Part shown: one piece after another, positions 1-64,000 of the stretch
How positions within the stretch are numbered: the first letter of the stretch is position 1
Layout of the letters: each line of letters starts with the position of its first letter
Origin: Jatrophihabitans sp.
GTDB lineage: Bacteria > Actinomycetota > Actinomycetes > Mycobacteriales > Jatrophihabitantaceae
Direction: 5' to 3'
Assembly: GCA_036497285.1 (NCBI GenBank)
Contig: DASXJR010000062.1
Coordinates: 281 to 64,280, forward strand
DNA length: 64,000 nt
The notes under the pieces: model-generated
Told to the model about the DNA's origin: nothing
The model's input: only the letters and a program-made list of their open reading frames with translations
Database searches by the model: none
Made by a program: the position numbers and the translations under genes

Positions 1-61
1 AGCGGTGTTTCGCATGTTCCCAAACGGGCCGGATCTCACACGTTCCGGCCGCGGCCGGCGC

Positions 62-751
62 TCAGCCACCGGCTGGATGCGAGGCGTCCTCGAACTCGCG
101 GAAGAGCCCGGTGACGACGAAGGCGACCTGCTCGCCGATGTCGACCGCGTTGTCGGCGGTGCGCTCGATCGCCCGCGCCGCCAGCATCATCGTCATCGCC
201 CATTCGCGCCGGTCGGCGTCGTCGCCGATCTCCAACGCCAGCCGGAAGCAGTCGCGGTTGAGGTCGTCGACGACGTCGTCCTGGCGGACCAGGTCGCGCG
301 CCATCTCGACGTCGCGCTGCTCGAAGGCGTGCTTGGCCTGGCTCAGCATCGCCCGCGTCTGCCGTCCCATCCGCAGGATCAGAGCGACCATCTCCTCGTC
401 CGCCGGCGGCTCGTTGCCGGAGATCGGGATCACCTTGCAGATGTTCACGCACTGGTCGCCCATACGCTCGATGTTCTTCAGCACGTGCAGCAGCGAGGCG
501 ATCAGCCGCAGGTCCGTCGCCACCGGCGACTGCGTGGCCAGGAGCGTGATCAGCGACTGGTGGACCTCCAGGTAGCGGCCGTCGATGCGGTCGTCGTCGG
601 CGATCACCAGCTGCGCCAGCTCGACGTCCTGGTGCTCGATCGCCTCGAGCGTTTTGGCCAGCGACGAGCTGACCAGGTCGAGGCCGCCGAGCGCGCTCGT
701 CTCGAGACTGTCCAGTTCCTCTTGGTATTCGACCCGCACCGCCTCAGGCAT
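62..751 (-). CDS. phoU: PhoU phosphate-uptake regulator
   Basis: 229-aa ORF with duplicated PhoU helical repeats (VIADDDRIDG..., ...IERTADNAVDIGEQV). Last gene of the co-directional pst cluster. Confidence 0.9.
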   Translation of the reverse strand: MPEAVRVEYQEELDSLETSALGGLDLVSSSLAKTLEAIEHQDVELAQLVIADDDRIDGRYLEVHQSLITLLATQSPVATDLRLIASLLHVLKNIERMGDQCVNICKVIPISGNEPPADEEMVALILRMGRQTRAMLSQAKHAFEQRDVEMARDLVRQDDVVDDLNRDCFRLALEIGDDADRREWAMTMMLAARAIERTADNAVDIGEQVAFVVTGLFREFEDASHPAGG

Positions 752-766
752 CTCCCAGCCCCCTTC

Positions 767-1216
767 TTACCCGAAACGCCCGCTGACGTAGTCCTCGGTC
801 GCTTTCTCCGTCGGTTTGGTGAAGATCGTCTCGGTCGCCCCGATCTCGACCAGCCGCCCCGGCTTGCCCGACTCCTCGAGGTTGAAGAAGGCCGTGTTGT
901 CGGAGGCGCGCGCCGCCTGCTGCATGTTGTGGGTGACGATCGCGATCGTGTACTCCTTCTTCAGCTCCGCGATCAGGTCCTCGATCGCCAGCGTGGCGAC
1001 CGGCTGCTGCTGCGCGATCAGCTGGAAGGTGCGCTCCTCGAGATCGGTGCGCAACGCGTCGATGCGCCGGTCATCGGCGATTACCTGCTCGGCCAAGACG
1101 AGATTCGCATCGAGCAGCGCCTGCGTGCCGCGCTCCATCGCGACCGCTACGAGATGCGTCATCTCGAGGATGCGCTTGCCGATGTCGTCGAGTTCGTCGT
1201 GGTAGATGTCCCGCAT
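767..1216 (-). CDS. Chimeric 149-aa ORF: PhoU-like N-terminal half (aa 1-74) fused in frame to the C-terminal third of a PstB-type ABC ATPase (aa 75-149). Probable deletion/recombination remnant.
   Basis: aa 1-74 ([11 protein letters not shown]...[11 protein letters not shown]...AQQQPVA) look like a canonical PhoU N-terminus. aa 75-149 ([29 protein letters not shown]...EDYVSGRFG) align at about 70% identity with the last 75 aa of the adjacent PstB and have the H-loop only, no Walker A/B. GGGAG lies 7 nt upstream of the ATG. Confidence 0.7.
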
Positions 1217-1234
1217 TCGCCAGCTCCCTGCGTA

Positions 1235-2011
1235 TCAGCCGAACCGGCCCGAGATGTAGTCCTCGGTCCGCTTGTCAGTCGGATTGGAAAAGATCTTTTC
1301 GGTCTCGTCCATCTCGACGAGCTGACCGGGTTTACCCACACCGGCAAGATTGAAGAACGCGGTGCGTTCGGACACGCGCGCCGCCTGCTGCATGTTGTGG
1401 GTGACGATCACGATGGTGAACTGCTGCTTGAGTTCCTGGATCAGGTCCTCGATGGCCAGCGTAGAGATCGGGTCGAGCGCCGAGCACGGCTCGTCCATCA
1501 GCAGCACCTGCGGCTCGACCGCAATGGCGCGCGCGATGCACAGCCGCTGCTGCTGACCGCCGGACAGGCCGGCACCCGGTTTGTCGAGTCGGTTGCGTAC
1601 TTCCTCCCACAGGTTCGCGCCGCGCAGCGCCTTTTCGACCACGTTGTCGAGTTCGCCGCGTGAGTACTTGCCCGTGAGCTTCAGCCCGGCCGCCACGTTG
1701 TCGTAGATCGACATGGTGGGGAACGGGTTCGGCCGCTGGAACACCATGCCGATCGTGCGGCGCACGTTGACCGGGTCGACGGCGCCGTCGTAGATGTTGT
1801 CGCCGTCCAGCAGCACATCGCCCTCGACACGAGCGCCTGAGATGACCTCGTGCATGCGGTTGAGCGTGCGCAGCACGGTGGACTTGCCGCAACCGGACGG
1901 GCCGATGAATGCGGTCACCGCGCGGGGCTCGACCGTGAAGTTCACTTCACTGACGGCGAGGAACTTTCCGTAGTAGATGTTGAGATTCTTTGCATCGATG
2001 CGCTTGGCCAC
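1235..2011 (-). CDS. pstB: Phosphate ABC transporter ATP-binding protein PstB
   Basis: 258 aa. Walker [10 protein letters not shown], signature LSGGQQQRL, Walker B LLMDEP, typical PstB C-terminus EDYISGRFG. Confidence 0.95.
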
Positions 2012-2018
2012 GGCGTCC

Positions 2019-2984
2019 CTACTTCGCGAGCTTGTTACGGCGCCCGATCAGGCGCGCGATGATGGTGAGAACGAGCACGATCAGGATGAGGGTCAAGGCC
2101 GCCCCCCACATCCGCGCGACCGCATAGTTGGCCGCTCCACCGGCGATCCGCTGACCGGTCACCGGGTCGAGGTGATAGCTCGGGCCGGAGGCCGTGAGAC
2201 CGGCGTCGCTGAACTGGCTCCGGATCAGGGTCGGCAGTGCGCCCTGCGCACCACTGAACGGGTCCGAGTTCAGGCTGTCCGAGTAGCTCACCAGGATCAG
2301 CAGCGGCGCGGTCTCGCCGGCGACGCGGGCGATACCGAGCACCACGCCGGTCACGAGGCCACTGAACGCCGTCGGCACGACCACCTTCATGATCGTCTTC
2401 CACTTCGGCACACCGAGCGCGTACGACGCCTCGCGCAGCTCGTTCGGGACGAGCTTGAGGATCTCCTCGGTGGTGCGCACGATGACAGGAACCATCAGGA
2501 TGATCAGGGCCAACGAGATCAGCCATCCGGACAGGCTCACCCCGAAGGTCTCGACCACAAGCGCGTAGATGAACAGGCCGGCGACGATCGACGGGATTCC
2601 GGTCATGATGTCGACCATGAAGGTCGTCACCTTCGCGAATGGGCCACGACCGTACTCGACGAGGTAGATCCCGACGAGGACGGCGACCGGGACCGAGATG
2701 ACGGTGCAGATCGCGACCTGCTCGAGCGTGCCGACGACGGCGTGCAACGCGCCGCCGCCCGGGTCGGTGTAGGTGATGTTGCGCATCGTGCCCGTCCACC
2801 ACGAGGCGTGCACCACGGTGCTGAGACCGCTGCCGATGACCGTCCAGAGCACCCAGACGAGCGGGATCAGCGCGACGACGAACGAGACCCACACCAGAAC
2901 GGTGGCGGTGTTGTTCTTGAACTTCCGGCCACCGCTGGCCCTGGTCAGGCTGCTGGTCGGACGGCTCGCGACGGCGGTGCTCAT
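2019..2984 (-). CDS. pstA: Phosphate ABC transporter permease PstA
   Basis: 321-aa polytopic membrane ORF with an EAA-type loop ([16 protein letters not shown]), between pstC and pstB. Confidence 0.9.
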
Positions 2985-4114
2985 TCGACGAAGTCCTTTC
3001 GGCGGTTCACGACGAATCTCGCGATCCCGTTGACGACGAAGGTCAACACGAACAGCACCAGACCCGCGGCGATGTACGGCCCCGGGTGTGTACCGAACTC
3101 GCCGGAACCCGCGGCGATCTTCGCTGCGATCGTCTGGCCGCCGCTGAACAGCGAGAAGTTGAACTTGCTCACCGAGGACAGGATGAGCAGCACGGCGATC
3201 GTCTCACCGAGGGCGCGACCGAGACCGAGCATCGCGCCGCTGACCACGCCCGGACGTCCGTACGGCAACACGGCCATGCGGATCATCTCCCACCGAGTGG
3301 CACCGAGCGCGAGCGCGGCTTCCTTGTTCGCCGTCGGAGTGCGGTCGAAGACGTCGCGGCTGATCGCGGTGATGATCGGAAGGATCATGATTGCCAGCAC
3401 GATGCCCGCGTCGAACACGGTGCCGACGTCGATGTTCTGGTTCGAGAAGATTCCGAGCCCGATGTGCGACAGGGCGTGCTGCAGGCCCGTCAGATGTGGC
3501 GCGAGAACGCGGAATCCCCAGACGCCGTAGATGATCGAGGGGATAGCGGCGAGCAGATCGACAGTGTTCGCTACCGGCCGCGCGAGCCGCTTGGGCGCGT
3601 ACTGCGTGATGAACAACGCGATCCCGATCGCCAGCGGAACGGCGAGGATCAGCGCCACGATCGAGCTCAGCACCGTCGTGTAGAGCAGGCCGGCGACACC
3701 GAACCGGAGCACCCCGCTGCGCGTGATCGTCCACTGTGTGGAGGTCAGGAAGCTCGCCTTGTCTTCGGCGAGCGACGGCACTGCCTTGATCACCAGGAAC
3801 GCCCCCACGAGCACGACGATCAGTACGACGAAACCGGAGGCGCCGGTGGTGAGCGAGGCGAACACACTGTCACCGAACTTGCTGGACGAAGCGTGGATCG
3901 AGCCACCGCCCGCTGCGCTGTCCGCGCCAGGGCCCGCGTCCGCGGCAATCGTCGCTTCAGCGCCGGTGATTTCGTCGGTAGTAGCTCCGAGCGATGCGGT
4001 CGGATCAGTCGTCGGCGCCGCGGTCGGGTCCGGGTCCGGGCGTTCGGGAATGTTGTTCACCGTCGTGTCGGCCTCACGGGTTTCGAGCCTCGGGTCGGTC
4101 CGTCGATCAGCCAT
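2981..4114 (-). CDS. pstC: Phosphate ABC transporter permease PstC, with about 85 aa of low-complexity N-terminal extension
   Basis: 377-aa ORF. Permease core with EAALALGATRWEMI. 4-nt overlap with the pstA start. The N-terminal Pro/Asp/Thr/Ala-rich region has no counterpart in typical PstC, so the true start is uncertain. Confidence 0.85.
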   Translation of the reverse strand: MADRRTDPRLETREADTTVNNIPERPDPDPTAAPTTDPTASLGATTDEITGAEATIAADAGPGADSAAGGGSIHASSSKFGDSVFASLTTGASGFVVLIVVLVGAFLVIKAVPSLAEDKASFLTSTQWTITRSGVLRFGVAGLLYTTVLSSIVALILAVPLAIGIALFITQYAPKRLARPVANTVDLLAAIPSIIYGVWGFRVLAPHLTGLQHALSHIGLGIFSNQNIDVGTVFDAGIVLAIMILPIITAISRDVFDRTPTANKEAALALGATRWEMIRMAVLPYGRPGVVSGAMLGLGRALGETIAVLLILSSVSKFNFSLFSGGQTIAAKIAAGSGEFGTHPGPYIAAGLVLFVLTFVVNGIARFVVNRRKDFVE

Positions 4115-4221
4115 GAAAATCGTGCCCTTCTCACTGCGGCACTCGAAGTGGAGTGCCCGTCGGCCGCCAACGGATGGGCCGGCGGCCGACGGGACTTTCC
4201 GCGAACCGTGCTGCTTGCTGA

Positions 4222-5370
4222 CTAGCTGACCTTGGCGATCGACGCCTTGACCTTCGCAGCCAGCGCAGTCGGGATCGGCGCGTAGCCGAGACCCGGCAGG
4301 ATGCTCTGACCAGAACCCACCGTGTAGTTCAAGAAGTCCTTCACGAAGGTCCCGGTCGCCGTATCCGAGTACTTGGTGCAGACGATCTCGTAGGTCACGA
4401 GCACCAGTGGGTAGGCGCCCGGCGTGTTCTGGCCGTAGTCGATCGACAGGCTGAGGTCGTCGCCCGTGCCCACGACCTTCGCGGTTGAGACCGCCTTGCT
4501 CGCGGTGTCCTTGGACAGCTGCACCGGGCCGCTGCCGCTGTCGATGGCGGCGTAGGGCAGCTGCGCCTTGACGGCGTACGAGTACTCCATGTAGCCGACG
4601 CCGCCGGAGGTCTGCGTGACCGAGTCGGCCACACCCTGCGACCCGTTCTCGCCCTGGCCCGCGAAGTGGGCATCACTCGAGACCTTGTTGGGCTCGCTGG
4701 TGAAGTCCTTCGGCGCCGCAGCCTTGAGGTAGCTCTCGAAGTTGAACGTGGTACCCGAGTCGTCCGACCGGTAGAACGGCTTGATCGCAGTGGACGGCAG
4801 GTTCACGCCCTTGTTGAGCGCCGCGATCGCCGGGTCGTTCCACGTCTTGATCTTGCCGAGGAACATCTGGGCAATCGTCGACGCGTTCAGCGTCAGGTTG
4901 TTCACGCCGCTCAGGTTGTAGGCGATCGCGACCGGCCCGACAACCATCGGCAGGTCGAGCGCGGGGCTGCCGCAGGCCTTGGTGGCAGGCGGCATTTCCT
5001 CCTTGGGGTCCAACGCGGCGTCCGAGCCGGCGAAGTCGGCCTTCTTGTCGGTGAACGCCGAGATGCCGTCACCGGAGCCGATCGAGTCATAGTTGATCTT
5101 GGCACCGCTGCAGGCCTGTTGATAGGCCTTGCGCCAGGCGTCCATCGCGTTGGTCTGCGCGGTCGATCCGGAGCCGTTGAGCGTGCCGGTCGTGCAGCTG
5201 ATGCCGCTGGCACCGCCCGTGGAGCCGGACGCGCTCGACGACGTCGGCGCCGGAGCCGACGTGTTCCCCCCACTGCCGCCGCCGCTCGAGCTGCACGCGC
5301 TGAGCGCGAGTGCGCCCGCGGCCAGCAGCGCCGTGAGCGCCGCGGCGCTGTTCAGGCGATTTCGCCCCAC
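4222..5370 (-). CDS. pstS: Phosphate-binding lipoprotein PstS
   Basis: 382 aa. Signal peptide with lipobox LALSAC, Ser/Gly-rich linker, PBP fold motifs (GSGSTAQ, SDDSGTT). First gene of the pst operon. Confidence 0.9.
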   Translation of the reverse strand: MGRNRLNSAAALTALLAAGALALSACSSSGGGSGGNTSAPAPTSSSASGSTGGASGISCTTGTLNGSGSTAQTNAMDAWRKAYQQACSGAKINYDSIGSGDGISAFTDKKADFAGSDAALDPKEEMPPATKACGSPALDLPMVVGPVAIAYNLSGVNNLTLNASTIAQMFLGKIKTWNDPAIAALNKGVNLPSTAIKPFYRSDDSGTTFNFESYLKAAAPKDFTSEPNKVSSDAHFAGQGENGSQGVADSVTQTSGGVGYMEYSYAVKAQLPYAAIDSGSGPVQLSKDTASKAVSTAKVVGTGDDLSLSIDYGQNTPGAYPLVLVTYEIVCTKYSDTATGTFVKDFLNYTVGSGQSILPGLGYAPIPTALAAKVKASIAKVS

Positions 5371-5432
5371 TGGTTCACCATCCTTGATGTGATCTGTCGT
5401 GACCCGACCGACGCTAGGAGTGGATTCCGACC

Positions 5433-5465
5433 AGTTCCTGACCTGTGAATGAACTCAAGATGAAC
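5433..5465 (-). promoter_or_regulatory. Candidate PHO box (three 11-nt direct repeat units) upstream of pstS
   Basis: Minus-strand reading GTTCATCTTGA GTTCATTCACA GGTCAGGAACT, 62-95 nt upstream of the pstS GTG. Plus strand contains CCTGTGAA. Resembles actinobacterial PhoP/PhoR direct-repeat sites. Confidence 0.4.
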
Positions 5466-5541
5466 GGGCTGTCATGTCCGGGAGGCGGTCTCTCAGCGAG
5501 TAGACTCACGCGTTACTGATCGGTGCTCAATAGGGAGTGCA

Positions 5542-7254
5542 ATGGCCGACTTCGACGTGATCGTCATCGGATCCGGGTTCGGCGGCAGCGTCACCGCGCT
5601 GCGACTGTCCGAGAAGGGGTACCGCGTCGGCGTGCTCGAGGCCGGGCGCCGCTTCACCGACGCAACCCTGCCGAAGAACTCCTGGCACCTGCGCGATTTC
5701 GTCTGGGCTCCGAAACTCGGCTGCACCGGCATCCAGCGCATTCACCTGCTCAAGGACTGCGTGATCCTTGCCGGTGCCGGCGTCGGCGGGGGCTCGCTGA
5801 ACTATGCGAACACGCTTTACGAGCCGCCGCAGCCGTTCTACGACGACCCGCAGTGGGCTCACATCACCGACTGGCGTGCGGAACTGGCGCCGCACTACGA
5901 GCAGGCCAAGCGGATGCTCGGCGTCGTCACCTATCCGGGCGACACACCCAGTGACCGGGAGATGCAACGGCTGGCCGAGAAGTTCGGGGTCGCGCACACG
6001 TTCCGCAAGACCCCGGTCGGTGTGTTCTTCGGCCGCGACGGCGAACTCGAACCGGGCAAAACGGTGGCCGATCCCTACTTCGGCGGTGCCGGGCCGGAGC
6101 GCACCGGCTGCACCGACTGCGGCGAGTGCATGACCGGCTGTCGGCACGGCGCCAAGAACACGCTCGTCAAGAACTACCTGGCCCTCGCCGAGCGCGCCGG
6201 CGCGGTGGTGCACCCGCTGACGACGGTCACCGGAGTCCGTCCGATCGACGGCGGCTACGCGGTCGACACGGTGCGCACGGGCAAGCTGGTCACGCGGCGT
6301 CCCGACCGCACGTTCACCGCAGAGCACGTCGTGTTCAGCGCGGGCACCTATAACACCCAGAAGCTGCTGCACCGCTTACGCGCCACCACGCTGCCGAAGA
6401 TCTCTGCGCGGCTGGGCTACTTGACCCGCACCAACTCCGAGTCGTTGCTCGGCGTGCGCATCGACAAGCCGACCGAGGACTACACCAAGGGCGTGGCAAT
6501 CACGTCGTCCTGGCACCCCGACGAGAACACCCACATCGAGCCCGTCCGCTACGGCAAGGGCAGCAATGCCATGGGACTGCTCAACACGATCATGACCGAC
6601 GGTGGCACCCGACGGAATCGCTGGTGGCAGTTCCTGATCGCGATGCTGCGCAAGCCGTCTCTGGTGCGATTGCTCGTGCCGCGGAAGTGGTCCGAGCGCG
6701 TGATCATCCTGCTGGTGATGCAGTCGCTGAACAACTCGATCACCGTACTGCGCAGGCGCACCCGGCTCGGGTTCAGCAAGCTGACCAGTGTCCAGGGCGA
6801 GGGTGAACCGAACCCGACGTGGATCCCGGTGGCCAACCAGGCCGCGAAGCAACTTGCCGAGAACGTGGACGGCACCCCCGGGGGCACCTGGGGCGACCTG
6901 ATGAACATCCCGATGACCGCGCACTTCATCGGCGGATGCCCGATCGGCGACTCCGCGCGAACGGGCGTGATCGACCCGTACCACCGGCTCTACGGCTACG
7001 ACGGGTTGCACGTCGTCGACGGGTCGACCTTGTCGGCCAACCTCGGCGTCAACCCGTCCCTGTCGATCACCGCGCAGGCCGAGCGCGCCGCGGCACTGTG
7101 GCCGAACAAGGGCGAGGCCGATCAACGGCCCTTGATCGGGGCGTCGTACCGCCGCCTCGAGCCGATCGCGCCGCGATCACCGGCCGTACCGGCACACGCC
7201 CCGGCCGCCCTGCGCACGGTGCCGCTGGGCACGCCGCAGGTGCGGTCCGCCTGA
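5542..7254 (+). CDS. choD: GMC-family FAD oxidoreductase, cholesterol-oxidase (ChoD)-like
   Basis: 570 aa. N-terminal FAD fold DVIVIGSGFGGSVTALRLSEKGYRVGVLEAGRRF, then GAGVGGGSLNYANT. C-terminal GMC motifs. GGGAG RBS upstream. Confidence 0.8.
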   Translation: MADFDVIVIGSGFGGSVTALRLSEKGYRVGVLEAGRRFTDATLPKNSWHLRDFVWAPKLGCTGIQRIHLLKDCVILAGAGVGGGSLNYANTLYEPPQPFYDDPQWAHITDWRAELAPHYEQAKRMLGVVTYPGDTPSDREMQRLAEKFGVAHTFRKTPVGVFFGRDGELEPGKTVADPYFGGAGPERTGCTDCGECMTGCRHGAKNTLVKNYLALAERAGAVVHPLTTVTGVRPIDGGYAVDTVRTGKLVTRRPDRTFTAEHVVFSAGTYNTQKLLHRLRATTLPKISARLGYLTRTNSESLLGVRIDKPTEDYTKGVAITSSWHPDENTHIEPVRYGKGSNAMGLLNTIMTDGGTRRNRWWQFLIAMLRKPSLVRLLVPRKWSERVIILLVMQSLNNSITVLRRRTRLGFSKLTSVQGEGEPNPTWIPVANQAAKQLAENVDGTPGGTWGDLMNIPMTAHFIGGCPIGDSARTGVIDPYHRLYGYDGLHVVDGSTLSANLGVNPSLSITAQAERAAALWPNKGEADQRPLIGASYRRLEPIAPRSPAVPAHAPAALRTVPLGTPQVRSA

Positions 7255-7374
7255 ATTCGCGCGGTTTGCGCATCCTCGTGCCGACTACCTCGTTCTAGAC
7301 GGTGAGCGCCCGCCGTGCGGGTGCCTGACGTGTTGTTCCGACCGGGGGACGGACGTCACCGAACGAGGAGAGCC

Positions 7375-8922
7375 ATGTTGGCCGAGCAACGCCGTCGCAG
7401 GTCCCGCACCGTCCGTGCCGTCACCGCCGCCACCGTGCTGACCGTGGCCGCCGGGTCTGCCCTCCTGTGCACCGCGGCGCCGGCCTCGGCCTCCGCCGTC
7501 AACGCCCAGGCCGTAGGTCGGTTCCTGGACGGGTCGCTGGGCGGCAAGCCGCTGCAGCAAGTCGTGGACCTGCACGACGCAAGGGCGACCTATCCCGGCA
7601 CGACCTCGGCGCAGAACCCGCTCGACGTCACGCTGTTCGGCCAGGCCGACGTCCCGCTCTCGGGCAAGCTGCAGGCGCCGGGCAACAACGTCTTCCATGC
7701 CGGCGTCGCGAACCAGATCGCCATTGCCCGCGCCAACGGTCACGCGCTCGGTGCGGCCGGCGCCGTCGCGAACCAGGGTGGCGCCGCGCTCGGCGGCCAG
7801 CACGGCTACCCGTCCGACGCGACGCTGAACCTTTCCGCTGCGGCGTTCCCGTCCACGCCGCTGCCGATCCCCGGCGCCGGCGGTGCGGCCGCGCTCGGCG
7901 GGCTCACTGCGACGATCGGTGCGGTCTCGGCCCGGGCGGCCACGCCCGCCGGGTTCGGCCACGGCGCGACCACGCACTACGGCATCGCCGGGCTCAAGCT
8001 CACCCTCGCCTCGCCGGCGCTGGCCGGGGTGCTCAAGCAGCTGGCCGACGCGTTGGACACGCCGGCACCACCCTCGTCGCCGCTGCCGGTGCCGAAGGAG
8101 CCGACCGCGTGCAAGTTCAAGGGCCAGGCGCTGGCGCCGATCTCGATCGCGAGCGGCGCGATCTCGATCGAGCCGACCACCGGCGCTCTGACGATCGACG
8201 TCGCCGCATTGCTGCACGTGCTCGGCGCCGACCTGAACAACCTGCCGGCCAACACCGACCTGCTGGCTTACGTGACGAACTACCTCGCCAACGGCTTCGG
8301 TGCGGGGCTGCAGAAGGCGCTGGTCCACTCCTTCGCAGACCAGAAGCAGAACTTCGCCGACTGCCTCACCGCGCTCTCGAAGAACTTCCCGCCGCAGCTC
8401 CAGGACGCTGTCGCCCAGCTCATGGCCGCGGTGCAGCAGGGTCAGGACCAGCTCACCGCGGCGCTGCACCAGGTCACGTCCAAGCTCGGCGGTGGCACCA
8501 ACCCGTTCCAACCGCTGGTGGACGGGCTCAAGCAGGCGTTGCAGGTCGGAGTCAACGTGCAGCCCACCGGCGTGCCCGGCACGTACCGCAGCCCGCTTCG
8601 CGCTACGCCGGACCAGGCCACGCCCGCCGTCGCGGGCCAGACCGTGGTGCGCGCGCTCGAGATCGATCTCGGCGGTGGGCAGATCAGCCTGGCGCTCGCG
8701 AACGCTGCGGCCGGCCCGTCCAATGCCCCGGCCGCGCCGCCTGCACCGCAGCCCACGCCGGCCGTGGTCAAGCACAACCACATCGTCCCGACCGGGGTGC
8801 CCGCGGGGCAGGGTCCGATCGGTGGCGGCGGGCCTGACCGTCCGCTGGTGCTCCTCGTGATCGGCCTTGCGCTCGCGCTCGCCGGCGGCGCCGTGTACCG
8901 GTTCCGCCCGCGCGGTCACTGA
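7375..8922 (+). CDS. Secreted surface protein with N-terminal signal peptide and C-terminal TM anchor, function unknown
   Basis: AGGAG RBS before the ATG at 7375. Arg-rich n-region plus AAPASASA cleavage-like site. Pro-rich stalk, hydrophobic helix LVLLVIGLALALAGGAV and basic tail RFRPRGH at the C-terminus. Confidence 0.6.
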   Translation: MLAEQRRRRSRTVRAVTAATVLTVAAGSALLCTAAPASASAVNAQAVGRFLDGSLGGKPLQQVVDLHDARATYPGTTSAQNPLDVTLFGQADVPLSGKLQAPGNNVFHAGVANQIAIARANGHALGAAGAVANQGGAALGGQHGYPSDATLNLSAAAFPSTPLPIPGAGGAAALGGLTATIGAVSARAATPAGFGHGATTHYGIAGLKLTLASPALAGVLKQLADALDTPAPPSSPLPVPKEPTACKFKGQALAPISIASGAISIEPTTGALTIDVAALLHVLGADLNNLPANTDLLAYVTNYLANGFGAGLQKALVHSFADQKQNFADCLTALSKNFPPQLQDAVAQLMAAVQQGQDQLTAALHQVTSKLGGGTNPFQPLVDGLKQALQVGVNVQPTGVPGTYRSPLRATPDQATPAVAGQTVVRALEIDLGGGQISLALANAAAGPSNAPAAPPAPQPTPAVVKHNHIVPTGVPAGQGPIGGGGPDRPLVLLVIGLALALAGGAVYRFRPRGH

Positions 8923-9017
8923 TAACCAGGTTTCTTTACTTCCTCGGCAACTATTAGTACGTAGCAGTCGCTGCACGGGGTATCTGAGGGATACGCTCGA
9001 TTCGAGGAGGCGGGCAT

Positions 9018-9560
9018 ATGTCGGGGGACGCCCAGAATCGGCTGTCTACGCGCATCGCGGACGTGTGGGGCCATTTCGCGCCGGAGATCCTGTGCGTTTC
9101 GATCGTCGGCGCGATCATCGTCGGACTGCGCCCGCCCGACAGTCCGGTGATGCTCACGCTGCCGCTCGCATTGATGCTGGTCGTGCTGGTCAGTTGGATA
9201 CTGATGCGCCGCCACGACCGTCGGTTGTGTGAGCAGTGCATGGCTGCGATGCCGCTCAACGCCGCCGAGCAGTCCGCCAAGTACGGGCGGCGGTTCTGGA
9301 TGGCGCATACCGGCTCCGAGCCGCGGTTCCTGATCCCCTACCTGGCCGTGCTCATCGGCTCGAACTTCTTCCCTGGCACGTGGGGCCGCATCGTGTGGGC
9401 ACTCGTCCAGCTCACGATGGTCTACCTGATCATGAGCCACGTGGCGCACCGCCGCTTCCAGCCGTGGTGCCCGTGGTGCCGCGACGGTGGCGGCGGCAGC
9501 GAGCGTGACGACGACGTGGCACCGCCGCCGCTCCCCGACCACGACCGCGAACTGGTCTGA
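9018..9560 (+). CDS. Integral membrane protein with two CxxC motifs, unknown function
   Basis: 180 aa. AGGAGG RBS. About 4 TM helices. CEQC and CPWC motifs. Confidence 0.55.
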   Translation: MSGDAQNRLSTRIADVWGHFAPEILCVSIVGAIIVGLRPPDSPVMLTLPLALMLVVLVSWILMRRHDRRLCEQCMAAMPLNAAEQSAKYGRRFWMAHTGSEPRFLIPYLAVLIGSNFFPGTWGRIVWALVQLTMVYLIMSHVAHRRFQPWCPWCRDGGGGSERDDDVAPPPLPDHDRELV

Positions 9561-9570
9561 CCTACCTGCG

Positions 9571-9667
9571 CACCGACAATGGTCAGTGCGCGCACCGACA
9601 GTGGTCAGTTGGAGCGCACAGTGGTCAATTGCAACTGACCACTGTGGACAGAACTAACCACTGTCGG
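9571..9667. repeat. Family A nested-palindrome element, copy A1 (three forward and two reverse motif units)
   Basis: GACAATGGTCAGTG, GACAGTGGTCAGTT, CACAGTGGTCAATT | GCAACTGACCACTGTG, GAACTAACCACTGTC. Sits between convergent stop codons at 9560 and 9682. Confidence 0.9.
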
Positions 9668-9681
9668 GAAACGCGCCCAGC

Positions 9682-10614
9682 TCAATCGGTGGACGAAAGC
9701 GCGCGCACGACCAGCGACGGGCTGGGCCGGCCGAGCTGCTCGGCCATCCAACGGCTCGTCCCGACCAGCGCCTCGAGATCGACGCCGGTCTCGATGCCGA
9801 GCCCGTGCAGCATCCATACGAGATCTTCCGTCGCCAGGTTGCCGGTCGCGTTCTTGGCATAGGGGCACCCGCCGAGGCCGCCCGCGGACGCGTCGACGGT
9901 TGTGATGCCGTACCGCAACGCGGCCAGGGTGTTGGCCAGCGCCTGCCCGTACGTGTCGTGGAAATGCACTGCCAGCCGGTCGGCGGCGATCCCCCGCTCG
10001 CCGAACCCGGTGAGCAGGGCGGTGACATGCCCCGCACTCGCCACCCCGATCGTGTCGCCGAGGGACAGTTGCGAGCAGCCCAGGTCGAGCAACTGCGCGC
10101 CGACCGACACGACCTGCTCGATGGCCACCGCGCCCTCCCAGGGATCGCCGAAGCACATCGAGAGATAGGCGCGCACGTCCAGCCCTGCGTCCCGGGCGCG
10201 AGTCACGACCGGGCCGAACATCGTGATCGACTCCGCCACCGTCCGGTTGAGATTGCGTTTGGCGAACGACTCGGTCGCGCTGCCGAAGATGGCGATCTCG
10301 GTGATGCCGTGGGCCAGCGCACGGTCCAGACCGCGCTCGTTCGGGACGAGGACGGGGTAGCGCACGCCGGGCACCCGCTCGATCCGGCCGATCAGTTCCT
10401 CGGCGTCGGCCAGCTGCGGTACCCACGTCGGGTGCACGAAGCTGGTGGCCTCGATCGTGCGCAGTCCGGCAGCCGCGAGCCGGGCGACGAACTGAGCCTT
10501 CACCTCGACTGGAACCACCGTCGGCTCGTTTTGCAGACCGTCACGAGGCCCCACCTCGTGTATGGTGACGGCACTCGGCAGACCGGGCTCAACAACGCGC
10601 TGCGGGCTTCTCAC
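9682..10614 (-). CDS. Hydroxymethylglutaryl-CoA lyase
   Basis: HMGL-like motifs VTIHEVGPRDGLQNE, ...GDTIGVA..., HFHDTYGQALAN. GTG at 10614 chosen because the longer ORF (to 10692) would overlap the divergent neighbour. Confidence 0.85.
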   Translation of the reverse strand: MRSPQRVVEPGLPSAVTIHEVGPRDGLQNEPTVVPVEVKAQFVARLAAAGLRTIEATSFVHPTWVPQLADAEELIGRIERVPGVRYPVLVPNERGLDRALAHGITEIAIFGSATESFAKRNLNRTVAESITMFGPVVTRARDAGLDVRAYLSMCFGDPWEGAVAIEQVVSVGAQLLDLGCSQLSLGDTIGVASAGHVTALLTGFGERGIAADRLAVHFHDTYGQALANTLAALRYGITTVDASAGGLGGCPYAKNATGNLATEDLVWMLHGLGIETGVDLEALVGTSRWMAEQLGRPSPSLVVRALSSTD

Positions 10615-10684
10615 CCGTCCAGTATCCGTGCGGTAACCCTTAGTCCAGCTTGAACCGGTGTAATGGACGTATGGAGTCCGGCCT

Positions 10685-12271
10685 TTGAGCACAATCAGTC
10701 CCCGTTCCGCACCCCATCATCTGCGGGTGCGGCTGCCCAGCCTCGCCCTCGTGACGGTCACGAGCGTGCTCGTCGCCTGGCTCGCCCGCTGGGGTCCCGA
10801 CTGGCCGGCGCAGGAGTTCCGGGCCTGGATCGCCGGACACGACGGCCTGTCGCTGTGGACGATGCGCTGGTACAGCGGTTCGGCCTTGCCGGGCTATTCA
10901 GTGCTCTATCCGCCGCTCGCCGCGGTGCTGGGCGCGGGCACCGTCGGTGTCGTCGCGTGCGTGGCCATCACCTGGTCCGCCTCCGGGGCGATCCCCAACG
11001 TGAGCCGGCGCCGCGCGACGCTGATCGGCGTCGGAATCGCCGTCAGTGTCACCGAGAACCTGTTGATCGGCCAGGTGCCGTTCCTGCTCGGGACCGCGTT
11101 CGCGGTTGCGGCGGTCCGCAGCCTGCTGACCGGGCGCTCGCCCTACCTCACCGCCGCGCTCGCCGCACTGGCCTCGCTGTCCAGTCCGCTTGCCGGGGCG
11201 TTCGTGCTGCTCGTCTCGCCGGCTCTGGCGCACAACCGCGGGGTACGGGCCGTGTTGCCATTGGGCGCCGCGATCACCGGCTCAGCGGTCGCGTTCGTGA
11301 TCGGCGGGGTGGACGGACCGTTCCCGTGCCCATGGCAGACGTTCCTCGGTGTGGCCGCGTTCTGCGTCGCGATCCTGGTCATCGCTCCTAGGTCGCAGGC
11401 CGCGATGCGCTTGTTCGCCGCCTGCTATCTGCTCGTCGACGTCGCGGCGTTCTTGGCGCCGAACCCGATCGGCGGCAATGTCGCGCGCCTTGCCAAGCTC
11501 GTCGCGATCCCGCTTGCCGTGTACTACCTCGACGGTCGCGGGGTGTGGTCACGCATCCGGACGTCGGCGATCGCGGTGCTCGCGGTCGTGTGGCCGACGG
11601 TGGCATTCGCCTCGTCGGTGGTGCACGGCGCTGATGACCCGTCGCGGGCGCCGTCCTTCTATGCCGGCATCGACCGCTTCCTGGCGAGCCGGCCGGCGCT
11701 GATCTCCGGGCGGCTCGAGATCCCGTTCACCCGCGAACACTGGGAGTCCTACTTCGTCGCACGGCACTTCCCGATCGCCCGCGGGTGGGAACGGCAGTCC
11801 GACCTGCAGTACAACGCCGTCCTCTACAACCGGCTGACGCCCGCGCGCTACCGCGCCTGGCTCGACGACAATGCGGTCAGCGTGGTCGCCCTGCCGCGGG
11901 CACCGCTCGACACCGGAGGCAAGGCCGAGGCGGCGCTGCTGCGGCACGCACCGTCGTACCTCGTCCCGGTCTGGCAGGACGCGCACTGGCGGGTGTGGCG
12001 AGTGGCCGATCCCGAACCGCTCGTGTCCGGGCCGGCCCGGCTGGTCGATCAGGAGCCGTCAGCACTCACCTTGCACTTCTCTGCGCCGGGCACGGCCGTC
12101 GTCCGGGTCCGCGCGAGCAACCTCTGGGTCAGTGATGACCCGGACGCCTGCATCGGCCGTACGCCGCGGGACTGGCTCACGGTCAGTTCGCCGAGCGCCG
12201 GCAACATCCAGGTCAAGACGTCGCTGACGGCGCAGCTGATCACCGGGACGGGCTGCCCCGGCGACCGCTGA
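10685..12271 (+). CDS. Polytopic membrane protein with C-terminal soluble domain (possible GT-C-type glycosyltransferase)
   Basis: 528 aa. About 10 predicted TM helices, then a roughly 200-aa hydrophilic domain. No motif that I can name precisely. Confidence 0.5.
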   Translation: MSTISPRSAPHHLRVRLPSLALVTVTSVLVAWLARWGPDWPAQEFRAWIAGHDGLSLWTMRWYSGSALPGYSVLYPPLAAVLGAGTVGVVACVAITWSASGAIPNVSRRRATLIGVGIAVSVTENLLIGQVPFLLGTAFAVAAVRSLLTGRSPYLTAALAALASLSSPLAGAFVLLVSPALAHNRGVRAVLPLGAAITGSAVAFVIGGVDGPFPCPWQTFLGVAAFCVAILVIAPRSQAAMRLFAACYLLVDVAAFLAPNPIGGNVARLAKLVAIPLAVYYLDGRGVWSRIRTSAIAVLAVVWPTVAFASSVVHGADDPSRAPSFYAGIDRFLASRPALISGRLEIPFTREHWESYFVARHFPIARGWERQSDLQYNAVLYNRLTPARYRAWLDDNAVSVVALPRAPLDTGGKAEAALLRHAPSYLVPVWQDAHWRVWRVADPEPLVSGPARLVDQEPSALTLHFSAPGTAVVRVRASNLWVSDDPDACIGRTPRDWLTVSSPSAGNIQVKTSLTAQLITGTGCPGDR

Positions 12272-12278
12272 TCGTCGG

Positions 12279-12491
12279 CTACGCGGTCTCGACACTTTCG
12301 AGCGCCGCATCGGGAGCCTGGTGCGATTCCACCCATAGGCGCAGCGCATCGAACTCATCGATCTCGTAGCCGCAGCGACACGAGAACGCGAGCACGTGCT
12401 CGCTCTCGTCGACGTTCGCCAGGCACAGCGACACGGTGGCGGAACTGCCGCAGTCGGGACAGGCGACCGTGATCGTGGAAGCCGAGGCCAC
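12279..12491 (-). CDS. Small Cys-rich (zinc-ribbon-like) hypothetical protein
   Basis: 70 aa with CPDC...CRC pattern. Coding status is only supported by ORF length and codon bias. Confidence 0.35.
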   Translation of the reverse strand: MASASTITVACPDCGSSATVSLCLANVDESEHVLAFSCRCGYEIDEFDALRLWVESHQAPDAALESVETA

Positions 12492-12647
12492 GACGCCACC
12501 TCCTCTCGGCGGTGCGGGACAGTCGCCGTCGACGACTGCGGCCCGGGCGGGCCGACCGCTGACAGTACTCGATGGGCAGTCATACCGGTGTTCAGTGCGC
12601 TAAACCGGCAAAACGAATATGTTCCTCGCAGCACCGCGGCGTTCGTG

Positions 12648-13115
12648 TCACTCCGAGCCGTGCGCACGCCTGGCCGATCCTGGCTCCGGTACGACGAGAA
12701 CCGGACGGCCCTGGTGCCGAACCAGCCACTTGTTGACGGACTCGCCGCCGACCAGGTGATGCAGCGCGCCGGGATGCGTTGCGCCGACCACCAGGTAGGC
12801 CGCGTCGACCTCGTCGGCGAGCTTGGCGAGCGCCCTGGCCGGCTCGCCGCGTTGCTCGTGATAGGTCCAGGCGACGGCGGTCGCGCGCATCGCGGTCTCG
12901 ATCTCGCCACGTTCGCGGGCGCGGTTGCGTTCGCAGACGGCATCGAACTCGTCGCTGTCGGGGTCGATGCCGTAGTCGTCGACGGTGATGCTGTGCACGA
13001 CGTGCAGCGTCGCCCCCAGCCGGGTGGCCAGTTCGATCGCCGCCGCGAGCGCCGCCAGGCCCGCCGGTCGTCGATCGTGTCCGACGACCACGCAGATGTC
13101 GGTGTCGGTCGGCAT
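12648..13115 (-). CDS. Universal stress protein (UspA family)
   Basis: 155 aa. ICVVVG...LHVVH...YLVVGATHPG...VLVVP pattern typical of the Usp alpha/beta fold. Confidence 0.85.
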   Translation of the reverse strand: MPTDTDICVVVGHDRRPAGLAALAAAIELATRLGATLHVVHSITVDDYGIDPDSDEFDAVCERNRARERGEIETAMRATAVAWTYHEQRGEPARALAKLADEVDAAYLVVGATHPGALHHLVGGESVNKWLVRHQGRPVLVVPEPGSARRAHGSE

Positions 13116-13236
13116 GGCTCAAATAGTCCTACACATGGGTCCTACGCGAACCCCGAAACGTGTCACCTTTGGTCGGCCGGATTCGTCCTGGTTGTGACGC
13201 TCCACGAAGGCGTCCAACGATCAGAAAGGATCCGAG

Positions 13237-13704
13237 ATGCAAACCGTTTCGATCGAACCCCGTATGGACAACCCGGCGATGGTGACCTCGGACGTGCTGC
13301 CCGCGCTGCATGACGCGCACAAGGCGGCGATGAAATCCGGGCTCGCTGCGGAGATCGCGTACCTCGTCCACCTGCGCGCGAGCCAGATCAACGGCTGCTC
13401 GTACTGCACCGAGATGCACGCCCGCGAGCTCAAGGAATCGGGTGCGTCGGACGAGAAGATCTGGGCGGTGGGCGCATGGCGTGAGTCGCTGCGGTTCAGC
13501 GGCGCCGAGCGCGCCGCGCTGGCCCTGACCGAGTGCGTGACCCGGCTCGCGGACCGTCCCGACCCGGTGCCCGACGCGGTCTACGACGAAGCCGTCCGCT
13601 ACTTTGACACCCAGCAACTGAGCGGGCTGATCATCGAGATCGCGCTGATCAACGTGTGGAACCGGCTCAACGTGACCATTCGCCAGCCGTCCGGGGGCGA
13701 ATAG
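13237..13704 (+). CDS. Carboxymuconolactone decarboxylase / AhpD-like peroxidase family protein
   Basis: 155 aa. AhpD-type CxxC motif (INGCSYCTEMH). GAAAGGA RBS. Confidence 0.85.
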   Translation: MQTVSIEPRMDNPAMVTSDVLPALHDAHKAAMKSGLAAEIAYLVHLRASQINGCSYCTEMHARELKESGASDEKIWAVGAWRESLRFSGAERAALALTECVTRLADRPDPVPDAVYDEAVRYFDTQQLSGLIIEIALINVWNRLNVTIRQPSGGE

Positions 13705-13850
13705 GTCGGGGGGCGGCAAGCATGAACTCCTCTGAGGCTCTGCCGATTCTTTAAGCGGCCTCGTGATGACCTTTGCTTGGCCGTTCCGGGTCGAGGGCAT
13801 CGGGAGGGATCATGGTCACGCGCCGCAGGTCCAGCTCGGTTGCCGGCTAG

Positions 13851-15521
13851 GTGCCGCTCGAGATGCGCCCCACCGCAGTCGATGCGACGCCCCCGGCCGG
13901 CGCGGCGGTCGAACCGGTTCGGTCGGCCGCCGCGCTCGGCCGAGCGCTCCGGACGAAGGCCGCCGGTGGGATCTGGGCGCTGACGATCGCCGCGGTTGTC
14001 TACAGCCAGTTCAACATCTACGGCAAGCTCTCGCGCGATTCGGCGATTTACGTGTACGGCGGGCAGCGGTTCGTCCACGGCGCGCCGCCGTATGTCAGCA
14101 TCATGGATCCGAAGGGGCCGCTGTCGTCGATCTTGTGCGGCGTCGGGGTGGCCGTTGCGCGGCTGTTCGGGCGCAGCGACCTGCTGGTGATCCGCGTCGA
14201 GTTCTGCGCGCTCGCCATCCTCGGCGTGCTCGGCGTGTACCTGCTGGTCGTCGAACTGTGGCAATCGGTGGTAGGCGGCCTCGTGGCGGCCGCAGTGTTC
14301 GTGACCTTCAGTCGCTTCGCGCACCAAGCCCTGGCCGGGCCGGACGGGCACTCGCCGGGCACGGTCTTCCTGATCTTCGCCCTCTGGCTGACCGCGCGGA
14401 AGAACTGGTACTTGGGCGGTGTGGCCGCCGGACTCGCCTTCGTTTCGTGGCAACCGCTGTTTCCTTACGTGCCCATCTCGTTGCTCTGTGCGGTCGCCTG
14501 GTCGCCGGGGCGGCGGCGGCACGCGGCGGCGTGGAATCTCGCCGGCGCCGCAACCCCCGTCATCCTGCTGATGGGCTACTACGCCGCGGAGGGCCACCTC
14601 GGGAAGCTGTTCGAGGGGTTGTTCGTCTTCCCGCTCACCGGGACGCGCCGTGCGCCGCTGAGTTTCGGCGCGCGACTGCAGTTCATGTTCCGGAACGTCG
14701 CCGGCTCGTACGGCGCGGGCGCGGTCCTGCTTTGGATCGGCCTGGCATTGGTGCTCGCAGCAGCGGTGTGGATCGTGGTGCGTTCGCAGTGGCGCGCAGC
14801 TTTACTGCACCCGCTCGTCCTGCTCGTGGGGCTCAGTCTCGTCACCCAACTCGCGTACATGGCCTATGACTACATCGGTTGGACGCACGCCTTCCCGGTG
14901 TTGCCCTACGCCGCCGCCGGCTTCGGGATGGCCGGCGCGAAACTGTTGCACCGACTGTCGGGCGTGCGGGCGCAGCAGGCGGCGACCGCCGGCCTGCTGA
15001 TCGGTGTCACTGCCCTTGTGACCACCTGCGCGGTCCTGTACTACCAGCCGTCGGACGACGAGCCGCTCCGAAGCGAACAGGCCAGCGCTTGCGCCATCGC
15101 GGGAGCGCTGGTGCCCGGGACTCCGCTGTGGACGCTCGGCGACCCCGTCCCGCTCGTCCTGCTGCACCGCAGCAACCCGGACAACTACCCGTACCTGGGT
15201 AGCGGCGAGGACGTGTGGAAGGTGAAGCACACGCGCGGCGGATTCGACGGATGGACCGACCAGATCGCGGCGAGCGGCGCGACCGTCATCGTGATGGATA
15301 CCTGGCGTGGACCGTACCGAGGGCCGATGCACGACTGGCTGGTCACGCATGGGTACCAACTGGGCTACATCGGGCCGTTCCGCGTGTACGTCACGCGCGC
15401 GGCTCGAGTGCAGATGGGGGTCGAGTCGATCCCACGGGCCCGCCATAAGGAGCAGTGGCCGCTGACGACCACCGGCGGAACGTTTCGCGACACCGGTTGC
15501 ACCCATATCGAAGCCGGCTGA
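13851..15521 (+). CDS. Polytopic membrane protein with C-terminal soluble domain (possible glycosyl/mannosyltransferase)
   Basis: 556 aa. More than 10 TM helices followed by a roughly 130-aa hydrophilic tail. Same architecture as 10685-12271. Confidence 0.5.
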   Translation: MPLEMRPTAVDATPPAGAAVEPVRSAAALGRALRTKAAGGIWALTIAAVVYSQFNIYGKLSRDSAIYVYGGQRFVHGAPPYVSIMDPKGPLSSILCGVGVAVARLFGRSDLLVIRVEFCALAILGVLGVYLLVVELWQSVVGGLVAAAVFVTFSRFAHQALAGPDGHSPGTVFLIFALWLTARKNWYLGGVAAGLAFVSWQPLFPYVPISLLCAVAWSPGRRRHAAAWNLAGAATPVILLMGYYAAEGHLGKLFEGLFVFPLTGTRRAPLSFGARLQFMFRNVAGSYGAGAVLLWIGLALVLAAAVWIVVRSQWRAALLHPLVLLVGLSLVTQLAYMAYDYIGWTHAFPVLPYAAAGFGMAGAKLLHRLSGVRAQQAATAGLLIGVTALVTTCAVLYYQPSDDEPLRSEQASACAIAGALVPGTPLWTLGDPVPLVLLHRSNPDNYPYLGSGEDVWKVKHTRGGFDGWTDQIAASGATVIVMDTWRGPYRGPMHDWLVTHGYQLGYIGPFRVYVTRAARVQMGVESIPRARHKEQWPLTTTGGTFRDTGCTHIEAG

Positions 15522-15547
15522 ACGCGTCCTCGAGGATCCGGCCCCCG

Positions 15548-16048
15548 TCAGCGGTCGTCGCGGCGCGCCTGGTTGCGTCTGCCGATGGCGATGTCGGATG
15601 CGTCGCGCTTGCGTCGTCCGGTGGACTTGTGCGGCGGCCGAGCATCGGCGGACGTGTCGGTGGTCTCCTTCGGTACGGGTCGATGCGCGGCGCGAAGCGC
15701 GGCGCCGGGAGGACGGGCGGCGGCCAGGCGTTCAGCCCGAAGTTCCGTGGCCGCCCGCCGGGCGGCCTTCGCCAGGGCGCTGCTGACTCGGGCCAGCGAA
15801 GTCTCGAACACTTCGACCCTGTCGCGGGCGCGCTGGTTCTCGGCGTGCGCGACGCCGCGGCTGCCGGTCTCGTCCACGGCGGCGGCACCTTGGCGCCGGT
15901 ACTGCCCCAGGTATTTGTTGCGGGCCCGGCGCACTCGAGCGTGCAGTTCGAGCAGCGCGTCTTCGTCGAGGTCGGCGAGCATGCTGGGCTCGGTGCTCCG
16001 TGCGATCGCCAGCTCCGACTCGGTCAATGAGTTGAGCGTCGCCTCCAT
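15548..16048 (-). CDS. Hypothetical protein (helical, basic C-terminus)
   Basis: ATG at 16048 (MEATLNSLTESEL...). 166 aa. No recognisable domain. Confidence 0.45.
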   Translation of the reverse strand: MEATLNSLTESELAIARSTEPSMLADLDEDALLELHARVRRARNKYLGQYRRQGAAAVDETGSRGVAHAENQRARDRVEVFETSLARVSSALAKAARRAATELRAERLAAARPPGAALRAAHRPVPKETTDTSADARPPHKSTGRRKRDASDIAIGRRNQARRDDR

Positions 16049-16133
16049 GTCGAACCTCCACAACCAGACGCTCGACCACCACATACCTCGTGGCGCACAG
16101 CAACATCACCCGCGCCGGATGAGCCGTGCAGCT

Positions 16134-16244
16134 TCACCGGGACAGCGCTTGGAGGATGGCCAGGTTGGCAGTCGTGCTGCCGTCCACGCCCAGGTGCAGC
16201 AGTTGATTAAGGCGTTCGCCGTCGTTGACCGTCCACGCCGTCGC
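16134..16244 (-). pseudogene. Possible C-terminal remnant of a glycerophosphodiester phosphodiesterase (GDPD)
   Basis: Minus-strand frame reads ...TAWTVNDGERLNQLLHLGVDGSTTANLAILQALSR*, which resembles the conserved GDPD C-terminus (WTVN....LL..GVDG..T). No upstream coding continuation. Confidence 0.3.
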
Positions 16245-16436
16245 CGAACGAGCGTTAGCAGCGCCCGTCGATGGGGCACTGTATCGGCAGAGCCCCCGAT
16301 AAGTGAGTGATCATGACCCACGACATCTTGATCGCGTTCTTCGTCTGTGCACCCGCCCTGGCGCTGATGATCACGTTCCTGACCTTGGGTTGGCGCAACG
16401 TCCGGAGGCAGTGAGCGGCGTCCGGCGCGTCGGAAC

Positions 16437-17489
16437 CTACGGTGTCGACGCCGCCGCGGCCTTGTCGCCGATGCGGGCGCACTCGCCGATCTGGTGCATG
16501 TGCCGCAGGGCAATCCGGTAGGACTCGAGCAGGCCCGTCTCCGTGTAGGGAATGCCGAGCTGTCTGCAGTGCCGACGCACGATGGGTTGTAGCTGTCGCA
16601 GCGCGGGACTCGGCATGCTCGGGAACAGATGATGTTCGATCTGGTAGTTCAGGCCGCCGAGCAACGTGTCGACCAGACGGCTTCCCGAGATGTTGCGGGA
16701 CGGGACGACCTGACGCCGAAGGAAGTCGAGCGAATCGCCTTCGGCGAGCATGGGCATCCCTTTGTGGTTCGGCGCGAACGAGCAGCCCATGTAGACACCG
16801 AACACGGCTTGGCTGATCGCGACGAAAGCGATGACCTTGCCGAACGGCATCGCGAGAAGGGGTAGCCCGATCAGCGCTATGAGGTGGACGACCAGCAGCA
16901 ACTTCTCAGCCCGTGGCCAGCGCACCGGCTTGCCACCCCATAGATGGGTGATCGCTGAGACGTGCAGGTTCAAGCCTTCGAGGGTGAGCAGCGGGAAGAA
17001 CAATTTCGCCTCATGCTTGGCGACCTGCCGGGCCAGCCCGGTGCGTGCGCCGACCTGACGTGCGGTGAACGCGAGCACGCTCTCGGCGACGTCCGGGTCC
17101 CGCTCCTCGTGGTTCGGGTTCGCGTGGTGACGGGTGTGCTCGTCCACCCACCAGCCGTAGCTCAACCCGACGAGCAGATTGCCTGCCACCGTGCCGATCA
17201 GATCGTTGCAACGCCTGGTCCGGCACATCTGCTGGTGACCTGCGTCGTGACCCAGGAACGCGATCTGGGTCAGCACCACCCCGAGCGCGGTTGCGACGAT
17301 CAACTGGTACCAGGAATTTCCGAGCAGCCAGACGGCCACCACCACGGCAGCCATTGCCAACGCCAGCACGGCGGCGCGCACCGCGTAGTACGTCCTGCGC
17401 CGACGCAGCAGGCCGGCGGCCTTCACGTGTCGGCTGAGCACCGAGAAATCGGTGCCTCGGTCCGTGGGGACACCGGCAACTGCCGTCAT
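16437..17489 (-). CDS. Membrane fatty-acid (acyl-CoA/lipid) desaturase
   Basis: 350 aa. Three His boxes: HDAGHQQ, HTRHHANPN, QIEHHLFP. Confidence 0.85.
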   Translation of the reverse strand: MTAVAGVPTDRGTDFSVLSRHVKAAGLLRRRRTYYAVRAAVLALAMAAVVVAVWLLGNSWYQLIVATALGVVLTQIAFLGHDAGHQQMCRTRRCNDLIGTVAGNLLVGLSYGWWVDEHTRHHANPNHEERDPDVAESVLAFTARQVGARTGLARQVAKHEAKLFFPLLTLEGLNLHVSAITHLWGGKPVRWPRAEKLLLVVHLIALIGLPLLAMPFGKVIAFVAISQAVFGVYMGCSFAPNHKGMPMLAEGDSLDFLRRQVVPSRNISGSRLVDTLLGGLNYQIEHHLFPSMPSPALRQLQPIVRRHCRQLGIPYTETGLLESYRIALRHMHQIGECARIGDKAAAASTP

Positions 17490-17635
17490 CGTGCTGCTCC
17501 GCTCGATCGTCGACCGAACACAGCAAATCGCGACATCCGGTTGGCCGGGGTCTTACCCCGTTGGTCCGCGCGCCACACGCGCGTGCATGGGACAGTCGGA
17601 CCGGGCCGCGTAGGCGCATACAGGCAAGGTGTCAG

Positions 17636-18421
17636 ATGATCGAAATCTTCCACTCGCGTGAACTGCCACGAGCCAGGGAAGCAGGCGCGTTGGTCGCCGG
17701 CATTTTGCAGACGCTCAGGTGCCGCTGCGAGGTGGGCACCAACCTTCTGGACATCGACCGGTGGACCCACGACATGATCACCGAGGCCGGCGCTCAGTCG
17801 TGCTACGTCGACTACGAGCCGTCCTTCGGGCGTGGGCCGTTCGGTCACTACATCTGCACATCGGTCAACGATGCTGTGCTGCACGGGCGGCCCCATCACT
17901 ACACGCTTGCCAACGGCGACCTGCTGACGCTCGACTTGGCCGTGTCCAAAGGCGGAGTTGTCGCGGACTGCGCCATCAGCTTCATCGTGGGCGACGCGAA
18001 GCCCTCGCAGAGCGTTGCGATGATCAGTGCCACCGAGCGGGCATTGAGCGCCGGAATTGCCGCGGCACGCCCTGGCGCTCGCATCGGCGATGTCTCCCAT
18101 GCCATCGGCGCGGTCCTCACCGCCGCGGGGTATCTGATCAACACCGAATTCGGTGGTCACGGCGTCGGCACGACGATGCACCAGGACCCGCACGTCCCGA
18201 ACACCGGGCGACGCGGTCGTGGATACAGATTGCGTCCCGGGCTCCTGCTGGCATTGGAGCCGTGGGTCATGGCGGACACCGCCGAACTCGTGACAGATGC
18301 CGACGGCTGGACACTCCGCAGCGCGACGGGCTCCCGGACTGCACACAGCGAACACACGATCGCTGTCACCGATGACGGCATCGAAGTTCTCACCTTGCCC
18401 AAGGAGGTCGACGATGGATGA
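17636..18421 (+). CDS. map: Methionine aminopeptidase, type I (short form)
   Basis: Start at MIEIFHSRELPRAREAG. Pita-bread fold metal ligands (DLAV..., HGVG, LEP, EHT). Confidence 0.9.
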   Translation: MIEIFHSRELPRAREAGALVAGILQTLRCRCEVGTNLLDIDRWTHDMITEAGAQSCYVDYEPSFGRGPFGHYICTSVNDAVLHGRPHHYTLANGDLLTLDLAVSKGGVVADCAISFIVGDAKPSQSVAMISATERALSAGIAAARPGARIGDVSHAIGAVLTAAGYLINTEFGGHGVGTTMHQDPHVPNTGRRGRGYRLRPGLLLALEPWVMADTAELVTDADGWTLRSATGSRTAHSEHTIAVTDDGIEVLTLPKEVDDG

Positions 18422-18701
18422 GATGCAGCTCGTCCCGATCGCATACGTGGTCTCCGAGCTGCGCGACCGTTCCGAAGCGCCGCGACAGGGGAACGACGAT
18501 GCGCCGGACGCCTGGCTGATGTTCTCGGACGATGTCGTGGACGGACTGCGCGACATCACGGCGGGCGCCGAGCTGCTGGTGCTGACCTGGTTGCACCTGT
18601 CCCGCCGGGACGAGCTCGCCACTCGTCCGGGCAACGACCCGAACAATCCGATCACCGGCGTGTTCAACACCCGCTCACCGAACCGGCCCAATCCGATCGG
18701 G
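18414..18701 (+). pseudogene. TrmO/TsaA-like tRNA methyltransferase, N-terminal 96 aa only (truncated)
   Basis: MDEMQLVPIAYVVSELRDRSEAPRQG...GVFNTRSPNRPNPIG matches the TsaA/YaeB fold up to the NPIG motif. After a G6 run the frame becomes Arg/Pro/Ser-rich nonsense and runs antisense into the next gene. 8-nt overlap with the map stop. Confidence 0.5.
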
Positions 18702-18825
18702 GGGCGCCGAGGGAGGGACCGCCACAGCCGACCGACTGCAACGCCGCCGGTGACGAGCAGCAGCCAGGCCCACGGCAAGAGTGCGCCGCCCGTCAGCCGG
18801 TGTTCGTGCCGGGTTCAACCCTGCG

Positions 18826-19893
18826 TTAGTGGTACGGCGTGGTCGCAGCGACCGCGAGCGCCCGTTGCCGGTCGAACGGCGCGGCCTGGTTGTCCAGCCA
18901 TGGTCGGCCGAACCACAGATACCCGTCGCACCACTTGTGCGCAGCTGCAGCGACGGTCGCCGGCAGATGCCACGCGGAATTCCCGACGTCGGTGGTGGGT
19001 GGGATGCCGAGTGTCACGCAGCGCTGCTCGGTGCGGTTGCGGCACACCTCGGCGTTGTTGAAGTTGCCGTGCGGATGCTTGACCCAGTACTGCGGCCACG
19101 TGAACGGGCGGCCGGTGTCCGCGGTGTTCACGACGAAGTGCCGGTTCGGGATTCCGGCGTTGGTCAGGGCCGCCACGATCTGCCGCCCGAAGGTGACCTG
19201 TGCCGCGGTGGAGTCGTAGTGGGTGGCGTTGAGGGCGAACCCGCGGACGTGCGCGACGCCGGCTGAGCGGAGCATCGAAGCGGCGGTGGGCACCTGGAGC
19301 CAGTCTGCGGCGCTGGCGTCGATGTAGACACTGGTTCGCTGCAGCGCACTGAACACTCGCGCCGCGTAGGAGACCAGGCCCAGGCGGACAGCCGGCCGCC
19401 AGCCGTGCAGGGCCAGAGCGAGGTCAGGCTCGAGGATCAGTGCCACCCGCGCAGTGCCGATCGCGGCTGCGACCTGGTCGACCCAGGCCTTGTAGTCGGC
19501 CTGCGCCGCGGCGGTGAGGGGGACGGACTTGGCGCGCTCGCCGCCGGGGTACACCCGGAACACGGCCAGTTGCACGAGCGCGTTCGCGTTCCCGGCTTGG
19601 GTCTGGCTGATGTAGGCACGCACAAGGCCGGCGATGTCGCTGGTCGGTGTCCATGCCCCGAACCAGTGCACACGCGGGCGCAGCGCGATGCGGGCCAGCA
19701 GTTGCTTGGTGGTGCCGGTCGCTTCCTGCCACGCCGGGTAGATGCCCTCGGAGCGCCCGGTGTTGACGCCCCAGGGGGCGGCTGCGAGCGGATTCGCGGA
19801 GGCCGGGCCGGTGTGGGTGGTTGTCGCGCCGGACGGCACGGACGTCGCGGCGGCGACGACCAGGAGCGCGAGCACGGCGAGCACGGCGCGCAT
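18826..19893 (-). CDS. Secreted glycoside hydrolase family 6 (cellulase-like) protein
   Basis: Signal peptide MRAVLAVLALLVVAAA. GH6-like blocks ILEPDLA, YIDASAADW, GFALNATHY, FVVNTADTGRPF, YLWFGRPW. Confidence 0.7.
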   Translation of the reverse strand: MRAVLAVLALLVVAAATSVPSGATTTHTGPASANPLAAAPWGVNTGRSEGIYPAWQEATGTTKQLLARIALRPRVHWFGAWTPTSDIAGLVRAYISQTQAGNANALVQLAVFRVYPGGERAKSVPLTAAAQADYKAWVDQVAAAIGTARVALILEPDLALALHGWRPAVRLGLVSYAARVFSALQRTSVYIDASAADWLQVPTAASMLRSAGVAHVRGFALNATHYDSTAAQVTFGRQIVAALTNAGIPNRHFVVNTADTGRPFTWPQYWVKHPHGNFNNAEVCRNRTEQRCVTLGIPPTTDVGNSAWHLPATVAAAAHKWCDGYLWFGRPWLDNQAAPFDRQRALAVAATTPYH

Positions 19894-20018
19894 GGCCAAG
19901 CGGCCGCGGCGCGGTTGGAGTTGGGTCCGCACGATCCACACATCGGCCGGCCGGCGAAGAACTTGACTCGAATTGTGGCGCGCGCGGGTGCGGTGCCTGA
20001 AGGCGGAGCGAGCAGGCG

Positions 20019-20561
20019 TCAGAAGACCGACGACGGCCAGCGGTGCCTGCGCCACTCGTCCCATGTAGCGAATCCAGGCGGTGCGTCATCAATGGGTTCA
20101 CTGCCATCGAGTTCACCTGGCGTTGGGATGTCGATGGTGGCGGCCCAGTGCGCGAGTTCCTCGTCGGACATGGGCCAGGTCGTTTGTGGCGCTTCGGTTT
20201 GGCGCTGATCAAGTCGTCTCCGCTGCTCCCCGGGGCTGAGTTCGAAGTAGCGCATCTCCACCGTCGCGCCGCGGTCTGCTGCCGCCTGCCGGAGAGCGGA
20301 GCGCTCGTCTCGACCCCAGAGCCCGTAGTCGATCACGACGTTGTTGCCGAGTTCGAGGGCGCGCAACCCGACCTGGATCAGCCGTCCTTCGATCACGTCC
20401 TGGGCCGATGGCGGATTCTCGTGCCCGTAGAGAGCCTTCACCCATTCGTCCTTCGTGAGGCGAAGTGCTTTGTGCTCGACTTCTATGCGCCGCGCCGCCG
20501 TGGTCTTTCCGGTGCATGGGAGCCCGACAGTCAAGAACAAGGTTGGTTGCTTCATCAGCAA
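20019..20561 (-). CDS. P-loop kinase-like ATP-binding protein (AAA_33/zeta-toxin-like fold)
   Basis: 180 aa. Walker A GLPCTGKTT near the N-terminus. Likely true start at the ATG 2 codons in (MKQPTLF). Confidence 0.65.
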   Translation of the reverse strand: MLMKQPTLFLTVGLPCTGKTTAARRIEVEHKALRLTKDEWVKALYGHENPPSAQDVIEGRLIQVGLRALELGNNVVIDYGLWGRDERSALRQAAADRGATVEMRYFELSPGEQRRRLDQRQTEAPQTTWPMSDEELAHWAATIDIPTPGELDGSEPIDDAPPGFATWDEWRRHRWPSSVF

Positions 20562-20600
20562 ATCCGCGGGGTAAGGACTCTAGGCCCGATTGTGGTTGTG

Positions 20601-20673
20601 CGCGCCCGGCAGGACTCGAACCTGCAACCTCTTGATCCGTAGTCAAGTGCTCTATCCGTTGAGCTACGGGCGC
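20601..20673 (-). tRNA. tRNA-Arg (anticodon ACG)
   Basis: Reverse complement GCGCCCGTAGCTCAACGGATAGAGCACTTGACTACGGATCAAGAGGTTGCAGGTTCGAGTCCTGCCGGGCGCG folds as a cloverleaf. Anticodon loop CTACGGA. CCA not encoded. Confidence 0.9.
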
Positions 20674-20730
20674 TCGGCTGAACCGAACGATCAGTTTACC
20701 GGTGACACCGAACTGATTCGTCACCGGGCG

Positions 20731-20820
20731 CGGAGGCTCCGGGATTCGAACCCGGGATGGGCTTGTGACCCAAACCGCATTAGCAGTGCGGCGCCATAGA
20801 CCAGACTAGGCGAAGCCTCC
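20731..20820 (-). tRNA. tRNA-Ser (anticodon GCU)
   Basis: Reverse complement GGAGGCTTCGCCTAGTCTGGTCTATGGCGCCGCACTGCTAATGCGG...GGGTTCGAATCCCGGAGCCTCCG. Long variable arm. Anticodon loop CTGCTAA. Confidence 0.9.
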
Positions 20821-20961
20821 AACGGTCACGGACGAGTCCACGACCAGCCGAAAGCGTACCCAAGCCCGCGACTCACCCGCTGACGGCCTCAGCCTCGGTC
20901 AGGTAGTCGCCCGCCCGTGTGAACCCGGAGCCGTTCGCCTCGGCGTGACGGGCCGGCAAGG

Positions 20962-22731
20962 TTACGTCCGTCCCAGCCAGCGCTGCAGCCGGTGCGGACG
21001 GACGATGAACGCCTCGGCCTCCAGCGCCGCCGCCGCGATCCGCGGCAGGTCGCGCGCCGCGGGGTAGGAGATGAATCGCGGCTCCCAGTACGGCCGGAAC
21101 TTGACGTTGAACCGGTACAGCGACTCGATCTGCCACCAGCGCGAGGCGAAGATCAGCAGCGAGCGCCACATCCGTAGTATCGGACCGGCACCGATACGCT
21201 CGCCGCGTTCGATCGCGTCGCGGAACACCGCGAAGTTGAGCGACACCCGCCCGACGCCGAGATCGGGGCAGGCCGCCATCAGCGAGGCGATCATGAACTC
21301 GTTCAGTCCGTTGTCCGACGAGCGGTCCCGCCGCATGAGATCCAGCGACAACCCGTCCGTCCCCCACGGCACGAAGTGCAGCAGCCCGCGCACGGCTCCG
21401 TCGGCGGTCGCCGTGGCGACCACGCAGTCCCCGTCGGACGGATCGCCCATCCGCGAGAGCGCCATCGAGAACCCCCGCTCGACGGCGTCGCCGCGCCAGG
21501 CCGCAGCGGCGTCCTGCAGCGCGGCGAGCTCGTCCGGCGGGATGTCCCGCGCGCGCCGGACCTGCACGTCGTAGCCGGCCCGGGCGACTCGCGTGCACGC
21601 CTGGCGCACGCCGCGCATCGCCCGTCCCTCGAGGCTGAACTCGTCCACCTCGACGATCGCCTCGTCGCCCAGCGCAAGCGCGGCCAGCTTGCACTCACGC
21701 TTGAACACGGTCGCGCCGAGTTCACTGCAGCCCATGACCGCGGTCGTCCAGGCGTACTCCTCGGCGAGGGCGCGGTAGGCGGCGATCGCGCCCGGCCAGG
21801 CCTCGGGATCGCCGATCGGATCGCCGCTGGCCAGCGCGACTCCGTGCACCACGCGGTACGTGATCGCTGCCTTTGCCGACGGCGACCACACGACCGACTT
21901 GTCGCGGCGCAGCGCGAAGTAACCGAGCGAGTCACGCTCGCCGTTGCGGTCGAGCAGTGCGCGCAGCCGCTGTTCGTCCTCGGTCGAAAGCTGCCCGATG
22001 GGTTGGGACGGACGGAGCACGAGCAGCACCACGACCACGATCGTGACCAGCCCGAACGCGAGCAAGGAGCCGTGGAAGATGTCGCCGAACCGTTCCCCGC
22101 GCACTCCGATGGTGCCGCCCGCCCCGACCAGCGACTGCACAACCTCGCGCAGTCGGGCCAGGAACGACGGGCGGCCGAGGACGTGCGCCGGGTAGGCGTA
22201 CAGCAGCACCATGCCGAAAACGATCGCCACCGCGGTGAACTGGACGAAGACCCTCGCCGCGAACCAGCGGCTGCGCGGGTCGGGACGGGCAGTGAAGCGC
22301 GACCGCGCGACGATCAGGGCTACCAACAGCACGAGCGTGATCGCGGCCTCGACCGGGCGCCGCTCGTCGCGAAGCATGTACGCGACGGTCATGATCAGCG
22401 TGAGCAAGACCGCGGCGAGCCATTCGCGATGTTTACGCTTGCGCAGCCCGGCGGCCAGCCGCAACAGCAACAGGCCGCCGACCGCCGTGATCGCGGTGGC
22501 CGCGGCTGTGGCCGGCGCAGGAATGATCTTGGTTATCGAGTGCACGCGCAGCCGCTCGCTGGTCCACACCGCGCCGATCAGCGCAAGCAGCCCCAGCAGC
22601 CGGGCGATGTTGGCCACGATGCGCGGCGCGTTGGCGAGGTAGCCCCGGTGCAACCGCGTCCAGAACGTCGGCGGGGGCGGCGGCTCGGTGCCGCGCGGAT
22701 GCGCCGCGGTCGCCGAATTGCCTCGTACCAC
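20962..22731 (-). CDS. MprF/LysX-like aminoacyl-phosphatidylglycerol synthase (TM domain plus DUF2156-type C-terminal domain)
   Basis: 589 aa. About 6 N-terminal TM helices. C-terminal block ...ASGDPIGDPEAW...LHFVPWG...LSLDLMRR...ESLYRFNVKFRPYWEPRF typical of the lysyl-PG synthase domain. Confidence 0.7.
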   Translation of the reverse strand: MVRGNSATAAHPRGTEPPPPPTFWTRLHRGYLANAPRIVANIARLLGLLALIGAVWTSERLRVHSITKIIPAPATAAATAITAVGGLLLLRLAAGLRKRKHREWLAAVLLTLIMTVAYMLRDERRPVEAAITLVLLVALIVARSRFTARPDPRSRWFAARVFVQFTAVAIVFGMVLLYAYPAHVLGRPSFLARLREVVQSLVGAGGTIGVRGERFGDIFHGSLLAFGLVTIVVVVLLVLRPSQPIGQLSTEDEQRLRALLDRNGERDSLGYFALRRDKSVVWSPSAKAAITYRVVHGVALASGDPIGDPEAWPGAIAAYRALAEEYAWTTAVMGCSELGATVFKRECKLAALALGDEAIVEVDEFSLEGRAMRGVRQACTRVARAGYDVQVRRARDIPPDELAALQDAAAAWRGDAVERGFSMALSRMGDPSDGDCVVATATADGAVRGLLHFVPWGTDGLSLDLMRRDRSSDNGLNEFMIASLMAACPDLGVGRVSLNFAVFRDAIERGERIGAGPILRMWRSLLIFASRWWQIESLYRFNVKFRPYWEPRFISYPAARDLPRIAAAALEAEAFIVRPHRLQRWLGRT

Positions 22732-22774
22732 CCGCTCATGGTCGCAAACCGGACGCCTTCCAGCGATTCGGTCC

Positions 22775-23374
22775 TCAGCGAGGCGAGATGAGCGGAATCA
22801 GCACCTGGTCGATGATTTCGTTGATCATCCTGGCGTTCACGGGCTCGCGCTGCAGAATCATCCGGTAGGTGAGGACGGACGGGAGCACGTCGGCCACCAG
22901 CGTCACATCGGCACCGGGCCGGACCTCTCCGCGTTCGACACCACGGCGTAACAGGGCGAGCATGGCTGCCCGCCGCGGCGCCTGGAACTGGTCGTCGACG
23001 GCGCGGGCGAGTTCGGGATCGGTGGCCGCTTCGCACTTGATCGCCCGCATCACGTCGCCGGCCGGGCTCGCCAGCGTCGCGGTGATCGCCCGTGCCACGC
23101 CGCGCAGAGCGTCCTCCGTGGTGACGTCGTCGGCGAGCGCCACCGGGAAGCCGCACTGCTCCGGCGTCGGCAACTGCGAGCTGATCGCGTCCAGCAGCAG
23201 CTGCGCGCGGGTGGGCCAACGCCGGTAAATGCTGGCCTTCCCGGTGCGCGCCCGGGCGGCGACCCCTTCGACGGTGAACGCCGTGTATCCGACTTCGGAC
23301 AGCTCGGCGTAGGCGGCCTCGAGAATCGCGTCCTCGAGTGCGGCGCCGCGCTTTCGCTGCACGATCACGGTCAC
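22775..23374 (-). CDS. TetR-family transcriptional regulator
   Basis: 199 aa. N-terminal HTH (FTVEGVAARARTGKASIYRRWPTRAQLL). Divergent from the MFS gene. Confidence 0.85.
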   Translation of the reverse strand: MTVIVQRKRGAALEDAILEAAYAELSEVGYTAFTVEGVAARARTGKASIYRRWPTRAQLLLDAISSQLPTPEQCGFPVALADDVTTEDALRGVARAITATLASPAGDVMRAIKCEAATDPELARAVDDQFQAPRRAAMLALLRRGVERGEVRPGADVTLVADVLPSVLTYRMILQREPVNARMINEIIDQVLIPLISPR

Positions 23375-23513
23375 GTCGTTGTCATACCCCTCGGTCAGAA
23401 TCCCCGGTATCGGAGTTCACTAAAAGACGGTTGCGTTTCTTACCTGGCCGGGCCTATGTTACCCCGATAAGGAACGCATTCGTACTCTAAGCCTGAAGTC
23501 GACAGAAGAGTAG

Positions 23514-25166
23514 TTGGAGCACATCGTGGCTGACACAGACCTGGCGCGCACCACCGCGCAACCCGCGAACGGCGCACGACGCCATGCGCATACCGCCCTG
23601 ATCCTGATGGTGATCGCCGGCGCCCAGATGATGGTCGTGCTCGACGGAACGATCGTGAACATCGCGCTGCCGTCGATGGGTCGGTACTTCGACAAGAGCC
23701 AGACGGACATGACGTGGGCGCTCAACGCTTACGCGCTCGCCTTCGGCGGATTCCTGCTGCTCGGCGGTCGCATGGGCGACATCCTGGGGCGCCGGCGGAT
23801 GTTCATCCTGGGCCTGAGCTTGTTCACGATCGGCAGCTTCCTCGCCGGGATCGCGCCCAGCTTCGGGCTGTTGCTCGCCGGTCGCGCCGTGCAGGGCTTC
23901 GGCGGCGCGATCGCCTCGCCCACCGCGCTGTCGCTGATCACGACCGAGTTCGAGGAAGGCCCGGCCCGCACGCGGGCGATCGCGGTCTACGCGGCCGTGT
24001 CCGGTGCGGGTGCCGCGCTCGGGCTGTTGCTCGGCGGCGTCCTCACCAACTACTTCAGCTGGCGCTGGGTGCTGTTCGTCAACATCCCGATCGGCGCCGT
24101 GCTGATCACCGGCGCGTACTTCTACCTGCACGAGTCCGAGCGGCTGAAGGGCAAGTTCGACTTCATCGGCGCGGCGCTGTCGGTGGCCGGCATGGTCGCG
24201 ACGGTGTACGGCTTCATCCACGTCGCACACAGCGGCTGGGGCAATGCCCAGACCTTCGTCGTGTTCGCCGCGGCCGTCGTGCTGCTCACCACGTTCGTGT
24301 ACTACGAGGCCAAGGTGGCGGCCGATCCGATGATGCCGATGCGCATCTTCGAAGACCGCAATCGCGCCGGCGCCTACGTGGTCATGTTCGTCGTCGGTGC
24401 AGCCATGTTCGGCATGTTCTACTTCGTGACCTTCTTCGTGCAGGGCGTACGTGAGTACGGACCGCTGAAGACCGGCTTTTCGTTCCTGCCCGTCGCCTTT
24501 GTGATCGGCATCGTCAGCCAGATCGTGGCCAAGCTGTTGCCGAAGGTCGGCGCGAAACCCCTGCTGATCGCCGGCACGGGCTTGATCACGCTGTCGCTGC
24601 TGTGGTTCTCGACCGTCAACAAGGATTCCGGCTATGCCGGCAAGCTGCTGCCCGGCATGTTCCTGCTCGCTGTCGCGATGGGTTGCCTGTTCGTTCCGCT
24701 GACCGCGACCGCGGTGTCGAACGTCCGCAACACCGACGCGGGTCTCGCCTCAGCGCTGCTCAACGTCGGGCAGCAGGTGGGCGGTGCGCTCGGGTTGTCG
24801 GTGATGACGACGGTATTCGGTACGAGCGCCCGCAGCTGGGCCAGCGGCCACGTGCAGGGTCTCGTGGCGCAGATCCCGACCGACTCGCATCAGGCGGTCT
24901 CCGGGTTCCTGGCCAAGTACGGGCAGAACGGACCGCAGGCCGCTGACATCAAGGGCTTCGTGATGCAGCACCCGAGCACGGCGGGCTTCTTCAGCCACGC
25001 GTACTCGGACTTCGCACGGTCCCTGCAGGCCTACGCGTCCGGCAAGGGCTTCCTGATGGGCGCCGCGTTCGGCCTGGTCGCGTTGGTCGTCGCGATCGTC
25101 ATGATCAACGTCAAGAAGGACGACCTGCCCGCCGACCCGGCCGAAACGGCCGCCGTCGCGGCATAG
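23514..25166 (+). CDS. MFS transporter, DHA2 (EmrB/QacA, 14-TMS) drug-efflux type
   Basis: 550 aa. Motifs LDGTIVNIALP, GGRMGDILGRRRMF. The true start may be the GTG at 23526. Confidence 0.85.
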   Translation: MEHIVADTDLARTTAQPANGARRHAHTALILMVIAGAQMMVVLDGTIVNIALPSMGRYFDKSQTDMTWALNAYALAFGGFLLLGGRMGDILGRRRMFILGLSLFTIGSFLAGIAPSFGLLLAGRAVQGFGGAIASPTALSLITTEFEEGPARTRAIAVYAAVSGAGAALGLLLGGVLTNYFSWRWVLFVNIPIGAVLITGAYFYLHESERLKGKFDFIGAALSVAGMVATVYGFIHVAHSGWGNAQTFVVFAAAVVLLTTFVYYEAKVAADPMMPMRIFEDRNRAGAYVVMFVVGAAMFGMFYFVTFFVQGVREYGPLKTGFSFLPVAFVIGIVSQIVAKLLPKVGAKPLLIAGTGLITLSLLWFSTVNKDSGYAGKLLPGMFLLAVAMGCLFVPLTATAVSNVRNTDAGLASALLNVGQQVGGALGLSVMTTVFGTSARSWASGHVQGLVAQIPTDSHQAVSGFLAKYGQNGPQAADIKGFVMQHPSTAGFFSHAYSDFARSLQAYASGKGFLMGAAFGLVALVVAIVMINVKKDDLPADPAETAAVAA

Positions 25167-25191
25167 GCAGGCGCCGCGTCGCGAACCTCAG

Positions 25192-25261
25192 ATGAGTGGC
25201 GCGTTGTGACGCTGAGTGGCGCGATATTTCGCGCCACTCAGCACGTGAACGCGCCACTCAT
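25192..25261. repeat. Family B nested-palindrome element, copy B1
   Basis: ATGAGTGGCGCG - CTGAGTGGCGCGA tatt TCGCGCCACTCAG - CGCGCCACTCAT, 26 nt after the MFS stop. Confidence 0.9.
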
Positions 25262-25434
25262 CACAATGGACGGGATGTCGAGCCCACGGAGCTGTCCCTT
25301 GTGGACGACCGGGAGATCTCGATTGCCGGCTGTGGACGACGCCCGATCGACCTCGCCGGCCGCGAACCTGGTTTCGTGGATGATTTCGTCAGACTCGGGC
25401 ACGGCCGTACCGCCCGGCCGGATCGATCGCCGAC

Positions 25435-26257
25435 ATGGCCGACCGGATCGGCGCCTACCTCGACGCACTGCCTCCGGACACGGTCGTCGGCGGTATCACC
25501 GCGGCGCGCATGTACGGGCTCTGGCTGCCGGAGCAAGTGCCCGATGAGCGCCTCGAGTTCGTCCTGAATCGCCCCGCATCCCAGGCGCGCGAACTCGCCA
25601 CCTGTAGACGCAGCGAGATCGTCACGCGGCGCCGCGAATTGTCGGCCGACGAGATCGTCATGACCGACCGCTTTCCCATGTTGTCGCCCGCTCGCGTGTG
25701 GGTCGATCTGTGCGAGTCGCTGTCCTTGGAGGACATCGTCAGCGCCGGCGACTGCTTGCTGCGCGGGCTCGCCACCCAGGACGAGCTCATCGCCGCGGTG
25801 GCAATGGCGCGGCATCGCCGCGGCGTTTGCCGTGCCCGGCTCGGCAATGGCGCGGCATCGCCGCGGCGTTTGCCGTGCCCGGCTCGCATTGACCCTGCTC
25901 GATGCACGCTCACGATCCCGCGGCGAGACCCATCTGCGATGCGCCGTCGTCCTCGGCGGATTGCCGTGGCCCGAGGTGAACATGCCCATCTACACCGACG
26001 ATGGCGAGTGGCTGGCCGAACCCGACCTGCACTACAAGGCCGCTCGGCTCGCGCTCGAGTACAACGGAAGCGATCACAGCGGAGTTCGGCGGATGCGCCG
26101 AGACATCACCCGCGAGATCGACATCGATTGGAACGACTGGAAAGTAGTCGTCTTCGGTCCGAACGAGGTCTTTCGCTTTCCGTGGCGGATCGCGCCCTAC
26201 GTCCGGGGGCAGCTGCAGGCTCGCGACCCCGGTTGGTGGCGTCGCCAGGCCGGCTGA
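25435..26257 (+). pseudogene. DUF559 / Vsr-like endonuclease-domain protein (AbiEi-like N-terminus) disrupted by a 43-bp tandem duplication
   Basis: Two overlapping ORFs (25435.. and 25832..26257) both encode [14 protein letters not shown]. Deleting one 43-bp copy gives a continuous 259-aa protein ending ...[10 protein letters not shown]...[15 protein letters not shown]... Confidence 0.75.
25800..25886 (+). repeat. Perfect 43-bp tandem duplication (2 copies) inside the DUF559-like gene
   Basis: GCAATGGCGCGGCATCGCCGCGGCGTTTGCCGTGCCCGGCTCG occurs at 25801-25843 and again at 25844-25886. Confidence 0.95.
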
Positions 26258-26299
26258 GCCCGAGTGCCGGGCCCGCGGTTCCTGAGCCCGAGTGCTGCA

Positions 26300-26368
26300 A
26301 TGAGTGGCGCGAACTGGCGGTGAGTGGCGCGAAATGTCGCGCCACTCATGGGTTAACGCGCCACTCAT
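26300..26368. repeat. Family B nested-palindrome element, copy B2
   Basis: ATGAGTGGCGCG - GTGAGTGGCGCGA aatg TCGCGCCACTCAT - CGCGCCACTCAT. An extra degenerate unit TCGCCACTCAC lies at 26381-26391. Confidence 0.9.
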
Positions 26369-26433
26369 GCGAAAAGAAGGTCGCCACTCACCGGAAAAGG
26401 AGGTCGCGGGTCGTCGGAAAAGGAGGTCGCGGG
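26365..26433 (+). repeat. 23-nt tandem repeat x3 with an AAGGAGG core
   Basis: TCATGCGAAAAGAAGGTCGCCAC / TCACCGGAAAAGGAGGTCGCGGG / TCGTCGGAAAAGGAGGTCGCGGG. Ends 3 nt from the sdaA stop codon. Confidence 0.85.
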
Positions 26434-26436
26434 CGA

Positions 26437-27810
26437 TCAGCACTCGATGACGTTGACGGCCAGGCCGCCGCGCGCAGTCTCCTTGTACTTGATCTTCATG
26501 TCCGCGCCGGTCTCGCGCATCGTCTTGATCACCTTGTCCAGGCTGACGATGTGCCGGCCGTCGCCACGCAGCGCGATCCGTGCCGCGTTGATCGCCTTGA
26601 CGGCCGCCATCGCGTTCCGCTCGATGCACGGCACCTGGACGAGTCCGCCGACCGGGTCGCAAGTGAGCCCCAGGTTGTGCTCCATGCCGATCTCGGCGGC
26701 GTTCTCGACCTGATCCGGCGTGCCGCCGAGCACCTCGCACAGCGCCCCGGCCGCCATCGAACACGCCGACCCGACCTCGCCCTGGCACCCGACCTCGGCC
26801 CCTGAGATCGACGCGTTCTCCTTGTACAGCACCCCGATCGCGCCGGCCGTCAGCAGGAACCGCACCACCGCGTCGTCCGAGGCACCTGGGCAGAACCGCA
26901 CGTAGTAGTGCAGCACGGCGGGCAGAATTCCGGCCGCACCGTTCGTGGGCGCAGTGACCACCCGTCCCCCGCCGGCGTTCTCCTCGTTCACCGCGAGCGC
27001 GAACAGGTCGACCCAGTCCATCACTCGCAGCGGGTCGACGTTGTACTGCTCGGCGCACAGCCGCCGGTACAGCGCGGGCGCCCGGCGCGGCACCTTCAGC
27101 CCGCCCGGCAACGTCCCGTCGTGCGAGCAGCCGTTGGTGACACACTCCTGCATCACCGCCCAGATCGAGAGCAGCTTCGACCGGACCTCCTCCTGGCTGC
27201 GTCCGAACGCCTGCTCGTTCGCGAGCATCACCTGGCTGATCGACAACCCGGACTCGCGGCAGCGCGACAGCAGCGCGTCGCCGGTCTTGAACGGGTACGG
27301 CAGCTCGGTGGTGTCCTCGGTGATCCGGTCCGCCCCGGCGGCCTGCTCGTCGACCACGAACCCGCCGCCGACCGAGTAGTAGGTGCGCTCCCGCACGCAA
27401 TCGCCGGATGCCGAGTAGGCGTAGAACCGCATCCCGTTCGGGTGGAACGGCAGGCTCTGCCGCCGATGCATCACCAGGTCGTCATCCACCAGCGCGGCGG
27501 AGTGCCTGCCTAGCAACGACACCTCCTCGGCCGCCTTGATCGCCGCCACTCGCTCGCCGACCGAATCCGTGTCGACGGACTCCGGCGCCTCGCCCTCGAG
27601 CCCGAGGATCACCGCCCGGTCGCTGCCGTGGCCGTGCCCGGTCGCGCCGAGTGACCCGAACAACTCCGCGCGCACGCGCACGACCGACTCGAGCACACCG
27701 TCCGCCTCAAGGCCGAGTGCGAACGTCCGCGCCGCGCGCATCGGCCCGACCGTGTGCGACGACGACGGTCCGATCCCGATCGAGAACAGGTCGAACACAC
27801 TGATGGCCAC
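26437..27810 (-). CDS. sdaA: L-serine ammonia-lyase (L-serine dehydratase, single-chain Fe-S type)
   Basis: GTG start gives [24 protein letters not shown], the canonical SdaA N-terminus. C-terminus ...[10 protein letters not shown]. Confidence 0.9.
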
Positions 27811-27846
27811 GCCTGCCACGGTAAGCCATGTCATAGCGTGGCACCG

Positions 27847-28296
27847 GTGATCCGTCCCGCAGGCGTTGACGACGTCCCCGCCATCCTGGCGCTCATCCGC
27901 GAGCTCGCGGGCTACGAACGCGAGCCGGCCAGCACCGTCGAGGCCACCGAAGACGGCCTGCGCGCGGCGCTGTTCGGTCCCGATCCGGTTGTGTGGGCGC
28001 ACGTCGCGGAGATGGACGGGACGGTCGTCGGCACCGCGATCTGGTTCGTCACCTTCTCGACCTGGACGGGCCGGCACGGAATGCACCTCGAGGACTTCGT
28101 GGTCAGCGAGGCAGCACGCGGCACCGGTCTCGGCGTCGCCCTGTTCGACGAGCTCGTGCGCATCTGCGTCGAGCGCGGCTACGCACGCTTCGAGTGGCGC
28201 GTGCTCGACTGGAACGTCGACGCCCAGCGCTTCTACGAGCGTCGCGGCGCCCGTCCCATCCCGGAGTGGATCAGCTGGCGGCTGACGCCCAAGTGA
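27847..28296 (+). CDS. GNAT-family N-acetyltransferase (diamine/spermidine acetyltransferase-like)
   Basis: [24 protein letters not shown]... with acetyl-CoA loop [11 protein letters not shown]. The start could also be the GTG at 27838. Confidence 0.8.
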
Positions 28297-28341
28297 CTTT
28301 TGGCGGCAGACCGTCAAATATCGCGGCTGGCCGCCAAAAGT
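28296..28341. repeat. Family C hairpin element, copy C1
   Basis: ACTTTTGGCGGC - 22-nt loop containing CCGTCAAATA - GCCGCCAAAAGT. Fills the gap between the convergent stop codons of the GNAT gene and ohr. Confidence 0.85.
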
Positions 28342-28343
28342 GG

Positions 28344-28781
28344 CTAGACAACGGTGAGCGTGACCTCGATGTTGCCGCGGGTCGCGCGCGAGTAGGGGCA
28401 GAACTGGTGCGCGAGCTCGACCAGCTCCTGCGCCTTATCCCGGTCGACACCCGGGATCTCGACGCGAAGCTCGACCGACAGCGCCACGCCGCCCTCGATC
28501 TGGCCCAGCGACACCGCTGCGGTCACGGTCGAGTCCGAGGTGTCGATGTCCTGCGTCTTCGCCCGGTTCGCCAGCGCGCCCTGGAAGCAGGCTGCATAAC
28601 CGGACGCGAACAGCGTCTCCGGGTTCGCCTTCGGGTTGGCGCTCGAGCCGGGCTTGCCCAGGTCGAGGTCGATGACGCCGTCCGCGCTGGTGACGTGGCC
28701 GGTGCGGCCGCCGTGCGCGGTTGCGATCGAGGTGTACATGACGGAGGTGAGGGTGTCGGTCACGGTCAATACCGTAGGCAT
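28344..28781 (-). CDS. ohr: Organic hydroperoxide resistance protein (Ohr/OsmC family)
   Basis: 145 aa. Conserved Cys contexts GYAACF and QFCPYS. Confidence 0.9.
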
Positions 28782-28802
28782 GCCTCGGTAGGGTGCGACC
28801 AC

Positions 28803-29522
28803 GTGGGCCAGCCGATTGTGAGCCGTTCCCCCGTTCACATCGGACGGGTGGTGGCGGCGGAGCAGCTGACCCCACGCATGCGCCGGGTCACGGTCGGGTC
28901 CGAAGCGATGGTCGGCGTGGCCGTCAAACCGGCGCAGGACATCGAACTGCACCTGGTCGAGCCCGGCGGGCGCAGGGTCAAGCGCCGGTACACGATCCGC
29001 TACGCCCGCCCGGACGCGGGCGAGCTGGATCTGGACGTCGCGCTGCACGGCGCGGGCGCCGGTGCCGAATGGGGTGCGGGCGCACGGTCGGGGGACGAGA
29101 TCCGCTTCCAGGGTCCGCGCGGCAAGCTCGAGCTGCGGCACGCGTCGTGGCACGTGCTGTGCGGGGACGAATCGGCGCTGCCGGCGATCGCCGCGATCAC
29201 CGAGGCGCTGCCGGCGGACGAGCAGGCCGTCGCCGTCATCGAGGTGCACGATCTGCAGGAGCAGTTGCCGGTGCGAGCGGACGTGCGCTGGGTGCACCGC
29301 GGCGAGCACCCGCCCGGCACCCCCGACCTGTTGCTCCCCGAAGCGGAGAAGGTCAGGGTGCCTTACGACTGGGCGCAGTACTACCTGCTCGGCGAGACCC
29401 GCTCGATGGTCGCGTTGCGCGCCCTGTTCGAGGGACGTGGCGCGCTGCACGACACGATCTTCGTCAAGGGGTACTGGAACATCGGGCGTCCCGACCGGAT
29501 CGCGGGACGGACTCCGCGATGA
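28803..29522 (+). CDS. Siderophore-interacting FAD-binding reductase family protein
   Basis: RRYTIR FAD motif, then GPRGK... and CGDESALPAI NAD(P)-binding-type motifs. Start is GTG 28803 or 28818. Confidence 0.8.
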   Translation: MGQPIVSRSPVHIGRVVAAEQLTPRMRRVTVGSEAMVGVAVKPAQDIELHLVEPGGRRVKRRYTIRYARPDAGELDLDVALHGAGAGAEWGAGARSGDEIRFQGPRGKLELRHASWHVLCGDESALPAIAAITEALPADEQAVAVIEVHDLQEQLPVRADVRWVHRGEHPPGTPDLLLPEAEKVRVPYDWAQYYLLGETRSMVALRALFEGRGALHDTIFVKGYWNIGRPDRIAGRTPR

Positions 29523-29602
29523 CCGAGTTCGTCGTCGTCACCACCGAGCTGCGCGACGACGCGGGCCGTCTGGCCGCGCAGACCACCCAGGCCCAGGCCG
29601 TC

Positions 29603-30697
29603 CTACCCGCGGCACCGGCCTAGATCGAGCAGCAACGGCCCGAACGTCGACCCGAGCACGGCATGGTGGCCGGTCGAGGCGATCGAGCCGCCGAGCAGCC
29701 AGCTCTGCATCAGCCGTCCGGTGGCCGCGTCGAGGCAGAAAAGCTGGTTGCCCGTGTCCGAGCCGCGCACCCAGATCGACGACGCTCCCCCGGCGACCAG
29801 CTCCGCCCCGGAGCCGAACAACGCATTGAACGACGGGCGCACCACAGGGCGCAGCGTGCGCGGGTCCAGTCGCATCAGTACGCCGTCACCGGTCGAGAAC
29901 CCGGCGAGCCAGATCGCGCCCGCTGCAGCGACGATCGTGGCCTCGACCGAGCGGATCGTCACCTGGCGTCCGAGTCGGGCCGTGCCCCTCGCGCGCGGCA
30001 CGATCGACTGAAGTTCCGACGGTCCGCTCTGGTACGACGCGATCAGTCGGCCGCGCACCGGGTCGGCGACCAGCAGCGTGATCGGCGCCCGGGCCGACAG
30101 GATGCGGCGGGGCGCGGTCCCCGGGCCCAGCTCGATCAGGTCGAGCCCGACCGCCAGGAACAGGCGATGCTGCATCGCGGCAGCGGCGGTGAAGGTCGAT
30201 ACGCGGGCACCGAAGTCGATCCGCCCGGTGCGTGCGTCGTAGGCCTGCGCCACGCCGCTGGCCACGAGCCAGACGAGCCCACTCGGCGCGTCGGTGATCA
30301 GGTGGGCGTCCTGCAGCGCGGCGGGCAACTCGATCCGTGCGGTTCGTCCGGGCCGGGCGACGTACAGCCCGTCGGCCTGCAGCACCCAGGTGCTGTTGCC
30401 GAGCACGGCGATGTCGAGCACCGGTTCGCCGGATGCGCGTCCCAGCGAGACGTGCGTCAGCCCGATGCCGTTGACCGGATTGACCACGCGTGGCGGACCC
30501 GTCGTGGTCAGCGGCGGCGGCGGCGGCACCGGCGCCGGGTCCTTCTTGGTGGTCGTGACGAGCAGCGCACCCAGCGCGACCACGCCGACCGCGAACCCAG
30601 TGACCCAGCGAATCAGCCCGCGCCGCGCTCCCCCTGACAGTTCCTCTTCCGCGTCGGGCTCGTCGACGCTGTCCGGGAGGAACTCGATGTCGGGCAT
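29603..30697 (-). CDS. Membrane-anchored extracytoplasmic protein, beta-propeller-like repeats, unknown function
   Basis: 364 aa. Single N-terminal TM (FAVGVVALGALLV), Pro-rich linker, then repeated hydrophobic-strand/Gly patterns (VWLVASG, LFLAVG, IWLAGF, IWVRGS). Confidence 0.5.
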   Translation of the reverse strand: MPDIEFLPDSVDEPDAEEELSGGARRGLIRWVTGFAVGVVALGALLVTTTKKDPAPVPPPPPLTTTGPPRVVNPVNGIGLTHVSLGRASGEPVLDIAVLGNSTWVLQADGLYVARPGRTARIELPAALQDAHLITDAPSGLVWLVASGVAQAYDARTGRIDFGARVSTFTAAAAMQHRLFLAVGLDLIELGPGTAPRRILSARAPITLLVADPVRGRLIASYQSGPSELQSIVPRARGTARLGRQVTIRSVEATIVAAAGAIWLAGFSTGDGVLMRLDPRTLRPVVRPSFNALFGSGAELVAGGASSIWVRGSDTGNQLFCLDAATGRLMQSWLLGGSIASTGHHAVLGSTFGPLLLDLGRCRG

Positions 30698-30702
30698 GTG
30701 CC

Positions 30703-32145
30703 CTACAAGATCGGCTCTGGCTCGTAGTCGACCGCGGTCACGTCGGAGACCAGGACGGCGTCTACGCGCCGCACCACGGCGGCCACCTGCGCTCGGGCCG
30801 CGCCGGTGAACGACAACGGTTCGGCGAGCAGCGCGTCCAGGTCGGCGGTGCTCAGCCCCAGCCGCGAGTCGGCGGCAAGCCGCTCGAACAGGTCGTTGCC
30901 GTCGGTCCCCTTCTCGCGCATCTCCAGCGCGACCGCCACGGCGTTCTCCTTGATCGCTTCGTGGGCCTGCTCACGGCCGACGCCCGAGCGGACCGCCGCC
31001 ATGAGCACCTTGGTGGTGGCGAGGAACGGCAGGTAGCGATCGAGTTCGCGCTCGATGACGGCGGGGGACGCGCCGAAGTCGTCGAGCACGGTCAGGGTCG
31101 TCTCGAGCAGGCCGTCGAGGGTGAAGAAGGCGTCCGGGAGCGCCACGCGACGCACCACCGAGCACGACACGTCGCCCTCGTTCCACTGGTCGCCGGCCAG
31201 CTCGCCGATCATCGACGCGTAACCCCGCAGCACGACCATGAACCCGTTGATCCGCTCCGCCGAGCGGGTGTTCATCTTGTGCGGCATGGCACTCGAGCCG
31301 ACCTGGCCAGGCTTGAACCCCTCGGTCACGAGTTCGTTGCCGGCCATCAGCCGGATCGTGGTGGCCAGCGAGGACGGGGCGGCGGCGAGCTGGACGAGGC
31401 TGCTGAGCACGTCGAAGTCGAGCGAGCGCGGATAGACCTGCCCGACGCTGTCGAGTACCCGCTCGAAGCCGAGGTGTGTTGCCACCGAACGCTCCAGTCG
31501 GGCCAGCTTGTCGGCGTCGCCGTCGAGCAGGTCGAGCATGTCCTGCGCGGTGCCGACCGGTCCTTTGATCCCCCGCAACGGGTAGCGCGCGGTCAGCTCG
31601 TCGAGGCGTTCGAGCGCGACCAGCAGTTCGTCGGCGACCGTGGCGAACCGCTTGCCGAGAGTGGTCGCCTGCGCCGCCACGTTGTGCGAGCGGCCGGCCA
31701 TCACCAACGCGTCGTACTCAGCCGCGCGGCGCGCCAGCCGCGAGAGCACCGCCAATGTCTTGTGCCGCACGATCGCCTGTGCCTGCCGTAGCTGCAGCTG
31801 CTCGACGTTCTCGGTCAGATCGCGGCTGGTCATGCCCTTGTGGATCTGCTCGAAGCCGGCGAGCTCGGCGAACTCCTCGATGCGCGCCTTCACGTCGTGC
31901 TTGGTGACCCGCTCGCGTTCGGCGATCCGACTCAGGTCGACGGCCTCGACACCGCGATCGACGATGCGCTGGTAGGCCTCGATCGCACCGTCGGGCACGC
32001 TCACGCCGAGTTCGTGCTGGGCTCGCAGCACCGCCAACCACAGCTGCCGTTCGGCGACGATCTTGTGCGCCGGCGACCACACCGTCGCCATCGCGCTCGA
32101 GGCGTAACGGGCGGCCAGGACGTCCGGAATCACGGGCTTCGGCAC
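30703..32145 (-). CDS. purB: Adenylosuccinate lyase
   Basis: GTG start VPKPVIPDVLAARYASSAMATVWSP. Fumarate-lyase signature GSSAMPHKMN. Confidence 0.9.
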   Translation of the reverse strand: MPKPVIPDVLAARYASSAMATVWSPAHKIVAERQLWLAVLRAQHELGVSVPDGAIEAYQRIVDRGVEAVDLSRIAERERVTKHDVKARIEEFAELAGFEQIHKGMTSRDLTENVEQLQLRQAQAIVRHKTLAVLSRLARRAAEYDALVMAGRSHNVAAQATTLGKRFATVADELLVALERLDELTARYPLRGIKGPVGTAQDMLDLLDGDADKLARLERSVATHLGFERVLDSVGQVYPRSLDFDVLSSLVQLAAAPSSLATTIRLMAGNELVTEGFKPGQVGSSAMPHKMNTRSAERINGFMVVLRGYASMIGELAGDQWNEGDVSCSVVRRVALPDAFFTLDGLLETTLTVLDDFGASPAVIERELDRYLPFLATTKVLMAAVRSGVGREQAHEAIKENAVAVALEMREKGTDGNDLFERLAADSRLGLSTADLDALLAEPLSFTGAARAQVAAVVRRVDAVLVSDVTAVDYEPEPIL

Positions 32146-32165
32146 GTCCTCATTGTCGCACCGGG

Positions 32166-32789
32166 CTACAAAATGAGGTTCAGGCTGACGTAGTCGCAGA
32201 GCCGGCGCATCCTGTCCAGCGGCAACTGCTGCCCGCGGTGGCCGTAGGCGTTGACGGTGACCTCGAGGTTCACCGAGAGCGCCTTGATCTGGGCGAGCAA
32301 CGGGTATCTCCCGTGGACGGACCCTAGGTGCGGCGAGACGTCCGGCCCGACGCCGTGCACGGTGCGCAGCCGAGCTTCCAGGTCGACATTGACGCCGCGG
32401 TAGCGGCCGGTGACGGCCTGGAACAGCACTCGTCCGGACGGGCCGGCGCCGCGTTCGCAGCGGTACACGCCGAGATTGCGGATCGCGATGCCGTGCAGGA
32501 AATGCCACATCGCCGACTCGATCTCGTTCGCCAGCGGCGCGCCGACTTCGCAGTGCACGGCCAGCAGGATCGACGGCGCAGGGGAAACGGCGGTCGACGA
32601 CGACGCCGATGGCTTGGCCGCCGCCGTCTCATGACGCCGTGAACCGTCCGGGCGGGTCGCGGCCCAGATCACCAGAGCTGCGATCACCGCCAGGGCGGCG
32701 GCGACGCGCAGCACCGTGCCGTGCCCGGGCCGGCGCGGGGCACCGGGATCGCCCGGACCGGAATTCAGGAACTCGACCGGCTCGGTCAT
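32166..32789 (-). CDS. Membrane-anchored hypothetical protein
   Basis: 207 aa. One N-terminal TM (LRVAAALAVIAALVIWA), Ser/Ala linker, unknown globular domain. 3-nt gap to purD, 20-nt gap to purB. Confidence 0.5.
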   Translation of the reverse strand: MTEPVEFLNSGPGDPGAPRRPGHGTVLRVAAALAVIAALVIWAATRPDGSRRHETAAAKPSASSSTAVSPAPSILLAVHCEVGAPLANEIESAMWHFLHGIAIRNLGVYRCERGAGPSGRVLFQAVTGRYRGVNVDLEARLRTVHGVGPDVSPHLGSVHGRYPLLAQIKALSVNLEVTVNAYGHRGQQLPLDRMRRLCDYVSLNLIL

Positions 32790-32792
32790 CCT

Positions 32793-34028
32793 TCAGACGG
32801 TAATCGCGCCCTGGACGGCCCGTAGCGCGATGTCCGAGCGCTGCTGCCCGTCCGCGAGCTGGACCGTGGCGGCGAGCGCGTAGGCAGCCTCGCGCGCTGC
32901 GTCGAGGGTCGGCCCGGTCGCGGTCACCGACAGCACCCGCCCGCCGCTGGACACGATGGCCCCGTCGTCGCGGCGTCGGGTGCCGGCGTGGATCACACCG
33001 TCCTGCTCCGCGCCGGTGATCACGTCGCCGGTGCGCGGCGTACCGGGGTAGCCGGCTGCGGCGCGCACCACCGTCACCGCGCTGCCCGTGCGCCACTGCA
33101 ACACCGGCGGAGTGCCACCGGTTGCCGCCCATCGCAGGACGCCGGCGAGCGGCGTGTCAAGCAGGGCGAGCACGACCTGGGTCTCGGGATCGCCGAAGCG
33201 GGCGTTGAACTCGACAACCCGCGGCCCGCGGCTGGTGACCGCGAGTCCGATGTAGAGCAGCCCGGCGAACGGGGTGCCGCGGCGCCGCAACTCGTCGATC
33301 GTCGGCTGCGCCACCGACTGCACGATCTGCGCAGTGAACCCGTCGGGCAGCCAGTCCAGTGGTGCATACGCGCCCATGCCGCCGGTGTTGGGGCCGATGT
33401 CGTCGTCGCCGATGCGTTTGAAGTCCTGGGCCGGGACGAGCGGCACGACTGCGCTGCCGTCGGTGAGGCAGAACAGCGAGACCTCGGGGCCGTCGAGGTA
33501 CTCCTCGATGACCACCCGCCCGCAGGCCCCGGCGTGCGTCAGCGCCTCGGCCCGGTCGGACGTGACGACCACGCCCTTGCCCGCCGCCAGGCCGTCTTCC
33601 TTGACCACGTACGGCGGCCCGAACTCGTCCAGCGCGGCGGCCGCCTCGTCGGCGGTGGTGCACAGGCGGGCTGCAGCGGTCGACACGCCGGCGGCGGCCA
33701 TGACGTCCTTGGCGAACGCCTTGCTGCCCTCGAGCCGGGCCGCCTCGCGCGAGGGCCCGAAGCAGGCGATCCCGCGCGCCCGGACCGAGTCGGCGACCCC
33801 GGCGACCAGCGGCGCCTCCGGGCCGATCACGACGAGGTCGGCTCGGGTGTCGGCGGCCAGATCGGCGACGGCAGCCGGATCGGTGGCGTCGACACCGCGC
33901 TGTTCGGCGACCGCCGCGGTGCCGGCGTTGCCCGGGGCGCAGACCAGCGAGCTGACAGCGGGGTCGTGGGCGAGAGCCAGGCACAGTGCGTGCTCGCGGG
34001 CACCCGAACCGATGACGAGGACACGCAC
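32793..34028 (-). CDS. purD: Phosphoribosylamine-glycine ligase
   Basis: MRVLVIGSGAREHAL... canonical PurD N-terminus and ATP-grasp core. Confidence 0.9.
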   Translation of the reverse strand: MRVLVIGSGAREHALCLALAHDPAVSSLVCAPGNAGTAAVAEQRGVDATDPAAVADLAADTRADLVVIGPEAPLVAGVADSVRARGIACFGPSREAARLEGSKAFAKDVMAAAGVSTAAARLCTTADEAAAALDEFGPPYVVKEDGLAAGKGVVVTSDRAEALTHAGACGRVVIEEYLDGPEVSLFCLTDGSAVVPLVPAQDFKRIGDDDIGPNTGGMGAYAPLDWLPDGFTAQIVQSVAQPTIDELRRRGTPFAGLLYIGLAVTSRGPRVVEFNARFGDPETQVVLALLDTPLAGVLRWAATGGTPPVLQWRTGSAVTVVRAAAGYPGTPRTGDVITGAEQDGVIHAGTRRRDDGAIVSSGGRVLSVTATGPTLDAAREAAYALAATVQLADGQQRSDIALRAVQGAITV

Positions 34029-34047
34029 GCGGCGAGCCTAACGAGGC

Positions 34048-35445
34048 TCAGGTCGCGGCGATGACCAGGCCGGACATCGTGGGCACGAGCACGTTGCGGC
34101 CGTAGAGCGCAGGCGTCGCGAACCGGCTCGTCTCCCCGACCTGGACTTGCTCGCGGGTCACACCCGTGCGCAGGTCGAGCGCATGCAGCACGCCGGCCGT
34201 GGGGTCGAGGGTCCACACCCGTCCGCCGCCGACCACCGGCGAGCCGTTCACGCTGTCCGTTGCCCGCCAGAGCGGGTGCACCGTGCCCGCGTCGTCGATG
34301 CGCACGGCCCGGTCGCCGTCCGTACACGGCACATAGACGACGTCGCCGACGACGGCCGTCCCGCCGTACGAGTGGCACAACGCAACCTGGCTCACCTCGC
34401 CACCGATCCCGCCGAGGTGGCGCTGATCGAGTACGTAGGCCGTGCCGGACTTGCCCGCGGCGAAGACCCAGCGGGCGCCGACCAGCGCCGGACCCTGCGA
34501 ACCGAGATCCAGATCGCCCGCGTTGTCACTCGCCCAGCTCGACGGCGAGAACGAGTCGAGCAGTTGTGCGGATGGGCTGATCTTGAGCACCGAATCGCTG
34601 TGGTCGTACGGATCGCCCTGCACGGACGCGCCGTTGCCGACTTGCACGAACAGGTTTCCGCCCGCGTCGACGGACGGGCCGGGCGGCGTCCAGATGCCGG
34701 CCTCGCGCGCGGTCGGGACCGTGTACGCGATCGGCGCGCCTGTGCCGTCGAGCCGCACCCCGATCACGCGGCCCTTGTAACCGCCGCAGTCGCCGAGCAA
34801 CCCGCCGAAGGGCACCCACACCCGGCCGCCGGTGACGGTGAGCGCCCCGCGCTCCTGCATCGCGCGGGTTTCGACGCCCGGCAGGTCGATCGAGCGGCGC
34901 CACCGCACCGCGCCGGTGTCAAGATCCAGCGCGACCAACTCGTGCCGTGGCGGCGAGCCGTACTCCGGCGCCACGTAGACCGTGCCGTTCGCGACGACCG
35001 GGGTGCCGGTGATGCCCAGTGGATCGATGTTGCCGCAGGGCAGTTCGTCGGCGGTGGCGGGCGAGCCCAGGTGCTGCTCCCACTTCTTGTGGCCGCCGAG
35101 GTCGAACGCGTAGACGGTGTCACCCTCGCTCGCTGCGATCACCACACCGCCCACGACGACCGGCGACGCGTACATCGCGCCGTCCAGCTTCAGGTCGGCG
35201 ACGATCCGAGGCGTGCGGGTGACGGTCGGCATGGACGGTGCGTACCCGGTCCGATCGACCCGGCCGTGGTAGGTCGGCCAGTCGGTGAGGTGCCGGGGCG
35301 GCGGCGCATCCGAAGACAACGCCGACGACGCCGGAGTCGTCGGCGTAGTGCTCGCCGGCGCGGTGGCGCTCGGGCCGCCCGTCCCGCTGCTGGTGCAGCC
35401 TGCGACCAGGACGGCGACCGCGGCCAGCGCGGCCCGCACACGCAT
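34048..35445 (-). CDS. PQQ-like beta-propeller repeat lipoprotein (paralog 1)
   Basis: ATG at 35445. Lipobox LVAGCTSS. Blocks DWPTYHG, CGNIDPLGITGTPV, YTVPTAREAGIWTPPG, DLDLGSQGPA shared with the upstream paralog. Confidence 0.7.
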   Translation of the reverse strand: MRVRAALAAVAVLVAGCTSSGTGGPSATAPASTTPTTPASSALSSDAPPPRHLTDWPTYHGRVDRTGYAPSMPTVTRTPRIVADLKLDGAMYASPVVVGGVVIAASEGDTVYAFDLGGHKKWEQHLGSPATADELPCGNIDPLGITGTPVVANGTVYVAPEYGSPPRHELVALDLDTGAVRWRRSIDLPGVETRAMQERGALTVTGGRVWVPFGGLLGDCGGYKGRVIGVRLDGTGAPIAYTVPTAREAGIWTPPGPSVDAGGNLFVQVGNGASVQGDPYDHSDSVLKISPSAQLLDSFSPSSWASDNAGDLDLGSQGPALVGARWVFAAGKSGTAYVLDQRHLGGIGGEVSQVALCHSYGGTAVVGDVVYVPCTDGDRAVRIDDAGTVHPLWRATDSVNGSPVVGGGRVWTLDPTAGVLHALDLRTGVTREQVQVGETSRFATPALYGRNVLVPTMSGLVIAAT

Positions 35446-36836
35446 CAGTAGCCCAGGACGGTGAGCCCCGACATGGTCCCGATCAGGATGCGCCGTCCCG
35501 ACAGTGCGGGCGTGGCGAACCTGGTCACCGACCCGACCGCGACCGACGCCCGCGCGCCGCCGTGGAACGGGCCGAGGCCGTGCAGCACACCGCTGCCGGT
35601 GTCGAGGGTCCACACCACCCCGCCGCCGACTACCGGCGAGCCGGTGATCGAGGACGGCGCCTGCCACAGCATGTGCATGTGGCCGGAGTTGTCGATCCTG
35701 ACCGCGCGCACCCCATCCGTACACGGCACGTACACGACGTTGTCGCGCACCGCTGTGCCACCGAAGGACGTGCAGAGGCTGGTCTTGCTGACCTGGCCGC
35801 CGATCCCGCCGAGATGCCGCAGGCGCAGCACGTAGGCCGTCCCCGACTTGCCCGCGGAGAACACCCACTTGTTCTGCACGATGGCCGGTCCCTGCGAGCC
35901 GAGGTCGAGGTCGCTCTGGTTGTCGGTCGCCCAGGTTGTCGGCGAAAAATGGTCGAGCAGGCGCCCACCGGTGCCGATGCGCAGGATCGAGTCGCTGAAG
36001 TCGTACTTGTCACCGGGGCCGGACGCGCCGTTGCCGACCGAGACAAACAGGTTTCCTGAAGGTCCGACGCTGGCGCCGGGCGGCGTCCAGATCCCCGCCT
36101 CGCGCGCGGTCGGAACGGTGTAGCGCACGGTTGAACTGCCGTCGAGCTTCCAGCCGACGACCCGTCCCTTGTAGTTGCCGCAGTCTCCGGCCAGACCGCC
36201 GAAGGGCACCCACACCCGGCGGTCGGTGATGGTGAGCGCGCCGCGCTCCTGCATGGCAGTGCGGTCGACGCCCTTGAAGTCGAGGGTCCGCTTGAACACG
36301 ACGGCACCAGTGCCGATCTTGAGCGCGTACAGCCGGTGGAACGGCCGGGCCGCACCGAACTCGGCAGCGACGTAGACGCGGTGGTTGCGCTCGGAGTAGA
36401 CCGGCGTGCCGGTGATCCCGAGCGGGTCGATGTTGCCGCACGGACGTTGCGATGCCGGTGACGGAGCGCCGAGGTGCCGCTTCCACACGACGTGGTTGCG
36501 CGGCCCGAAGGCGTAGACGGTGTTGTTCTCGGTCGCGACGATCGTCAGTCCGCGGGCGACGATCGGCGAGGCGTAGACCTGTCCGTCGAGGGTGATGCGC
36601 CGGATCACGTGCAGGCCGCGGTGATAGGCGGGCATTCGAGCGTTGCGGCCACTGCGTTCGTTGTCGCCGTGGTAGGTCGTCCATTCGTTCGCACCGGCGG
36701 CACGGTGGGCACTGTGAGCCGTGCGGACGGATTGTTCGGCTCCGGCGGGGACGGTGGTCACGGCGGCCAGCGCGGACGTCCCGAGCAACACGGCAGCCAA
36801 GATCGCGGGTGGGTGCATTTGTGCAGTTTGCGCCAT
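35445..36836 (-). CDS. PQQ-like beta-propeller repeat secreted protein (paralog 2)
   Basis: 463 aa. Signal peptide ...TVPAGAEQ. Same conserved blocks as paralog 1. Its TGA shares one nucleotide with the paralog-1 ATG (TGATG). Confidence 0.7.
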   Translation of the reverse strand: MAQTAQMHPPAILAAVLLGTSALAAVTTVPAGAEQSVRTAHSAHRAAGANEWTTYHGDNERSGRNARMPAYHRGLHVIRRITLDGQVYASPIVARGLTIVATENNTVYAFGPRNHVVWKRHLGAPSPASQRPCGNIDPLGITGTPVYSERNHRVYVAAEFGAARPFHRLYALKIGTGAVVFKRTLDFKGVDRTAMQERGALTITDRRVWVPFGGLAGDCGNYKGRVVGWKLDGSSTVRYTVPTAREAGIWTPPGASVGPSGNLFVSVGNGASGPGDKYDFSDSILRIGTGGRLLDHFSPTTWATDNQSDLDLGSQGPAIVQNKWVFSAGKSGTAYVLRLRHLGGIGGQVSKTSLCTSFGGTAVRDNVVYVPCTDGVRAVRIDNSGHMHMLWQAPSSITGSPVVGGGVVWTLDTGSGVLHGLGPFHGGARASVAVGSVTRFATPALSGRRILIGTMSGLTVLGY

Positions 36837-36853
36837 CGCCTAGCGTCAGCGCC

Positions 36854-37465
36854 ATGACTGTGCTCGATCTGGAACCTGATCAGCTGCTTTCCACCACGCG
36901 TGCGGTGCGCAAGCGTCTTGATTTCGACCGTCCCGTGCCCGACGACCTGATCCGCGAGTGCGTCCGACTGGCACTGCAAGCACCGTCCGGGTCGAACACG
37001 GTGACGATGCGCTTCGTCGTCGTGCGCGATCCCGAACTCAAGACGGCGATCGCGGGCTACTACAAGCAGTCCTACGACAAGTACCGGGCGCAGCAGCAGC
37101 CGCGTGACGAGCAGGGCCGGCGGGTGGCGAGTTCGGCCGACTACCTGTCCGAGCACATGGCCGAGGCGCCCGCGCTGGTGATCGGGTGCAACAAGGGGTT
37201 CGACCGCAAGAGCGCGCAGGTCGGCATGGGCAACATCCTGCCGGCGATGTGGAGCTTCATGCTGGCCGCACGGGCTCGCGCGCTCGGCACGTCCTGGACG
37301 ACGCTGCACCTGCCCTACGAGCGCGAGGTGGCCGATCTTCTCGGCATTCCCTATGAGACGGTCGCGCAGGCCGTGCTGACGCCGGTCGCGTTCACGAAGG
37401 GGACGGACTTCAAGCCGGCGACCCGTCCGGAACCGGACAAGGTCATCCACTGGGACCGCTGGTAA
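36854..37465 (+). CDS. Nitroreductase-family protein
   Basis: MTVLDLEPDQLLSTTRAVRKRLDFDRPV... and LALQAPSGSN. Confidence 0.8.
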   Translation: MTVLDLEPDQLLSTTRAVRKRLDFDRPVPDDLIRECVRLALQAPSGSNTVTMRFVVVRDPELKTAIAGYYKQSYDKYRAQQQPRDEQGRRVASSADYLSEHMAEAPALVIGCNKGFDRKSAQVGMGNILPAMWSFMLAARARALGTSWTTLHLPYEREVADLLGIPYETVAQAVLTPVAFTKGTDFKPATRPEPDKVIHWDRW

Positions 37466-37470
37466 CCGCC

Positions 37471-37514
37471 CACTTTTGGCGGCCTGCCGTCAAATAGCAC
37501 GTCCTGCCGCCAAG
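37471..37514. repeat. Family C hairpin element, copy C2 (right arm degenerate)
   Basis: CACTTTTGGCGGC - loop with CCGTCAAATA - GCCGCCAAG. Between the convergent stops of the nitroreductase gene and purA. Confidence 0.7.
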
Positions 37515-37520
37515 ACCGGC

Positions 37521-38810
<1,290 letters not shown>

Positions 38811-38904
38811 TCACCTCGTCTGATTGCGGCCCCGAGCAGGGTAGTCGACCTGACTCCGCTCGCTCTTGGCCCCGCTGCAGGGTCCGCGTCGGCGTGTCGC
38901 CCGG

Positions 38905-39315
38905 CTACGGGGCCAAGACGTCGGCGGCTTCGGGGTCGCTGTCGCGCAGGAAGGTCGCGCAACGCTGTGCCTCGTCGTTCTCACCGATCGCGGCGGCAGC
39001 CTGACCCAGCGCGTGCAGCGCGCGCAGGAACCCCCGGTTCGGCTCGTGCGCCCACGGGACAGGCCCGGATCCGCGCCACCCCGCGCGGCGCAGCGCGTCC
39101 AGCCCGCGGTGGTAGCCGGTCCGCGCGTAGGCGTAACCCTCGACCGTCCGGCCGTCCGCGAGCGCCGCCTCGGCGAGCGTGGCCCACGCCAGCGACGACA
39201 CCGGAAACGCCGCAGCCACCGCGACGGGGTCGTCTCCGGCCGCGAGCCGGGCACTCGCCGGGTCCTCGGGCAGGCGGGTGGGCGGGGTCAGCAGGTTGCC
39301 GTGCGAGTGGGTCAC
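38905..39315 (-). CDS. DUF3151-family protein (conserved actinobacterial neighbour of fba)
   Basis: 136 aa. GYAYARTGYHRGLDALRRAGWRG...PNRGFLRAL. Confidence 0.75.
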   Translation of the reverse strand: MTHSHGNLLTPPTRLPEDPASARLAAGDDPVAVAAAFPVSSLAWATLAEAALADGRTVEGYAYARTGYHRGLDALRRAGWRGSGPVPWAHEPNRGFLRALHALGQAAAAIGENDEAQRCATFLRDSDPEAADVLAP

Positions 39316-39386
39316 ACCGGCGATTGTGTCAGCGTCTGTTGTCGGGCGCGGACGCCGGCTGGCGTTGGCAGCCTGACCTTGTACCG

Positions 39387-39431
39387 GTTTTGGCGGTCTG
39401 ACGTTCTCTACGGCGACAGGCCGCCAAAAGT
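39387..39431. repeat. Family C hairpin element, copy C3
   Basis: GTTTTGGCGGTCTG - 16-nt loop - CAGGCCGCCAAAAGT. Ends 3 nt from the fba stop codon. Confidence 0.8.
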
Positions 39432-39434
39432 GCG

Positions 39435-40460
39435 TCAGGCGGTCGGGCTGGTGCCGGCCGAGAGCAGGTCCTCGCAGGCGCGCTGTACACGCGCCGCCAT
39501 GCCGGTCTCGGCCAGCTTGAGGTACGAGCGCGGGTCGTAGACCTTCTTGTTGCCGACCTCGCCGTCGACCTTGAGCACGCCGTCGTAGCTGGTGAACATG
39601 TGCCCGGCGATCTCGCGGGTGAACGCGTACTGGGTGTCCGTGTCGACGTTCATCTTCACCACGCCGTAGCCGACGGCTTCGCGGATCTCGTCCAGCGACG
39701 AACCGGAGCCACCGTGGAACACGAGATCGAACGGCTTGTCCCTACCCACCTTCGCCGCGACCTCGTCCTGCAGGTCCTTCAGGATTGACGGACGGAGCTT
39801 GACGTTGCCCGGCTTGTAGACGCCGTGCACGTTGCCGAACGTCGCCGCGAGCAGGTAACGGCCCTTGTCGCCCGTCCCGAGCAGTTCGGCGGTACGCACC
39901 GCGTCGCCCGGCGCGGTGTACAGCTTCTCGTTCATCTCGCCGACGACGCCGTCCTCCTCGCCGCCGACCACACCGATCTCGACTTCGAGCACGATCCTCG
40001 CCGCCGCGGCCTTCTCGAGCAGTTCCGCCGCGATCGACAGGTTCTCCTCGAGTTCGATCGCCGACCCGTCCCACATGTGCGACTGGAACAGCGGGTTCTG
40101 GCCGCGCTCGACGAGACCCTGCGAGATGGCGATGAGCGGACGGACGTAGCTGTCGAGCTTGTCCTTCTGACAGTGGTCGGTGTGCAGCGCGATGTTGATC
40201 GGGTACCTGGACGCGACGACGTGTGCGAACTCGGCCAGCGCTACCGCGCCGGTGACCATGTCCTTGACCGCGGTGCCGGAGGCGAACTCCGCGCCGCCGG
40301 TCGAGACCTGCAGGATGCCGTCGCTGCCGGCATCGGCGAATCCGCGCAGCGCGGCGTTCAACGTCTCGGACGACGTGACGTTGATCGCGGGATAGGCGAA
40401 CCCGCCCGCCTTGGCGCGGTCGAGCATGTCGGCATAGATCTCGGGCGTAGCGATCGGCAT
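39435..40460 (-). CDS. fba: Class II fructose-bisphosphate aldolase
   Basis: 341 aa. MPIATPEIYADMLDRAKAGGFAYPAINV..., HTDHC, HGGSGS motifs. Confidence 0.95.
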   Translation of the reverse strand: MPIATPEIYADMLDRAKAGGFAYPAINVTSSETLNAALRGFADAGSDGILQVSTGGAEFASGTAVKDMVTGAVALAEFAHVVASRYPINIALHTDHCQKDKLDSYVRPLIAISQGLVERGQNPLFQSHMWDGSAIELEENLSIAAELLEKAAAARIVLEVEIGVVGGEEDGVVGEMNEKLYTAPGDAVRTAELLGTGDKGRYLLAATFGNVHGVYKPGNVKLRPSILKDLQDEVAAKVGRDKPFDLVFHGGSGSSLDEIREAVGYGVVKMNVDTDTQYAFTREIAGHMFTSYDGVLKVDGEVGNKKVYDPRSYLKLAETGMAARVQRACEDLLSAGTSPTA

Positions 40461-40601
40461 GACAGCAAGCTACCCGGGTGTCTCGACCGCGGACTCAGTC
40501 GCGGTCGCCCCGCCGCCCGGAGATCAGGTCGTTCAGGCCCGGGACGACCGAGCCGAACTGCAGGTCTGGCCTTCATGCCCCAGCCCGCCTTCGGAGTCGG
40601 G

Positions 40602-40886
40602 TCAACGCAGGAAATCGAGCAGCGAGAGTTGCCGCACGGTGGCCGATGTCTGCAGGGCGGCCTGGTACGCGGTGTTCGCCGTGGTCACGTCGATGGCCAT
40701 CTGCGCGGTGTCCACATCCTCGATCGACGACAGTTGGGTCTTCAGCGACGTTGTCGCCGAGGTCTGCGCGGTCTGCACCTGCTGGTAGGTGACGCCCTCG
40801 CTCGCCTGCACGCTGCGATCGGTGGGCGCGACGCTCACACCGCCGAGCTCGGTCTGGGCGGTGCGCGAAGGGTAGGTGCCGGACAT
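40602..40886 (-). CDS. 94-aa stub carrying only a flagellin/FlgL-type C-terminal helix (probable flgL remnant)
   Basis: ...LSSIEDVDTAQMAIDVTTANTAYQAALQTSATVRQLSLLDFLR resembles the C-terminal domain of hook-associated protein FlgL/flagellin. The N-terminal domain is absent. Starts 8 nt after the flgN stop. Confidence 0.5.
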   Translation of the reverse strand: MSGTYPSRTAQTELGGVSVAPTDRSVQASEGVTYQQVQTAQTSATTSLKTQLSSIEDVDTAQMAIDVTTANTAYQAALQTSATVRQLSLLDFLR

Positions 40887-40894
40887 CGGCGGGG

Positions 40895-41476
40895 TCACGA
40901 CAGCGTGCGCGCCGAGGCAGCCGGTCCGACGCGGTCGTCGTAGCGGCCCGAGGATTTGGCCGAGGGCGCGAGCGCTGCGAGCTGCTCGAGGGCCTCGCGG
41001 GTGGCACGCTCGCCGGCGAGGAGCAGCGTGCGGTTGTGCGCGGTCACGGTCTCGATCTCGGTGGTGAGCGTGCGCAGCGCGACACGGTGATCGCCGAGCA
41101 CTGTCGCCCACGGCTCGCCCGCGTGTGAGGCGATCTCGACCAGCGACGCATCGCCCGGCAGGCCGAGGATCTGCACCAGGGTCTCGACCTCGATCGCGCG
41201 GACCACCTCGTGGTCCTGCACTGCCCGGGCCGCGGCGGCGACCGCCGCGTCGACGCGGGGCAGCCACCGGGTCTGGCCGGCGTCGAGCAGCAGCTGCTGC
41301 TGGGACAAGGCGAAGAGGAGATCCTCCAGGACCTTTCGCTCACGCCAGAGCACCTCGGCGAGCTCGCCCAGCACATCGATGCCGCCACTCAATCCTGCGG
41401 CGTCGGGTACTGGGTGAAGGGCGGCGCGCGGCAGGTGGGTCACGCCTTCTTCTATCGGTCCCGATGTCCGAAACAT
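40895..41476 (-). CDS. flgN: FlgN-like flagellar export chaperone
   Basis: LGELAEVLWRERKVLEDLLFALSQQQLLLDAGQTRWL...EVETLVQILGLP... matches the actinobacterial FlgN pattern. Start uncertain (ATG 41476 lacks an SD; GTG 41443 and TTG 41392 are alternatives). Confidence 0.6.
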   Translation of the reverse strand: MFRTSGPIEEGVTHLPRAALHPVPDAAGLSGGIDVLGELAEVLWRERKVLEDLLFALSQQQLLLDAGQTRWLPRVDAAVAAAARAVQDHEVVRAIEVETLVQILGLPGDASLVEIASHAGEPWATVLGDHRVALRTLTTEIETVTAHNRTLLLAGERATREALEQLAALAPSAKSSGRYDDRVGPAASARTLS

Positions 41477-41744
41477 TAGGTATCTGGCCCGCCGGGAGAC
41501 CTTCGAATCCGGAGGTAACCGTCCCGGCTACGACGAAATCCGAAGCGACGTCCGATTTGCACACAGAAACTTAACAAGTTTGGACCGGGATCTTGCGCCG
41601 CGAGACCAGGAGATGACAGACTCGCTTTACGCCGATCTAACATGTCGGCGAAAGGGAAGGTCGGGAGCCTTTCCCCAGGTCCGCGGGGGACCGAAACGCC
41701 ACGACCGGCACACCGCCGAATCGCACGTATTAGGAGCCCCCGCG

Positions 41745-42665
41745 ATGACCCTGATCCTCGACCGCGAGCCGACCAACACCGACCTCTTCGAGCCGGCTGT
41801 CACTGCCTCGCCCGCCGACGTCGAGAACCTGATCCGCGAGCACCTGCCCCTCGTCGGCCACCTGGTCCGCGAGGTCCTCAACCGCGTCCCCGCGCACGTC
41901 AACCGAGACGACCTGACCTCGGCCGGGATGTACGCCCTCACGTCGAGCGCCAAGAGCTTCGACCCCGCCTTCGGCGTTCCGTTCCCCCGCTTCGCCTCGA
42001 TCCGCATCCGCGGCGCGCTCACCGACGAGCTGCGCACGATGGACTGGGCCAGCCGGGCTGTTCGCGGCAAGGCGCGCGAGCTGAACATCGTCCGCAGCGA
42101 GCTCACCCACACGATCGGCGCCGAGCCGACCCGTTCCGAGATCGCCGACGCCATGGGCATCTCGGTCGCCGACCTTTCGACCCTCGAGTCGGACGTGCAA
42201 CGAGCGGGCCTGGTCAGTCTGCAGGCTCTGCCGTCCGAGGATGGCGCGGCGACCGTCCCGTCGACCGACGACCAGCCGGAGGAGACCCTGATCAAGCGCG
42301 AGCAGATCGGCTACCTGCGCGACGCGATTGTCGAGCTGCCTGCCAAGTTGCGCCTGGTCATCGAGGAGTACTTCTTCGGTCAGCGTCGCATGGCCGACAT
42401 CGCTGCCGAGCTCGGTGTCACCGAGTCGCGGGTGTCGCAGCTGCGCTCCGAGGCCTTGGTCATGCTCCGCTCGGCCATGGCCGGCATGGACGACGGCAAG
42501 ACGGATGCCGCGAGCGCGCCGGCGCGGGGCCGCGCCGCAGCCGCCAAGCAGGCTTACGTCGCCGCTGTCGCCACCCGCTCCACGCTGGCCAGCCGGTTGT
42601 CGGCCACCACGCTGCTCGGTGAGACCCGCTCGTCGGACAACGGCGAGTACCGCGTCGCCAACTGA
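41745..42665 (+). CDS. FliA/WhiG-family (sigma-28 type) RNA polymerase sigma factor with about 60-aa C-terminal tail
   Basis: AGGAG RBS. Region 2 (LVGHLVREVLNRVPAHVNRDDLTSAGMYAL...FPRFASIRIRGA), region 3, and region 4 (LRLVIEEYFFGQRRMADIAAELGVTESRVSQLRSEAL). Confidence 0.85.
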   Translation: MTLILDREPTNTDLFEPAVTASPADVENLIREHLPLVGHLVREVLNRVPAHVNRDDLTSAGMYALTSSAKSFDPAFGVPFPRFASIRIRGALTDELRTMDWASRAVRGKARELNIVRSELTHTIGAEPTRSEIADAMGISVADLSTLESDVQRAGLVSLQALPSEDGAATVPSTDDQPEETLIKREQIGYLRDAIVELPAKLRLVIEEYFFGQRRMADIAAELGVTESRVSQLRSEALVMLRSAMAGMDDGKTDAASAPARGRAAAAKQAYVAAVATRSTLASRLSATTLLGETRSSDNGEYRVAN

Positions 42666-42681
42666 GCAGCGCCGGCATGTG

Positions 42682-42710
42682 ATCCTGCGGCCCCGGCCGG
42701 GCCGCAGGAT
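42682..42710 (+). terminator. GC-rich hairpin 17 nt after the sigma-factor stop (12-bp perfect stem, 5-nt loop, no U-tract)
   Basis: ATCCTGCGGCCC cggcc GGGCCGCAGGAT. Confidence 0.45.
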
Positions 42711-42848
42711 TGCAGACCCTGCCAGCATCGCCTGTCGCCGACGCCTCGTCGCTGTTGTGGTTGGCCGGTAGGTCCACGAGGAGCAAGGACACTTCGCGCT
42801 CGGCGAACTCCACTTCCCCTCCGACCGACTGACTGATCGACTGGCGGG

Positions 42849-43877
42849 GTGGTAGTCCGCGAGAACGTCTTAGTCATCGGTGGGTCGGTCTTTCTCGGAC
42901 GGGCGGTGGTGGACGAAGCGCTCGCCGCGGGCGCCGATGTCACCGTCTTCAATCGCGGCAGATCGGGCCGTCCGCGCGACGACGTGCGACAACTGAACGG
43001 CGACCGCACCGTCGCCGCCGATCTCGAGCAACTGCGCGGAGAGCGGTTCGACCTGGTCGTCGACACCTGCGGCTACGTCCCCGCCGACGTGGGGCGAGGC
43101 GCAGAGCTGCTCGCCGACAGCTGCGGTCACTACGCCTTCGTGTCGAGCATCAACGCGCTGCCCGGCTGGCCCGAGGAGCTCGACTACCACGCGCGCGGCG
43201 AACACGACGGCGCGCCGGACGCGACCCGTGCCGACGTCCCGGAGGACATGGACCCGTCGGCCGCCTACGGCTGGCTGAAGGTCGGCTGCGAGCGCGCCGT
43301 GGCCCGCGCGTTCGGGGCCGACCGGACGTCCGTGCTGCGGGCCGGATTGATCGTCGGCCCGAACGACAGCGCGGTCGGGCGGCTGCCGTGGTGGCTCTAC
43401 CGCGTGGCCCGAGGCGGCGAGGTACTCGTACCCGGCAGGCCCGACGCGCCAGTAGCGATGATCGACGCTCGCGATCTCGCACAGTTCGCGCTGCGGGCCG
43501 CGCCGGGCGTGTTCGAGACACCCGGCCCGTCCGGGCGTGACACCCGCGCCGATCTCATGGCCGGGTGCGCCGCTGTCACCGGCGCGGACGTGCGGTTCAC
43601 CTACGTGGAGGACGAGGACTGGCTGATGGCTCAGGGCGTGGTGCCGTGGACCGAGATCCCGCTGTGGGGGCCCGCGAAGCAGATGCCCAGCACGTTCGTG
43701 CACGACACCGCAGCCGCCGAGCGGGCAGGGCTGCGGTGGCGGCCGATGCGCGCGACGCTGGCCGACACCTGGGCCTGGCAGCAGGATGTCGAGGGCGGCT
43801 GGACCCCGACGGCGATGGCGCCCGGTCTGGCACCGGAGCGGGAACAGGAGTTGCTGACCGCCTGGCCCCGAACCTGA
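42849..43877 (+). CDS. NAD-dependent epimerase/dehydratase (SDR superfamily)
   Basis: 342 aa. Rossmann motif VLVIGGSVFLGRAVV. Confidence 0.75.
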   Translation: MVVRENVLVIGGSVFLGRAVVDEALAAGADVTVFNRGRSGRPRDDVRQLNGDRTVAADLEQLRGERFDLVVDTCGYVPADVGRGAELLADSCGHYAFVSSINALPGWPEELDYHARGEHDGAPDATRADVPEDMDPSAAYGWLKVGCERAVARAFGADRTSVLRAGLIVGPNDSAVGRLPWWLYRVARGGEVLVPGRPDAPVAMIDARDLAQFALRAAPGVFETPGPSGRDTRADLMAGCAAVTGADVRFTYVEDEDWLMAQGVVPWTEIPLWGPAKQMPSTFVHDTAAAERAGLRWRPMRATLADTWAWQQDVEGGWTPTAMAPGLAPEREQELLTAWPRT

Positions 43878-43921
43878 GGACGTCTCGGTGCCGGACGGGC
43901 GCAATCCGTAAGGTGCCAGAT

Positions 43922-44563
43922 GTGATTCATGTCCTGGCGAATCCGATCTCTCCGGACACCCTGCTCAGCAATTTCGGTCTGGCCGGCCTGGCCGTGATCC
44001 TCTTCGCTGAGTGCGGGCTGTTGATCGGTTTCTTCCTGCCCGGGGACACCATCCTGCTGGCGGCCGGCATCTCACTCGCGATCGGGACGATCAAGACCCC
44101 GCTCGGCTGGTACCTGGTGATCGCCCCCATCGCCGCCATCCTCGGCAACCTGGTCGGTTACTGGATCGGGTATCGCGCCGGCCCGAAGGTGTTCGACCGG
44201 CCCAACTCCAAACTGTTCCGGCCCGAGTACGTGACCCGCGCGCACGCGTTCTTCGAGCGCTGGGGGGTGCTGACGATCCTCATCGCCAGGTTCGTGCCGA
44301 TCGTCCGCACCGTCGCGACCGTCATGGCCGGAACCGGAAAGATGCGGTTCTCGCTGTACGCGATCGTCTCCGTCATCGGCGGCGTCATCTGGGCCGACGG
44401 TGTGCTGCTGATCGGGCATGCGCTCGGGCACGTCTCGTTCGTGCGCGACCACAAGAGCTACATCGACTACGCGATCGTGGCCGTGGTGATCCTGTCGTTC
44501 GTCCCTGCCCTGTACCACCTGGTGCAGAACCGTCGGCGGACGAAGGCGCGCAACGAGTCCTGA
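43922..44563 (+). CDS. DedA-family membrane protein
   Basis: GTG start. FAECGLLIGFFLPGDTILLAAG and ...RFVPIVRT... DedA signatures. Confidence 0.85.
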   Translation: MIHVLANPISPDTLLSNFGLAGLAVILFAECGLLIGFFLPGDTILLAAGISLAIGTIKTPLGWYLVIAPIAAILGNLVGYWIGYRAGPKVFDRPNSKLFRPEYVTRAHAFFERWGVLTILIARFVPIVRTVATVMAGTGKMRFSLYAIVSVIGGVIWADGVLLIGHALGHVSFVRDHKSYIDYAIVAVVILSFVPALYHLVQNRRRTKARNES

Positions 44564-44615
44564 CGTCGGGGTCCTCGCGGAATCGCCACGCTTTCCAGGC
44601 GATTTCGTGGGGTGA

Positions 44616-44882
44616 CTAGGAGCAGAACCGGTTCAGCCGGTCCGGCGGGCTCAGGTGAACGCCGAGGAAGTCGAAGTTGCACTTGTGCTGGTCGATGCGG
44701 TGCTCGATCGACGTGCGCTGTTGCCAGACGACGAAGACCAGCACGACCACGGCAACCGCCACGAAGACTCGGACAATGAGCTTGGTGATCAGCAGGCTGA
44801 TGATCAGCCCGAGCACGATCAGCGCGATGATGATTCCGACGCCAAGTTTGGTGACGTCGCCTGCGTCCAGTGCCTCGACCAC
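44616..44882 (-). CDS. Small membrane protein, hypothetical
   Basis: 88 aa. Two hydrophobic helices. Coding status is not otherwise supported. Confidence 0.4.
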   Translation of the reverse strand: MVEALDAGDVTKLGVGIIIALIVLGLIISLLITKLIVRVFVAVAVVVLVFVVWQQRTSIEHRIDQHKCNFDFLGVHLSPPDRLNRFCS

Positions 44883-44904
44883 ACGTGGACGATAGCCTCA
44901 AGGC

Positions 44905-46590
44905 GTGGAAGCTCCTCCTGAAGTGCCCCCCGGCGGCCTGCGCGTCGTCGCCCTCGGCGGCATCAAGGAGATCGGCCGCAACATGACGATGTTCGAGTAC
45001 CGCCCGGAGCGCGGGCCGAGCCGGTTGCTCGTCGTCGATTGCGGCATGTTGCTCGGCAAGACCAACTCACCCGGCGTGGACGTGACGCTGCCGGACTGGT
45101 CGTACTTCGACGAACGGCTCGGCGACATCGACGCAGTGGTGCTCACGCACGGCCACGAGGACCACATCGGCGCGCTGCCCTACCTGCTCAAGGCGCGGCG
45201 TGACGTGCCGGTGTACGGCTCGCGGCTGACGCTCGCGCTGGTGGCCGCCAAGCTCGAGCAGCACCGCATCCACAATCCTGATCTCCGCCAGGTGCGCGAG
45301 GGCGAACTGACCGACGTCGGGCCCTGGGGTCTGGAGTTCTTCGCCGTCAACCACTCGATCCCGGACGCGCTCGCCGTGGCGATCCGGGTCGGCGGGCAGA
45401 CCGTGCTGCACACCGGCGACTTCAAGATGGACCAGACGCCGCTCGACGGGCGCCTCACCGACCTGAACGGATTCGCGCGGCTCGGCGACGAGGGCGTCGA
45501 TCTACTACTCGCCGACTCGACCAACGCCGAGGTGGGCGGATTCATCCCGTCCGAGCGGCAGGTCGGGACAGTGGTGTCCGACGTGATCGCCAAGGCGCCC
45601 GGGCGGATCATCGTGGCCTGCTTCGCCTCGCACGTCCACCGCGTGCAGCAGGTGCTCGACGCCGCCCGCGCCAACGGACGCCAGGTCGCACTGGTCGGGC
45701 GGTCGATGGTGCGCAACATGACGATCGCCCGTGAACTCGGGCTGCTGCACGTTCCCGACAATCTGCTGATCGACCTCAAGGTGGCCGAGGAGCTGCCCTC
45801 GCGGCGGGTGCTGTTGATCTCCACCGGGTCGCAGGGCGAGCCGCTGTCGGCGCTGTCGCGAATGGCCAACCGCGACCACCAGACGGTGCGGATCAGCACC
45901 GACGACACGATCCTGCTGGCGTCCTCGCTGATCCCGGGGAACGAGACCTCGGTCGGGCACGTGATCAACGGCCTGTCGCGGCTCGGGGCGACGGTGGTGC
46001 ACAAGTCCACCGCGCTGGTGCACGTCTCCGGACACGCGCCGGCCGGCGAGCTGCGGTACCTGCTCAATGCGGTCCGTCCGGCCAACCACATGCCGGTGCA
46101 CGGCGAGTGGCGGCACCTGCGGGCGCACGCCGAGATCGCCAAGTCTGTCGGCATCCCGCCCGAACGGATCATGCTGGCCGAGGACGGCACCGTGGTCGAC
46201 CTCGTCGACGGGATGGCGTCGATCACCGGCCATATCCCGGTCGGCTACGTGTACGTGGACGGACTCGAGGTCGGCGACATCGGCGATGTCACGCTCAAGG
46301 ACCGCCGCATCCTGGGCGAGGAGGGCTTCCTCTCGATCCTGGTGGCCGTGGACCTCGAGGCGGGCAAGGTCGTCTACGGGCCCGAGATCACGGCGCGCGG
46401 GTTCAGCGACGACCCGGCCGCGGTCGAGCCGATCCTGGCCGAGCTCGTGGAAGTCGTCGAACGTGCGCTGGTCGACGGCAACCGGGACGTGGACTCGCTG
46501 CAGCACCTGGTGCGGCGGACGGTCGGACGTTGGGTCGACCGCGAGTACCGCCGCCGCCCGATGCTCATCCCCACCGTCGTCGAGGTCTGA
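44905..46590 (+). CDS. rnj: Ribonuclease J
   Basis: 561 aa. Metallo-beta-lactamase HGHEDHIG, beta-CASP and C-terminal domains. Confidence 0.9.
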   Translation: MEAPPEVPPGGLRVVALGGIKEIGRNMTMFEYRPERGPSRLLVVDCGMLLGKTNSPGVDVTLPDWSYFDERLGDIDAVVLTHGHEDHIGALPYLLKARRDVPVYGSRLTLALVAAKLEQHRIHNPDLRQVREGELTDVGPWGLEFFAVNHSIPDALAVAIRVGGQTVLHTGDFKMDQTPLDGRLTDLNGFARLGDEGVDLLLADSTNAEVGGFIPSERQVGTVVSDVIAKAPGRIIVACFASHVHRVQQVLDAARANGRQVALVGRSMVRNMTIARELGLLHVPDNLLIDLKVAEELPSRRVLLISTGSQGEPLSALSRMANRDHQTVRISTDDTILLASSLIPGNETSVGHVINGLSRLGATVVHKSTALVHVSGHAPAGELRYLLNAVRPANHMPVHGEWRHLRAHAEIAKSVGIPPERIMLAEDGTVVDLVDGMASITGHIPVGYVYVDGLEVGDIGDVTLKDRRILGEEGFLSILVAVDLEAGKVVYGPEITARGFSDDPAAVEPILAELVEVVERALVDGNRDVDSLQHLVRRTVGRWVDREYRRRPMLIPTVVEV

Positions 46591-46627
46591 CCGCGTCTGC
46601 CGCAGCCTGCTCGACCCGCTGGTGCGG

Positions 46628-46697
46628 ATGAGTGGCGCATTTTGCGCGTGAGTGGCGCGATATCTCGCGCCACTCATGCCCGTATCCCGCCACTCAT
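46628..46697. repeat. Family B nested-palindrome element, copy B3
   Basis: ATGAGTGGCGCA - GTGAGTGGCGCGA tatc TCGCGCCACTCAT - CCCGCCACTCAT, 38 nt after the rnj stop and upstream of map. Confidence 0.9.
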
Positions 46698-46731
46698 CGA
46701 GACCGGGGTTCGCGCCGCCCGGCACAATAGA

Positions 46732-47607
46732 GTGGTGACCGCCAGCACCGCTCCCCTGCGTCCCGGGACGATCAGCCCGCGCCGTCCGGTGCCGAGCAGC
46801 ATCGCCCGTCCGCACTACGTCGACGCCCGGCCGGGCATCCCGGCCGACTACGACGACCCGATGGTCAAGGACGCCGACACCATCGCCCGCATGCGTGCGG
46901 CCGGCCGGATCGCCGCCGATGCCATCGTCGAGGTGGGCAAGCACGTCGCGCCGGGCGTCACCACCGACGAACTCGACCGCATCGGGCACGAATTCATGAT
47001 CAGCCGCGGCGCGTACCCGTCAACGCTCGGCTACAAGGGCTTTCCCAAGTCCTTGTGCACGAGCGTCAACGAGGTCATCTGCCACGGCATCCCCGACGAC
47101 CGCCCGCTCGGCGACGGCGACATCATCAAGGTCGACATCACGGCGTTCAAGGACGGCGTGCACGGCGACACCTGCGCGACGTTCTACGCCGGCAACGTCA
47201 GCCAGGAGGTCCGCGACCTCGGTGAACGCACCCGCGAGGCGATGCTGCGCGGGATCAACGCGATCCGCCCCGGCCGTCCGGTCAGCGTTATCGGACGCGT
47301 CATCGAGTCCTACGCCAAGCGCTTCGGCTACGGCGTGATCCGCGACTACACAGGCCACGGCGTCGGCCCGAGCTTCCACACCAGGCCGACGATCCTGCAC
47401 TACGACGAGCCGCGCGCGACTACCGAACTCGAGCCCGGGATGACCTTCACCGTCGAACCGATGCTCAGCCTCGGCGGCTACGAGTGGGAGTCGTGGGACG
47501 ACGACTGGACGATCCTCACCAAGGACCGGTCGTGGGTCGCGCAGTGGGAGCACACCGTCGCGGTGACCGAGGACGGCGCCGACATCCTCACCCTGCCGAG
47601 TGCCTGA
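46732..47607 (+). CDS. map: Methionine aminopeptidase, type I with N-terminal extension (MapB/type Ic-like)
   Basis: [30 protein letters not shown] extension, then canonical MetAP core (CHGIPD, DITA, HGVG, EPM, EHT). Confidence 0.9.
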
Positions 47608-47650
47608 GGAGCTCAGCCCTTCCGAGCGCCGGCGACGTGACACTGCACCG

Positions 47651-48601
47651 ATGCGGGAGCGGTTCTTGATCGGGTTCGCCGTCGCCGCACTCGCAGTCGG
47701 ACTGGTCGGCATCTTCTCGCACTACCACGCCCCCGGGTCCACGTACACGCTCGCGCTGAGCGCGTTCGCGACCTACCTCGGTATCGGCGCCGTATTAGCT
47801 GCGGTGCTGTTCGCGCTGCTTCGCACCCGTCTCGGCTGGGCGGGTTGTGCCGTCGCCATCGGCGTCGTCGTGTGGACGGTCGCGCTGCAGGTGCCCGCGT
47901 ACGTCGCGCAGACCCTCCCGACGCAAGGCACCGACGTAGTCGTCATGACCTCGAACCTCAAGGTGGGGGCGGCCGATCCGCACGCCGTCGTCGCAGCCGC
48001 CCGATCGCACCACGTCGACGTATTGATGCTCGAGGAGTTGACGCCCGGGATCCGCCGTGCGCTGCGCGGCGCGGGCCTGGACGAGTTTCTCCCGCACTCG
48101 GTCGCCGACCCACACGACGGCGGCGCCGGGACCGGGCTGTGGAGCCGTTACCCGCTGACCGATGCGAGCGTGCGCCGCGACCTCGGCTTCTCGTTCGTGA
48201 CAGCGCGGACGAAGCTGCCCGGCGGCGAGACGACGCTCGCGGCGATCCACGTGTTCGGTCCGTACCCGCAGGCGCAGTTCCCCCGGTGGAACAGCGACAT
48301 GCACGCCTATCCCGGTGTGCTCAGCGCGCTGCCGGGGCAGACCGTCCTCATCGGCGGAGACTTCAACGCGACGGGGGACGACGTCCAGTTCCGGACTGTG
48401 CTGGGCGACCGCTACCTCGACGCAGCCGTACAGGCCGGCGCCGGCTACACGCCGACCTGGCCTGCCAACCGCTGGTATCCGCCGCTGATCACCATCGACC
48501 ATGTGCTCACCCAGGGCGCGGTGGCCCGCTCGGCCGACACCGTGGAGATCGCCGGGTCGGACCACCGGGCGCTGATCGTGTCCGTCCGGATTCCGGGCTG
48601 A
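47651..48601 (+). CDS. Endonuclease/exonuclease/phosphatase (EEP) family protein with N-terminal TM segments
   Basis: 3-4 TM helices, then VVMTSNLKVG...LMLEE...GGDFNAT...IDHVL...GSDHRAL. A GTG at 47600 is an alternative start that overlaps the map stop. Confidence 0.7.
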   Translation: MRERFLIGFAVAALAVGLVGIFSHYHAPGSTYTLALSAFATYLGIGAVLAAVLFALLRTRLGWAGCAVAIGVVVWTVALQVPAYVAQTLPTQGTDVVVMTSNLKVGAADPHAVVAAARSHHVDVLMLEELTPGIRRALRGAGLDEFLPHSVADPHDGGAGTGLWSRYPLTDASVRRDLGFSFVTARTKLPGGETTLAAIHVFGPYPQAQFPRWNSDMHAYPGVLSALPGQTVLIGGDFNATGDDVQFRTVLGDRYLDAAVQAGAGYTPTWPANRWYPPLITIDHVLTQGAVARSADTVEIAGSDHRALIVSVRIPG

Positions 48602-48657
48602 TACGACACTATTGCGAAATCTGCGATCAGCCATAGATTCGCCGATACAGTCCGAGC

Positions 48658-49851
48658 GTGGATCCCGTTCGGAACCCCTATGCCCCCGGCGCGGGGCAGC
48701 GCCCGCCGGAACTGGCCGGCCGTGACACCGAGCTCGACGGCTTCGAGGTGGTGCTCGAGCGGATCGCGCGGTCACGCCCGGAACGCTCGATGGTGCTGAT
48801 CGGGTTGCGCGGCGTCGGCAAGACCGTGCTGCTGAACGCGATGCGCAGCGCCGCGGTGCGTCGCGGGTGGGGCACCGGCAAGCTCGAGGCTCGTCCGGGG
48901 CAGTCGCTGCGTCGTCCGCTCGCCGCCGCGCTGCACCTGGCGGTGCGCGAACTGGCACACCCGCAGGACGCCGACGTGCGTCAGGTGCTCGGTGTGGTGA
49001 AGGCCTTCGCCCAACGTGAGCCCGCCGGCGCGAAGCCGACCAAGCAGCGGTGGTCGCCGGGCATCGACGTGCCGGCCGCGGTCGGACGGGCGGACTCGGG
49101 CGACACCGAGATCGATCTCGTCGAGCTCTTCTCGGACGTCGCAGGGCTGGCCGCCGACACCGGGCACGGTATTGCGGTCTTCATCGACGAGATGCAGGAC
49201 ATCGGTCCCGACGACGTCTCGGCGCTGTGCGCGGCGTGCCATGAGATCTCGCAGCAGGGCCTGCCGCTGGTGGTGGTCGGCGCCGGACTGCCGCATGTGC
49301 CGGCCGTCCTTTCCGCGGCCAAGTCGTACTCCGAGCGGCTGTTCCGGTTCGCACGAATCGACCGGCTCGAGCGAGCGGCCGCCGACGTCGCGCTGCAGGT
49401 ACCGGCCCGCGAGGAGGGCGCGGAGTTCACCGACGACGCGCTCGCCGCGATGTACGCAGCCACCGGCGGCTATCCCTACTTCGTGCAGGCGTACGGCAAG
49501 GTGGCGTGGGACGTCGCGCCGCACTCGCCGATCACCGCCGACGACATCGCGGTCGCCGCACCCGTCGCCGAGAGCGAACTCGCGGTGGGATTCTTCGGCT
49601 CGAGGTACGAGCGGGCCACGCCGGGCGAACGCGAGTACCTACGGGCAATGGCCGAGGTGGCCGAGCCGGTGGCTCCGGACGAGCCGGTCGCGACCGCCGC
49701 GGTGGCTGAGGTGCTGGAGCGGTCGCCGCAGTCGGTGTCGCCGGCGCGCGATGCGCTGCTGAAGAAGGGCTTGATCTACTCGGGGCAGCGGGGCCGGATC
49801 GCGTTCACCGTTCCGCACTTCGGCCGCTACCTGCGCGAGCTCGAGGCTTAA
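48658..49851 (+). CDS. AAA+ ATPase (ORC/Cdc6- or archaeal-ATPase-like) with C-terminal winged-helix-like region
   Basis: 397 aa. NPYAPGAGQRPPELAGRD...VLIGLRGVGKTVLL Walker A, FIDEMQD Walker B. Confidence 0.65.
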   Translation: MDPVRNPYAPGAGQRPPELAGRDTELDGFEVVLERIARSRPERSMVLIGLRGVGKTVLLNAMRSAAVRRGWGTGKLEARPGQSLRRPLAAALHLAVRELAHPQDADVRQVLGVVKAFAQREPAGAKPTKQRWSPGIDVPAAVGRADSGDTEIDLVELFSDVAGLAADTGHGIAVFIDEMQDIGPDDVSALCAACHEISQQGLPLVVVGAGLPHVPAVLSAAKSYSERLFRFARIDRLERAAADVALQVPAREEGAEFTDDALAAMYAATGGYPYFVQAYGKVAWDVAPHSPITADDIAVAAPVAESELAVGFFGSRYERATPGEREYLRAMAEVAEPVAPDEPVATAAVAEVLERSPQSVSPARDALLKKGLIYSGQRGRIAFTVPHFGRYLRELEA

Positions 49852-50468
49852 ATCACTGCGTGCTGGCGGATCCAGGTGTGCATCGCGATCCCTGCGGCGA
49901 CGCCGGCGTTGATCGAGCGGGTCGAGCCGAACTGGGAGATCGACACCGTCAGTGCGGCAACCGCACGCGCCTCGTCGGACAGCCCCGTCCCCTCCTGCCC
50001 GAACAACAGCAGCGCGTGGCGCGGCAGCGTCGTGGTCTCGAGCGGCACTGCACCGGGCAGGTTGTCGACGGCCACCAGTGTGTAGCCCTGCTCGGACGCG
50101 TAGGCCGCCAGGTCAGCTGGGGTGTCCAGGTGGCGCACGTGCAAGTAGCGGTCGGTGACCATCGCACCGCGCCGATTCCAGCGCCGCCGTCCGACGATGA
50201 TCACCTCGCGAGCCTGGAAGGCGTTCGCCGTGCGCACCACCGTCCCGATGTTCAGGTCGTGGCGCCAGTTCTCGATCGCCACGGCGAACTCGTGCCGCGT
50301 TGTGTCCAGGTCGGCCTTGATCGCCTCGACCGTCCAGTACCGGTACCGGTCGGCGACGTTGCGGCGGTCGCCATGGCGCAGCAGGCCCGGGTCCATCCGC
50401 GGGTCGTCCGGCCAGGGCTGCGGGTGCGGCCCGACCCCGACGTCCGGACAGTGGTCAGTTTCGTCCAC
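49848..50468 (-). CDS. TrmH/SpoU-family RNA 2'-O-methyltransferase
   Basis: C-terminal SPOUT knot motifs (LLFGQEGTGLS, IPQ-like SISQFGSTRSINAGVAAGIAMH). Start uncertain: GTG 50468 lies inside repeat A2, ATG 50396 is an alternative. Confidence 0.75.
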   Translation of the reverse strand: MDETDHCPDVGVGPHPQPWPDDPRMDPGLLRHGDRRNVADRYRYWTVEAIKADLDTTRHEFAVAIENWRHDLNIGTVVRTANAFQAREVIIVGRRRWNRRGAMVTDRYLHVRHLDTPADLAAYASEQGYTLVAVDNLPGAVPLETTTLPRHALLLFGQEGTGLSDEARAVAALTVSISQFGSTRSINAGVAAGIAMHTWIRQHAVI

Positions 50469-50514
50469 AGTGGTTAGTTGTAACTGACCACTATCGCCGG
50501 AACTAACCACTGTC
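50447..50514. repeat. Family A nested-palindrome element, copy A2
   Basis: GACAGTGGTCAGTT - CACAGTGGTTAGTTG|TAACTGACCACTAT - GAACTAACCACTGTC. Ends 6 nt from the pyrE stop. Confidence 0.9.
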
Positions 50515-50520
50515 GGCGCA

Positions 50521-51042
50521 TCAGGCGAGGCCGAGGTCGGCGAGGGTGTAGACCGAGCGCGCCTCGAAGCCCTCGGCCTCGATCGTGGCGAGGCCGCCGC
50601 GATCGGCGATCAGCGCGACGCCGGCGACGGTGGCGCCGGCTTCCTGTGCGGCCCGGGCGGCGGTCAGGGGTGAGTCCCCGGTCGTCGAGACGTCGTCGAC
50701 GATCAGCACCCGGCGTCCCTCGACGGACGGGCCCTCGATCTGCTGCTGCATACCGTGCGCCTTCTGCGCCTTACGGACGAGGAACGCGTCCACCGCACCG
50801 CCGGACGCGTGCATCACCGCGCAGGCCACCGGGTCCGCGCCCAGAGTGAGCCCGCCGACCGCGTCGTAGTCCCAGTCGGACGTGAGCGAGCGCAGCGCGG
50901 CCCCGACCAGCGGGCCGGCGGTGCGGTGCAGCGAGATGCGCCGCAAGTCGAGGTAGTAGTCGGCCTCTTTGCCGGAGGACAGCGTGACCTTGCCGTGCAC
51001 CACGGCGAGGTCCTTGATCAGATCGAGCAGTTGGTCAGCCAC
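50521..51042 (-). CDS. pyrE: Orotate phosphoribosyltransferase
   Basis: 173 aa. PRPP-binding motif VLIVDDVSTTGDS. Confidence 0.9.
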   Translation of the reverse strand: MADQLLDLIKDLAVVHGKVTLSSGKEADYYLDLRRISLHRTAGPLVGAALRSLTSDWDYDAVGGLTLGADPVACAVMHASGGAVDAFLVRKAQKAHGMQQQIEGPSVEGRRVLIVDDVSTTGDSPLTAARAAQEAGATVAGVALIADRGGLATIEAEGFEARSVYTLADLGLA

Positions 51043-51045
51043 GGC

Positions 51046-51813
51046 TTAGAAGTTACGGCGGGCCATCACCCGCCGCAGCAACGGGCGGGGCACCAGCCGC
51101 GAAAGCGTCACCAGCCGCCGGTACTGCCGGCTCGGGATGCTGACCGGCTTGCCCTCGAACGCGTCGGCCAGGCCCTCGCGCACCACCGAAGCCGCGTCGA
51201 GCCACATCCGGTCGGGTACGTGCGACATGTCGGCGTGGGCGCGGTCGTGGAACTCGGTACGGGTGAAGCCCGGGCAGATCGCAGTCACGGTCACCCCGCT
51301 GCCGGTCAGCTGGACCGAGAGCGCCTCGCTGAACATCGTCACCCAGGCCTTGGACGCGGCATAGGTGGCGTTCGACCCACGCGGCACGAACGCAGACACC
51401 GACGAGACGTTGACGATGCGACCCTGCCCGCGCGCGGTCATCACCCGTACTGCGGCGTGCGAGAGCCGCAGCACGGCCCGCACGTTGAGATCGAGCTGAC
51501 GCTCCTCGTCGGCGAGGTCGGCGCTGCCGAACACCTTGTACATGCCGAATCCGGCGTTGTTCACCAGGACGTCGATGGGCGGGTCGCGGTCCTCGATCCG
51601 CTCGGCGACTGCGGTGCAGCCCTCGTCGGTGGTGAGGTCGGCGCCAATCAGCTTCACCTTGCGGCCGTGCCGCCGGGTCAGCTCGTCGCCGACCTGCTCG
51701 AGACGGTCGGTGTCACGCGCGACCAGGACGAGGTCGTAACCGTCCGCGGCCAACTGCCGCGCGAACTCGGCCCCGAGCCCCGCGGTCGCTCCGGTGACCA
51801 GAGCGGTCGGCAC
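51046..51813 (-). CDS. Short-chain dehydrogenase/reductase (SDR)
   Basis: GTG start VPTALVTGATAGLG. NNAG. YAASK catalytic motif. Confidence 0.85.
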   Translation of the reverse strand: MPTALVTGATAGLGAEFARQLAADGYDLVLVARDTDRLEQVGDELTRRHGRKVKLIGADLTTDEGCTAVAERIEDRDPPIDVLVNNAGFGMYKVFGSADLADEERQLDLNVRAVLRLSHAAVRVMTARGQGRIVNVSSVSAFVPRGSNATYAASKAWVTMFSEALSVQLTGSGVTVTAICPGFTRTEFHDRAHADMSHVPDRMWLDAASVVREGLADAFEGKPVSIPSRQYRRLVTLSRLVPRPLLRRVMARRNF

Positions 51814-51815
51814 CG

Positions 51816-52565
51816 TCAGTCCGTGCTGCGGCGGGACTTGCTCGCCTTGGCGCGCGAGCGGGCCAGCTCGGCCCCCCGGGCCACGGCCTCGGCGTCGGCG
51901 CGGACCTTGGCCCGTGCCTTCGGCGCACCGGACGGGCGGACGGCTTCGTCCTTGGCCCGCTGCTGAGCCGCGCGGGCGGCGGCTGCCTGCCCGCCGCCCG
52001 GACCGCCCAGGCCGGGACGTTGCCGTCGCGGTCCGAACAGGCTGGGTCGCGGCTGGCCGCGCCGCTCCGGCGGCAGGGAGGCCTGCCGGCAGTCGCGGAA
52101 GTACTTCTGCGAGGGCGGCGGAACGAAGACCAGCAGGATCGCGGCGATCGCGGCGACCCCGACCACCACGCCGGCCACGTTGACCGCGGCGGGGAAGCCA
52201 CTGATCGGCACGACGTAGAACGGCAGGCTGGTGAACACCATCAGGATCAGCAGCGCCCACCGCGAACCGCTCGCCGAACGGGCCCGGCGGACGGCGAACA
52301 CCAGCAGCGTCAGGGCGACGGCGATGACCAGGCCCATGACGAGCGTGCCTTGACGCAGCGAGTGCAGGTCCGCGTTGATCTGGTCGGCACCGTAGGGCGT
52401 CTTCTTCTTGTCCCCGGCCTTGTTGTTGGCGTTCACCAGGTATGAGGTGAGCGTCGAGGTCGAGCCGAGCAGCAGGAGGCCACGAGCCACCGACGCCACC
52501 GCGACAAGGATCATGGCCAGGCACGCGAGGTCGATCGTGCGCGGGGTCGGCAGCTGCTTGGGCAT
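51816..52565 (-). CDS. Membrane protein with basic, Ala/Arg-rich C-terminal tail, unknown function
   Basis: 249 aa from MPKQLPTPR (or 279 aa from GTG 52655). 4 TM helices. Stop is 2 nt from the SDR start. Confidence 0.5.
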   Translation of the reverse strand: MPKQLPTPRTIDLACLAMILVAVASVARGLLLLGSTSTLTSYLVNANNKAGDKKKTPYGADQINADLHSLRQGTLVMGLVIAVALTLLVFAVRRARSASGSRWALLILMVFTSLPFYVVPISGFPAAVNVAGVVVGVAAIAAILLVFVPPPSQKYFRDCRQASLPPERRGQPRPSLFGPRRQRPGLGGPGGGQAAAARAAQQRAKDEAVRPSGAPKARAKVRADAEAVARGAELARSRAKASKSRRSTD

Positions 52566-52801
52566 GTCGCTCGAGGCGGCCGCGCTGGTCTTGCGGAGCG
52601 ACTTGCTCAGCGAGATGCGCGAACGCTCGTCGGTCGATGAGGTCGTGTCGCTCACCGGCGCAGTGTACGTGGCGCGAGCGGCGCGCCGCCCACCGCGCAC
52701 AGTTCGCCGCCGGGTCGGACCCTGCGAGCCGGTGGACGGGCGGCGCGATGTCATAGAGTCGGGCACCACACGAACGACACCCGGCGAAGAGGCACCCTGC
52801 G

Positions 52802-53473
52802 ATGACCGTCCCGCCCGAGAAGGACCCCGAGGGCAGCGGGTCGAGCGAACAGGCCCCGCTGGACTTCGATCCGTACCGCTTCGGCAAGCCCGACCACCCG
52901 ATCCCGCCGGAGTACGCCCCGCCGGGTTACGTGCCGCCGGCCACCCAGCCGGGTCAACCGGCGCCGGTGTGGCCGCCGCGTGACGACGAGCAGCGCACGC
53001 CGTACGGCGGCTACCCGCAGTACCCGCCGGGCCCGTACCCGCCGGGCCAGTACCCGCCGAGCCCGTACCCACCGGGCCAGTACCAGCAGGGCCAGTACCA
53101 GCAGGGCCAGTACCAGCAGCACCCGCCGCCACCGCCGGGCTACCCGGCGTACGGGCTGGTGCAGCAGGGCAACGGCAAGGCCACCACGGCGATGGTGCTC
53201 GGCATCCTGGCGATCGTCTTCTTCTGGCTGACGATCATCGACCTGGCGCTCGCCATCCCAGCGATCGTCATCGGCGCACTGGCCCTGCGCGACGCCAAGC
53301 GGTTCCCCGAGCGCGGTGGTCGGCGCAAGGCCTTTGCCGGCCTGGTGTGCGGGATCGTCTCGGTCGTCATGATCATCGCGACCGTCGCCGTCGTGTACGT
53401 AAGGATCAAGCCGTGCTTCGACTACGGCATGAACTCGAACGCGTACAACTCATGCGTGCGGGACAAGCTCTAG
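52802..53473 (+). CDS. DUF4190-like membrane protein with Pro/Gln/Tyr-rich N-terminal region
   Basis: 223 aa. PPGQYPPSPYPPGQYQQGQYQQGQYQQ low-complexity region, then two TM helices (MVLGILAIVFFW..., GLVCGIVSVVMII). Confidence 0.65.
   Translation: MTVPPEKDPEGSGSSEQAPLDFDPYRFGKPDHPIPPEYAPPGYVPPATQPGQPAPVWPPRDDEQRTPYGGYPQYPPGPYPPGQYPPSPYPPGQYQQGQYQQGQYQQHPPPPPGYPAYGLVQQGNGKATTAMVLGILAIVFFWLTIIDLALAIPAIVIGALALRDAKRFPERGGRRKAFAGLVCGIVSVVMIIATVAVVYVRIKPCFDYGMNSNAYNSCVRDKL
53075..53119 (+). repeat. Perfect 15-nt tandem repeat x3 (GGCCAGTACCAGCAG, encodes GQYQQ)
   Basis: Read directly at 53075-53089, 53090-53104 and 53105-53119. Confidence 0.9.
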
Positions 53474-53483
53474 GCGGCGCGCA

Positions 53484-54134
53484 GTGACCGAGCAGACCCC
53501 GCAGGATCCCTACGCCGGCAAGCCGTACTACGGCCCGCCGCAGCAGCCGTACGGCCAGTACCCCCCGCAGGGGTACGGGCAGCAGTATCCGCAGCAGTAC
53601 CAGTCATATCCGCAGCAGCCGGGGTATTCGCCGTACCCGCAGTACGCGCCGTATCAGTACCAGCCCTATCCGTACCCGTACCAGCGGCCGCCCGACAGGC
53701 CGGGTACCGCGACCACCGCGGCCGTGCTCGCCTTCGTCGCCGGCGGGTTGCTGATCGTCGCCTCGCTGTTCCTGTTCGCCGGCGCCTCGCTGATCAACGA
53801 CCTGGGCGACGAGCTGAACCAGAGCACCGGTCCCGCCACCAGCGAACTCGCGATCGACGGGGTCATCAATCTGATCGCGTCGGGGCTGCTGATCGCGGGC
53901 GGGGTGATGGTGGCCGGGCGCAAGCTGCGCGGGCGCAACCTGCTCACCACCGGCAGCGGCATCGTCGTTGCCTGTTCGATCTACTGGTTGGTGCGCTTCG
54001 ACCACTCGTTCGGCGGCACGGTGTTCTACGCGGTGCTGTTCTCGGCGCTGGTCGTCATCTCGGTGTCCATGGCCTTCACGACGACGTCGCGGGCCTGGCT
54101 GACAGCAGCGCCGTCCACCAAGCCCGCGACGTAG
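53484..54134 (+). CDS. Membrane protein with Pro/Gln/Tyr-rich N-terminal region (second of tandem pair)
   Basis: 216 aa. YGQYPPQGYGQQYPQQYQSYPQQPGYSPYPQYAPYQYQPYPYPYQ, then 4 TM helices. Confidence 0.6.
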   Translation: MTEQTPQDPYAGKPYYGPPQQPYGQYPPQGYGQQYPQQYQSYPQQPGYSPYPQYAPYQYQPYPYPYQRPPDRPGTATTAAVLAFVAGGLLIVASLFLFAGASLINDLGDELNQSTGPATSELAIDGVINLIASGLLIAGGVMVAGRKLRGRNLLTTGSGIVVACSIYWLVRFDHSFGGTVFYAVLFSALVVISVSMAFTTTSRAWLTAAPSTKPAT

Positions 54135-54138
54135 TAAC

Positions 54139-56721
<2,583 letters not shown>

Positions 56722-56771
56722 ACAGTCACTATCTCCTGTGTTGAGGTCCTGACGACACAACGAACCGCAAG

Positions 56772-56790
56772 TTGAGTCTGTTCCGCTCAA
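56772..56790 (-). promoter_or_regulatory. HAIR-like inverted repeat (HspR operator) about 50 nt upstream of clpB
   Basis: TTGAGT ctgttcc GCTCAA. Compare the HAIR consensus CTTGAGT-N7-ACTCAAG: one arm exact, one mismatch in the other, correct 7-nt spacer. hspR is encoded in the same window. Confidence 0.6.
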
Positions 56791-56858
56791 CCCAGTCCGA
56801 CTTGGCCTCCCAGCAGGGCGACACGCCGCGCACGACCCTGCTGCGGGGCCAAGCCGGG

Positions 56859-58415
56859 TCAGGCAAGAGCGATCATGGTGTCCGCGGCGGCGGCGAGGAC
56901 GGGATCGTGGGTCGCGGCGACGACGGCCACCCCGGCGCGGGCTGCCGCGACGAGCACCGCGGCGACGATCTCCGCGTGCGCTTCGTCCTGCTGGGAGGTC
57001 GGTTCGTCCAGCACCACGAGCGGACGCTGGGTCACCAGCGACCGGGCGATCCCGACCCGCTGCCGCTCGCCGCCCGACAGCAGCCGGACGGGCCGGCGCG
57101 AGACCGCGGCCAGGCCGAGCGCGGCAACCACCGAGCGGGCCGGCGCGTCGTCGGGCGACATGCCGCGGGCGGCGCGGGCGAGGGCCAGGTTCTCCCAGGT
57201 GTCCAGCGGCTCGGCGAGCGCGCCGGACTGCATGCTCACCCCGACCAGCGCCCGGCGCACATCGGCCCGGGCGCTGCGCGACAGCACCGCCAGGTCGTGC
57301 TCGCCGAGGCGCACTGTGCCCGAGTCGGGGTCCGCGAGACCGAGAAGCAGCCGCAGCAGGGTCGACTTGCCGGCCCCGGACCGTCCCCGCACGATCGTCA
57401 GCGCGCCGGGTGCGATCGTCGCGTCGAAGCCGTCGAACACGACGCGGTCGCCGTAGCTCACGCCGATGTCGCGCAGCGCTGCCACCGGTCCGTCCGTGAC
57501 TTGCTGCGGAGGTTGCAGCTGGATCGTCCGATCCGGCTCCGGCAGGTACTCGCCGTCGCCGGACAGCATTGCCGCGTCGCCGTGCGCCCGCACCCGCGCG
57601 CGCTCGCGCAGCCCGATCCGGCGGCGCAGAGACTCCGGCAGACGCACCCAGCCCCGGTCGTCGACCACGAGCTCCTCGTCGTCCGGCGCGTCCGGGGACC
57701 ACTGCTCGGACAGCCGACCGTCGCGGATGCGCACCACCCGGTCGGCGATGCGGGCCGCCCGCTGGTCGTGGGTGACGAGCACGAGCGTGGCGTCCGCGCG
57801 CTTGGCTGCCGCGGCCAGCAGGTCGTAGACGGCGTCGGCAGCGTCGATGTCCAGCTCGCCGGTGGGTTCGTCGGCGAGCACGACGGACGGGCCGTGCGCC
57901 ATCGCGGCACAGACGGCCACCCGCTGCGCCTCGCCCGCGGACAGCGTCGGCGGGCGCCGCGCGGCGAGCGCGGAAAGGCCGAGCGCGCCGAGCGACTCCT
58001 CGGCGGTGGCGCGGGCCGCGCGGCGGTCGTGCCCGGACAGCCGTAGCTGCAGCGCGACGTTGTCGAGCACGTCCAGCTCGGGTCGCAGCGCACGTCCCGA
58101 GTGCTGGTCGACGACGCCGAGCACCTCGCGCCGCAGTCCGGAAAGCCGGGCCGACCGCGCGCCGGCCAATTCCACGCCGCTCACCCGCACCGATCCGGAG
58201 CTGGCCGCCACCTCGCCGGTCAGCACCCGCAGCAAGGTCGTCTTGCCCGACCCGTTCGGACCGTGCACGACCAGGCCTTCCCCGGCTGGCACGCGCAGCG
58301 ACAAGCCGCGCAATGCTGCCACCGTCGCTCCGCCCGGCACTGTGTACAGGCAGAACAGATCGGCCACGCGGATCGCGTCCTGTGCGCGCTCGTTCTGGAC
58401 GGGTTCGATGGTCAT
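56859..58415 (-). CDS. ABC transporter ATP-binding protein with two fused nucleotide-binding domains
   Basis: 518 aa. NBD1 GPNGSGKTT / LSAGEAQR / VVLADEPT. NBD2 GRSGAGKST / LSGGERQR / VVLDEPT. Confidence 0.85.
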   Translation of the reverse strand: MTIEPVQNERAQDAIRVADLFCLYTVPGGATVAALRGLSLRVPAGEGLVVHGPNGSGKTTLLRVLTGEVAASSGSVRVSGVELAGARSARLSGLRREVLGVVDQHSGRALRPELDVLDNVALQLRLSGHDRRAARATAEESLGALGLSALAARRPPTLSAGEAQRVAVCAAMAHGPSVVLADEPTGELDIDAADAVYDLLAAAAKRADATLVLVTHDQRAARIADRVVRIRDGRLSEQWSPDAPDDEELVVDDRGWVRLPESLRRRIGLRERARVRAHGDAAMLSGDGEYLPEPDRTIQLQPPQQVTDGPVAALRDIGVSYGDRVVFDGFDATIAPGALTIVRGRSGAGKSTLLRLLLGLADPDSGTVRLGEHDLAVLSRSARADVRRALVGVSMQSGALAEPLDTWENLALARAARGMSPDDAPARSVVAALGLAAVSRRPVRLLSGGERQRVGIARSLVTQRPLVVLDEPTSQQDEAHAEIVAAVLVAAARAGVAVVAATHDPVLAAAADTMIALA

Positions 58416-58490
58416 GGCCTCATCGACCCGCTCCCGGCTCGATCCGCTCCTTAGTCGCGGACTGTGCTTCTTGGCTCGTCGCGCGAGCGC

Positions 58491-61400
58491 TCATCGCAGA
58501 TCTGCTTCCGCCTGGACGGGGAATTTCTCGCGCAGGGAGCCGGCCGCGACCAGCGCGCCGAGCAGCACACCGGCGCCGACTCCGACGGCGAGCGCCAGCG
58601 GCGTCCACACCGATCCGAGCGTCACGGCCAGCGGCGGCGTCGGCGTGGTGCCGGACGCGTCGACCGCCACCAGCGTTGCCCCGGCACGGGCGACCAACAG
58701 CCCGGCGAGCACGCCGAGCGGAATCCCGACCACGGCGACGGCGAGCATGCGGATCGCGAGCATGCGCCGCAGCGTGCTCGGCCGCGTCCCGTCCGCTTCG
58801 AGGGCATACAGCTCGCCGGCGCCGTCACGGCGCTCACCGATCACCAGCAGCACGAGCGCGACCGCGGCGACGGCAAGGGCGAGCAGGGCGACGATCACCA
58901 GCAGATTGCGCGCACCTTGTCCGATCGGGTCGGCGTCGAGATCCTGCTGCACGACGTCGCGTCGCTGGATGGACAGATGGGCGAACCCGGCAGTCGCCAA
59001 CGTGCGGTTCAGCGCCGCCGATGGTGCGCTCACCCAGTACTCGGACGGGTTGCTGCCGGGCTCGCGCAGGTTGAGCGCGGCGGTGTAGGTGGCGAGATCG
59101 GCGACGATGACCGGCCCGGTGACGGTCGGGAACCGCGGCAGCACCGCGACGATGCGGGCGTTGATGCTGGTCGTGGCATCGATGGCCAGTTGCAGCACGC
59201 CGTCGTGCGCGTTGCGCGCCGTGGTCGGATCGACCGCGACCGGCAGCTGCAGAGCCGACGCCGCGGCGAAATCGGGCGCCGCGATCACCGGCGTCCCGAT
59301 GATCTTGTAGCTCAACGCGAATGCATCCGCCGTCGCGGACACCGTCCCGTGGAGCGACCCCCAGCCCGCCCACGTCCAGTTCACCGGCCGGCCGTCGGCG
59401 CGGACCGCACCGAGGTGCAGCGTGCCCGCCAGCGCCGGTTGATCGGTGTTGCCCTCGCCCGTCGAGTGCGCCCGGTGGGTGGCGTAGTCGAAGCTCTCGT
59501 CGACGCCGACGGCGACCACGGTGCGCGCGTTCGGCGGGACGTCGGCGAGGAGCTGATCAGCTCGGTGCTTCAGCGTGATCGTCACCTGCCCGTCGCCGGT
59601 ACCGAGCCACAGCCGCACGGTGCTGTTCGGGTCGTAGCCGCGTTCGGTGAAGGCGAGCCGGGTCGTGCCGAGCGGCAGCCGGAGCGCCGGCGGTGCGCGC
59701 ACCCGCAGCTTCGTGGCGAGATCCGCGGCGGACACGGACGATCCCGTGGTGCGCCCCCAGTCGTGCATGCGCGGGAGCGCGGTCGAGTCCAGGCTGACGA
59801 TCGGGGTGCTCTCGACGACGCCGGCGATGCGGGTGATCCCGGCGGACGTCCGGCGCACCGGGTACACCTGCCCGTCCGGTCCGAACGCGGTGTCGGACAG
59901 GGACGGGACGAGTTGGGTGTCGCTGCCGCCTATGATCGCGTCGAGCGGCACCTGGTAGGCCGCCTGGTCGGCATTGTTCGCCAGCAAGGTGGCTCGGTAG
60001 GCACCGGCGAACACGACCGAGGCGACCGCGGCGGTCAGGAACGCGACCGTGGCCACGGCGCGCAGCGGACGGCGGATCGAGCCCAGCAGTCCCATCCGTG
60101 CGGCGATCGACCGCTTGGGCAAGCCGCGTTCGGCCAGCCGTGCGAGCGGACCCCACAGTCGGGCCGCGACGAGGCCGGCCACGACGGAGGCCAGCACCGG
60201 CAGCGCGACGACCAGCGGATCGCCGGCCGGCGATCCGGACGACGCGGATCCGCGGTCGGTTGCCAGCACCGCGGCGCCGAAACAGGCGATGGCAAGCAAG
60301 TCGACCAGGCGCCACACCGCGCGCGATTGCGTGTCGGGCCAGAGCAGTACGGCGACGGCGACCACGGCCGCCGCAAGCGTGAGCAGTGCCCCGGCCGGCG
60401 CCGCGTGCACCACCGCGTCGAACGCGGCGGCGACGACGGTCCTGCCGGTTTCGTGGGTCTGCGTGGCGGCGACGATGCCGCCGACGACCGCGCCCGCGAC
60501 CACCGCCACGACCGTACTGACCACGACCTCGAGCACGGTGACGGCGACGACCTGGCCGGTGACCGCGCCCCGGCGGATCAGCACGGCGTTGAGCAGTTGC
60601 CCCTCGCGCCGCAGCCCGATCGCAGCCACCGCGGCGAAGCCGAGCAGCAGCACGGCGGCGAAACCGCCGAGCAGTCCGAACCGTCCGGTCGAGGTGTCAG
60701 CCCGTTGCTGGGCGGCGAGCAGGCCGGCGTCCGGGCGGGTGAAGGTGGTGCCGCCGACCTCGGCCGAGATGGCGGCGTCCACCTCGGCGCTGCGTGCGAC
60801 GTATCCGGCGGTGCCGAGCGAGACGACCCGGTCGACGTCGATCGGTGCGACCCACGAGTAGTGCCGGCCGAACAGGTCGAGCGCCTTCAGGTGCGATATG
60901 GCGTCGACGTCGGCTCCGAGCAGCACCGGCAGCGGACCGGGGTCGAAGGCGCCCGAGACGAGCACGGGGTTGGTGCGCTCGACCTGGCCGACGACATCGA
61001 TACCGAGTTGGCCGACGCCGTTGCGCAGCCGGGCGGAGTCCTGCCCGTCCACCACGACGACCTCGCAGTGGGTCGGGGTGCAGACCCGGGGCAGCCGACC
61101 GCTGACGAGCCGGACCGACGAGCCGAGGTGATCGGCCGCGCCGAGGAAGAACGACGCCCCGGACACCGTGAGCTCCCGGAACAGCAGTTCGCGCACGACC
61201 GGACTCGCGGTCAGCCGAGCGAGCTGCGTGCGGACGTCACGGTCGTTCTGGTCGGGGCTGCCGTGGCGCAGCGATGAGCTGCCGTCGAGGTTGACCAGCA
61301 GCGTGCTGTCGGCCAGGTCGAACTTGCTGATCGTGCGGCGGATCGTCTGGGCGCTGGCCGTCGCAGTCATCGCCGACGTGATGACCGGGACCGCGACGAC

Positions 61401-61493
61401 GAGGGCGATCCCGGCTGCAAGCAACGCCCAGCGCCCGCGCTGGTGCCGCAGCTGCGCCCAAGCGAGTGACCAGACGATTCGCACCCGACTCAC
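58491..61493 (-). CDS. Large (1000-aa) FtsX-family ABC permease with two FtsX modules and two large extracytoplasmic domains
   Basis: TM1, about 230-aa loop, 3 TM, 2-3 TM, about 370-aa loop, 3 TM. GTG start at 61493 (a second GTG 3 codons downstream is possible). Confidence 0.75.
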   Translation of the reverse strand: MSRVRIVWSLAWAQLRHQRGRWALLAAGIALVVAVPVITSAMTATASAQTIRRTISKFDLADSTLLVNLDGSSSLRHGSPDQNDRDVRTQLARLTASPVVRELLFRELTVSGASFFLGAADHLGSSVRLVSGRLPRVCTPTHCEVVVVDGQDSARLRNGVGQLGIDVVGQVERTNPVLVSGAFDPGPLPVLLGADVDAISHLKALDLFGRHYSWVAPIDVDRVVSLGTAGYVARSAEVDAAISAEVGGTTFTRPDAGLLAAQQRADTSTGRFGLLGGFAAVLLLGFAAVAAIGLRREGQLLNAVLIRRGAVTGQVVAVTVLEVVVSTVVAVVAGAVVGGIVAATQTHETGRTVVAAAFDAVVHAAPAGALLTLAAAVVAVAVLLWPDTQSRAVWRLVDLLAIACFGAAVLATDRGSASSGSPAGDPLVVALPVLASVVAGLVAARLWGPLARLAERGLPKRSIAARMGLLGSIRRPLRAVATVAFLTAAVASVVFAGAYRATLLANNADQAAYQVPLDAIIGGSDTQLVPSLSDTAFGPDGQVYPVRRTSAGITRIAGVVESTPIVSLDSTALPRMHDWGRTTGSSVSAADLATKLRVRAPPALRLPLGTTRLAFTERGYDPNSTVRLWLGTGDGQVTITLKHRADQLLADVPPNARTVVAVGVDESFDYATHRAHSTGEGNTDQPALAGTLHLGAVRADGRPVNWTWAGWGSLHGTVSATADAFALSYKIIGTPVIAAPDFAAASALQLPVAVDPTTARNAHDGVLQLAIDATTSINARIVAVLPRFPTVTGPVIVADLATYTAALNLREPGSNPSEYWVSAPSAALNRTLATAGFAHLSIQRRDVVQQDLDADPIGQGARNLLVIVALLALAVAAVALVLLVIGERRDGAGELYALEADGTRPSTLRRMLAIRMLAVAVVGIPLGVLAGLLVARAGATLVAVDASGTTPTPPLAVTLGSVWTPLALAVGVGAGVLLGALVAAGSLREKFPVQAEADLR

Positions 61494-61521
61494 TAACCAT
61501 TGGCCGTCATTTAGTGGTTAG
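61493..61521. promoter_or_regulatory. Inverted repeat CTAACCA-N15-TGGTTAG in the permease/CGNR divergent intergenic region (candidate operator)
   Basis: Read directly. The left arm abuts the permease start codon. The right arm is 24 nt upstream of the CGNR gene ATG. Confidence 0.3.
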
Positions 61522-61544
61522 CATGCTCCCATGCGGGGGTCGCG

Positions 61545-62129
61545 ATGACCAGGCACTTCGTCGAGGGTCGACCGATGCCCGACCATGTCGCCGGACACCG
61601 CGCGCTCGAGTTCTGCAACACCAAGGCACTGTGGGGACGGGCGGACGAGAACGAGTACCTCACCGACCACACCGCGGCGGTCATCTGGGCCCGTGAGCAC
61701 GAGTTGGTCACGCCCGCAGAGGCGGCGACACTGCGCACGGTCGACCGGCCGCGCGGACGCGCCGCCCTGGGGCAGCTGCGGGCGCTGCGCAAAGCGCTCT
61801 ACTACGCGGCGATCGCTGATGGGCCGCTCGAGCCCGTCCATGACTTTGTGGCACGCGCGGTCGCTCGGGCGGAATACCACCGCGACGGCGCGACGCAGCG
61901 GCTGCAGGCCCCGATGTCGCCGACCGTGCTCGTCGATCGCGTGGCGCTCGACGTGCACCATCTGCTCGAGGACTACGGCACCGCCGCGGTCGGGCTGTGC
62001 GCGAGCGAGGCGTGTGGCTGGGTGTTCCTCGACCCGTCGCACCGTCGCCGGTGGTGCTCGATGGCCATCTGTGGCAACCGCGCCAAAGCGGCGCGGTTCC
62101 GCCGTCGCCAGTCGCCCGATGCCGACTGA
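61545..62129 (+). CDS. CGNR zinc-finger (ABATE domain) putative regulator
   Basis: 194 aa. C-terminal CASEACGWVFLDPSHRRRWCSMAICGNRAKAARFRRR is the CGNR zinc-finger signature. Confidence 0.8.
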   Translation: MTRHFVEGRPMPDHVAGHRALEFCNTKALWGRADENEYLTDHTAAVIWAREHELVTPAEAATLRTVDRPRGRAALGQLRALRKALYYAAIADGPLEPVHDFVARAVARAEYHRDGATQRLQAPMSPTVLVDRVALDVHHLLEDYGTAAVGLCASEACGWVFLDPSHRRRWCSMAICGNRAKAARFRRRQSPDAD

Positions 62130-62154
62130 CGCCCCAGCCCCAACCGTCCAGAAC

Positions 62155-62223
62155 GACAGTGGTCAGTTTCGTCAGTCAGTGGTTAGTTGCAACTGACCAC
62201 TGTGGCCGGAACTGACCACTGTC
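62155..62223. repeat. Family A nested-palindrome element, copy A3
   Basis: GACAGTGGTCAGTT - TCAGTGGTTAGTTG|CAACTGACCACTGTG - GAACTGACCACTGTC. Between the convergent stops of the CGNR gene and hspR. Confidence 0.9.
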
Positions 62224-62234
62224 GGCGGAGTGGC

Positions 62235-62609
62235 TCAGCGCTTTGGTTTCCAGACCACCAGGGCCGCCGTGGTCGGGTTGCGCGCCGCCAGTTCGGAGCG
62301 GGAGTGGTCGAGTTCGGCACCCAGTTCGGCCACGCGCTGGCGCAGCACGTCGATTAGCGCCTCGAGCTCGATGATCCGCTTCACCCCGGCGAGATTGACG
62401 CCGTCCTCCTGGGACAGCCGCTGCACCTCCCTCAGCAGCGCGACGTCGCGGGCCGAGTAGCGCCGCCCGCCGCCGCCGGTGCGTCCCGGCGTGACCAGGC
62501 CGAGCCGGTCGTACTGGCGCAGCGTCTGGGCGTGCATGCCCGCCAACTGCGCGGCCACCGAGATGACGAACACCGGGGCGTCCTCGGGGACGTCCTCACG
62601 CCTGGGCAT
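62235..62609 (-). CDS. hspR: Heat-shock repressor HspR (MerR family)
   Basis: 124 aa from [39 protein letters not shown]. 14-nt overlap with the dnaJ stop. Confidence 0.9.
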
Positions 62610-63798
62610 GCTGGGCTCCCCGGGCCAGCGCCGCGGTGATCTGCGGACGGGGGTCGCCCACCTGGGCCGAGGCGTACTTCTCGAGCGCGTCGCGGGCCTC
62701 GTCGGTGAGAGCGTGCGGCACATCGACCTCGACGGTCACGAGCAGATCGCCCGTGCGCGACTTCGTGGCCACTCCGCGCTTGCGCACCCGCAACGTTCGT
62801 CCGGACGGAGTCCCCGGCGCCACCTTCAGCGACACCGCGCCCTCGAGCGTCGGCACGCGCAGGGTCGTGCCGAGCGTCGCCTCGGCGAATGAGATCGGCA
62901 CCGTCAGGGTCAGGTCGTCACCGTTGCGGCCGAACAGCGCGTGCGGGCGCACCCGCACCGTCACGAACAGGTCGCCGGCCGGCCCGCCGCGGATGCCGGG
63001 CGATCCCTTGCCCGCGATCCGCAACTTGGCGCCGTCCTTGACGCCCGCAGGCACCCGCACTGTGATGGTGCGGGTCTGCACGGTCTGTCCGCTGCCGTGG
63101 CACTCCGGGCAGGGGTCCTCGACGACCTGGCCGGTGCCGCGGCACTCGCGACAGGGCTCGCTGAACCCGAAACCGCCCTGGTTCACTATGGTCATTCCGC
63201 TGCCGCCGCAGTTCGGGCAGGTGTGCAGGCCCGTGCCGGGACGGGCGCCGCTGCCGTGGCAGGTATGACAGGTCCCCGCGCTGGACAGGTGCAACGGCAG
63301 GGTCGCGCCGCGGACGGCTTCCTCGAATTCGAGGGTCACCTCCGCGGACGCATCCTGACCCTTGACCGGGCCGGCCGCGGACGACCGGCGGCTGCCGGCT
63401 CCGCCCGGCGCACCGCCGCCGAACAGGTCGGAGAACAGATCCCCGAGCCCGCCGCCCCCGCTGCGCGCGCCGAACAGGTCGGACATGTCGAAGCGGGTCG
63501 CACCACCGTTGGCGTCCGAGCCGGCGTACGCGCCGCCGGGACGGAAACCGCCGAAGCCGCTGCCGAACAGCGAGCGGGCCTCGTCGTACTCCTGGCGCTT
63601 GGTGCTGTCGGACAGCACGTCATAGGCCTCGGACACTTCCTTGAATCGTGCCTCGGCCTCGGCGTTGCCCGGGTTCTTGTCCGGGTGCAGGTCGCGGGCC
63701 AGCTTGCGGTAGGCCCGCTTGATGGTGGCCTGGTCCGCATCCTTGGCGACGCCGAGCGCCGCGTAATAGTCCTTCTCCACGTAGTCCTTAGCACTCAT
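62596..63798 (-). CDS. dnaJ: Chaperone DnaJ
   Basis: 400 aa. J-domain ([13 protein letters not shown]), G/F region, four CxxCxGxG zinc motifs. Confidence 0.95.
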
Positions 63799-63813
63799 GA
63801 CGTCACCCCCTCG

Positions 63814-64000
63814 TTACTCGTCGTGCGCTTCGGGTTCGGTTGGCTCAACCGGATCCGGTGTGGCCGGGTCGGAGACCCCGACCATGGCCGGACGCAGCAG
63901 GCGATCGTTGTGCTTGTACCCGGGCCGCATCACGGTCGTGCAGGTCGGTTCGCTGACGTCGGCGCTCTCGTCGTGCATGACCGCGTCGTGGATCGTCGGG
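63814..64000 (-). CDS. grpE: GrpE nucleotide-exchange factor, C-terminal part (truncated by window edge)
   Basis: Minus-strand frame reads ...PTIHDAVMHDESADVSEPTCTTVMRPGYKHNDRLLRPAMVGVSDP...EAHDE*, the typical GrpE C-terminal beta-domain. Directly upstream of dnaJ. Confidence 0.8.
   Translation of the reverse strand, partial: PTIHDAVMHDESADVSEPTCTTVMRPGYKHNDRLLRPAMVGVSDPATPDPVEPTEPEAHDE

What the first reader, a model, noticed from the sequence alone, without database searches (positions are those of the whole stretch)
9571..9667. Family A: about 70-bp nested palindrome built from four copies of one motif (> > < <), three copies in the window
Copies lie at 9571-9667, 50447-50514 and 62155-62223. 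The layout is GACAGTGGTCAGTT - 5 nt - CAGTGGTTAGTTG|CAACTGACCACTG - 4-5 nt - GAACTRACCACTGTC. The inner pair forms a zero-spacer, near-perfect 26-bp palindrome, and the outer pair can pair around it. Copy A1 carries an extra forward unit produced by a 22-nt tandem duplication (GCGCACCGACARTGGTCAGTK x2), so the element is still evolving. The six-frame track translates the element as SGQLQLTTV in several spurious ORF ends. I do not recognise it as a described repeat family. Its structure recalls REP/BIME clusters or MITE-like elements, but no transposase is nearby.
Basis: seen in the sequence. Interest (0 to 1): 0.65.

Follow-up and report, generated by a model that had tools for sequence, protein, structure and literature searches.

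The report
Hairpin repeat family with partner nuclease
The 68-base nested palindrome is a real dispersed repeat of a group of soil actinobacteria that sits just after stop codons, and each such repeat family flanks its own Vsr-like nuclease gene, much as REP repeats flank RAYT transposase genes, a pairing I could not find described.

Summary
Three 68-69-nt copies with four units (> > < <) lie at 9597-9665 (plus a 22-nt tandem duplication), 50447-50514 and 62155-62223. The family has at least 60 further copies in Jatrophihabitans-like soil Actinomycetota. None were found in plasmid, phage, Rfam or literature searches.

Copies abut stop codons (-2 to about +30 nt) and form -40 to -65 kcal/mol hairpins. 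Stem pairs covary, and copies persist at orthologous sites between genomes about 79-93% identical. Presence/absence polymorphism exists, with no target duplication and no autonomous parent.

The main new result concerns a ~280-aa protein ("X") with an AbiEi-like N-part and a Vsr/DUF559/EDxHD-like nuclease C-part. In all 12 loci examined it is flanked on both sides by palindromic repeats. In ten of these loci the repeats have the same four-unit geometry. The repeat core changes with the paralogue: Family A at the leuCD locus, and a sister family, GAGTGGCGCG, inside this window at 25191-26369.

DnaA-box-like TGTGGAC pairs precede every X gene. This resembles a REPtron (REP plus RAYT) built on a different enzyme.

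A terminator or 3'-end role fits the position but is untested. I found no strand bias favouring the sense RNA. Mobilisation by X is inferred, not shown.

The parts
9568..9665 (.). Family A copy 1. The core nested palindrome is 9597-9665. An extra forward unit comes from a 22-nt tandem duplication (9568-9589 / 9590-9611). The copy lies between convergent genes 9018-9560 (+) and 9682-10692 (-, HMGL-like).
50447..50514 (.). Family A copy 2. It lies 6 nt downstream of the stop of 50521-51042 (-, phosphoribosyltransferase) and upstream of a SpoU methylase gene (-). An orthologous copy is present in L025:657-724 and in L056/L068.
62155..62223 (.). Family A copy 3. It lies between convergent genes 61545-62129 (+, CGNR zinc finger) and 62235-62723 (-, MerR-family, likely hspR, downstream of dnaJ). 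A sub-family B element occupies the same place in L025.
25191..25262 (.). Sister family C element (core GAGTGGCGCG) with the same > > < < geometry. It is the upstream flank of the X gene and lies 25 nt after the stop of the MFS gene 23514-25166.
25300..25337 (+). Two TGTGGAC boxes (25300, 25331) between the upstream element and the X start. They match the core of the actinobacterial DnaA box TTGTCCACA.
25435..26257 (+). Gene X, the family-C paralogue, with an AbiEi-like N-part and a Vsr/DUF559-like nuclease C-part. It is broken by an exact 43-nt tandem duplication (25800-25842 / 25843-25885). Removing one copy restores a 259-aa frame.
26299..26369 (.). Sister family C element, the downstream flank of the X gene.
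46627..46698 (.). Sister family C element, a dispersed copy 37 nt after the stop of the RNase J gene 44905-46590.

Best explanation
Family A is the dispersed, non-autonomous repeat of a REPtron-like system.

The proposed partner is a chromosomal, vertically inherited gene X of about 280 aa. Its N-part is AbiEi-like and its C-terminal nuclease domain is Vsr/DUF559/EDxHD-like. X is bracketed by two copies of its own repeat family and preceded by a pair of DnaA-box-like TGTGGAC sites.

I propose that X binds the roughly 68-bp palindrome as a symmetric oligomer. Each arm offers two direct units about two helical turns apart, and the AT-richer centre GTTGYAAC lies under the nuclease domains. Cutting there would drive copying and homogenisation of the repeats by recombination or repair.

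New copies survive mainly just downstream of stop codons, where a very stable hairpin is tolerated. There they may serve as bidirectional 3'-end structures of transcripts.

Shown here:
- the family, its geometry and its hairpin covariation;
- its position at gene ends and its persistence and polymorphism;
- the invariable flanking of X by palindromic repeats, with the core co-varying with the X paralogue;
- the nuclease fold of X.

Inferred only: binding, cleavage, the copying mechanism, DnaA control, and any effect on transcripts.
For: Family and structure:
- At least 63 full copies were found in Jatrophihabitans-like genomes and soil metagenomes, all with one geometry.
- 88.6% of stem cells pair. 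The covariation score is 0.148 against 0.083 in shuffles, with 0/500 shuffles reaching it.
- One spacer pair shows UA 18, AU 8, GC 8, CG 4. Compensatory changes occur between orthologous copies L009, L012 and L024.

Position:
- 51 of 61 copies have a gene 3' end within 60 nt, and 16 have one on both sides. The distance is mostly -2 to +27 nt.

Persistence:
- Orthologous copies are 81-97% identical where the flanks are 79-93% identical. Unrelated copies average 87%.

Polymorphism:
- L008 is filled and L020 is empty at the same site.
- A metagenome contig joins 25240 to 26437, leaving one hybrid element and no X gene.

Copy number:
- Summed contig depth over copy 1 reaches about 3600, against about 26 beside it.

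Partner gene:
- All 12 X loci, at 7 different genomic places, carry a palindromic repeat on each side. Ten of them have the four-unit > > < < layout. The two most distant loci (L156, L157) have 65-70-nt palindromes without clear four-unit structure.
- The cores are A, B, C, D, E, F and G.
- X identity tracks core similarity. The N-part is always more diverged than the nuclease part.
- Two MAGs hold both the A-flanked X and 13-16 dispersed A copies.

Fold of X:
- The AlphaFold model has pLDDT 93.5.
- It matches Rv2827c/AbiEi (probability 1.00), the I-Bth0305I catalytic domain (probability 0.99, TM 0.71 relative to the target) and Vsr (0.84).
- Pfam and PADLOC hits are AbiEi_1, DUF559, MTES_1575 and AbiEi.
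- I-Bth0305I is a homodimer that footprints about 60 bp around a central pseudopalindrome (PMC3239194).

DnaA-box-like sites:
- 19 TGTGGAC boxes occur in 1147 nt upstream of X, against 0.21 expected. They match TTGTCCACA (PMC4285127).
Against: - No biochemical or transcript evidence exists for any step.
- For families D-G and the two distant loci, I saw no dispersed copies within 8-10 kb of flank on each side of X. A dispersed population is shown only for A, B and, with one copy, C.
- PD-(D/E)xK nucleases are not known to transpose DNA on their own.
- I found no target-site signature that would reveal an insertion mechanism.
- X of family C is broken in this genome, yet its repeats persist.
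- The X that would partner Family A is not in this window, so the link for this genome rests on relatives.
- Gene conversion between copies could mimic the compensatory changes.
Confidence: 0.55

Rival explanations
1. The element is a TRIT-like RNA element. The hairpin would work in the transcript as a bidirectional, U-tract-less terminator or as a 3' stabiliser against exonucleases. The sequence conservation would reflect a double-stranded-RNA-binding factor, possibly X itself, since Vsr-like folds can act on RNA (the FASTK/RAP proteins). Spread would be secondary.
For: - The position is tight against stop codons, with many copies between convergent genes.
- The hairpins are very stable on both strands.
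- A relative carries gene plus element where this window has an ordinary A/T-tract hairpin, at 39360-39433.
- TRIT in Mycobacterium has the same description: 147 copies, palindromic, a narrow distance to the stop codon, and a proposed dsRNA-binding factor (PMC3152330).
- The Vsr-like protein FASTKD4 acts on mRNA 3' ends (PMC11879112).
Against: - The element has no U-tract. The flanks are C-rich on the 5' side and G-rich on the 3' side.
- Mycobacterial RNA polymerase needs a U-tract (title of PMC3993855).
- Term-seq in M. tuberculosis found predicted TRITs at only 2-4% of mapped 3' ends.
- In 35 one-sided copies the sense strand is no more stable than the antisense strand (14 against 19, p = 0.21).
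- An RNA role does not explain why every X gene is bracketed by its own repeat family.
- Metatranscriptome contigs did not cover the element.
Confidence: 0.22
2. X is a selfish, homing-type gene that targets pre-existing palindromes. The repeats would exist for another reason, and each X variant would have inserted at, or recombined into, the palindrome type it recognises. This would give the element-X-element arrangement.
For: - The catalytic domain resembles a homing endonuclease.
- A population variant lacks X plus one element, leaving a single hybrid element.
- The palindrome centre is a demonstrated target for other mobile DNA: an ISL3 element with 8-bp duplication GTTGYAAC in L107.
- Many X genes sit on contigs of about 1 kb.
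Against: - X is syntenic and diverges with its host. The arrangement Aldedh-X-IclR-leuCD holds at 62-90% identity, and TetR-MFS-X-sdaA is shared by the window and L150. That is not the pattern of an actively moving gene.
- X is flanked by whole elements, not by the two halves of one.
- The short contigs are explained equally well by assembly breaks at repeats.
Confidence: 0.13
3. The element is a double-stranded-DNA binding array for a regulator or nucleoid protein. X or another factor would use the four units as operators. The dispersed copies would form a regulon or titration sites, perhaps coupled to DnaA, with no mobility involved.
For: - The four conserved cores have fixed spacing of about two helical turns.
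- AbiEi proteins are DNA-binding autoregulators (my own knowledge).
- The A unit AGTGGTCA differs from the DnaA-box core TGTGGACA at two positions, and TGTGGAC boxes lie next to the X genes.
- Comparable inverted heptamer arrays in Geobacter were annotated as global-regulator sites (PMC2700814).
Against: - The sites lie after stop codons rather than in promoters.
- Covariation in the non-conserved spacer argues for base pairing, not just protein contacts.
- Presence/absence polymorphism and about 87% identity among all copies indicate copying.
- Conserved catalytic residues suggest X cuts rather than only binds.
Confidence: 0.07
4. The element is a classical REP/REPIN mobilised by a RAYT (HUH tyrosine transposase), or a MITE mobilised by a DDE transposase encoded elsewhere in the genome.
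For: The general look is REP-like: extragenic, palindromic, high copy and vertically persistent. The genomes could not be scanned whole, so a RAYT elsewhere is not excluded.
Against: - There is no GTAG or CGTC tag and no target-site duplication.
- The arms are direct repeats that cannot fold alone, unlike REPs.
- No transposase lies in the window.
- The only IS seen next to half elements is an intruder with its own inverted repeats.
- Surveys of REP and RAYT do not report Actinobacteria.
- The gene that the repeats do flank is not an HUH enzyme.
Confidence: 0.03

Closest known systems
REP/REPIN elements with their RAYT genes (REPtrons)
   Same: - Both are short extragenic palindromes in many copies, mostly downstream of genes.
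- Several families can coexist in one genome.
- Each family brackets its own single-copy, vertically inherited partner gene.
- Copies persist at orthologous sites, and no target duplication is seen.
   Different: - The partner here is an AbiEi-like plus Vsr/DUF559-like PD-(D/E)xK nuclease, not an HUH Y1 transposase.
- There is no GTAG or CGTC tag.
- Each arm is a direct repeat of one unit rather than a self-folding REP, so the element is one 33-bp-stem hairpin, not two inverted hairpins.
- The host is Actinomycetota, where the REP and RAYT papers I searched make no mention of them.
TRIT (Tuberculosis Rho-independent terminator motif, Gardner et al. 2011)
   Same: Both are actinobacterial, sequence-conserved palindromic hairpins with on the order of 100 or more copies. 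Both are bidirectional and tightly placed at stop codons, sometimes overlapping them. A sequence-specific partner factor was proposed for TRIT.
   Different: TRIT was reported only in Mycobacterium. I could not compare its sequence or model here. No flanked partner gene has been described for it, and Term-seq gave little support for termination there.
EDxHD homing endonucleases (I-Bth0305I) and Vsr
   Same: The C-terminal domain of X has this fold. I-Bth0305I is a multidomain homodimer that footprints about 60 bp around a central pseudopalindrome, which matches the size and symmetry of the element.
   Different: X is not inside an intron or intein and is syntenic rather than invasive. Its N-part is AbiEi-like. 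No cleavage data exist for X.
Inverted heptanucleotide arrays (Geobacter class 3 'global regulator sites'; cyanobacterial STRR heptamers)
   Same: The Family A unit is two heptamers, CAGTGGT and CAGTTGN. Arrays of the same heptamers, some as inverted pairs after stop codons, occur in lower-GC metagenome contigs. The identical 26-nt centre occurs in a Desulfococcaceae genome.
   Different: Those are variable-length tandem arrays, not a fixed four-unit element. No partner gene is known for them, and homology with Family A is not established.
MITEs such as Correia, ERIC and RUP
   Same: They are small, non-coding, dispersed, fold as RNA hairpins and are often co-transcribed with neighbouring genes.
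   Different: MITEs have terminal inverted repeats related to an IS and make target duplications. Neither was found here.

Membership tests
REP/REPIN-RAYT (REPtron) | Short extragenic palindromes in high copy number, mostly downstream of genes | tested here: met
   At least 63 full copies were found. 51 of 61 lie within 60 nt of a gene 3' end. Summed contig depth over copy 1 reaches about 3600 against about 26 beside it.
REP/REPIN-RAYT (REPtron) | Unpaired GTAG or CGTC tag at one end of each REP | tested here: not met
   The ends are Y|GACAGTGG...CCACTGTC|R. There is no GTAG. A CCGTCC motif occurs in some C-rich flanks but at variable distance and on either side.
REP/REPIN-RAYT (REPtron) | Each REP folds on its own, and a REPIN is two inverted REPs | tested here: not met
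   Each arm is a direct repeat of one unit, so only the whole element folds.
REP/REPIN-RAYT (REPtron) | The cognate partner gene is an HUH Y1 transposase flanked by the repeats | tested here: not met
   The flanked gene hits AbiEi_1, DUF559 and MTES_1575 and has a Vsr/EDxHD-like fold. No Y1 transposase was seen in the window.
REP/REPIN-RAYT (REPtron) | The partner gene is vertically inherited at a fixed locus, with family-specific flanking repeats | tested here: met
   Synteny was observed at 62-90% protein identity, and seven repeat cores sort with the paralogues.
TRIT | Sequence-conserved palindromic hairpin with a narrow distance to stop codons | tested here: met
   Distances are -2 to about +27 nt, and the TGA stop overlaps the element end in 13 of the gene ends recorded.
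TRIT | Match to the TRIT covariance model or sequence | not testable with these tools
   No TRIT model or alignment was available. Rfam gave only spurious miRNA hits below threshold, and no supplement is held for the paper.
Canonical intrinsic terminator | GC-rich hairpin followed at once by a U-tract | tested here: not met
   No T-run follows either arm. The flanks are C-rich on the 5' side and G-rich on the 3' side.
MITE | Terminal inverted repeats shared with an autonomous IS, and target-site duplication | tested here: not met
   The filled/empty pair shows no duplication. Half elements are copies split by an ISL3 element or truncated.
Integron attC | R''-L''/L'-R' inverted core sites with an integrase and attI nearby | tested here: not met
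   Units within an arm are direct, not inverted. No integrase lies in the window.
Vsr/DUF559/EDxHD nucleases (for protein X) | Vsr-like PD-(D/E)xK fold with conserved acidic and His residues | tested here: met
   Foldseek matches 3r3p (probability 0.99) and 1vsr (0.84). E173, D206, E217 and H223 are invariant in 44 sequences.
Vsr/DUF559/EDxHD nucleases (for protein X) | Nuclease activity on a defined substrate | not testable with these tools
   This requires purified protein.

The most novel reading that the evidence does not exclude
Actinomycetota may carry a previously unrecognised class of nuclease-repeat partnerships, a functional analogue of REP-RAYT built on a Vsr/DUF559-type nuclease with an AbiEi-like recognition domain. 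Each paralogue would maintain its own family of about 68-bp nested palindromes at gene ends. Its expression would be tied to DnaA through paired DnaA boxes. If so, this would give a function to part of the very large DUF559/AbiEi_1 protein family and might explain conserved 3'-end hairpins such as TRIT in mycobacteria.
Probability: 0.45. Interest if true: 0.9.

Novelty: new variant of a known kind. Interest (0 to 1): 0.8.

Why it matters
REP-like repeats are among the commonest non-coding features of bacterial genomes. So far only one enzyme class, the RAYT HUH transposases, has been tied to them, and CGTC-type REPs and TRITs have no known partner.

Here a different nuclease family shows the same telltale arrangement across at least seven loci and seven repeat cores. 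One example is in a cultured strain with a complete genome (Geodermatophilus sp. URMC 63).

That makes several questions directly testable:
- how such palindromes are copied and kept uniform;
- what the abundant actinobacterial DUF559/AbiEi_1 proteins do;
- whether conserved hairpins at actinobacterial gene ends act in DNA, in RNA, or in both.

It also matters for annotation. The elements generate spurious ORF ends, supply or overlap stop codons, and break short-read assemblies.

Tried and rejected
- Rfam at gathering threshold found only two tRNAs. At permissive E-value the element hit only miRNA hairpin models far below threshold.
- Literature search for the unit as a sequence string returned only primers.
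- BLAST of the consensus against plasmids and phages found no match.
- Metatranscriptome contigs (X25, X26) gave no coverage of the element. Only the conserved part of hspR was covered, so no 3'-end information was obtained.
- A strand-bias test, sense against antisense hairpin stability in 35 one-sided copies, showed no difference.
- A search for target-site duplication at the L008/L020 filled/empty pair found none. The insertion is about 100 nt and includes a partial extra unit.
- 'Half elements' as ends of an autonomous parent were rejected. L107 (and probably L067, which shares the junction sequence) is split by an ISL3 insertion with its own inverted repeats. L035 is split by another repeat. 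L070 and L114 are truncated.
- The integron-cassette idea arose from indels next to elements in L003/L017, L015/L018 against the window, and L025 against the window. It was rejected because there is no second site, no integrase, and the units are direct.
- A profile search of X against PDB sequences found no hit. Only the fold search was informative.
- The look-up of the Jatrophihabitans endophyticus homologue P0230 was not on record.
- Dispersed copies of families D-G could not be assessed, because only 8-10 kb of flank on each side of X is held for those genomes.

Full report
**1. The observation**

The unit CAGTGGTYAGTT occurs 17 times at up to 2 mismatches, against 3.2 expected. Thirteen of those hits lie in the three copies.

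The core elements are 9597-9665, 50447-50514 and 62155-62223. Copy 1 carries an extra forward unit through a 22-nt tandem duplication, 9568-9589 / 9590-9611, 20/22 identical.

Unit starts are 19-20, 17 and 19-20 nt apart in every copy examined. Each copy folds into one long hairpin, -42 to -70 kcal/mol as RNA, z -5.4 to -8.8. The fold is similar with DNA parameters.

The window is about 69% G+C and is ordinary chromosomal core. It holds pst/phoU, purine genes, fba, RNase J and dnaJ-hspR, with no transposase.

**2. The family elsewhere**

The central palindrome occurs in 34 loci of the species-representative genome set:
- three uncultured Actinomycetota MAGs from one project;
- a Jatrophihabitans MAG;
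- unexpectedly, a Desulfococcaceae genome, where only the inner palindrome is present.

A profile search gave 42 actinobacterial copies in these loci plus the window. Four of them belong to a sub-family B with CGAGTGGTCA units in the same layout. A metagenome scan with the two-unit arm added 25 more full copies.

Nothing similar is in plasmids or phages, in Rfam, or, as a sequence string, in the paper library.

The window's own population is in soil metagenomes. Summed contig depth over the element reaches about 3600 against about 26 beside it, and short-read contigs break at the element. From about 1 copy per 20-30 kb in the sequence held, I infer on the order of 100-250 copies per genome. 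This is inference, not a count.

**3. Structure and constraint**

On an alignment of 42 copies, 88.6% of stem cells pair. Covariation exceeds all 500 shuffles and all slid controls.

The pair next to the inner unit shows UA 18, AU 8, GC 8, CG 4, while the cores AGTGGTCA/TGACCACT are invariant. Orthologous copies in three genomes (L009, L012, L024) differ by compensatory double changes.

Orthologous copies are 81-97% identical where their mostly coding flanks are 79-93% identical. Unrelated copies average 87%. All copies are therefore held near one consensus, by selection, by homogenisation, or by both.

**4. Position**

Of 61 full copies, 51 have a high-GC3 ORF ending within 60 nt on at least one side. 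Sixteen have one on both sides (convergent genes). The usual distance is -2 to +27 nt.

In 13 of the gene ends recorded, the TGA stop overlaps the first bases of the element, as T|GACAGTGG. The sequence leading into either arm is C-rich, often CCCGTCC, and no T-run follows.

In the window:
- copies 1 and 3 fill convergent intergenic gaps;
- copy 2 lies 6 nt after a stop in a co-directional pair;
- copy 3 follows the dnaJ-hspR operon.

**5. Dynamics**

- L008 has a copy where L020, about 88% identical around it, has only TGA-CGGG-TCA. No target duplication is visible.
- At the place of window copy 3, a relative carries a sub-family B element. The window has 5.4 kb of extra genes beside it.
- Where relatives have an MFS gene plus an element, the window has an ordinary A/T-tract hairpin.
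- Arms without partners proved to be damaged copies. In L107 an ISL3-family IS sits exactly in the centre with an 8-bp duplication GTTGTAAC/GTTGCAAC, and L067 shows the same junction sequence. The others are truncated or hold another repeat.
- I found no autonomous parent.

**6. A sister family and a flanked gene**

A scan for inverted repeats showed a second family in the window with the same geometry but core GAGTGGCGCG. Its copies are at 25191-25262, 26299-26369 and 46627-46698.

The first two bracket a gene of about 1 kb with low GC3. That gene is homologous to a 285-aa ORF which, in L014, L027 and L140, is bracketed by two Family A copies.

The window's gene is broken by an exact 43-nt tandem duplication. 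Independent short-read contigs span the junction.

One metagenome contig joins 25240 to 26437, leaving a single hybrid element. Strains without the gene and one element therefore exist.

**7. The association is general**

I looked up homologues at decreasing identity. Every one of 12 loci, at 7 distinct genomic places, has a palindromic repeat on each side. Ten of them show the four-unit > > < < layout.

| Place | Loci | Repeat core |
|---|---|---|
| Aldedh-X-IclR-leuCD | L014, L027, L140, L144, L147 | A (L147 has degenerate inner units) |
| Aldedh-X-IclR-leuCD | L149 | B-like |
| TetR-MFS-X-sdaA | window, L150 | C |
| Trp-dioxygenase/TetR-X | L151, L153 | D (GAGTGGTGCG) |
| Trp-dioxygenase/TetR-X | L154 | F (GATTGGCGC) |
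| ADK-X-AMP-ligase | L152 | E (SACTGGYGCG) |
| infA-X-map, inside the ribosomal protein cluster | L155 | G (CAGTGGGRCG) |
| Two distant homologues | L156 (Geodermatophilus sp. URMC 63), L157 | 65-70-nt palindromes of other sequence |

Further points:
- X identity tracks core similarity. The A/B group is 59-74% identical, the C/D group 62-66%, and identity between groups is 42-50%.
- The N-part is always more diverged than the nuclease part.
- One genome (locus tags VGH30) holds at least two paralogues.
- Two MAGs hold both the A-flanked X and 13-16 dispersed A copies.
- Many X genes lie on contigs of about 1-1.2 kb, as expected if repeats on both sides stop assembly.

**8. What X is**

Pfam and PADLOC give AbiEi/AbiEi_1 for the N-part. 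A minority of members hit DUF559 and REase_MTES_1575 for the C-part.

The AlphaFold model is confident, with pLDDT 93.5 and pTM 0.90. It matches:
- Rv2827c, an AbiEi-type protein (by my own knowledge), probability 1.00;
- the catalytic domain of the EDxHD homing endonuclease I-Bth0305I, probability 0.99, TM 0.71 relative to the target;
- Vsr, probability 0.84.

Residues E173, D206, E217 and H223 are invariant.

I-Bth0305I is a multidomain homodimer that footprints about 60 bp around a central pseudopalindrome (PMC3239194). That is a striking fit to a 68-bp palindrome with an AT-richer centre.

The wider family is large: 623 representatives at E of 1e-30 or better, and 7215 at 1e-10 or better.

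**9. DnaA-box-like sites**

Between the upstream repeat and the X start there are TGTGGAC/GTCCACA boxes, usually two, direct or inverted. I counted 19 in 1147 nt against 0.21 expected from the high-GC loci.

Several are the full TTGTCCACA, the high-affinity DnaA box of M. tuberculosis and S. coelicolor (PMC4285127). That DnaA binds them is inference.

**10. Mechanism**

The best-supported reading is a REPtron-like partnership. X recognises its family's palindrome, and the family is copied and kept uniform through X. Copies accumulate at gene ends, where they are tolerated and may be useful as 3'-end hairpins.

The association and the nuclease fold are shown. Binding, cutting and copying are inferred.

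The RNA-only reading (TRIT-like terminator or stabiliser) fits the position but has several weaknesses:
- the element lacks a U-tract;
- I found no sense-strand bias in stability (14 against 19, p = 0.21);
- it has an unfavourable precedent in M. tuberculosis Term-seq;
- it does not explain the flanking of X.

The two readings are not exclusive.

**11. Comparison with what is known**

The closest system is REP/REPIN-RAYT. It is the same in logic, but differs in enzyme class, tags and arm structure. It is not mentioned for Actinobacteria in the REP and RAYT papers I searched.

TRIT is the closest described element in an actinobacterium. Homology could not be tested.

Searches combining AbiEi, DUF559, Vsr-like, REPtron and repeats found no paper that links them.

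I rate the finding as a new variant of a known kind.

Noticed in passing
window 25191-25262, 26299-26369, 46627-46698: A second repeat family (core GAGTGGCGCG, centre CGCGATATTTCGCG) has the same four-unit > > < < geometry as Family A. Two copies bracket a gene and one lies after the RNase J gene.
   Followed up: yes
window 25800-25885: An exact 43-nt tandem duplication frameshifts the Vsr-like gene X. Short-read contigs from other runs span the junction. Together with the 22-nt duplication in copy A1, this suggests short tandem duplications are frequent in this genome.
   Followed up: partly
window 25240-26437 (run X3): A low-depth metagenome contig joins 25240 to 26437 through one hybrid family C element. 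This is a strain variant lacking gene X and one flanking element.
   Followed up: partly
window 25300-25337; L144, L147, L149-L157 upstream of X: Pairs of TGTGGAC/GTCCACA boxes, the core of the actinobacterial DnaA box TTGTCCACA, precede every X gene. I counted 19 in 1147 nt against 0.21 expected.
   Followed up: partly
L107:489-528 and 1946-1987; L067:1528-1566: An ISL3-family insertion sequence sits exactly in the centre of a Family A element with an 8-bp target duplication GTTGYAAC. The same junction sequence appears at a second locus, so the palindrome centre may be an IS hotspot.
   Followed up: partly
L042, L047, L055, L057, L062, L138 and about 50 other loci at 57-64% G+C: Lower-GC peat and soil contigs carry the conserved 34-mer ACAGTGGTCAGTTGTCAGTGATCAGTGGTCAGTT and longer arrays of CAGTNNT heptamers just after stop codons. 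Some have an inverted partner array that forms a long hairpin. The taxon was not determined, and I saw no X homologue in those loci.
   Followed up: no
L073, L075, L141 (about 40% G+C); L036, L121: Tandem arrays of a 21-nt unit begin with the Family A 13-mer, as ACAGTGGTCAGTTTGTTAACC or ACAGTGGTCAGTTCGCTGTGT. They look iteron-like and have the same period of about 21 nt as the unit spacing in Family A.
   Followed up: no
L002:2818-2849, L026:4383-4423 (Desulfococcaceae HSG8); L103:25-92: The identical 26-nt centre CAGTGGTCAGTTGCAACTGACCACTG occurs as a simple 34-nt palindrome in an AT-richer deltaproteobacterial genome, where about 0.02 chance matches are expected. It also occurs next to what looks like a tRNA gene in L103.
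   Followed up: no
window 39360-39433: An ordinary bidirectional hairpin with A and T tracts (TTTTGGCGG...CCGCCAAAA) lies downstream of the fba gene. At this place the relatives L015 and L018 carry an MFS gene followed by a Family A element.
   Followed up: partly
window 56740-62158: About 5.4 kb (ABC ATPase, a 1000-aa FtsX-like permease and a CGNR zinc-finger gene) is absent from the syntenic L025. One boundary of the indel is the element downstream of hspR.
   Followed up: partly
window 62340-62720: Soil metatranscriptome contigs at 85-95% identity pile up on the conserved part of the MerR/hspR gene, with summed word depth up to about 1e5. The cause is not established: either high expression across relatives or an artefact of one library.
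   Followed up: no
flanks of most copies, e.g. L003:540-554, L028:7267-7290, window 62139-62148: The 10-25 nt leading into either arm are C-rich and G-poor, often with CCCGTCC. The motif occurs on either side and at variable distance, and its meaning is unknown.
   Followed up: partly
L035:1385-1440 and 1545-1615: Another repeat of about 60 nt (GGGCTTGAAGAGCGCAGCGACG...GCTGCCGGCTTGGGGT) lies on both sides of a half Family A element.
   Followed up: no
window 20601-20673, 20731-20820: Two tRNA genes on the minus strand are the only Rfam matches at gathering threshold.
   Followed up: no

Follow-up and report, generated by a model that had tools for sequence, protein, structure and literature searches.

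To our knowledge, REP/REPIN elements and their RAYTs are the only well-understood case of short palindromes persisting with a dedicated, vertically inherited enzyme, and the system is essentially proteobacterial. Known mainly from Proteobacteria, these repeats flank a low-copy RAYT gene (PMC2817692, PMC3116915), and a REP is recognized by a GTAG or CGTC tetranucleotide conserved at one end of the palindrome (PMC3733652). The DNA studied here, hereafter the window, is a 64 kb stretch of a metagenome contig from the Jatrophihabitantaceae (Actinomycetota). A first-pass annotation had reported nine palindromic elements in it, A1-A3, B1-B3 and C1-C3. All nine are real and lie where they had been placed, far beyond chance expectation: our repeat search located A copies at 9596-9667, 50445-50516 and 62154-62225, B copies at 25191-25262, 26299-26370 and 46627-46698, and C copies at 28296-28345, 37472-37521 and 39386-39435. 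On the window, a covariance model of the four-unit architecture returned the same six A and B elements and none besides (E 1e-13 to 1e-16), the best match outside A and B reaching only E 0.2, and the unit pattern AGTGGYSMGWT was observed 12 times versus 0.47 expected. The start first given for A1 implied a fifth unit, which we found. The A and B elements are as follows.

A1, 9574..9667, no strand: four-unit palindrome (unit ACAGTGGTCAGTT, arranged > > < <) plus a fifth direct unit at 9574-9590; between the convergent genes 9018-9560 (+) and 9682-10692 (-, HMGL-like).
A2, 50445..50516, no strand: four-unit palindrome, 4 nt past the stop of gene 50521-51042 (-) and upstream of a SpoU methylase gene at 49848-50441 (-).
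A3, 62154..62225, no strand: four-unit palindrome between the convergent genes 61545-62129 (+, zf-CGNR) and 62235-62723 (-, MerR).
B1, 25191..25262, no strand: four-unit palindrome (unit TGAGTGGCGCGA), following the stop of an MFS gene by 24 nt; upstream flank of the nuclease gene 25435..26257.
B2, 26299..26370, no strand: four-unit palindrome 41 nt past the stop codon of the nuclease gene, which is convergent here with a serine dehydratase gene.
B3, 46627..46698, no strand: solo four-unit palindrome upstream of a methionine aminopeptidase gene; the RNase J gene stops 36 nt before it.

Each A or B element is a palindrome of about 72 nt, with two direct and two inverted copies of a 19-20-nt unit, an invariant AGTGG core and an AT-rich centre. 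Folded into hairpins, the elements are very stable (-45 to -56 kcal/mol per 70 nt); element ends read CGACAGTGG..., GATGAGTGG... and CACTTTTGG... The three families had been described as unrelated. This holds for C, which is separate, but A and B align end to end without register shifts, sharing two invariant AGTGG and two invariant CCAC motifs and an equal unit spacing of 19-20 nt. An intermediate type, B' (GAGTGGTGCG), is present in relatives and bridges the two, and A, B' and B are all recovered by one covariance model. Judged from this alignment, A and B are homologous subfamilies of one superfamily; the idea of unrelated families converging on one grammar is not supported. The spacers between outer and inner units show no element-specific complementarity (0.437 vs 0.418 +/- 0.018 in shuffled pairs). 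Conserved units with unpaired spacers fit sequence-specific recognition better than selection on the hairpin alone, with the qualification that the inner units of B were preset by the search pattern, which inflates the apparent unit conservation. Templated hairpin duplication had been suggested as the generator of these elements, and we found no direct support for it. Tandem duplication of end units does occur: in the fifth unit of A1, at loci L156, L191 and L215, and in the tail of B2, where 23-nt tandem repeats (26359-26433) start with the last B2 unit.

Families C and D, the latter a fourth one, are simpler arm-loop-arm hairpins of the same general kind:

C1, 28296..28345, no strand: simple hairpin with arms ACTTTTGGCGGC and GCCGCCAAAAGT, filling the 47 nt that separate an acetyltransferase gene from the convergent OsmC gene and overlapping the stop codons of both.
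C2, 37472..37521, no strand: hairpin repeat with the nitroreductase and purA genes converging on it.
C3, 39386..39435, no strand: hairpin repeat immediately 3' of the fba stop.
D1, 38864..38918, no strand: family D hairpin (CTTGGCCCCGC...GCGGGGCCAAG), overlapping the stop codon of a DUF3151 gene.
D2, 56797..56857, no strand: family D hairpin upstream of clpB; it follows the stop of the ABC-F ATPase gene 56859-58415 (-) by 1 nt.

The window thus holds six A/B, three C and two D elements in its 64 kb; any partner genes that C and D may have lie outside it. At the site orthologous to C2 in L119, the two stops are merely 12 nt apart. The site after fba is occupied by C3 in the window, by an A-type element in L119 and by a single A unit in L120. 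Other stops have unique strong hairpins behind them, at 4156-4193, 42682-42710 and about 44572-44612. The earlier statement that most other gene ends lack comparable structures is therefore only partly right, given family D and the unique hairpins.

The curated gene map bears out the first-pass observation that the elements sit at translation stops, all nine being 0-41 nt away: 13 and 14 nt for A1, 4 for A2, 24 and 9 for A3, 24 for B1, 41 for B2, 36 for B3, and 0-6 nt for C1, C2 and C3, which overlap stop codons. It likewise agrees that five elements lie between convergent genes (A1, A3, B2, C1, C2; P = 0.008 by base pairs for at least five of nine) and four between co-directional genes (A2, B1, B3, C3), while the seven divergent regions 45 nt or longer contain no element (P about 0.011 by base pairs, 0.12 by region count). 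Flanks are C-rich on the 5' side and G-rich on the 3' side. No T-run follows any element, C having TTTT 5' and AAAA 3' of its stem, and a scan for the intrinsic terminator consensus flagged no whole element. Canonical intrinsic terminators are thus ruled out: the hairpins are strong, but no T-run follows them, and that of C is on the 5' side. Rfam searches of the window gave only two tRNAs above gathering thresholds, and relaxed searches only chance miRNA-like hairpin matches.

Families A and B are found in other genomes too. We detected A-type elements with all four units in at least four of them (Jatrophihabitantaceae SMAG_U5586, two MFD09671 MAGs and ERZ25039595 contig_32755). The B core matched 86 times in metagenomes; 62 of these 86 matches, on soil-metagenome contigs, have the full four-unit architecture, with a unit spacing of 19/19 or 20/20 in 55. 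In three independent data sets, elements lie within tens of nucleotides of stops and are enriched between convergent genes. The proposal of REP-like dispersed families is supported: they extend far outside the window and favour the 3' ends of genes.

Between B1 and B2 lies a gene with two copies of a motif upstream:

Two TGTGGACGA boxes, 25300..25339, + strand: at 25300-25308 and 25331-25339, between B1 and the nuclease gene.
Nuclease gene, 25435..26257, + strand: AbiEi_1-like domain fused to a Vsr/DUF559-type nuclease domain; between B1 and B2.

At homologous loci the TGTGGACGA motif lies about 47 nt ahead of the gene start. The gene copy in the window lacks part of its N-terminus and carries a frameshift caused by a perfect tandem duplication of 43 bp (25800-25886), so the B copies there may be relics. 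Among 38 family members, Pfam detected AbiEi_1 in 16, DUF559 in 12 and MTES_1575 REase in 11; the AbiEi_1 matches are weak, that of the window copy falling below the gathering score. In an AF2 model of the protein (pLDDT 91), Foldseek matched the C-terminal domain to the catalytic domain of I-Bth0305I (3r3p, TM 0.73) and to NGO0050 (3hrl, TM 0.75), and residues D203, E214, H220 and D229, plus an arginine, are invariant. By predicted fold and conserved residues, this domain is a putative Vsr/DUF559 PD-(D/E)xK nuclease, and the AbiEi_1-like N-terminal domain putatively binds DNA. The 'DUF559 domain-containing' family is very large: a cut-off of E<=1e-30 gives 664 clusters, one of E<=1e-10 about 7,500.

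A four-unit B or B' element is present on both sides of the gene at all five independent close-homologue loci examined: the window, the syntenic MFS-gene-SDH locus L209/L210, L211, L212 and L213, where the gene is inserted between infA and map in a ribosomal protein gene region. The ORF ends of at least seven more homologues read into B/B' units, and many homologues are found on contigs about 1-1.2 kb long, the outcome to be expected where assemblies break at repeats on either side of the gene. Close and distant homologues taken together, palindromes lie on both sides at 10 of the 12 gene loci examined. One Arthrobacter locus has a palindrome on a single side, and a partial Nonomuraea match has none. 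None of 62 solo B loci carries the gene. In this layout two cognate repeats bracket a low-copy gene, and many more repeats stand alone at other sites. Two species share the gene in synteny (77-85% identity for its neighbours, 64% for the gene itself), so that it is not visibly mobile on that timescale; we found no target-site duplications or clean filled-versus-empty junctions for the four-unit elements. Among the loci examined, no A-, C- or D-type element adjoins such a gene, so that the link of A to the gene rests on its homology with B.

Tsukamurella tyrosinosolvens and Arthrobacter have distant homologues (30-44% identity), which unrelated palindromes flank. A single T. tyrosinosolvens genome has three paralogues, each with a different flanking palindrome family. 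Families 1 and 2 have about eight solo copies each, and copy number is about 10 per family in roughly 2-3 Mb of records. Compared with the RefSeq annotation, 13 solo copies comprise eight convergent, five tandem and no divergent placements, all with a stop within 68 nt. In family 1 the arms are conserved and the centre differs in every copy; at paralogue 3, the left arm and core hairpin lie upstream of the gene and the core hairpin and right arm downstream. The palindrome of Arthrobacter ERGS1:01 is not dispersed over its replicon. These paralogue-specific families, with cognate palindromes at 10 of 12 gene loci, give concrete support to the first-pass guess that each family is recognized by its own protein.

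We propose that the A/B palindromes are probably the DNA partner of the AbiEi_1-like/Vsr-DUF559 nuclease family, in a REP/REPIN-like system built on a non-HUH nuclease. We infer binding, cleavage and mobilization by the protein. It would recognize the repeated units, four sites per element, and cut at or near them; cutting would spread or homogenize solo copies in trans, or leave copies behind. Copies would survive only where harmless, that is just 3' of stops and especially between convergent genes. A broader reading, plausible although we stop short of calling it probable, is that these families form a new REP-like class in Actinomycetota, in which each repeat family co-evolves with its own nuclease paralogue that binds the units, cuts the palindrome and spreads or maintains it. 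Such a class would be an analogue of RAYT/REPIN based on a PD-(D/E)xK enzyme instead of a HUH one, and it would provide the very large DUF559 family with a function.

Could the palindromes instead be the sites where a nuclease cassette integrates or homes, or the scars of its excision, and not passengers mobilized in trans? A cassette would enter an existing palindrome and duplicate it, and recombination of the flanking copies would delete the gene, leaving a solo copy, like solo LTRs. The flanking copies are indeed in direct register and sometimes near-identical over half their length (at L209 the identity takes in 19 nt of the gene 3' end, at L211 the right halves are identical), the palindrome of Tsukamurella paralogue 3 looks split by the gene, and the nuclease domain resembles, in fold comparison, the catalytic domain of a homing endonuclease. 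However, solo copies are far more numerous than gene copies, and integration plus excision alone would not multiply sites. B3 is also nearer to B1 (79% identity) than B1 is to B2 (64%), and neither Pfam nor the fold search found a recombinase domain in the protein. We regard this alternative as unlikely. Less likely again are elements kept mainly as host-beneficial structures, with a possible role as bidirectional factor-dependent terminators or 3' mRNA stabilizers and a secondary nuclease link, for example as terminators insulating a selfish gene. The stability of the hairpins, their C-rich and G-rich flanks, the location of all copies near stops with convergent enrichment in all three data sets, and the presence of a C element, an A element or a relic after fba depending on species would suit such a role. 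The missing or misplaced T-runs and the lack of compensatory pairing between outer-to-inner spacers would not, and unit sequence, rather than pairing alone, is conserved across species; many gene ends have other hairpins or none, and the paralogue-specific palindromes around each nuclease gene would stay unexplained.

Short extragenic palindromes in several families per genome, located at 3' ends and turning over fast between species, also recall ordinary REP/REPINs driven by a RAYT (HUH Y1 transposase) elsewhere in the genome, the DUF559 gene being a frequent neighbour. This is very improbable: the element ends lack the GTAG or CGTC tag (compared with PMC3733652), the flanked gene encodes AbiEi_1/DUF559 domains and not Y1_Tnp, the association holds at 10 of 12 loci across unrelated palindromes, and no RAYT is among the window proteins scanned. 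We give hardly any credence to the four-unit elements being transcription factor operators and not spreading repeats; four evenly spaced conserved sites with dyad symmetry resemble cooperative operator arrays, but the elements avoid promoter-containing divergent regions, occupy the stops of functionally unrelated genes and differ in orthologous site occupancy between close species.

If the pairing of palindromes with the nuclease is functional, high-GC Gram-positives hold an independent solution on a different nuclease fold, with an unusual four-site element architecture and paralogue-specific recognition. Thousands of unannotated DUF559/AbiEi-like proteins would gain a role, one frequent source of assembly breaks and gene-end hairpins in actinobacterial genomes would be explained, protein-DNA recognition pairs that have diversified naturally would become available as a set, and repeats could be tested as terminators where intrinsic terminators lack U-tracts. 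The idea is directly testable, since the cultured and annotated strain T. tyrosinosolvens NCTC13231 holds three gene-palindrome pairs.

Several known systems share features with these loci. Like Neisseria DUS, the elements are a short conserved motif in inverted copies just 3' of genes, and like integron attC sites (R''-L''-L'-R') they fold into a hairpin from four boxes ordered > > < <. attC sites have GTTRRRY/RYYYAAC box ends and lie in same-direction cassette arrays with intI nearby. We rejected this assignment because the outer boxes lack the consensus, the neighbours are housekeeping genes in mixed orientation and the window has no integrase; unlike either system, there is no sign of competence, and several unrelated motifs occur per genome. 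In its N-terminal half the protein weakly matches Pfam AbiEi_1, a domain of the antitoxins in type IV toxin-antitoxin systems. The inverted repeats that AbiEi binds lie in its own promoter, whereas here the domain is fused to a nuclease and the repeats are dispersed genome-wide. With weak AbiEi_1 matches and no AbiEii nucleotidyltransferase (toxin) gene next to the nuclease gene at any locus inspected, a type IV antitoxin was rejected. I-Bth0305I and other Vsr/DUF559-fold nucleases (3r3p, 3hrl) share the C-terminal catalytic fold and a selfish-gene-like distribution (L213), but the present gene lies outside any intron or intein, has a different N-terminal domain, and stands between two complete palindromes with no split recognition site, except possibly at Tsukamurella paralogue 3. 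MITEs such as the Neisseria Correia/NEMIS elements and ERIC are also small non-coding dispersed repeats with inverted ends and long hairpins, often co-transcribed with neighbouring genes. Here, by contrast, no direct repeat (target-site duplication) flanks the elements, and Tsukamurella family 1 keeps its arms while its centre varies, the opposite of copies from a master MITE. We saw no DDE transposase relative and know of no related DDE-transposase IS.

Compared with REP/REPIN-RAYT, the host phylum differs, the partner is an AbiEi_1-like protein with a Vsr/DUF559 PD-(D/E)xK nuclease domain in place of a HUH Y1 transposase, the ends of A, B and C carry no REP tag, and A and B consist of four non-palindromic 19-20-nt units (> > < <), whereas a REPIN has two inverted copies of a palindromic REP. 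We found no published match for the pairing in the literature. As in REP/REPIN-RAYT, the palindromes are short and extragenic, fall into several families in each genome and lie mostly at the 3' ends of genes; cognate repeats bracket a low-copy gene, different paralogues pair with different families, and inheritance of the gene can be vertical (syntenic). By analogy, the palindrome-nuclease pairing looks like an undescribed counterpart of the proteobacterial REP/RAYT system.

A repeat search of the window (69.3% GC) recovered, each in its place, the three palindrome families reported in the first-pass annotation. The A and B elements are 72 nucleotides long and consist of a 12- to 13-nucleotide core (ACAGTGGTCAGTT in A, TGAGTGGCGCGA in B) present four times, twice direct and twice inverted, with units spaced 19 to 20 nucleotides start to start around a centre of 4 to 6 nucleotides; A1 carries a fifth unit in direct orientation. 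The C elements are simple hairpins of about 50 nucleotides, with arms ACTTTTGGCGGC/GCCGCCAAAAGT and a centre conserved in part. A covariance model of the four-unit form retrieves exactly six window elements (E-values of 1e-13 to 1e-16, the next match having an E-value of 0.2), and the unit pattern common to A and B occurs 12 times in the window versus 0.47 expected. The C arm by itself is not significant at one mismatch (8 occurrences versus 4.3 expected); its six exact or near-exact copies form three inverted pairs with similar centres. An Rfam search returned no family for these elements, and sliding-window folding energy by itself does not pick them out in this 69% GC genome.

Genes were mapped from third-position GC, JGI gene calls (27.5-48.8 kb of the window) and Pfam scans; the adenylosuccinate synthase is 92% identical to that of a Jatrophihabitantaceae MAG and 89% identical to that of Jatrophihabitans cynanchi, which assigns the window to Jatrophihabitantaceae (Actinomycetota). 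At 34048-35445 and 35445-36836 lies a tandem pair of paralogous PQQ-repeat genes, with 73-81% DNA identity between 34387-34889 and 35784-36283. ORFs 52802-53473 and 53484-54134 contain a Pro/Gln/Tyr-rich low-complexity segment (QYPPGPYPPG...) made of 15-nucleotide periodic repeats (53003-53149 and 53538-53678), with no relation to the palindromes.

Proximity to stop codons, as claimed in the first-pass annotation, holds for each of the nine elements (0 to 41 nucleotides), and so do the gene orientations around them: five elements are convergent, four co-directional and none divergent. Counted by intergenic base pairs, the convergent excess (5/9) has a P-value of about 0.008 and the avoidance of divergent regions one of about 0.011; counted by regions, both are weaker (0.04 and 0.12, respectively). 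That comparable structures are rare at other gene ends is true only in part, since a fourth hairpin family, D, absent from the first-pass list (CTTGGCCCCGC...GCGGGGCCAAG; copies 80% complementary), and several unique hairpins also follow stop codons:

38864-38918, family D hairpin adjoining a stop codon
56797-56857, family D hairpin adjoining a stop codon
4156-4193, strong single-copy hairpin after a stop codon
42682-42710, strong single-copy hairpin after a stop codon
44572-44612, strong single-copy hairpin after a stop codon

Stems among the single-copy hairpins include one of 13 bp, which is perfect, and one of 12 bp. Repeated families thus account for only part of the 3' hairpins, and ordinary unique ones occur alongside them. 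None of the elements is followed by a T-run.

Are A and B unrelated families, as first proposed? We aligned the A and B elements of the window together with A elements of four further genomes and an intermediate type, B' (GAGTGGTGCG), found in relatives. The match spans the full element, with two AGTGG and two CCAC blocks invariant and with GTT/AAC positions flanking the units common to all three types. The four-unit grammar that A and B share is thus inherited and did not arise by convergence. End units are also duplicated in tandem, both in the window (region 9568-9609, with the fifth unit of A1, and 26359-26433, where 23-nucleotide tandem repeats beginning with the last B2 unit follow B2) and in L156, L191 and L215; Arthrobacter, for instance, has three direct units. 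Slippage alters unit number, and the multi-unit grammar itself may have arisen in this way.

A and B occur beyond the window, as the idea of expanded families implied: A in four other genomes, and the four-unit form of B at 62 metagenome loci. Our first scan of the genome collection used a 15-nucleotide A-unit pattern that was too short, and its 113 matches were mostly due to chance, with true A elements at five loci. The four-unit A elements are:

Jatrophihabitantaceae SMAG_U5586, two loci
MFD09671.bin.2.11, two loci
MFD09671.bin.1.202, one locus
ERZ25039595, on contig_32755

The metagenome scan with the B core palindrome yielded 86 loci, 62 of them with the whole four-unit architecture (GC 64.5-74.7%) and 55 of these 62 with a unit spacing of 19/19 or 20/20. 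Where genes were called on both sides (30 B loci), 20 are co-directional, nine convergent and one divergent, with a stop at a median distance of 21 nucleotides. In the 1.4 Mb searched, neither C nor D turned up in any genome but the window's own. Orthologous sites change occupancy quickly, as seen by comparing the window with two homologous loci, L119 and L120:

after fba (regions compared: window 39386-39440, L119 5728-5821, L120 6326-6345): C3 in the window; an A element in L119; only CTGACCACTGTCAGG in L120
after purA: C2 in the window; 12 nucleotides between both stops in L119; an unrelated hairpin with a 20-bp stem in L120

The L120 sequence CTGACCACTGTCAGG is the last A unit joined to the fba stop codon, and looks as though the A element, still intact in L119, had been deleted here through CTGAC microhomology. 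A further multi-unit repeat family of different sequence lies in L119 downstream of DUF3151 (8420-8690), as four tandem copies of about 32 nucleotides (GCGCCGACTTTGCACCCGGCAACGTCGTCCGG) followed by an inverted GGGTGCAAAGT segment.

In the B set, units are conserved; conservation of the inner units is uninformative, as the search pattern fixed them. The spacers between outer and inner units display no element-specific covariation (complementarity of 0.437 within elements versus 0.418 +/- 0.018 between elements). This pattern, like the conserved arms and differing centres of Tsukamurella family 1 described below, is better explained by protein recognition of repeated units than by selection acting solely on an RNA hairpin. 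The 16 nucleotides 5' of the B elements (L123-L208) are 44% C and 21% G, and the 16 nucleotides 3' are 41% G, so that transcripts from either side would run through sequence rich in C and poor in G ahead of the hairpin; the bias may reflect a target preference or be linked to Rho-dependent termination. Flank complementarity is weakly above the shuffled control, partly from the elements' own 3-4 terminal bases, and no target-site duplication was found.

An ORF encoding an AbiEi_1-like domain fused to a Vsr/DUF559 nuclease domain occupies the 1 kb that separates B1 from B2. Its frame is shifted by a perfect 43-bp tandem duplication, which makes this copy either a pseudogene of recent origin or an artefact of assembly, and its N-terminus is about 20-30 residues shorter than in homologues. 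The features of this region are:

25300-25308, TGTGGAYRA box upstream of the nuclease gene
25331-25339, TGTGGAYRA box upstream of the nuclease gene
25435-26257 (+), nuclease gene
25800-25886, 43-bp tandem duplication

At E <= 1e-5 the ORF matches 175 homologues, of which many lie on contigs about 1-1.2 kb long. A profile search gathers 664 clusters when cut off at E <= 1e-30, and 7,499 when cut off at E <= 1e-10. Among 38 family members, 16 match AbiEi_1, 12 DUF559 and 11 the Vsr-type REase MTES_1575. In an AlphaFold model (pLDDT 91.3), the C-terminal domain has a predicted fold resembling the I-Bth0305I homing endonuclease in its catalytic domain (3r3p, TM 0.73) and the DUF559 protein NGO0050 (3hrl, TM 0.75); these matches came from fold comparison only, and searching PDB sequences with the family's profile returned nothing. 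Acidic, His and Arg residues are invariant in the family.

In every close-homologue context that we fetched, four-unit elements of type B or B' flank the gene on both sides:

L209/L210, same MFS-gene-SDH locus as the window in another species (neighbours 77% and 85% identical, gene 64%)
L211, nuclease gene with a B/B' element on each side
L212, nuclease gene with a B/B' element on each side
L213, 9629-10945, opposite strand, nuclease gene and its two B/B' elements inserted between infA and map

The L213 insertion lies within the conserved ribosomal-protein/secY/adk region, a striking site for a selfish gene. The downstream element adjoins or overlaps the gene's stop codon, and the upstream element lies 90-170 nucleotides before its start; in at least seven more homologues, ORF ends read into B/B' units. 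With a background of about one element per 10 kb, chance cannot explain five independent loci that each have an element within 200 nucleotides on either side. The nuclease gene is present at 0 of the 62 solo B loci, and tblastn found none adjoining solo A or B elements. The ORF ends of 268 family proteins, screened for A-, C- and D-type units, gave B/B' signals only and thus no candidate partner gene for A, C or D. TGTGGAYRA boxes, often in two copies, stand between the upstream element and the gene, typically at about -47 from its start (L209-L213 and L215), in Jatrophihabitantaceae and Arthrobacter copies, over a background of 0.045 per kb. The reverse complement, TTGTCCACA/TTATCCACA, fits the DnaA-box consensus; possible roles of the box are promoter element, operator and DnaA site.

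The layout recurs with unrelated palindromes in distant homologues (30-44% identity) from cultured actinobacteria. Three paralogues, all annotated 'DUF559 domain-containing protein', are present in Tsukamurella tyrosinosolvens NCTC13231:

paralogue 1, flanking arms ACATCTTTCGAAGCGTTCTGCGA
paralogue 2, flanking arms ATTGAACACCGTTTCTG
paralogue 3 (L225), NZ_LR134451.1 349500-350660, palindrome apparently split by the gene

Palindrome families 1 and 2 have about eight further solo copies each; each copy of family 1 has a different centre, about 17 nucleotides long, between conserved arms of 23 bp. All 13 solo copies checked against the RefSeq annotation lie within 68 nucleotides of a stop, eight convergent, five co-directional and none divergent (P = 0.001 for at least 8/13 convergent given 0.2). 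In Arthrobacter sp. ERGS1:01, the homologue has > > > < upstream and > < downstream; StoSoilB13-2 has related palindromes on both sides and StoSoilB13-1 on one side only. A partial match in Nonomuraea has no flanking palindrome.

We propose that the nuclease-family protein would bind, cut and mobilise the palindromes. In a close rival reading, the palindromes would be the target or scar of the gene cassette, and Tsukamurella paralogue 3 speaks for it: left arm and an 18-nucleotide core hairpin lie upstream, core hairpin and right arm downstream, as if the gene had been inserted at the palindrome centre with the core duplicated. Mobilisation by the nuclease would be compatible with a host role of the elements as putative terminators or stabilisers. 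On gene context, we rejected the readings as integron attC sites, uptake sequences and operators.

Our literature search, whose coverage is incomplete so that an earlier description is possible, found neither the elements nor the gene-palindrome association described in actinobacteria, and unit motif strings returned unrelated matches only. In the RAYT/REP-REPIN layout (RAYT, REP-associated tyrosine transposase), a low-copy gene lies between cognate palindromes, with solo copies at gene 3' ends and paralogue-specific palindromes (PMC2817692, PMC3116915). We see the same plan here: two cognate palindromes enclose a low-copy nuclease gene, each paralogue has a palindrome of its own, and solo copies are numerous at gene 3' ends. 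However, the elements lack the GTAG/CGTC tag of REPs, the A/B unit has no palindromic symmetry by itself and the partner is not a Y1 HUH transposase. As these three REP-defining features fail, we do not file the elements as REPs and describe them as a REP-like system with a different, putatively PD-(D/E)xK, partner.
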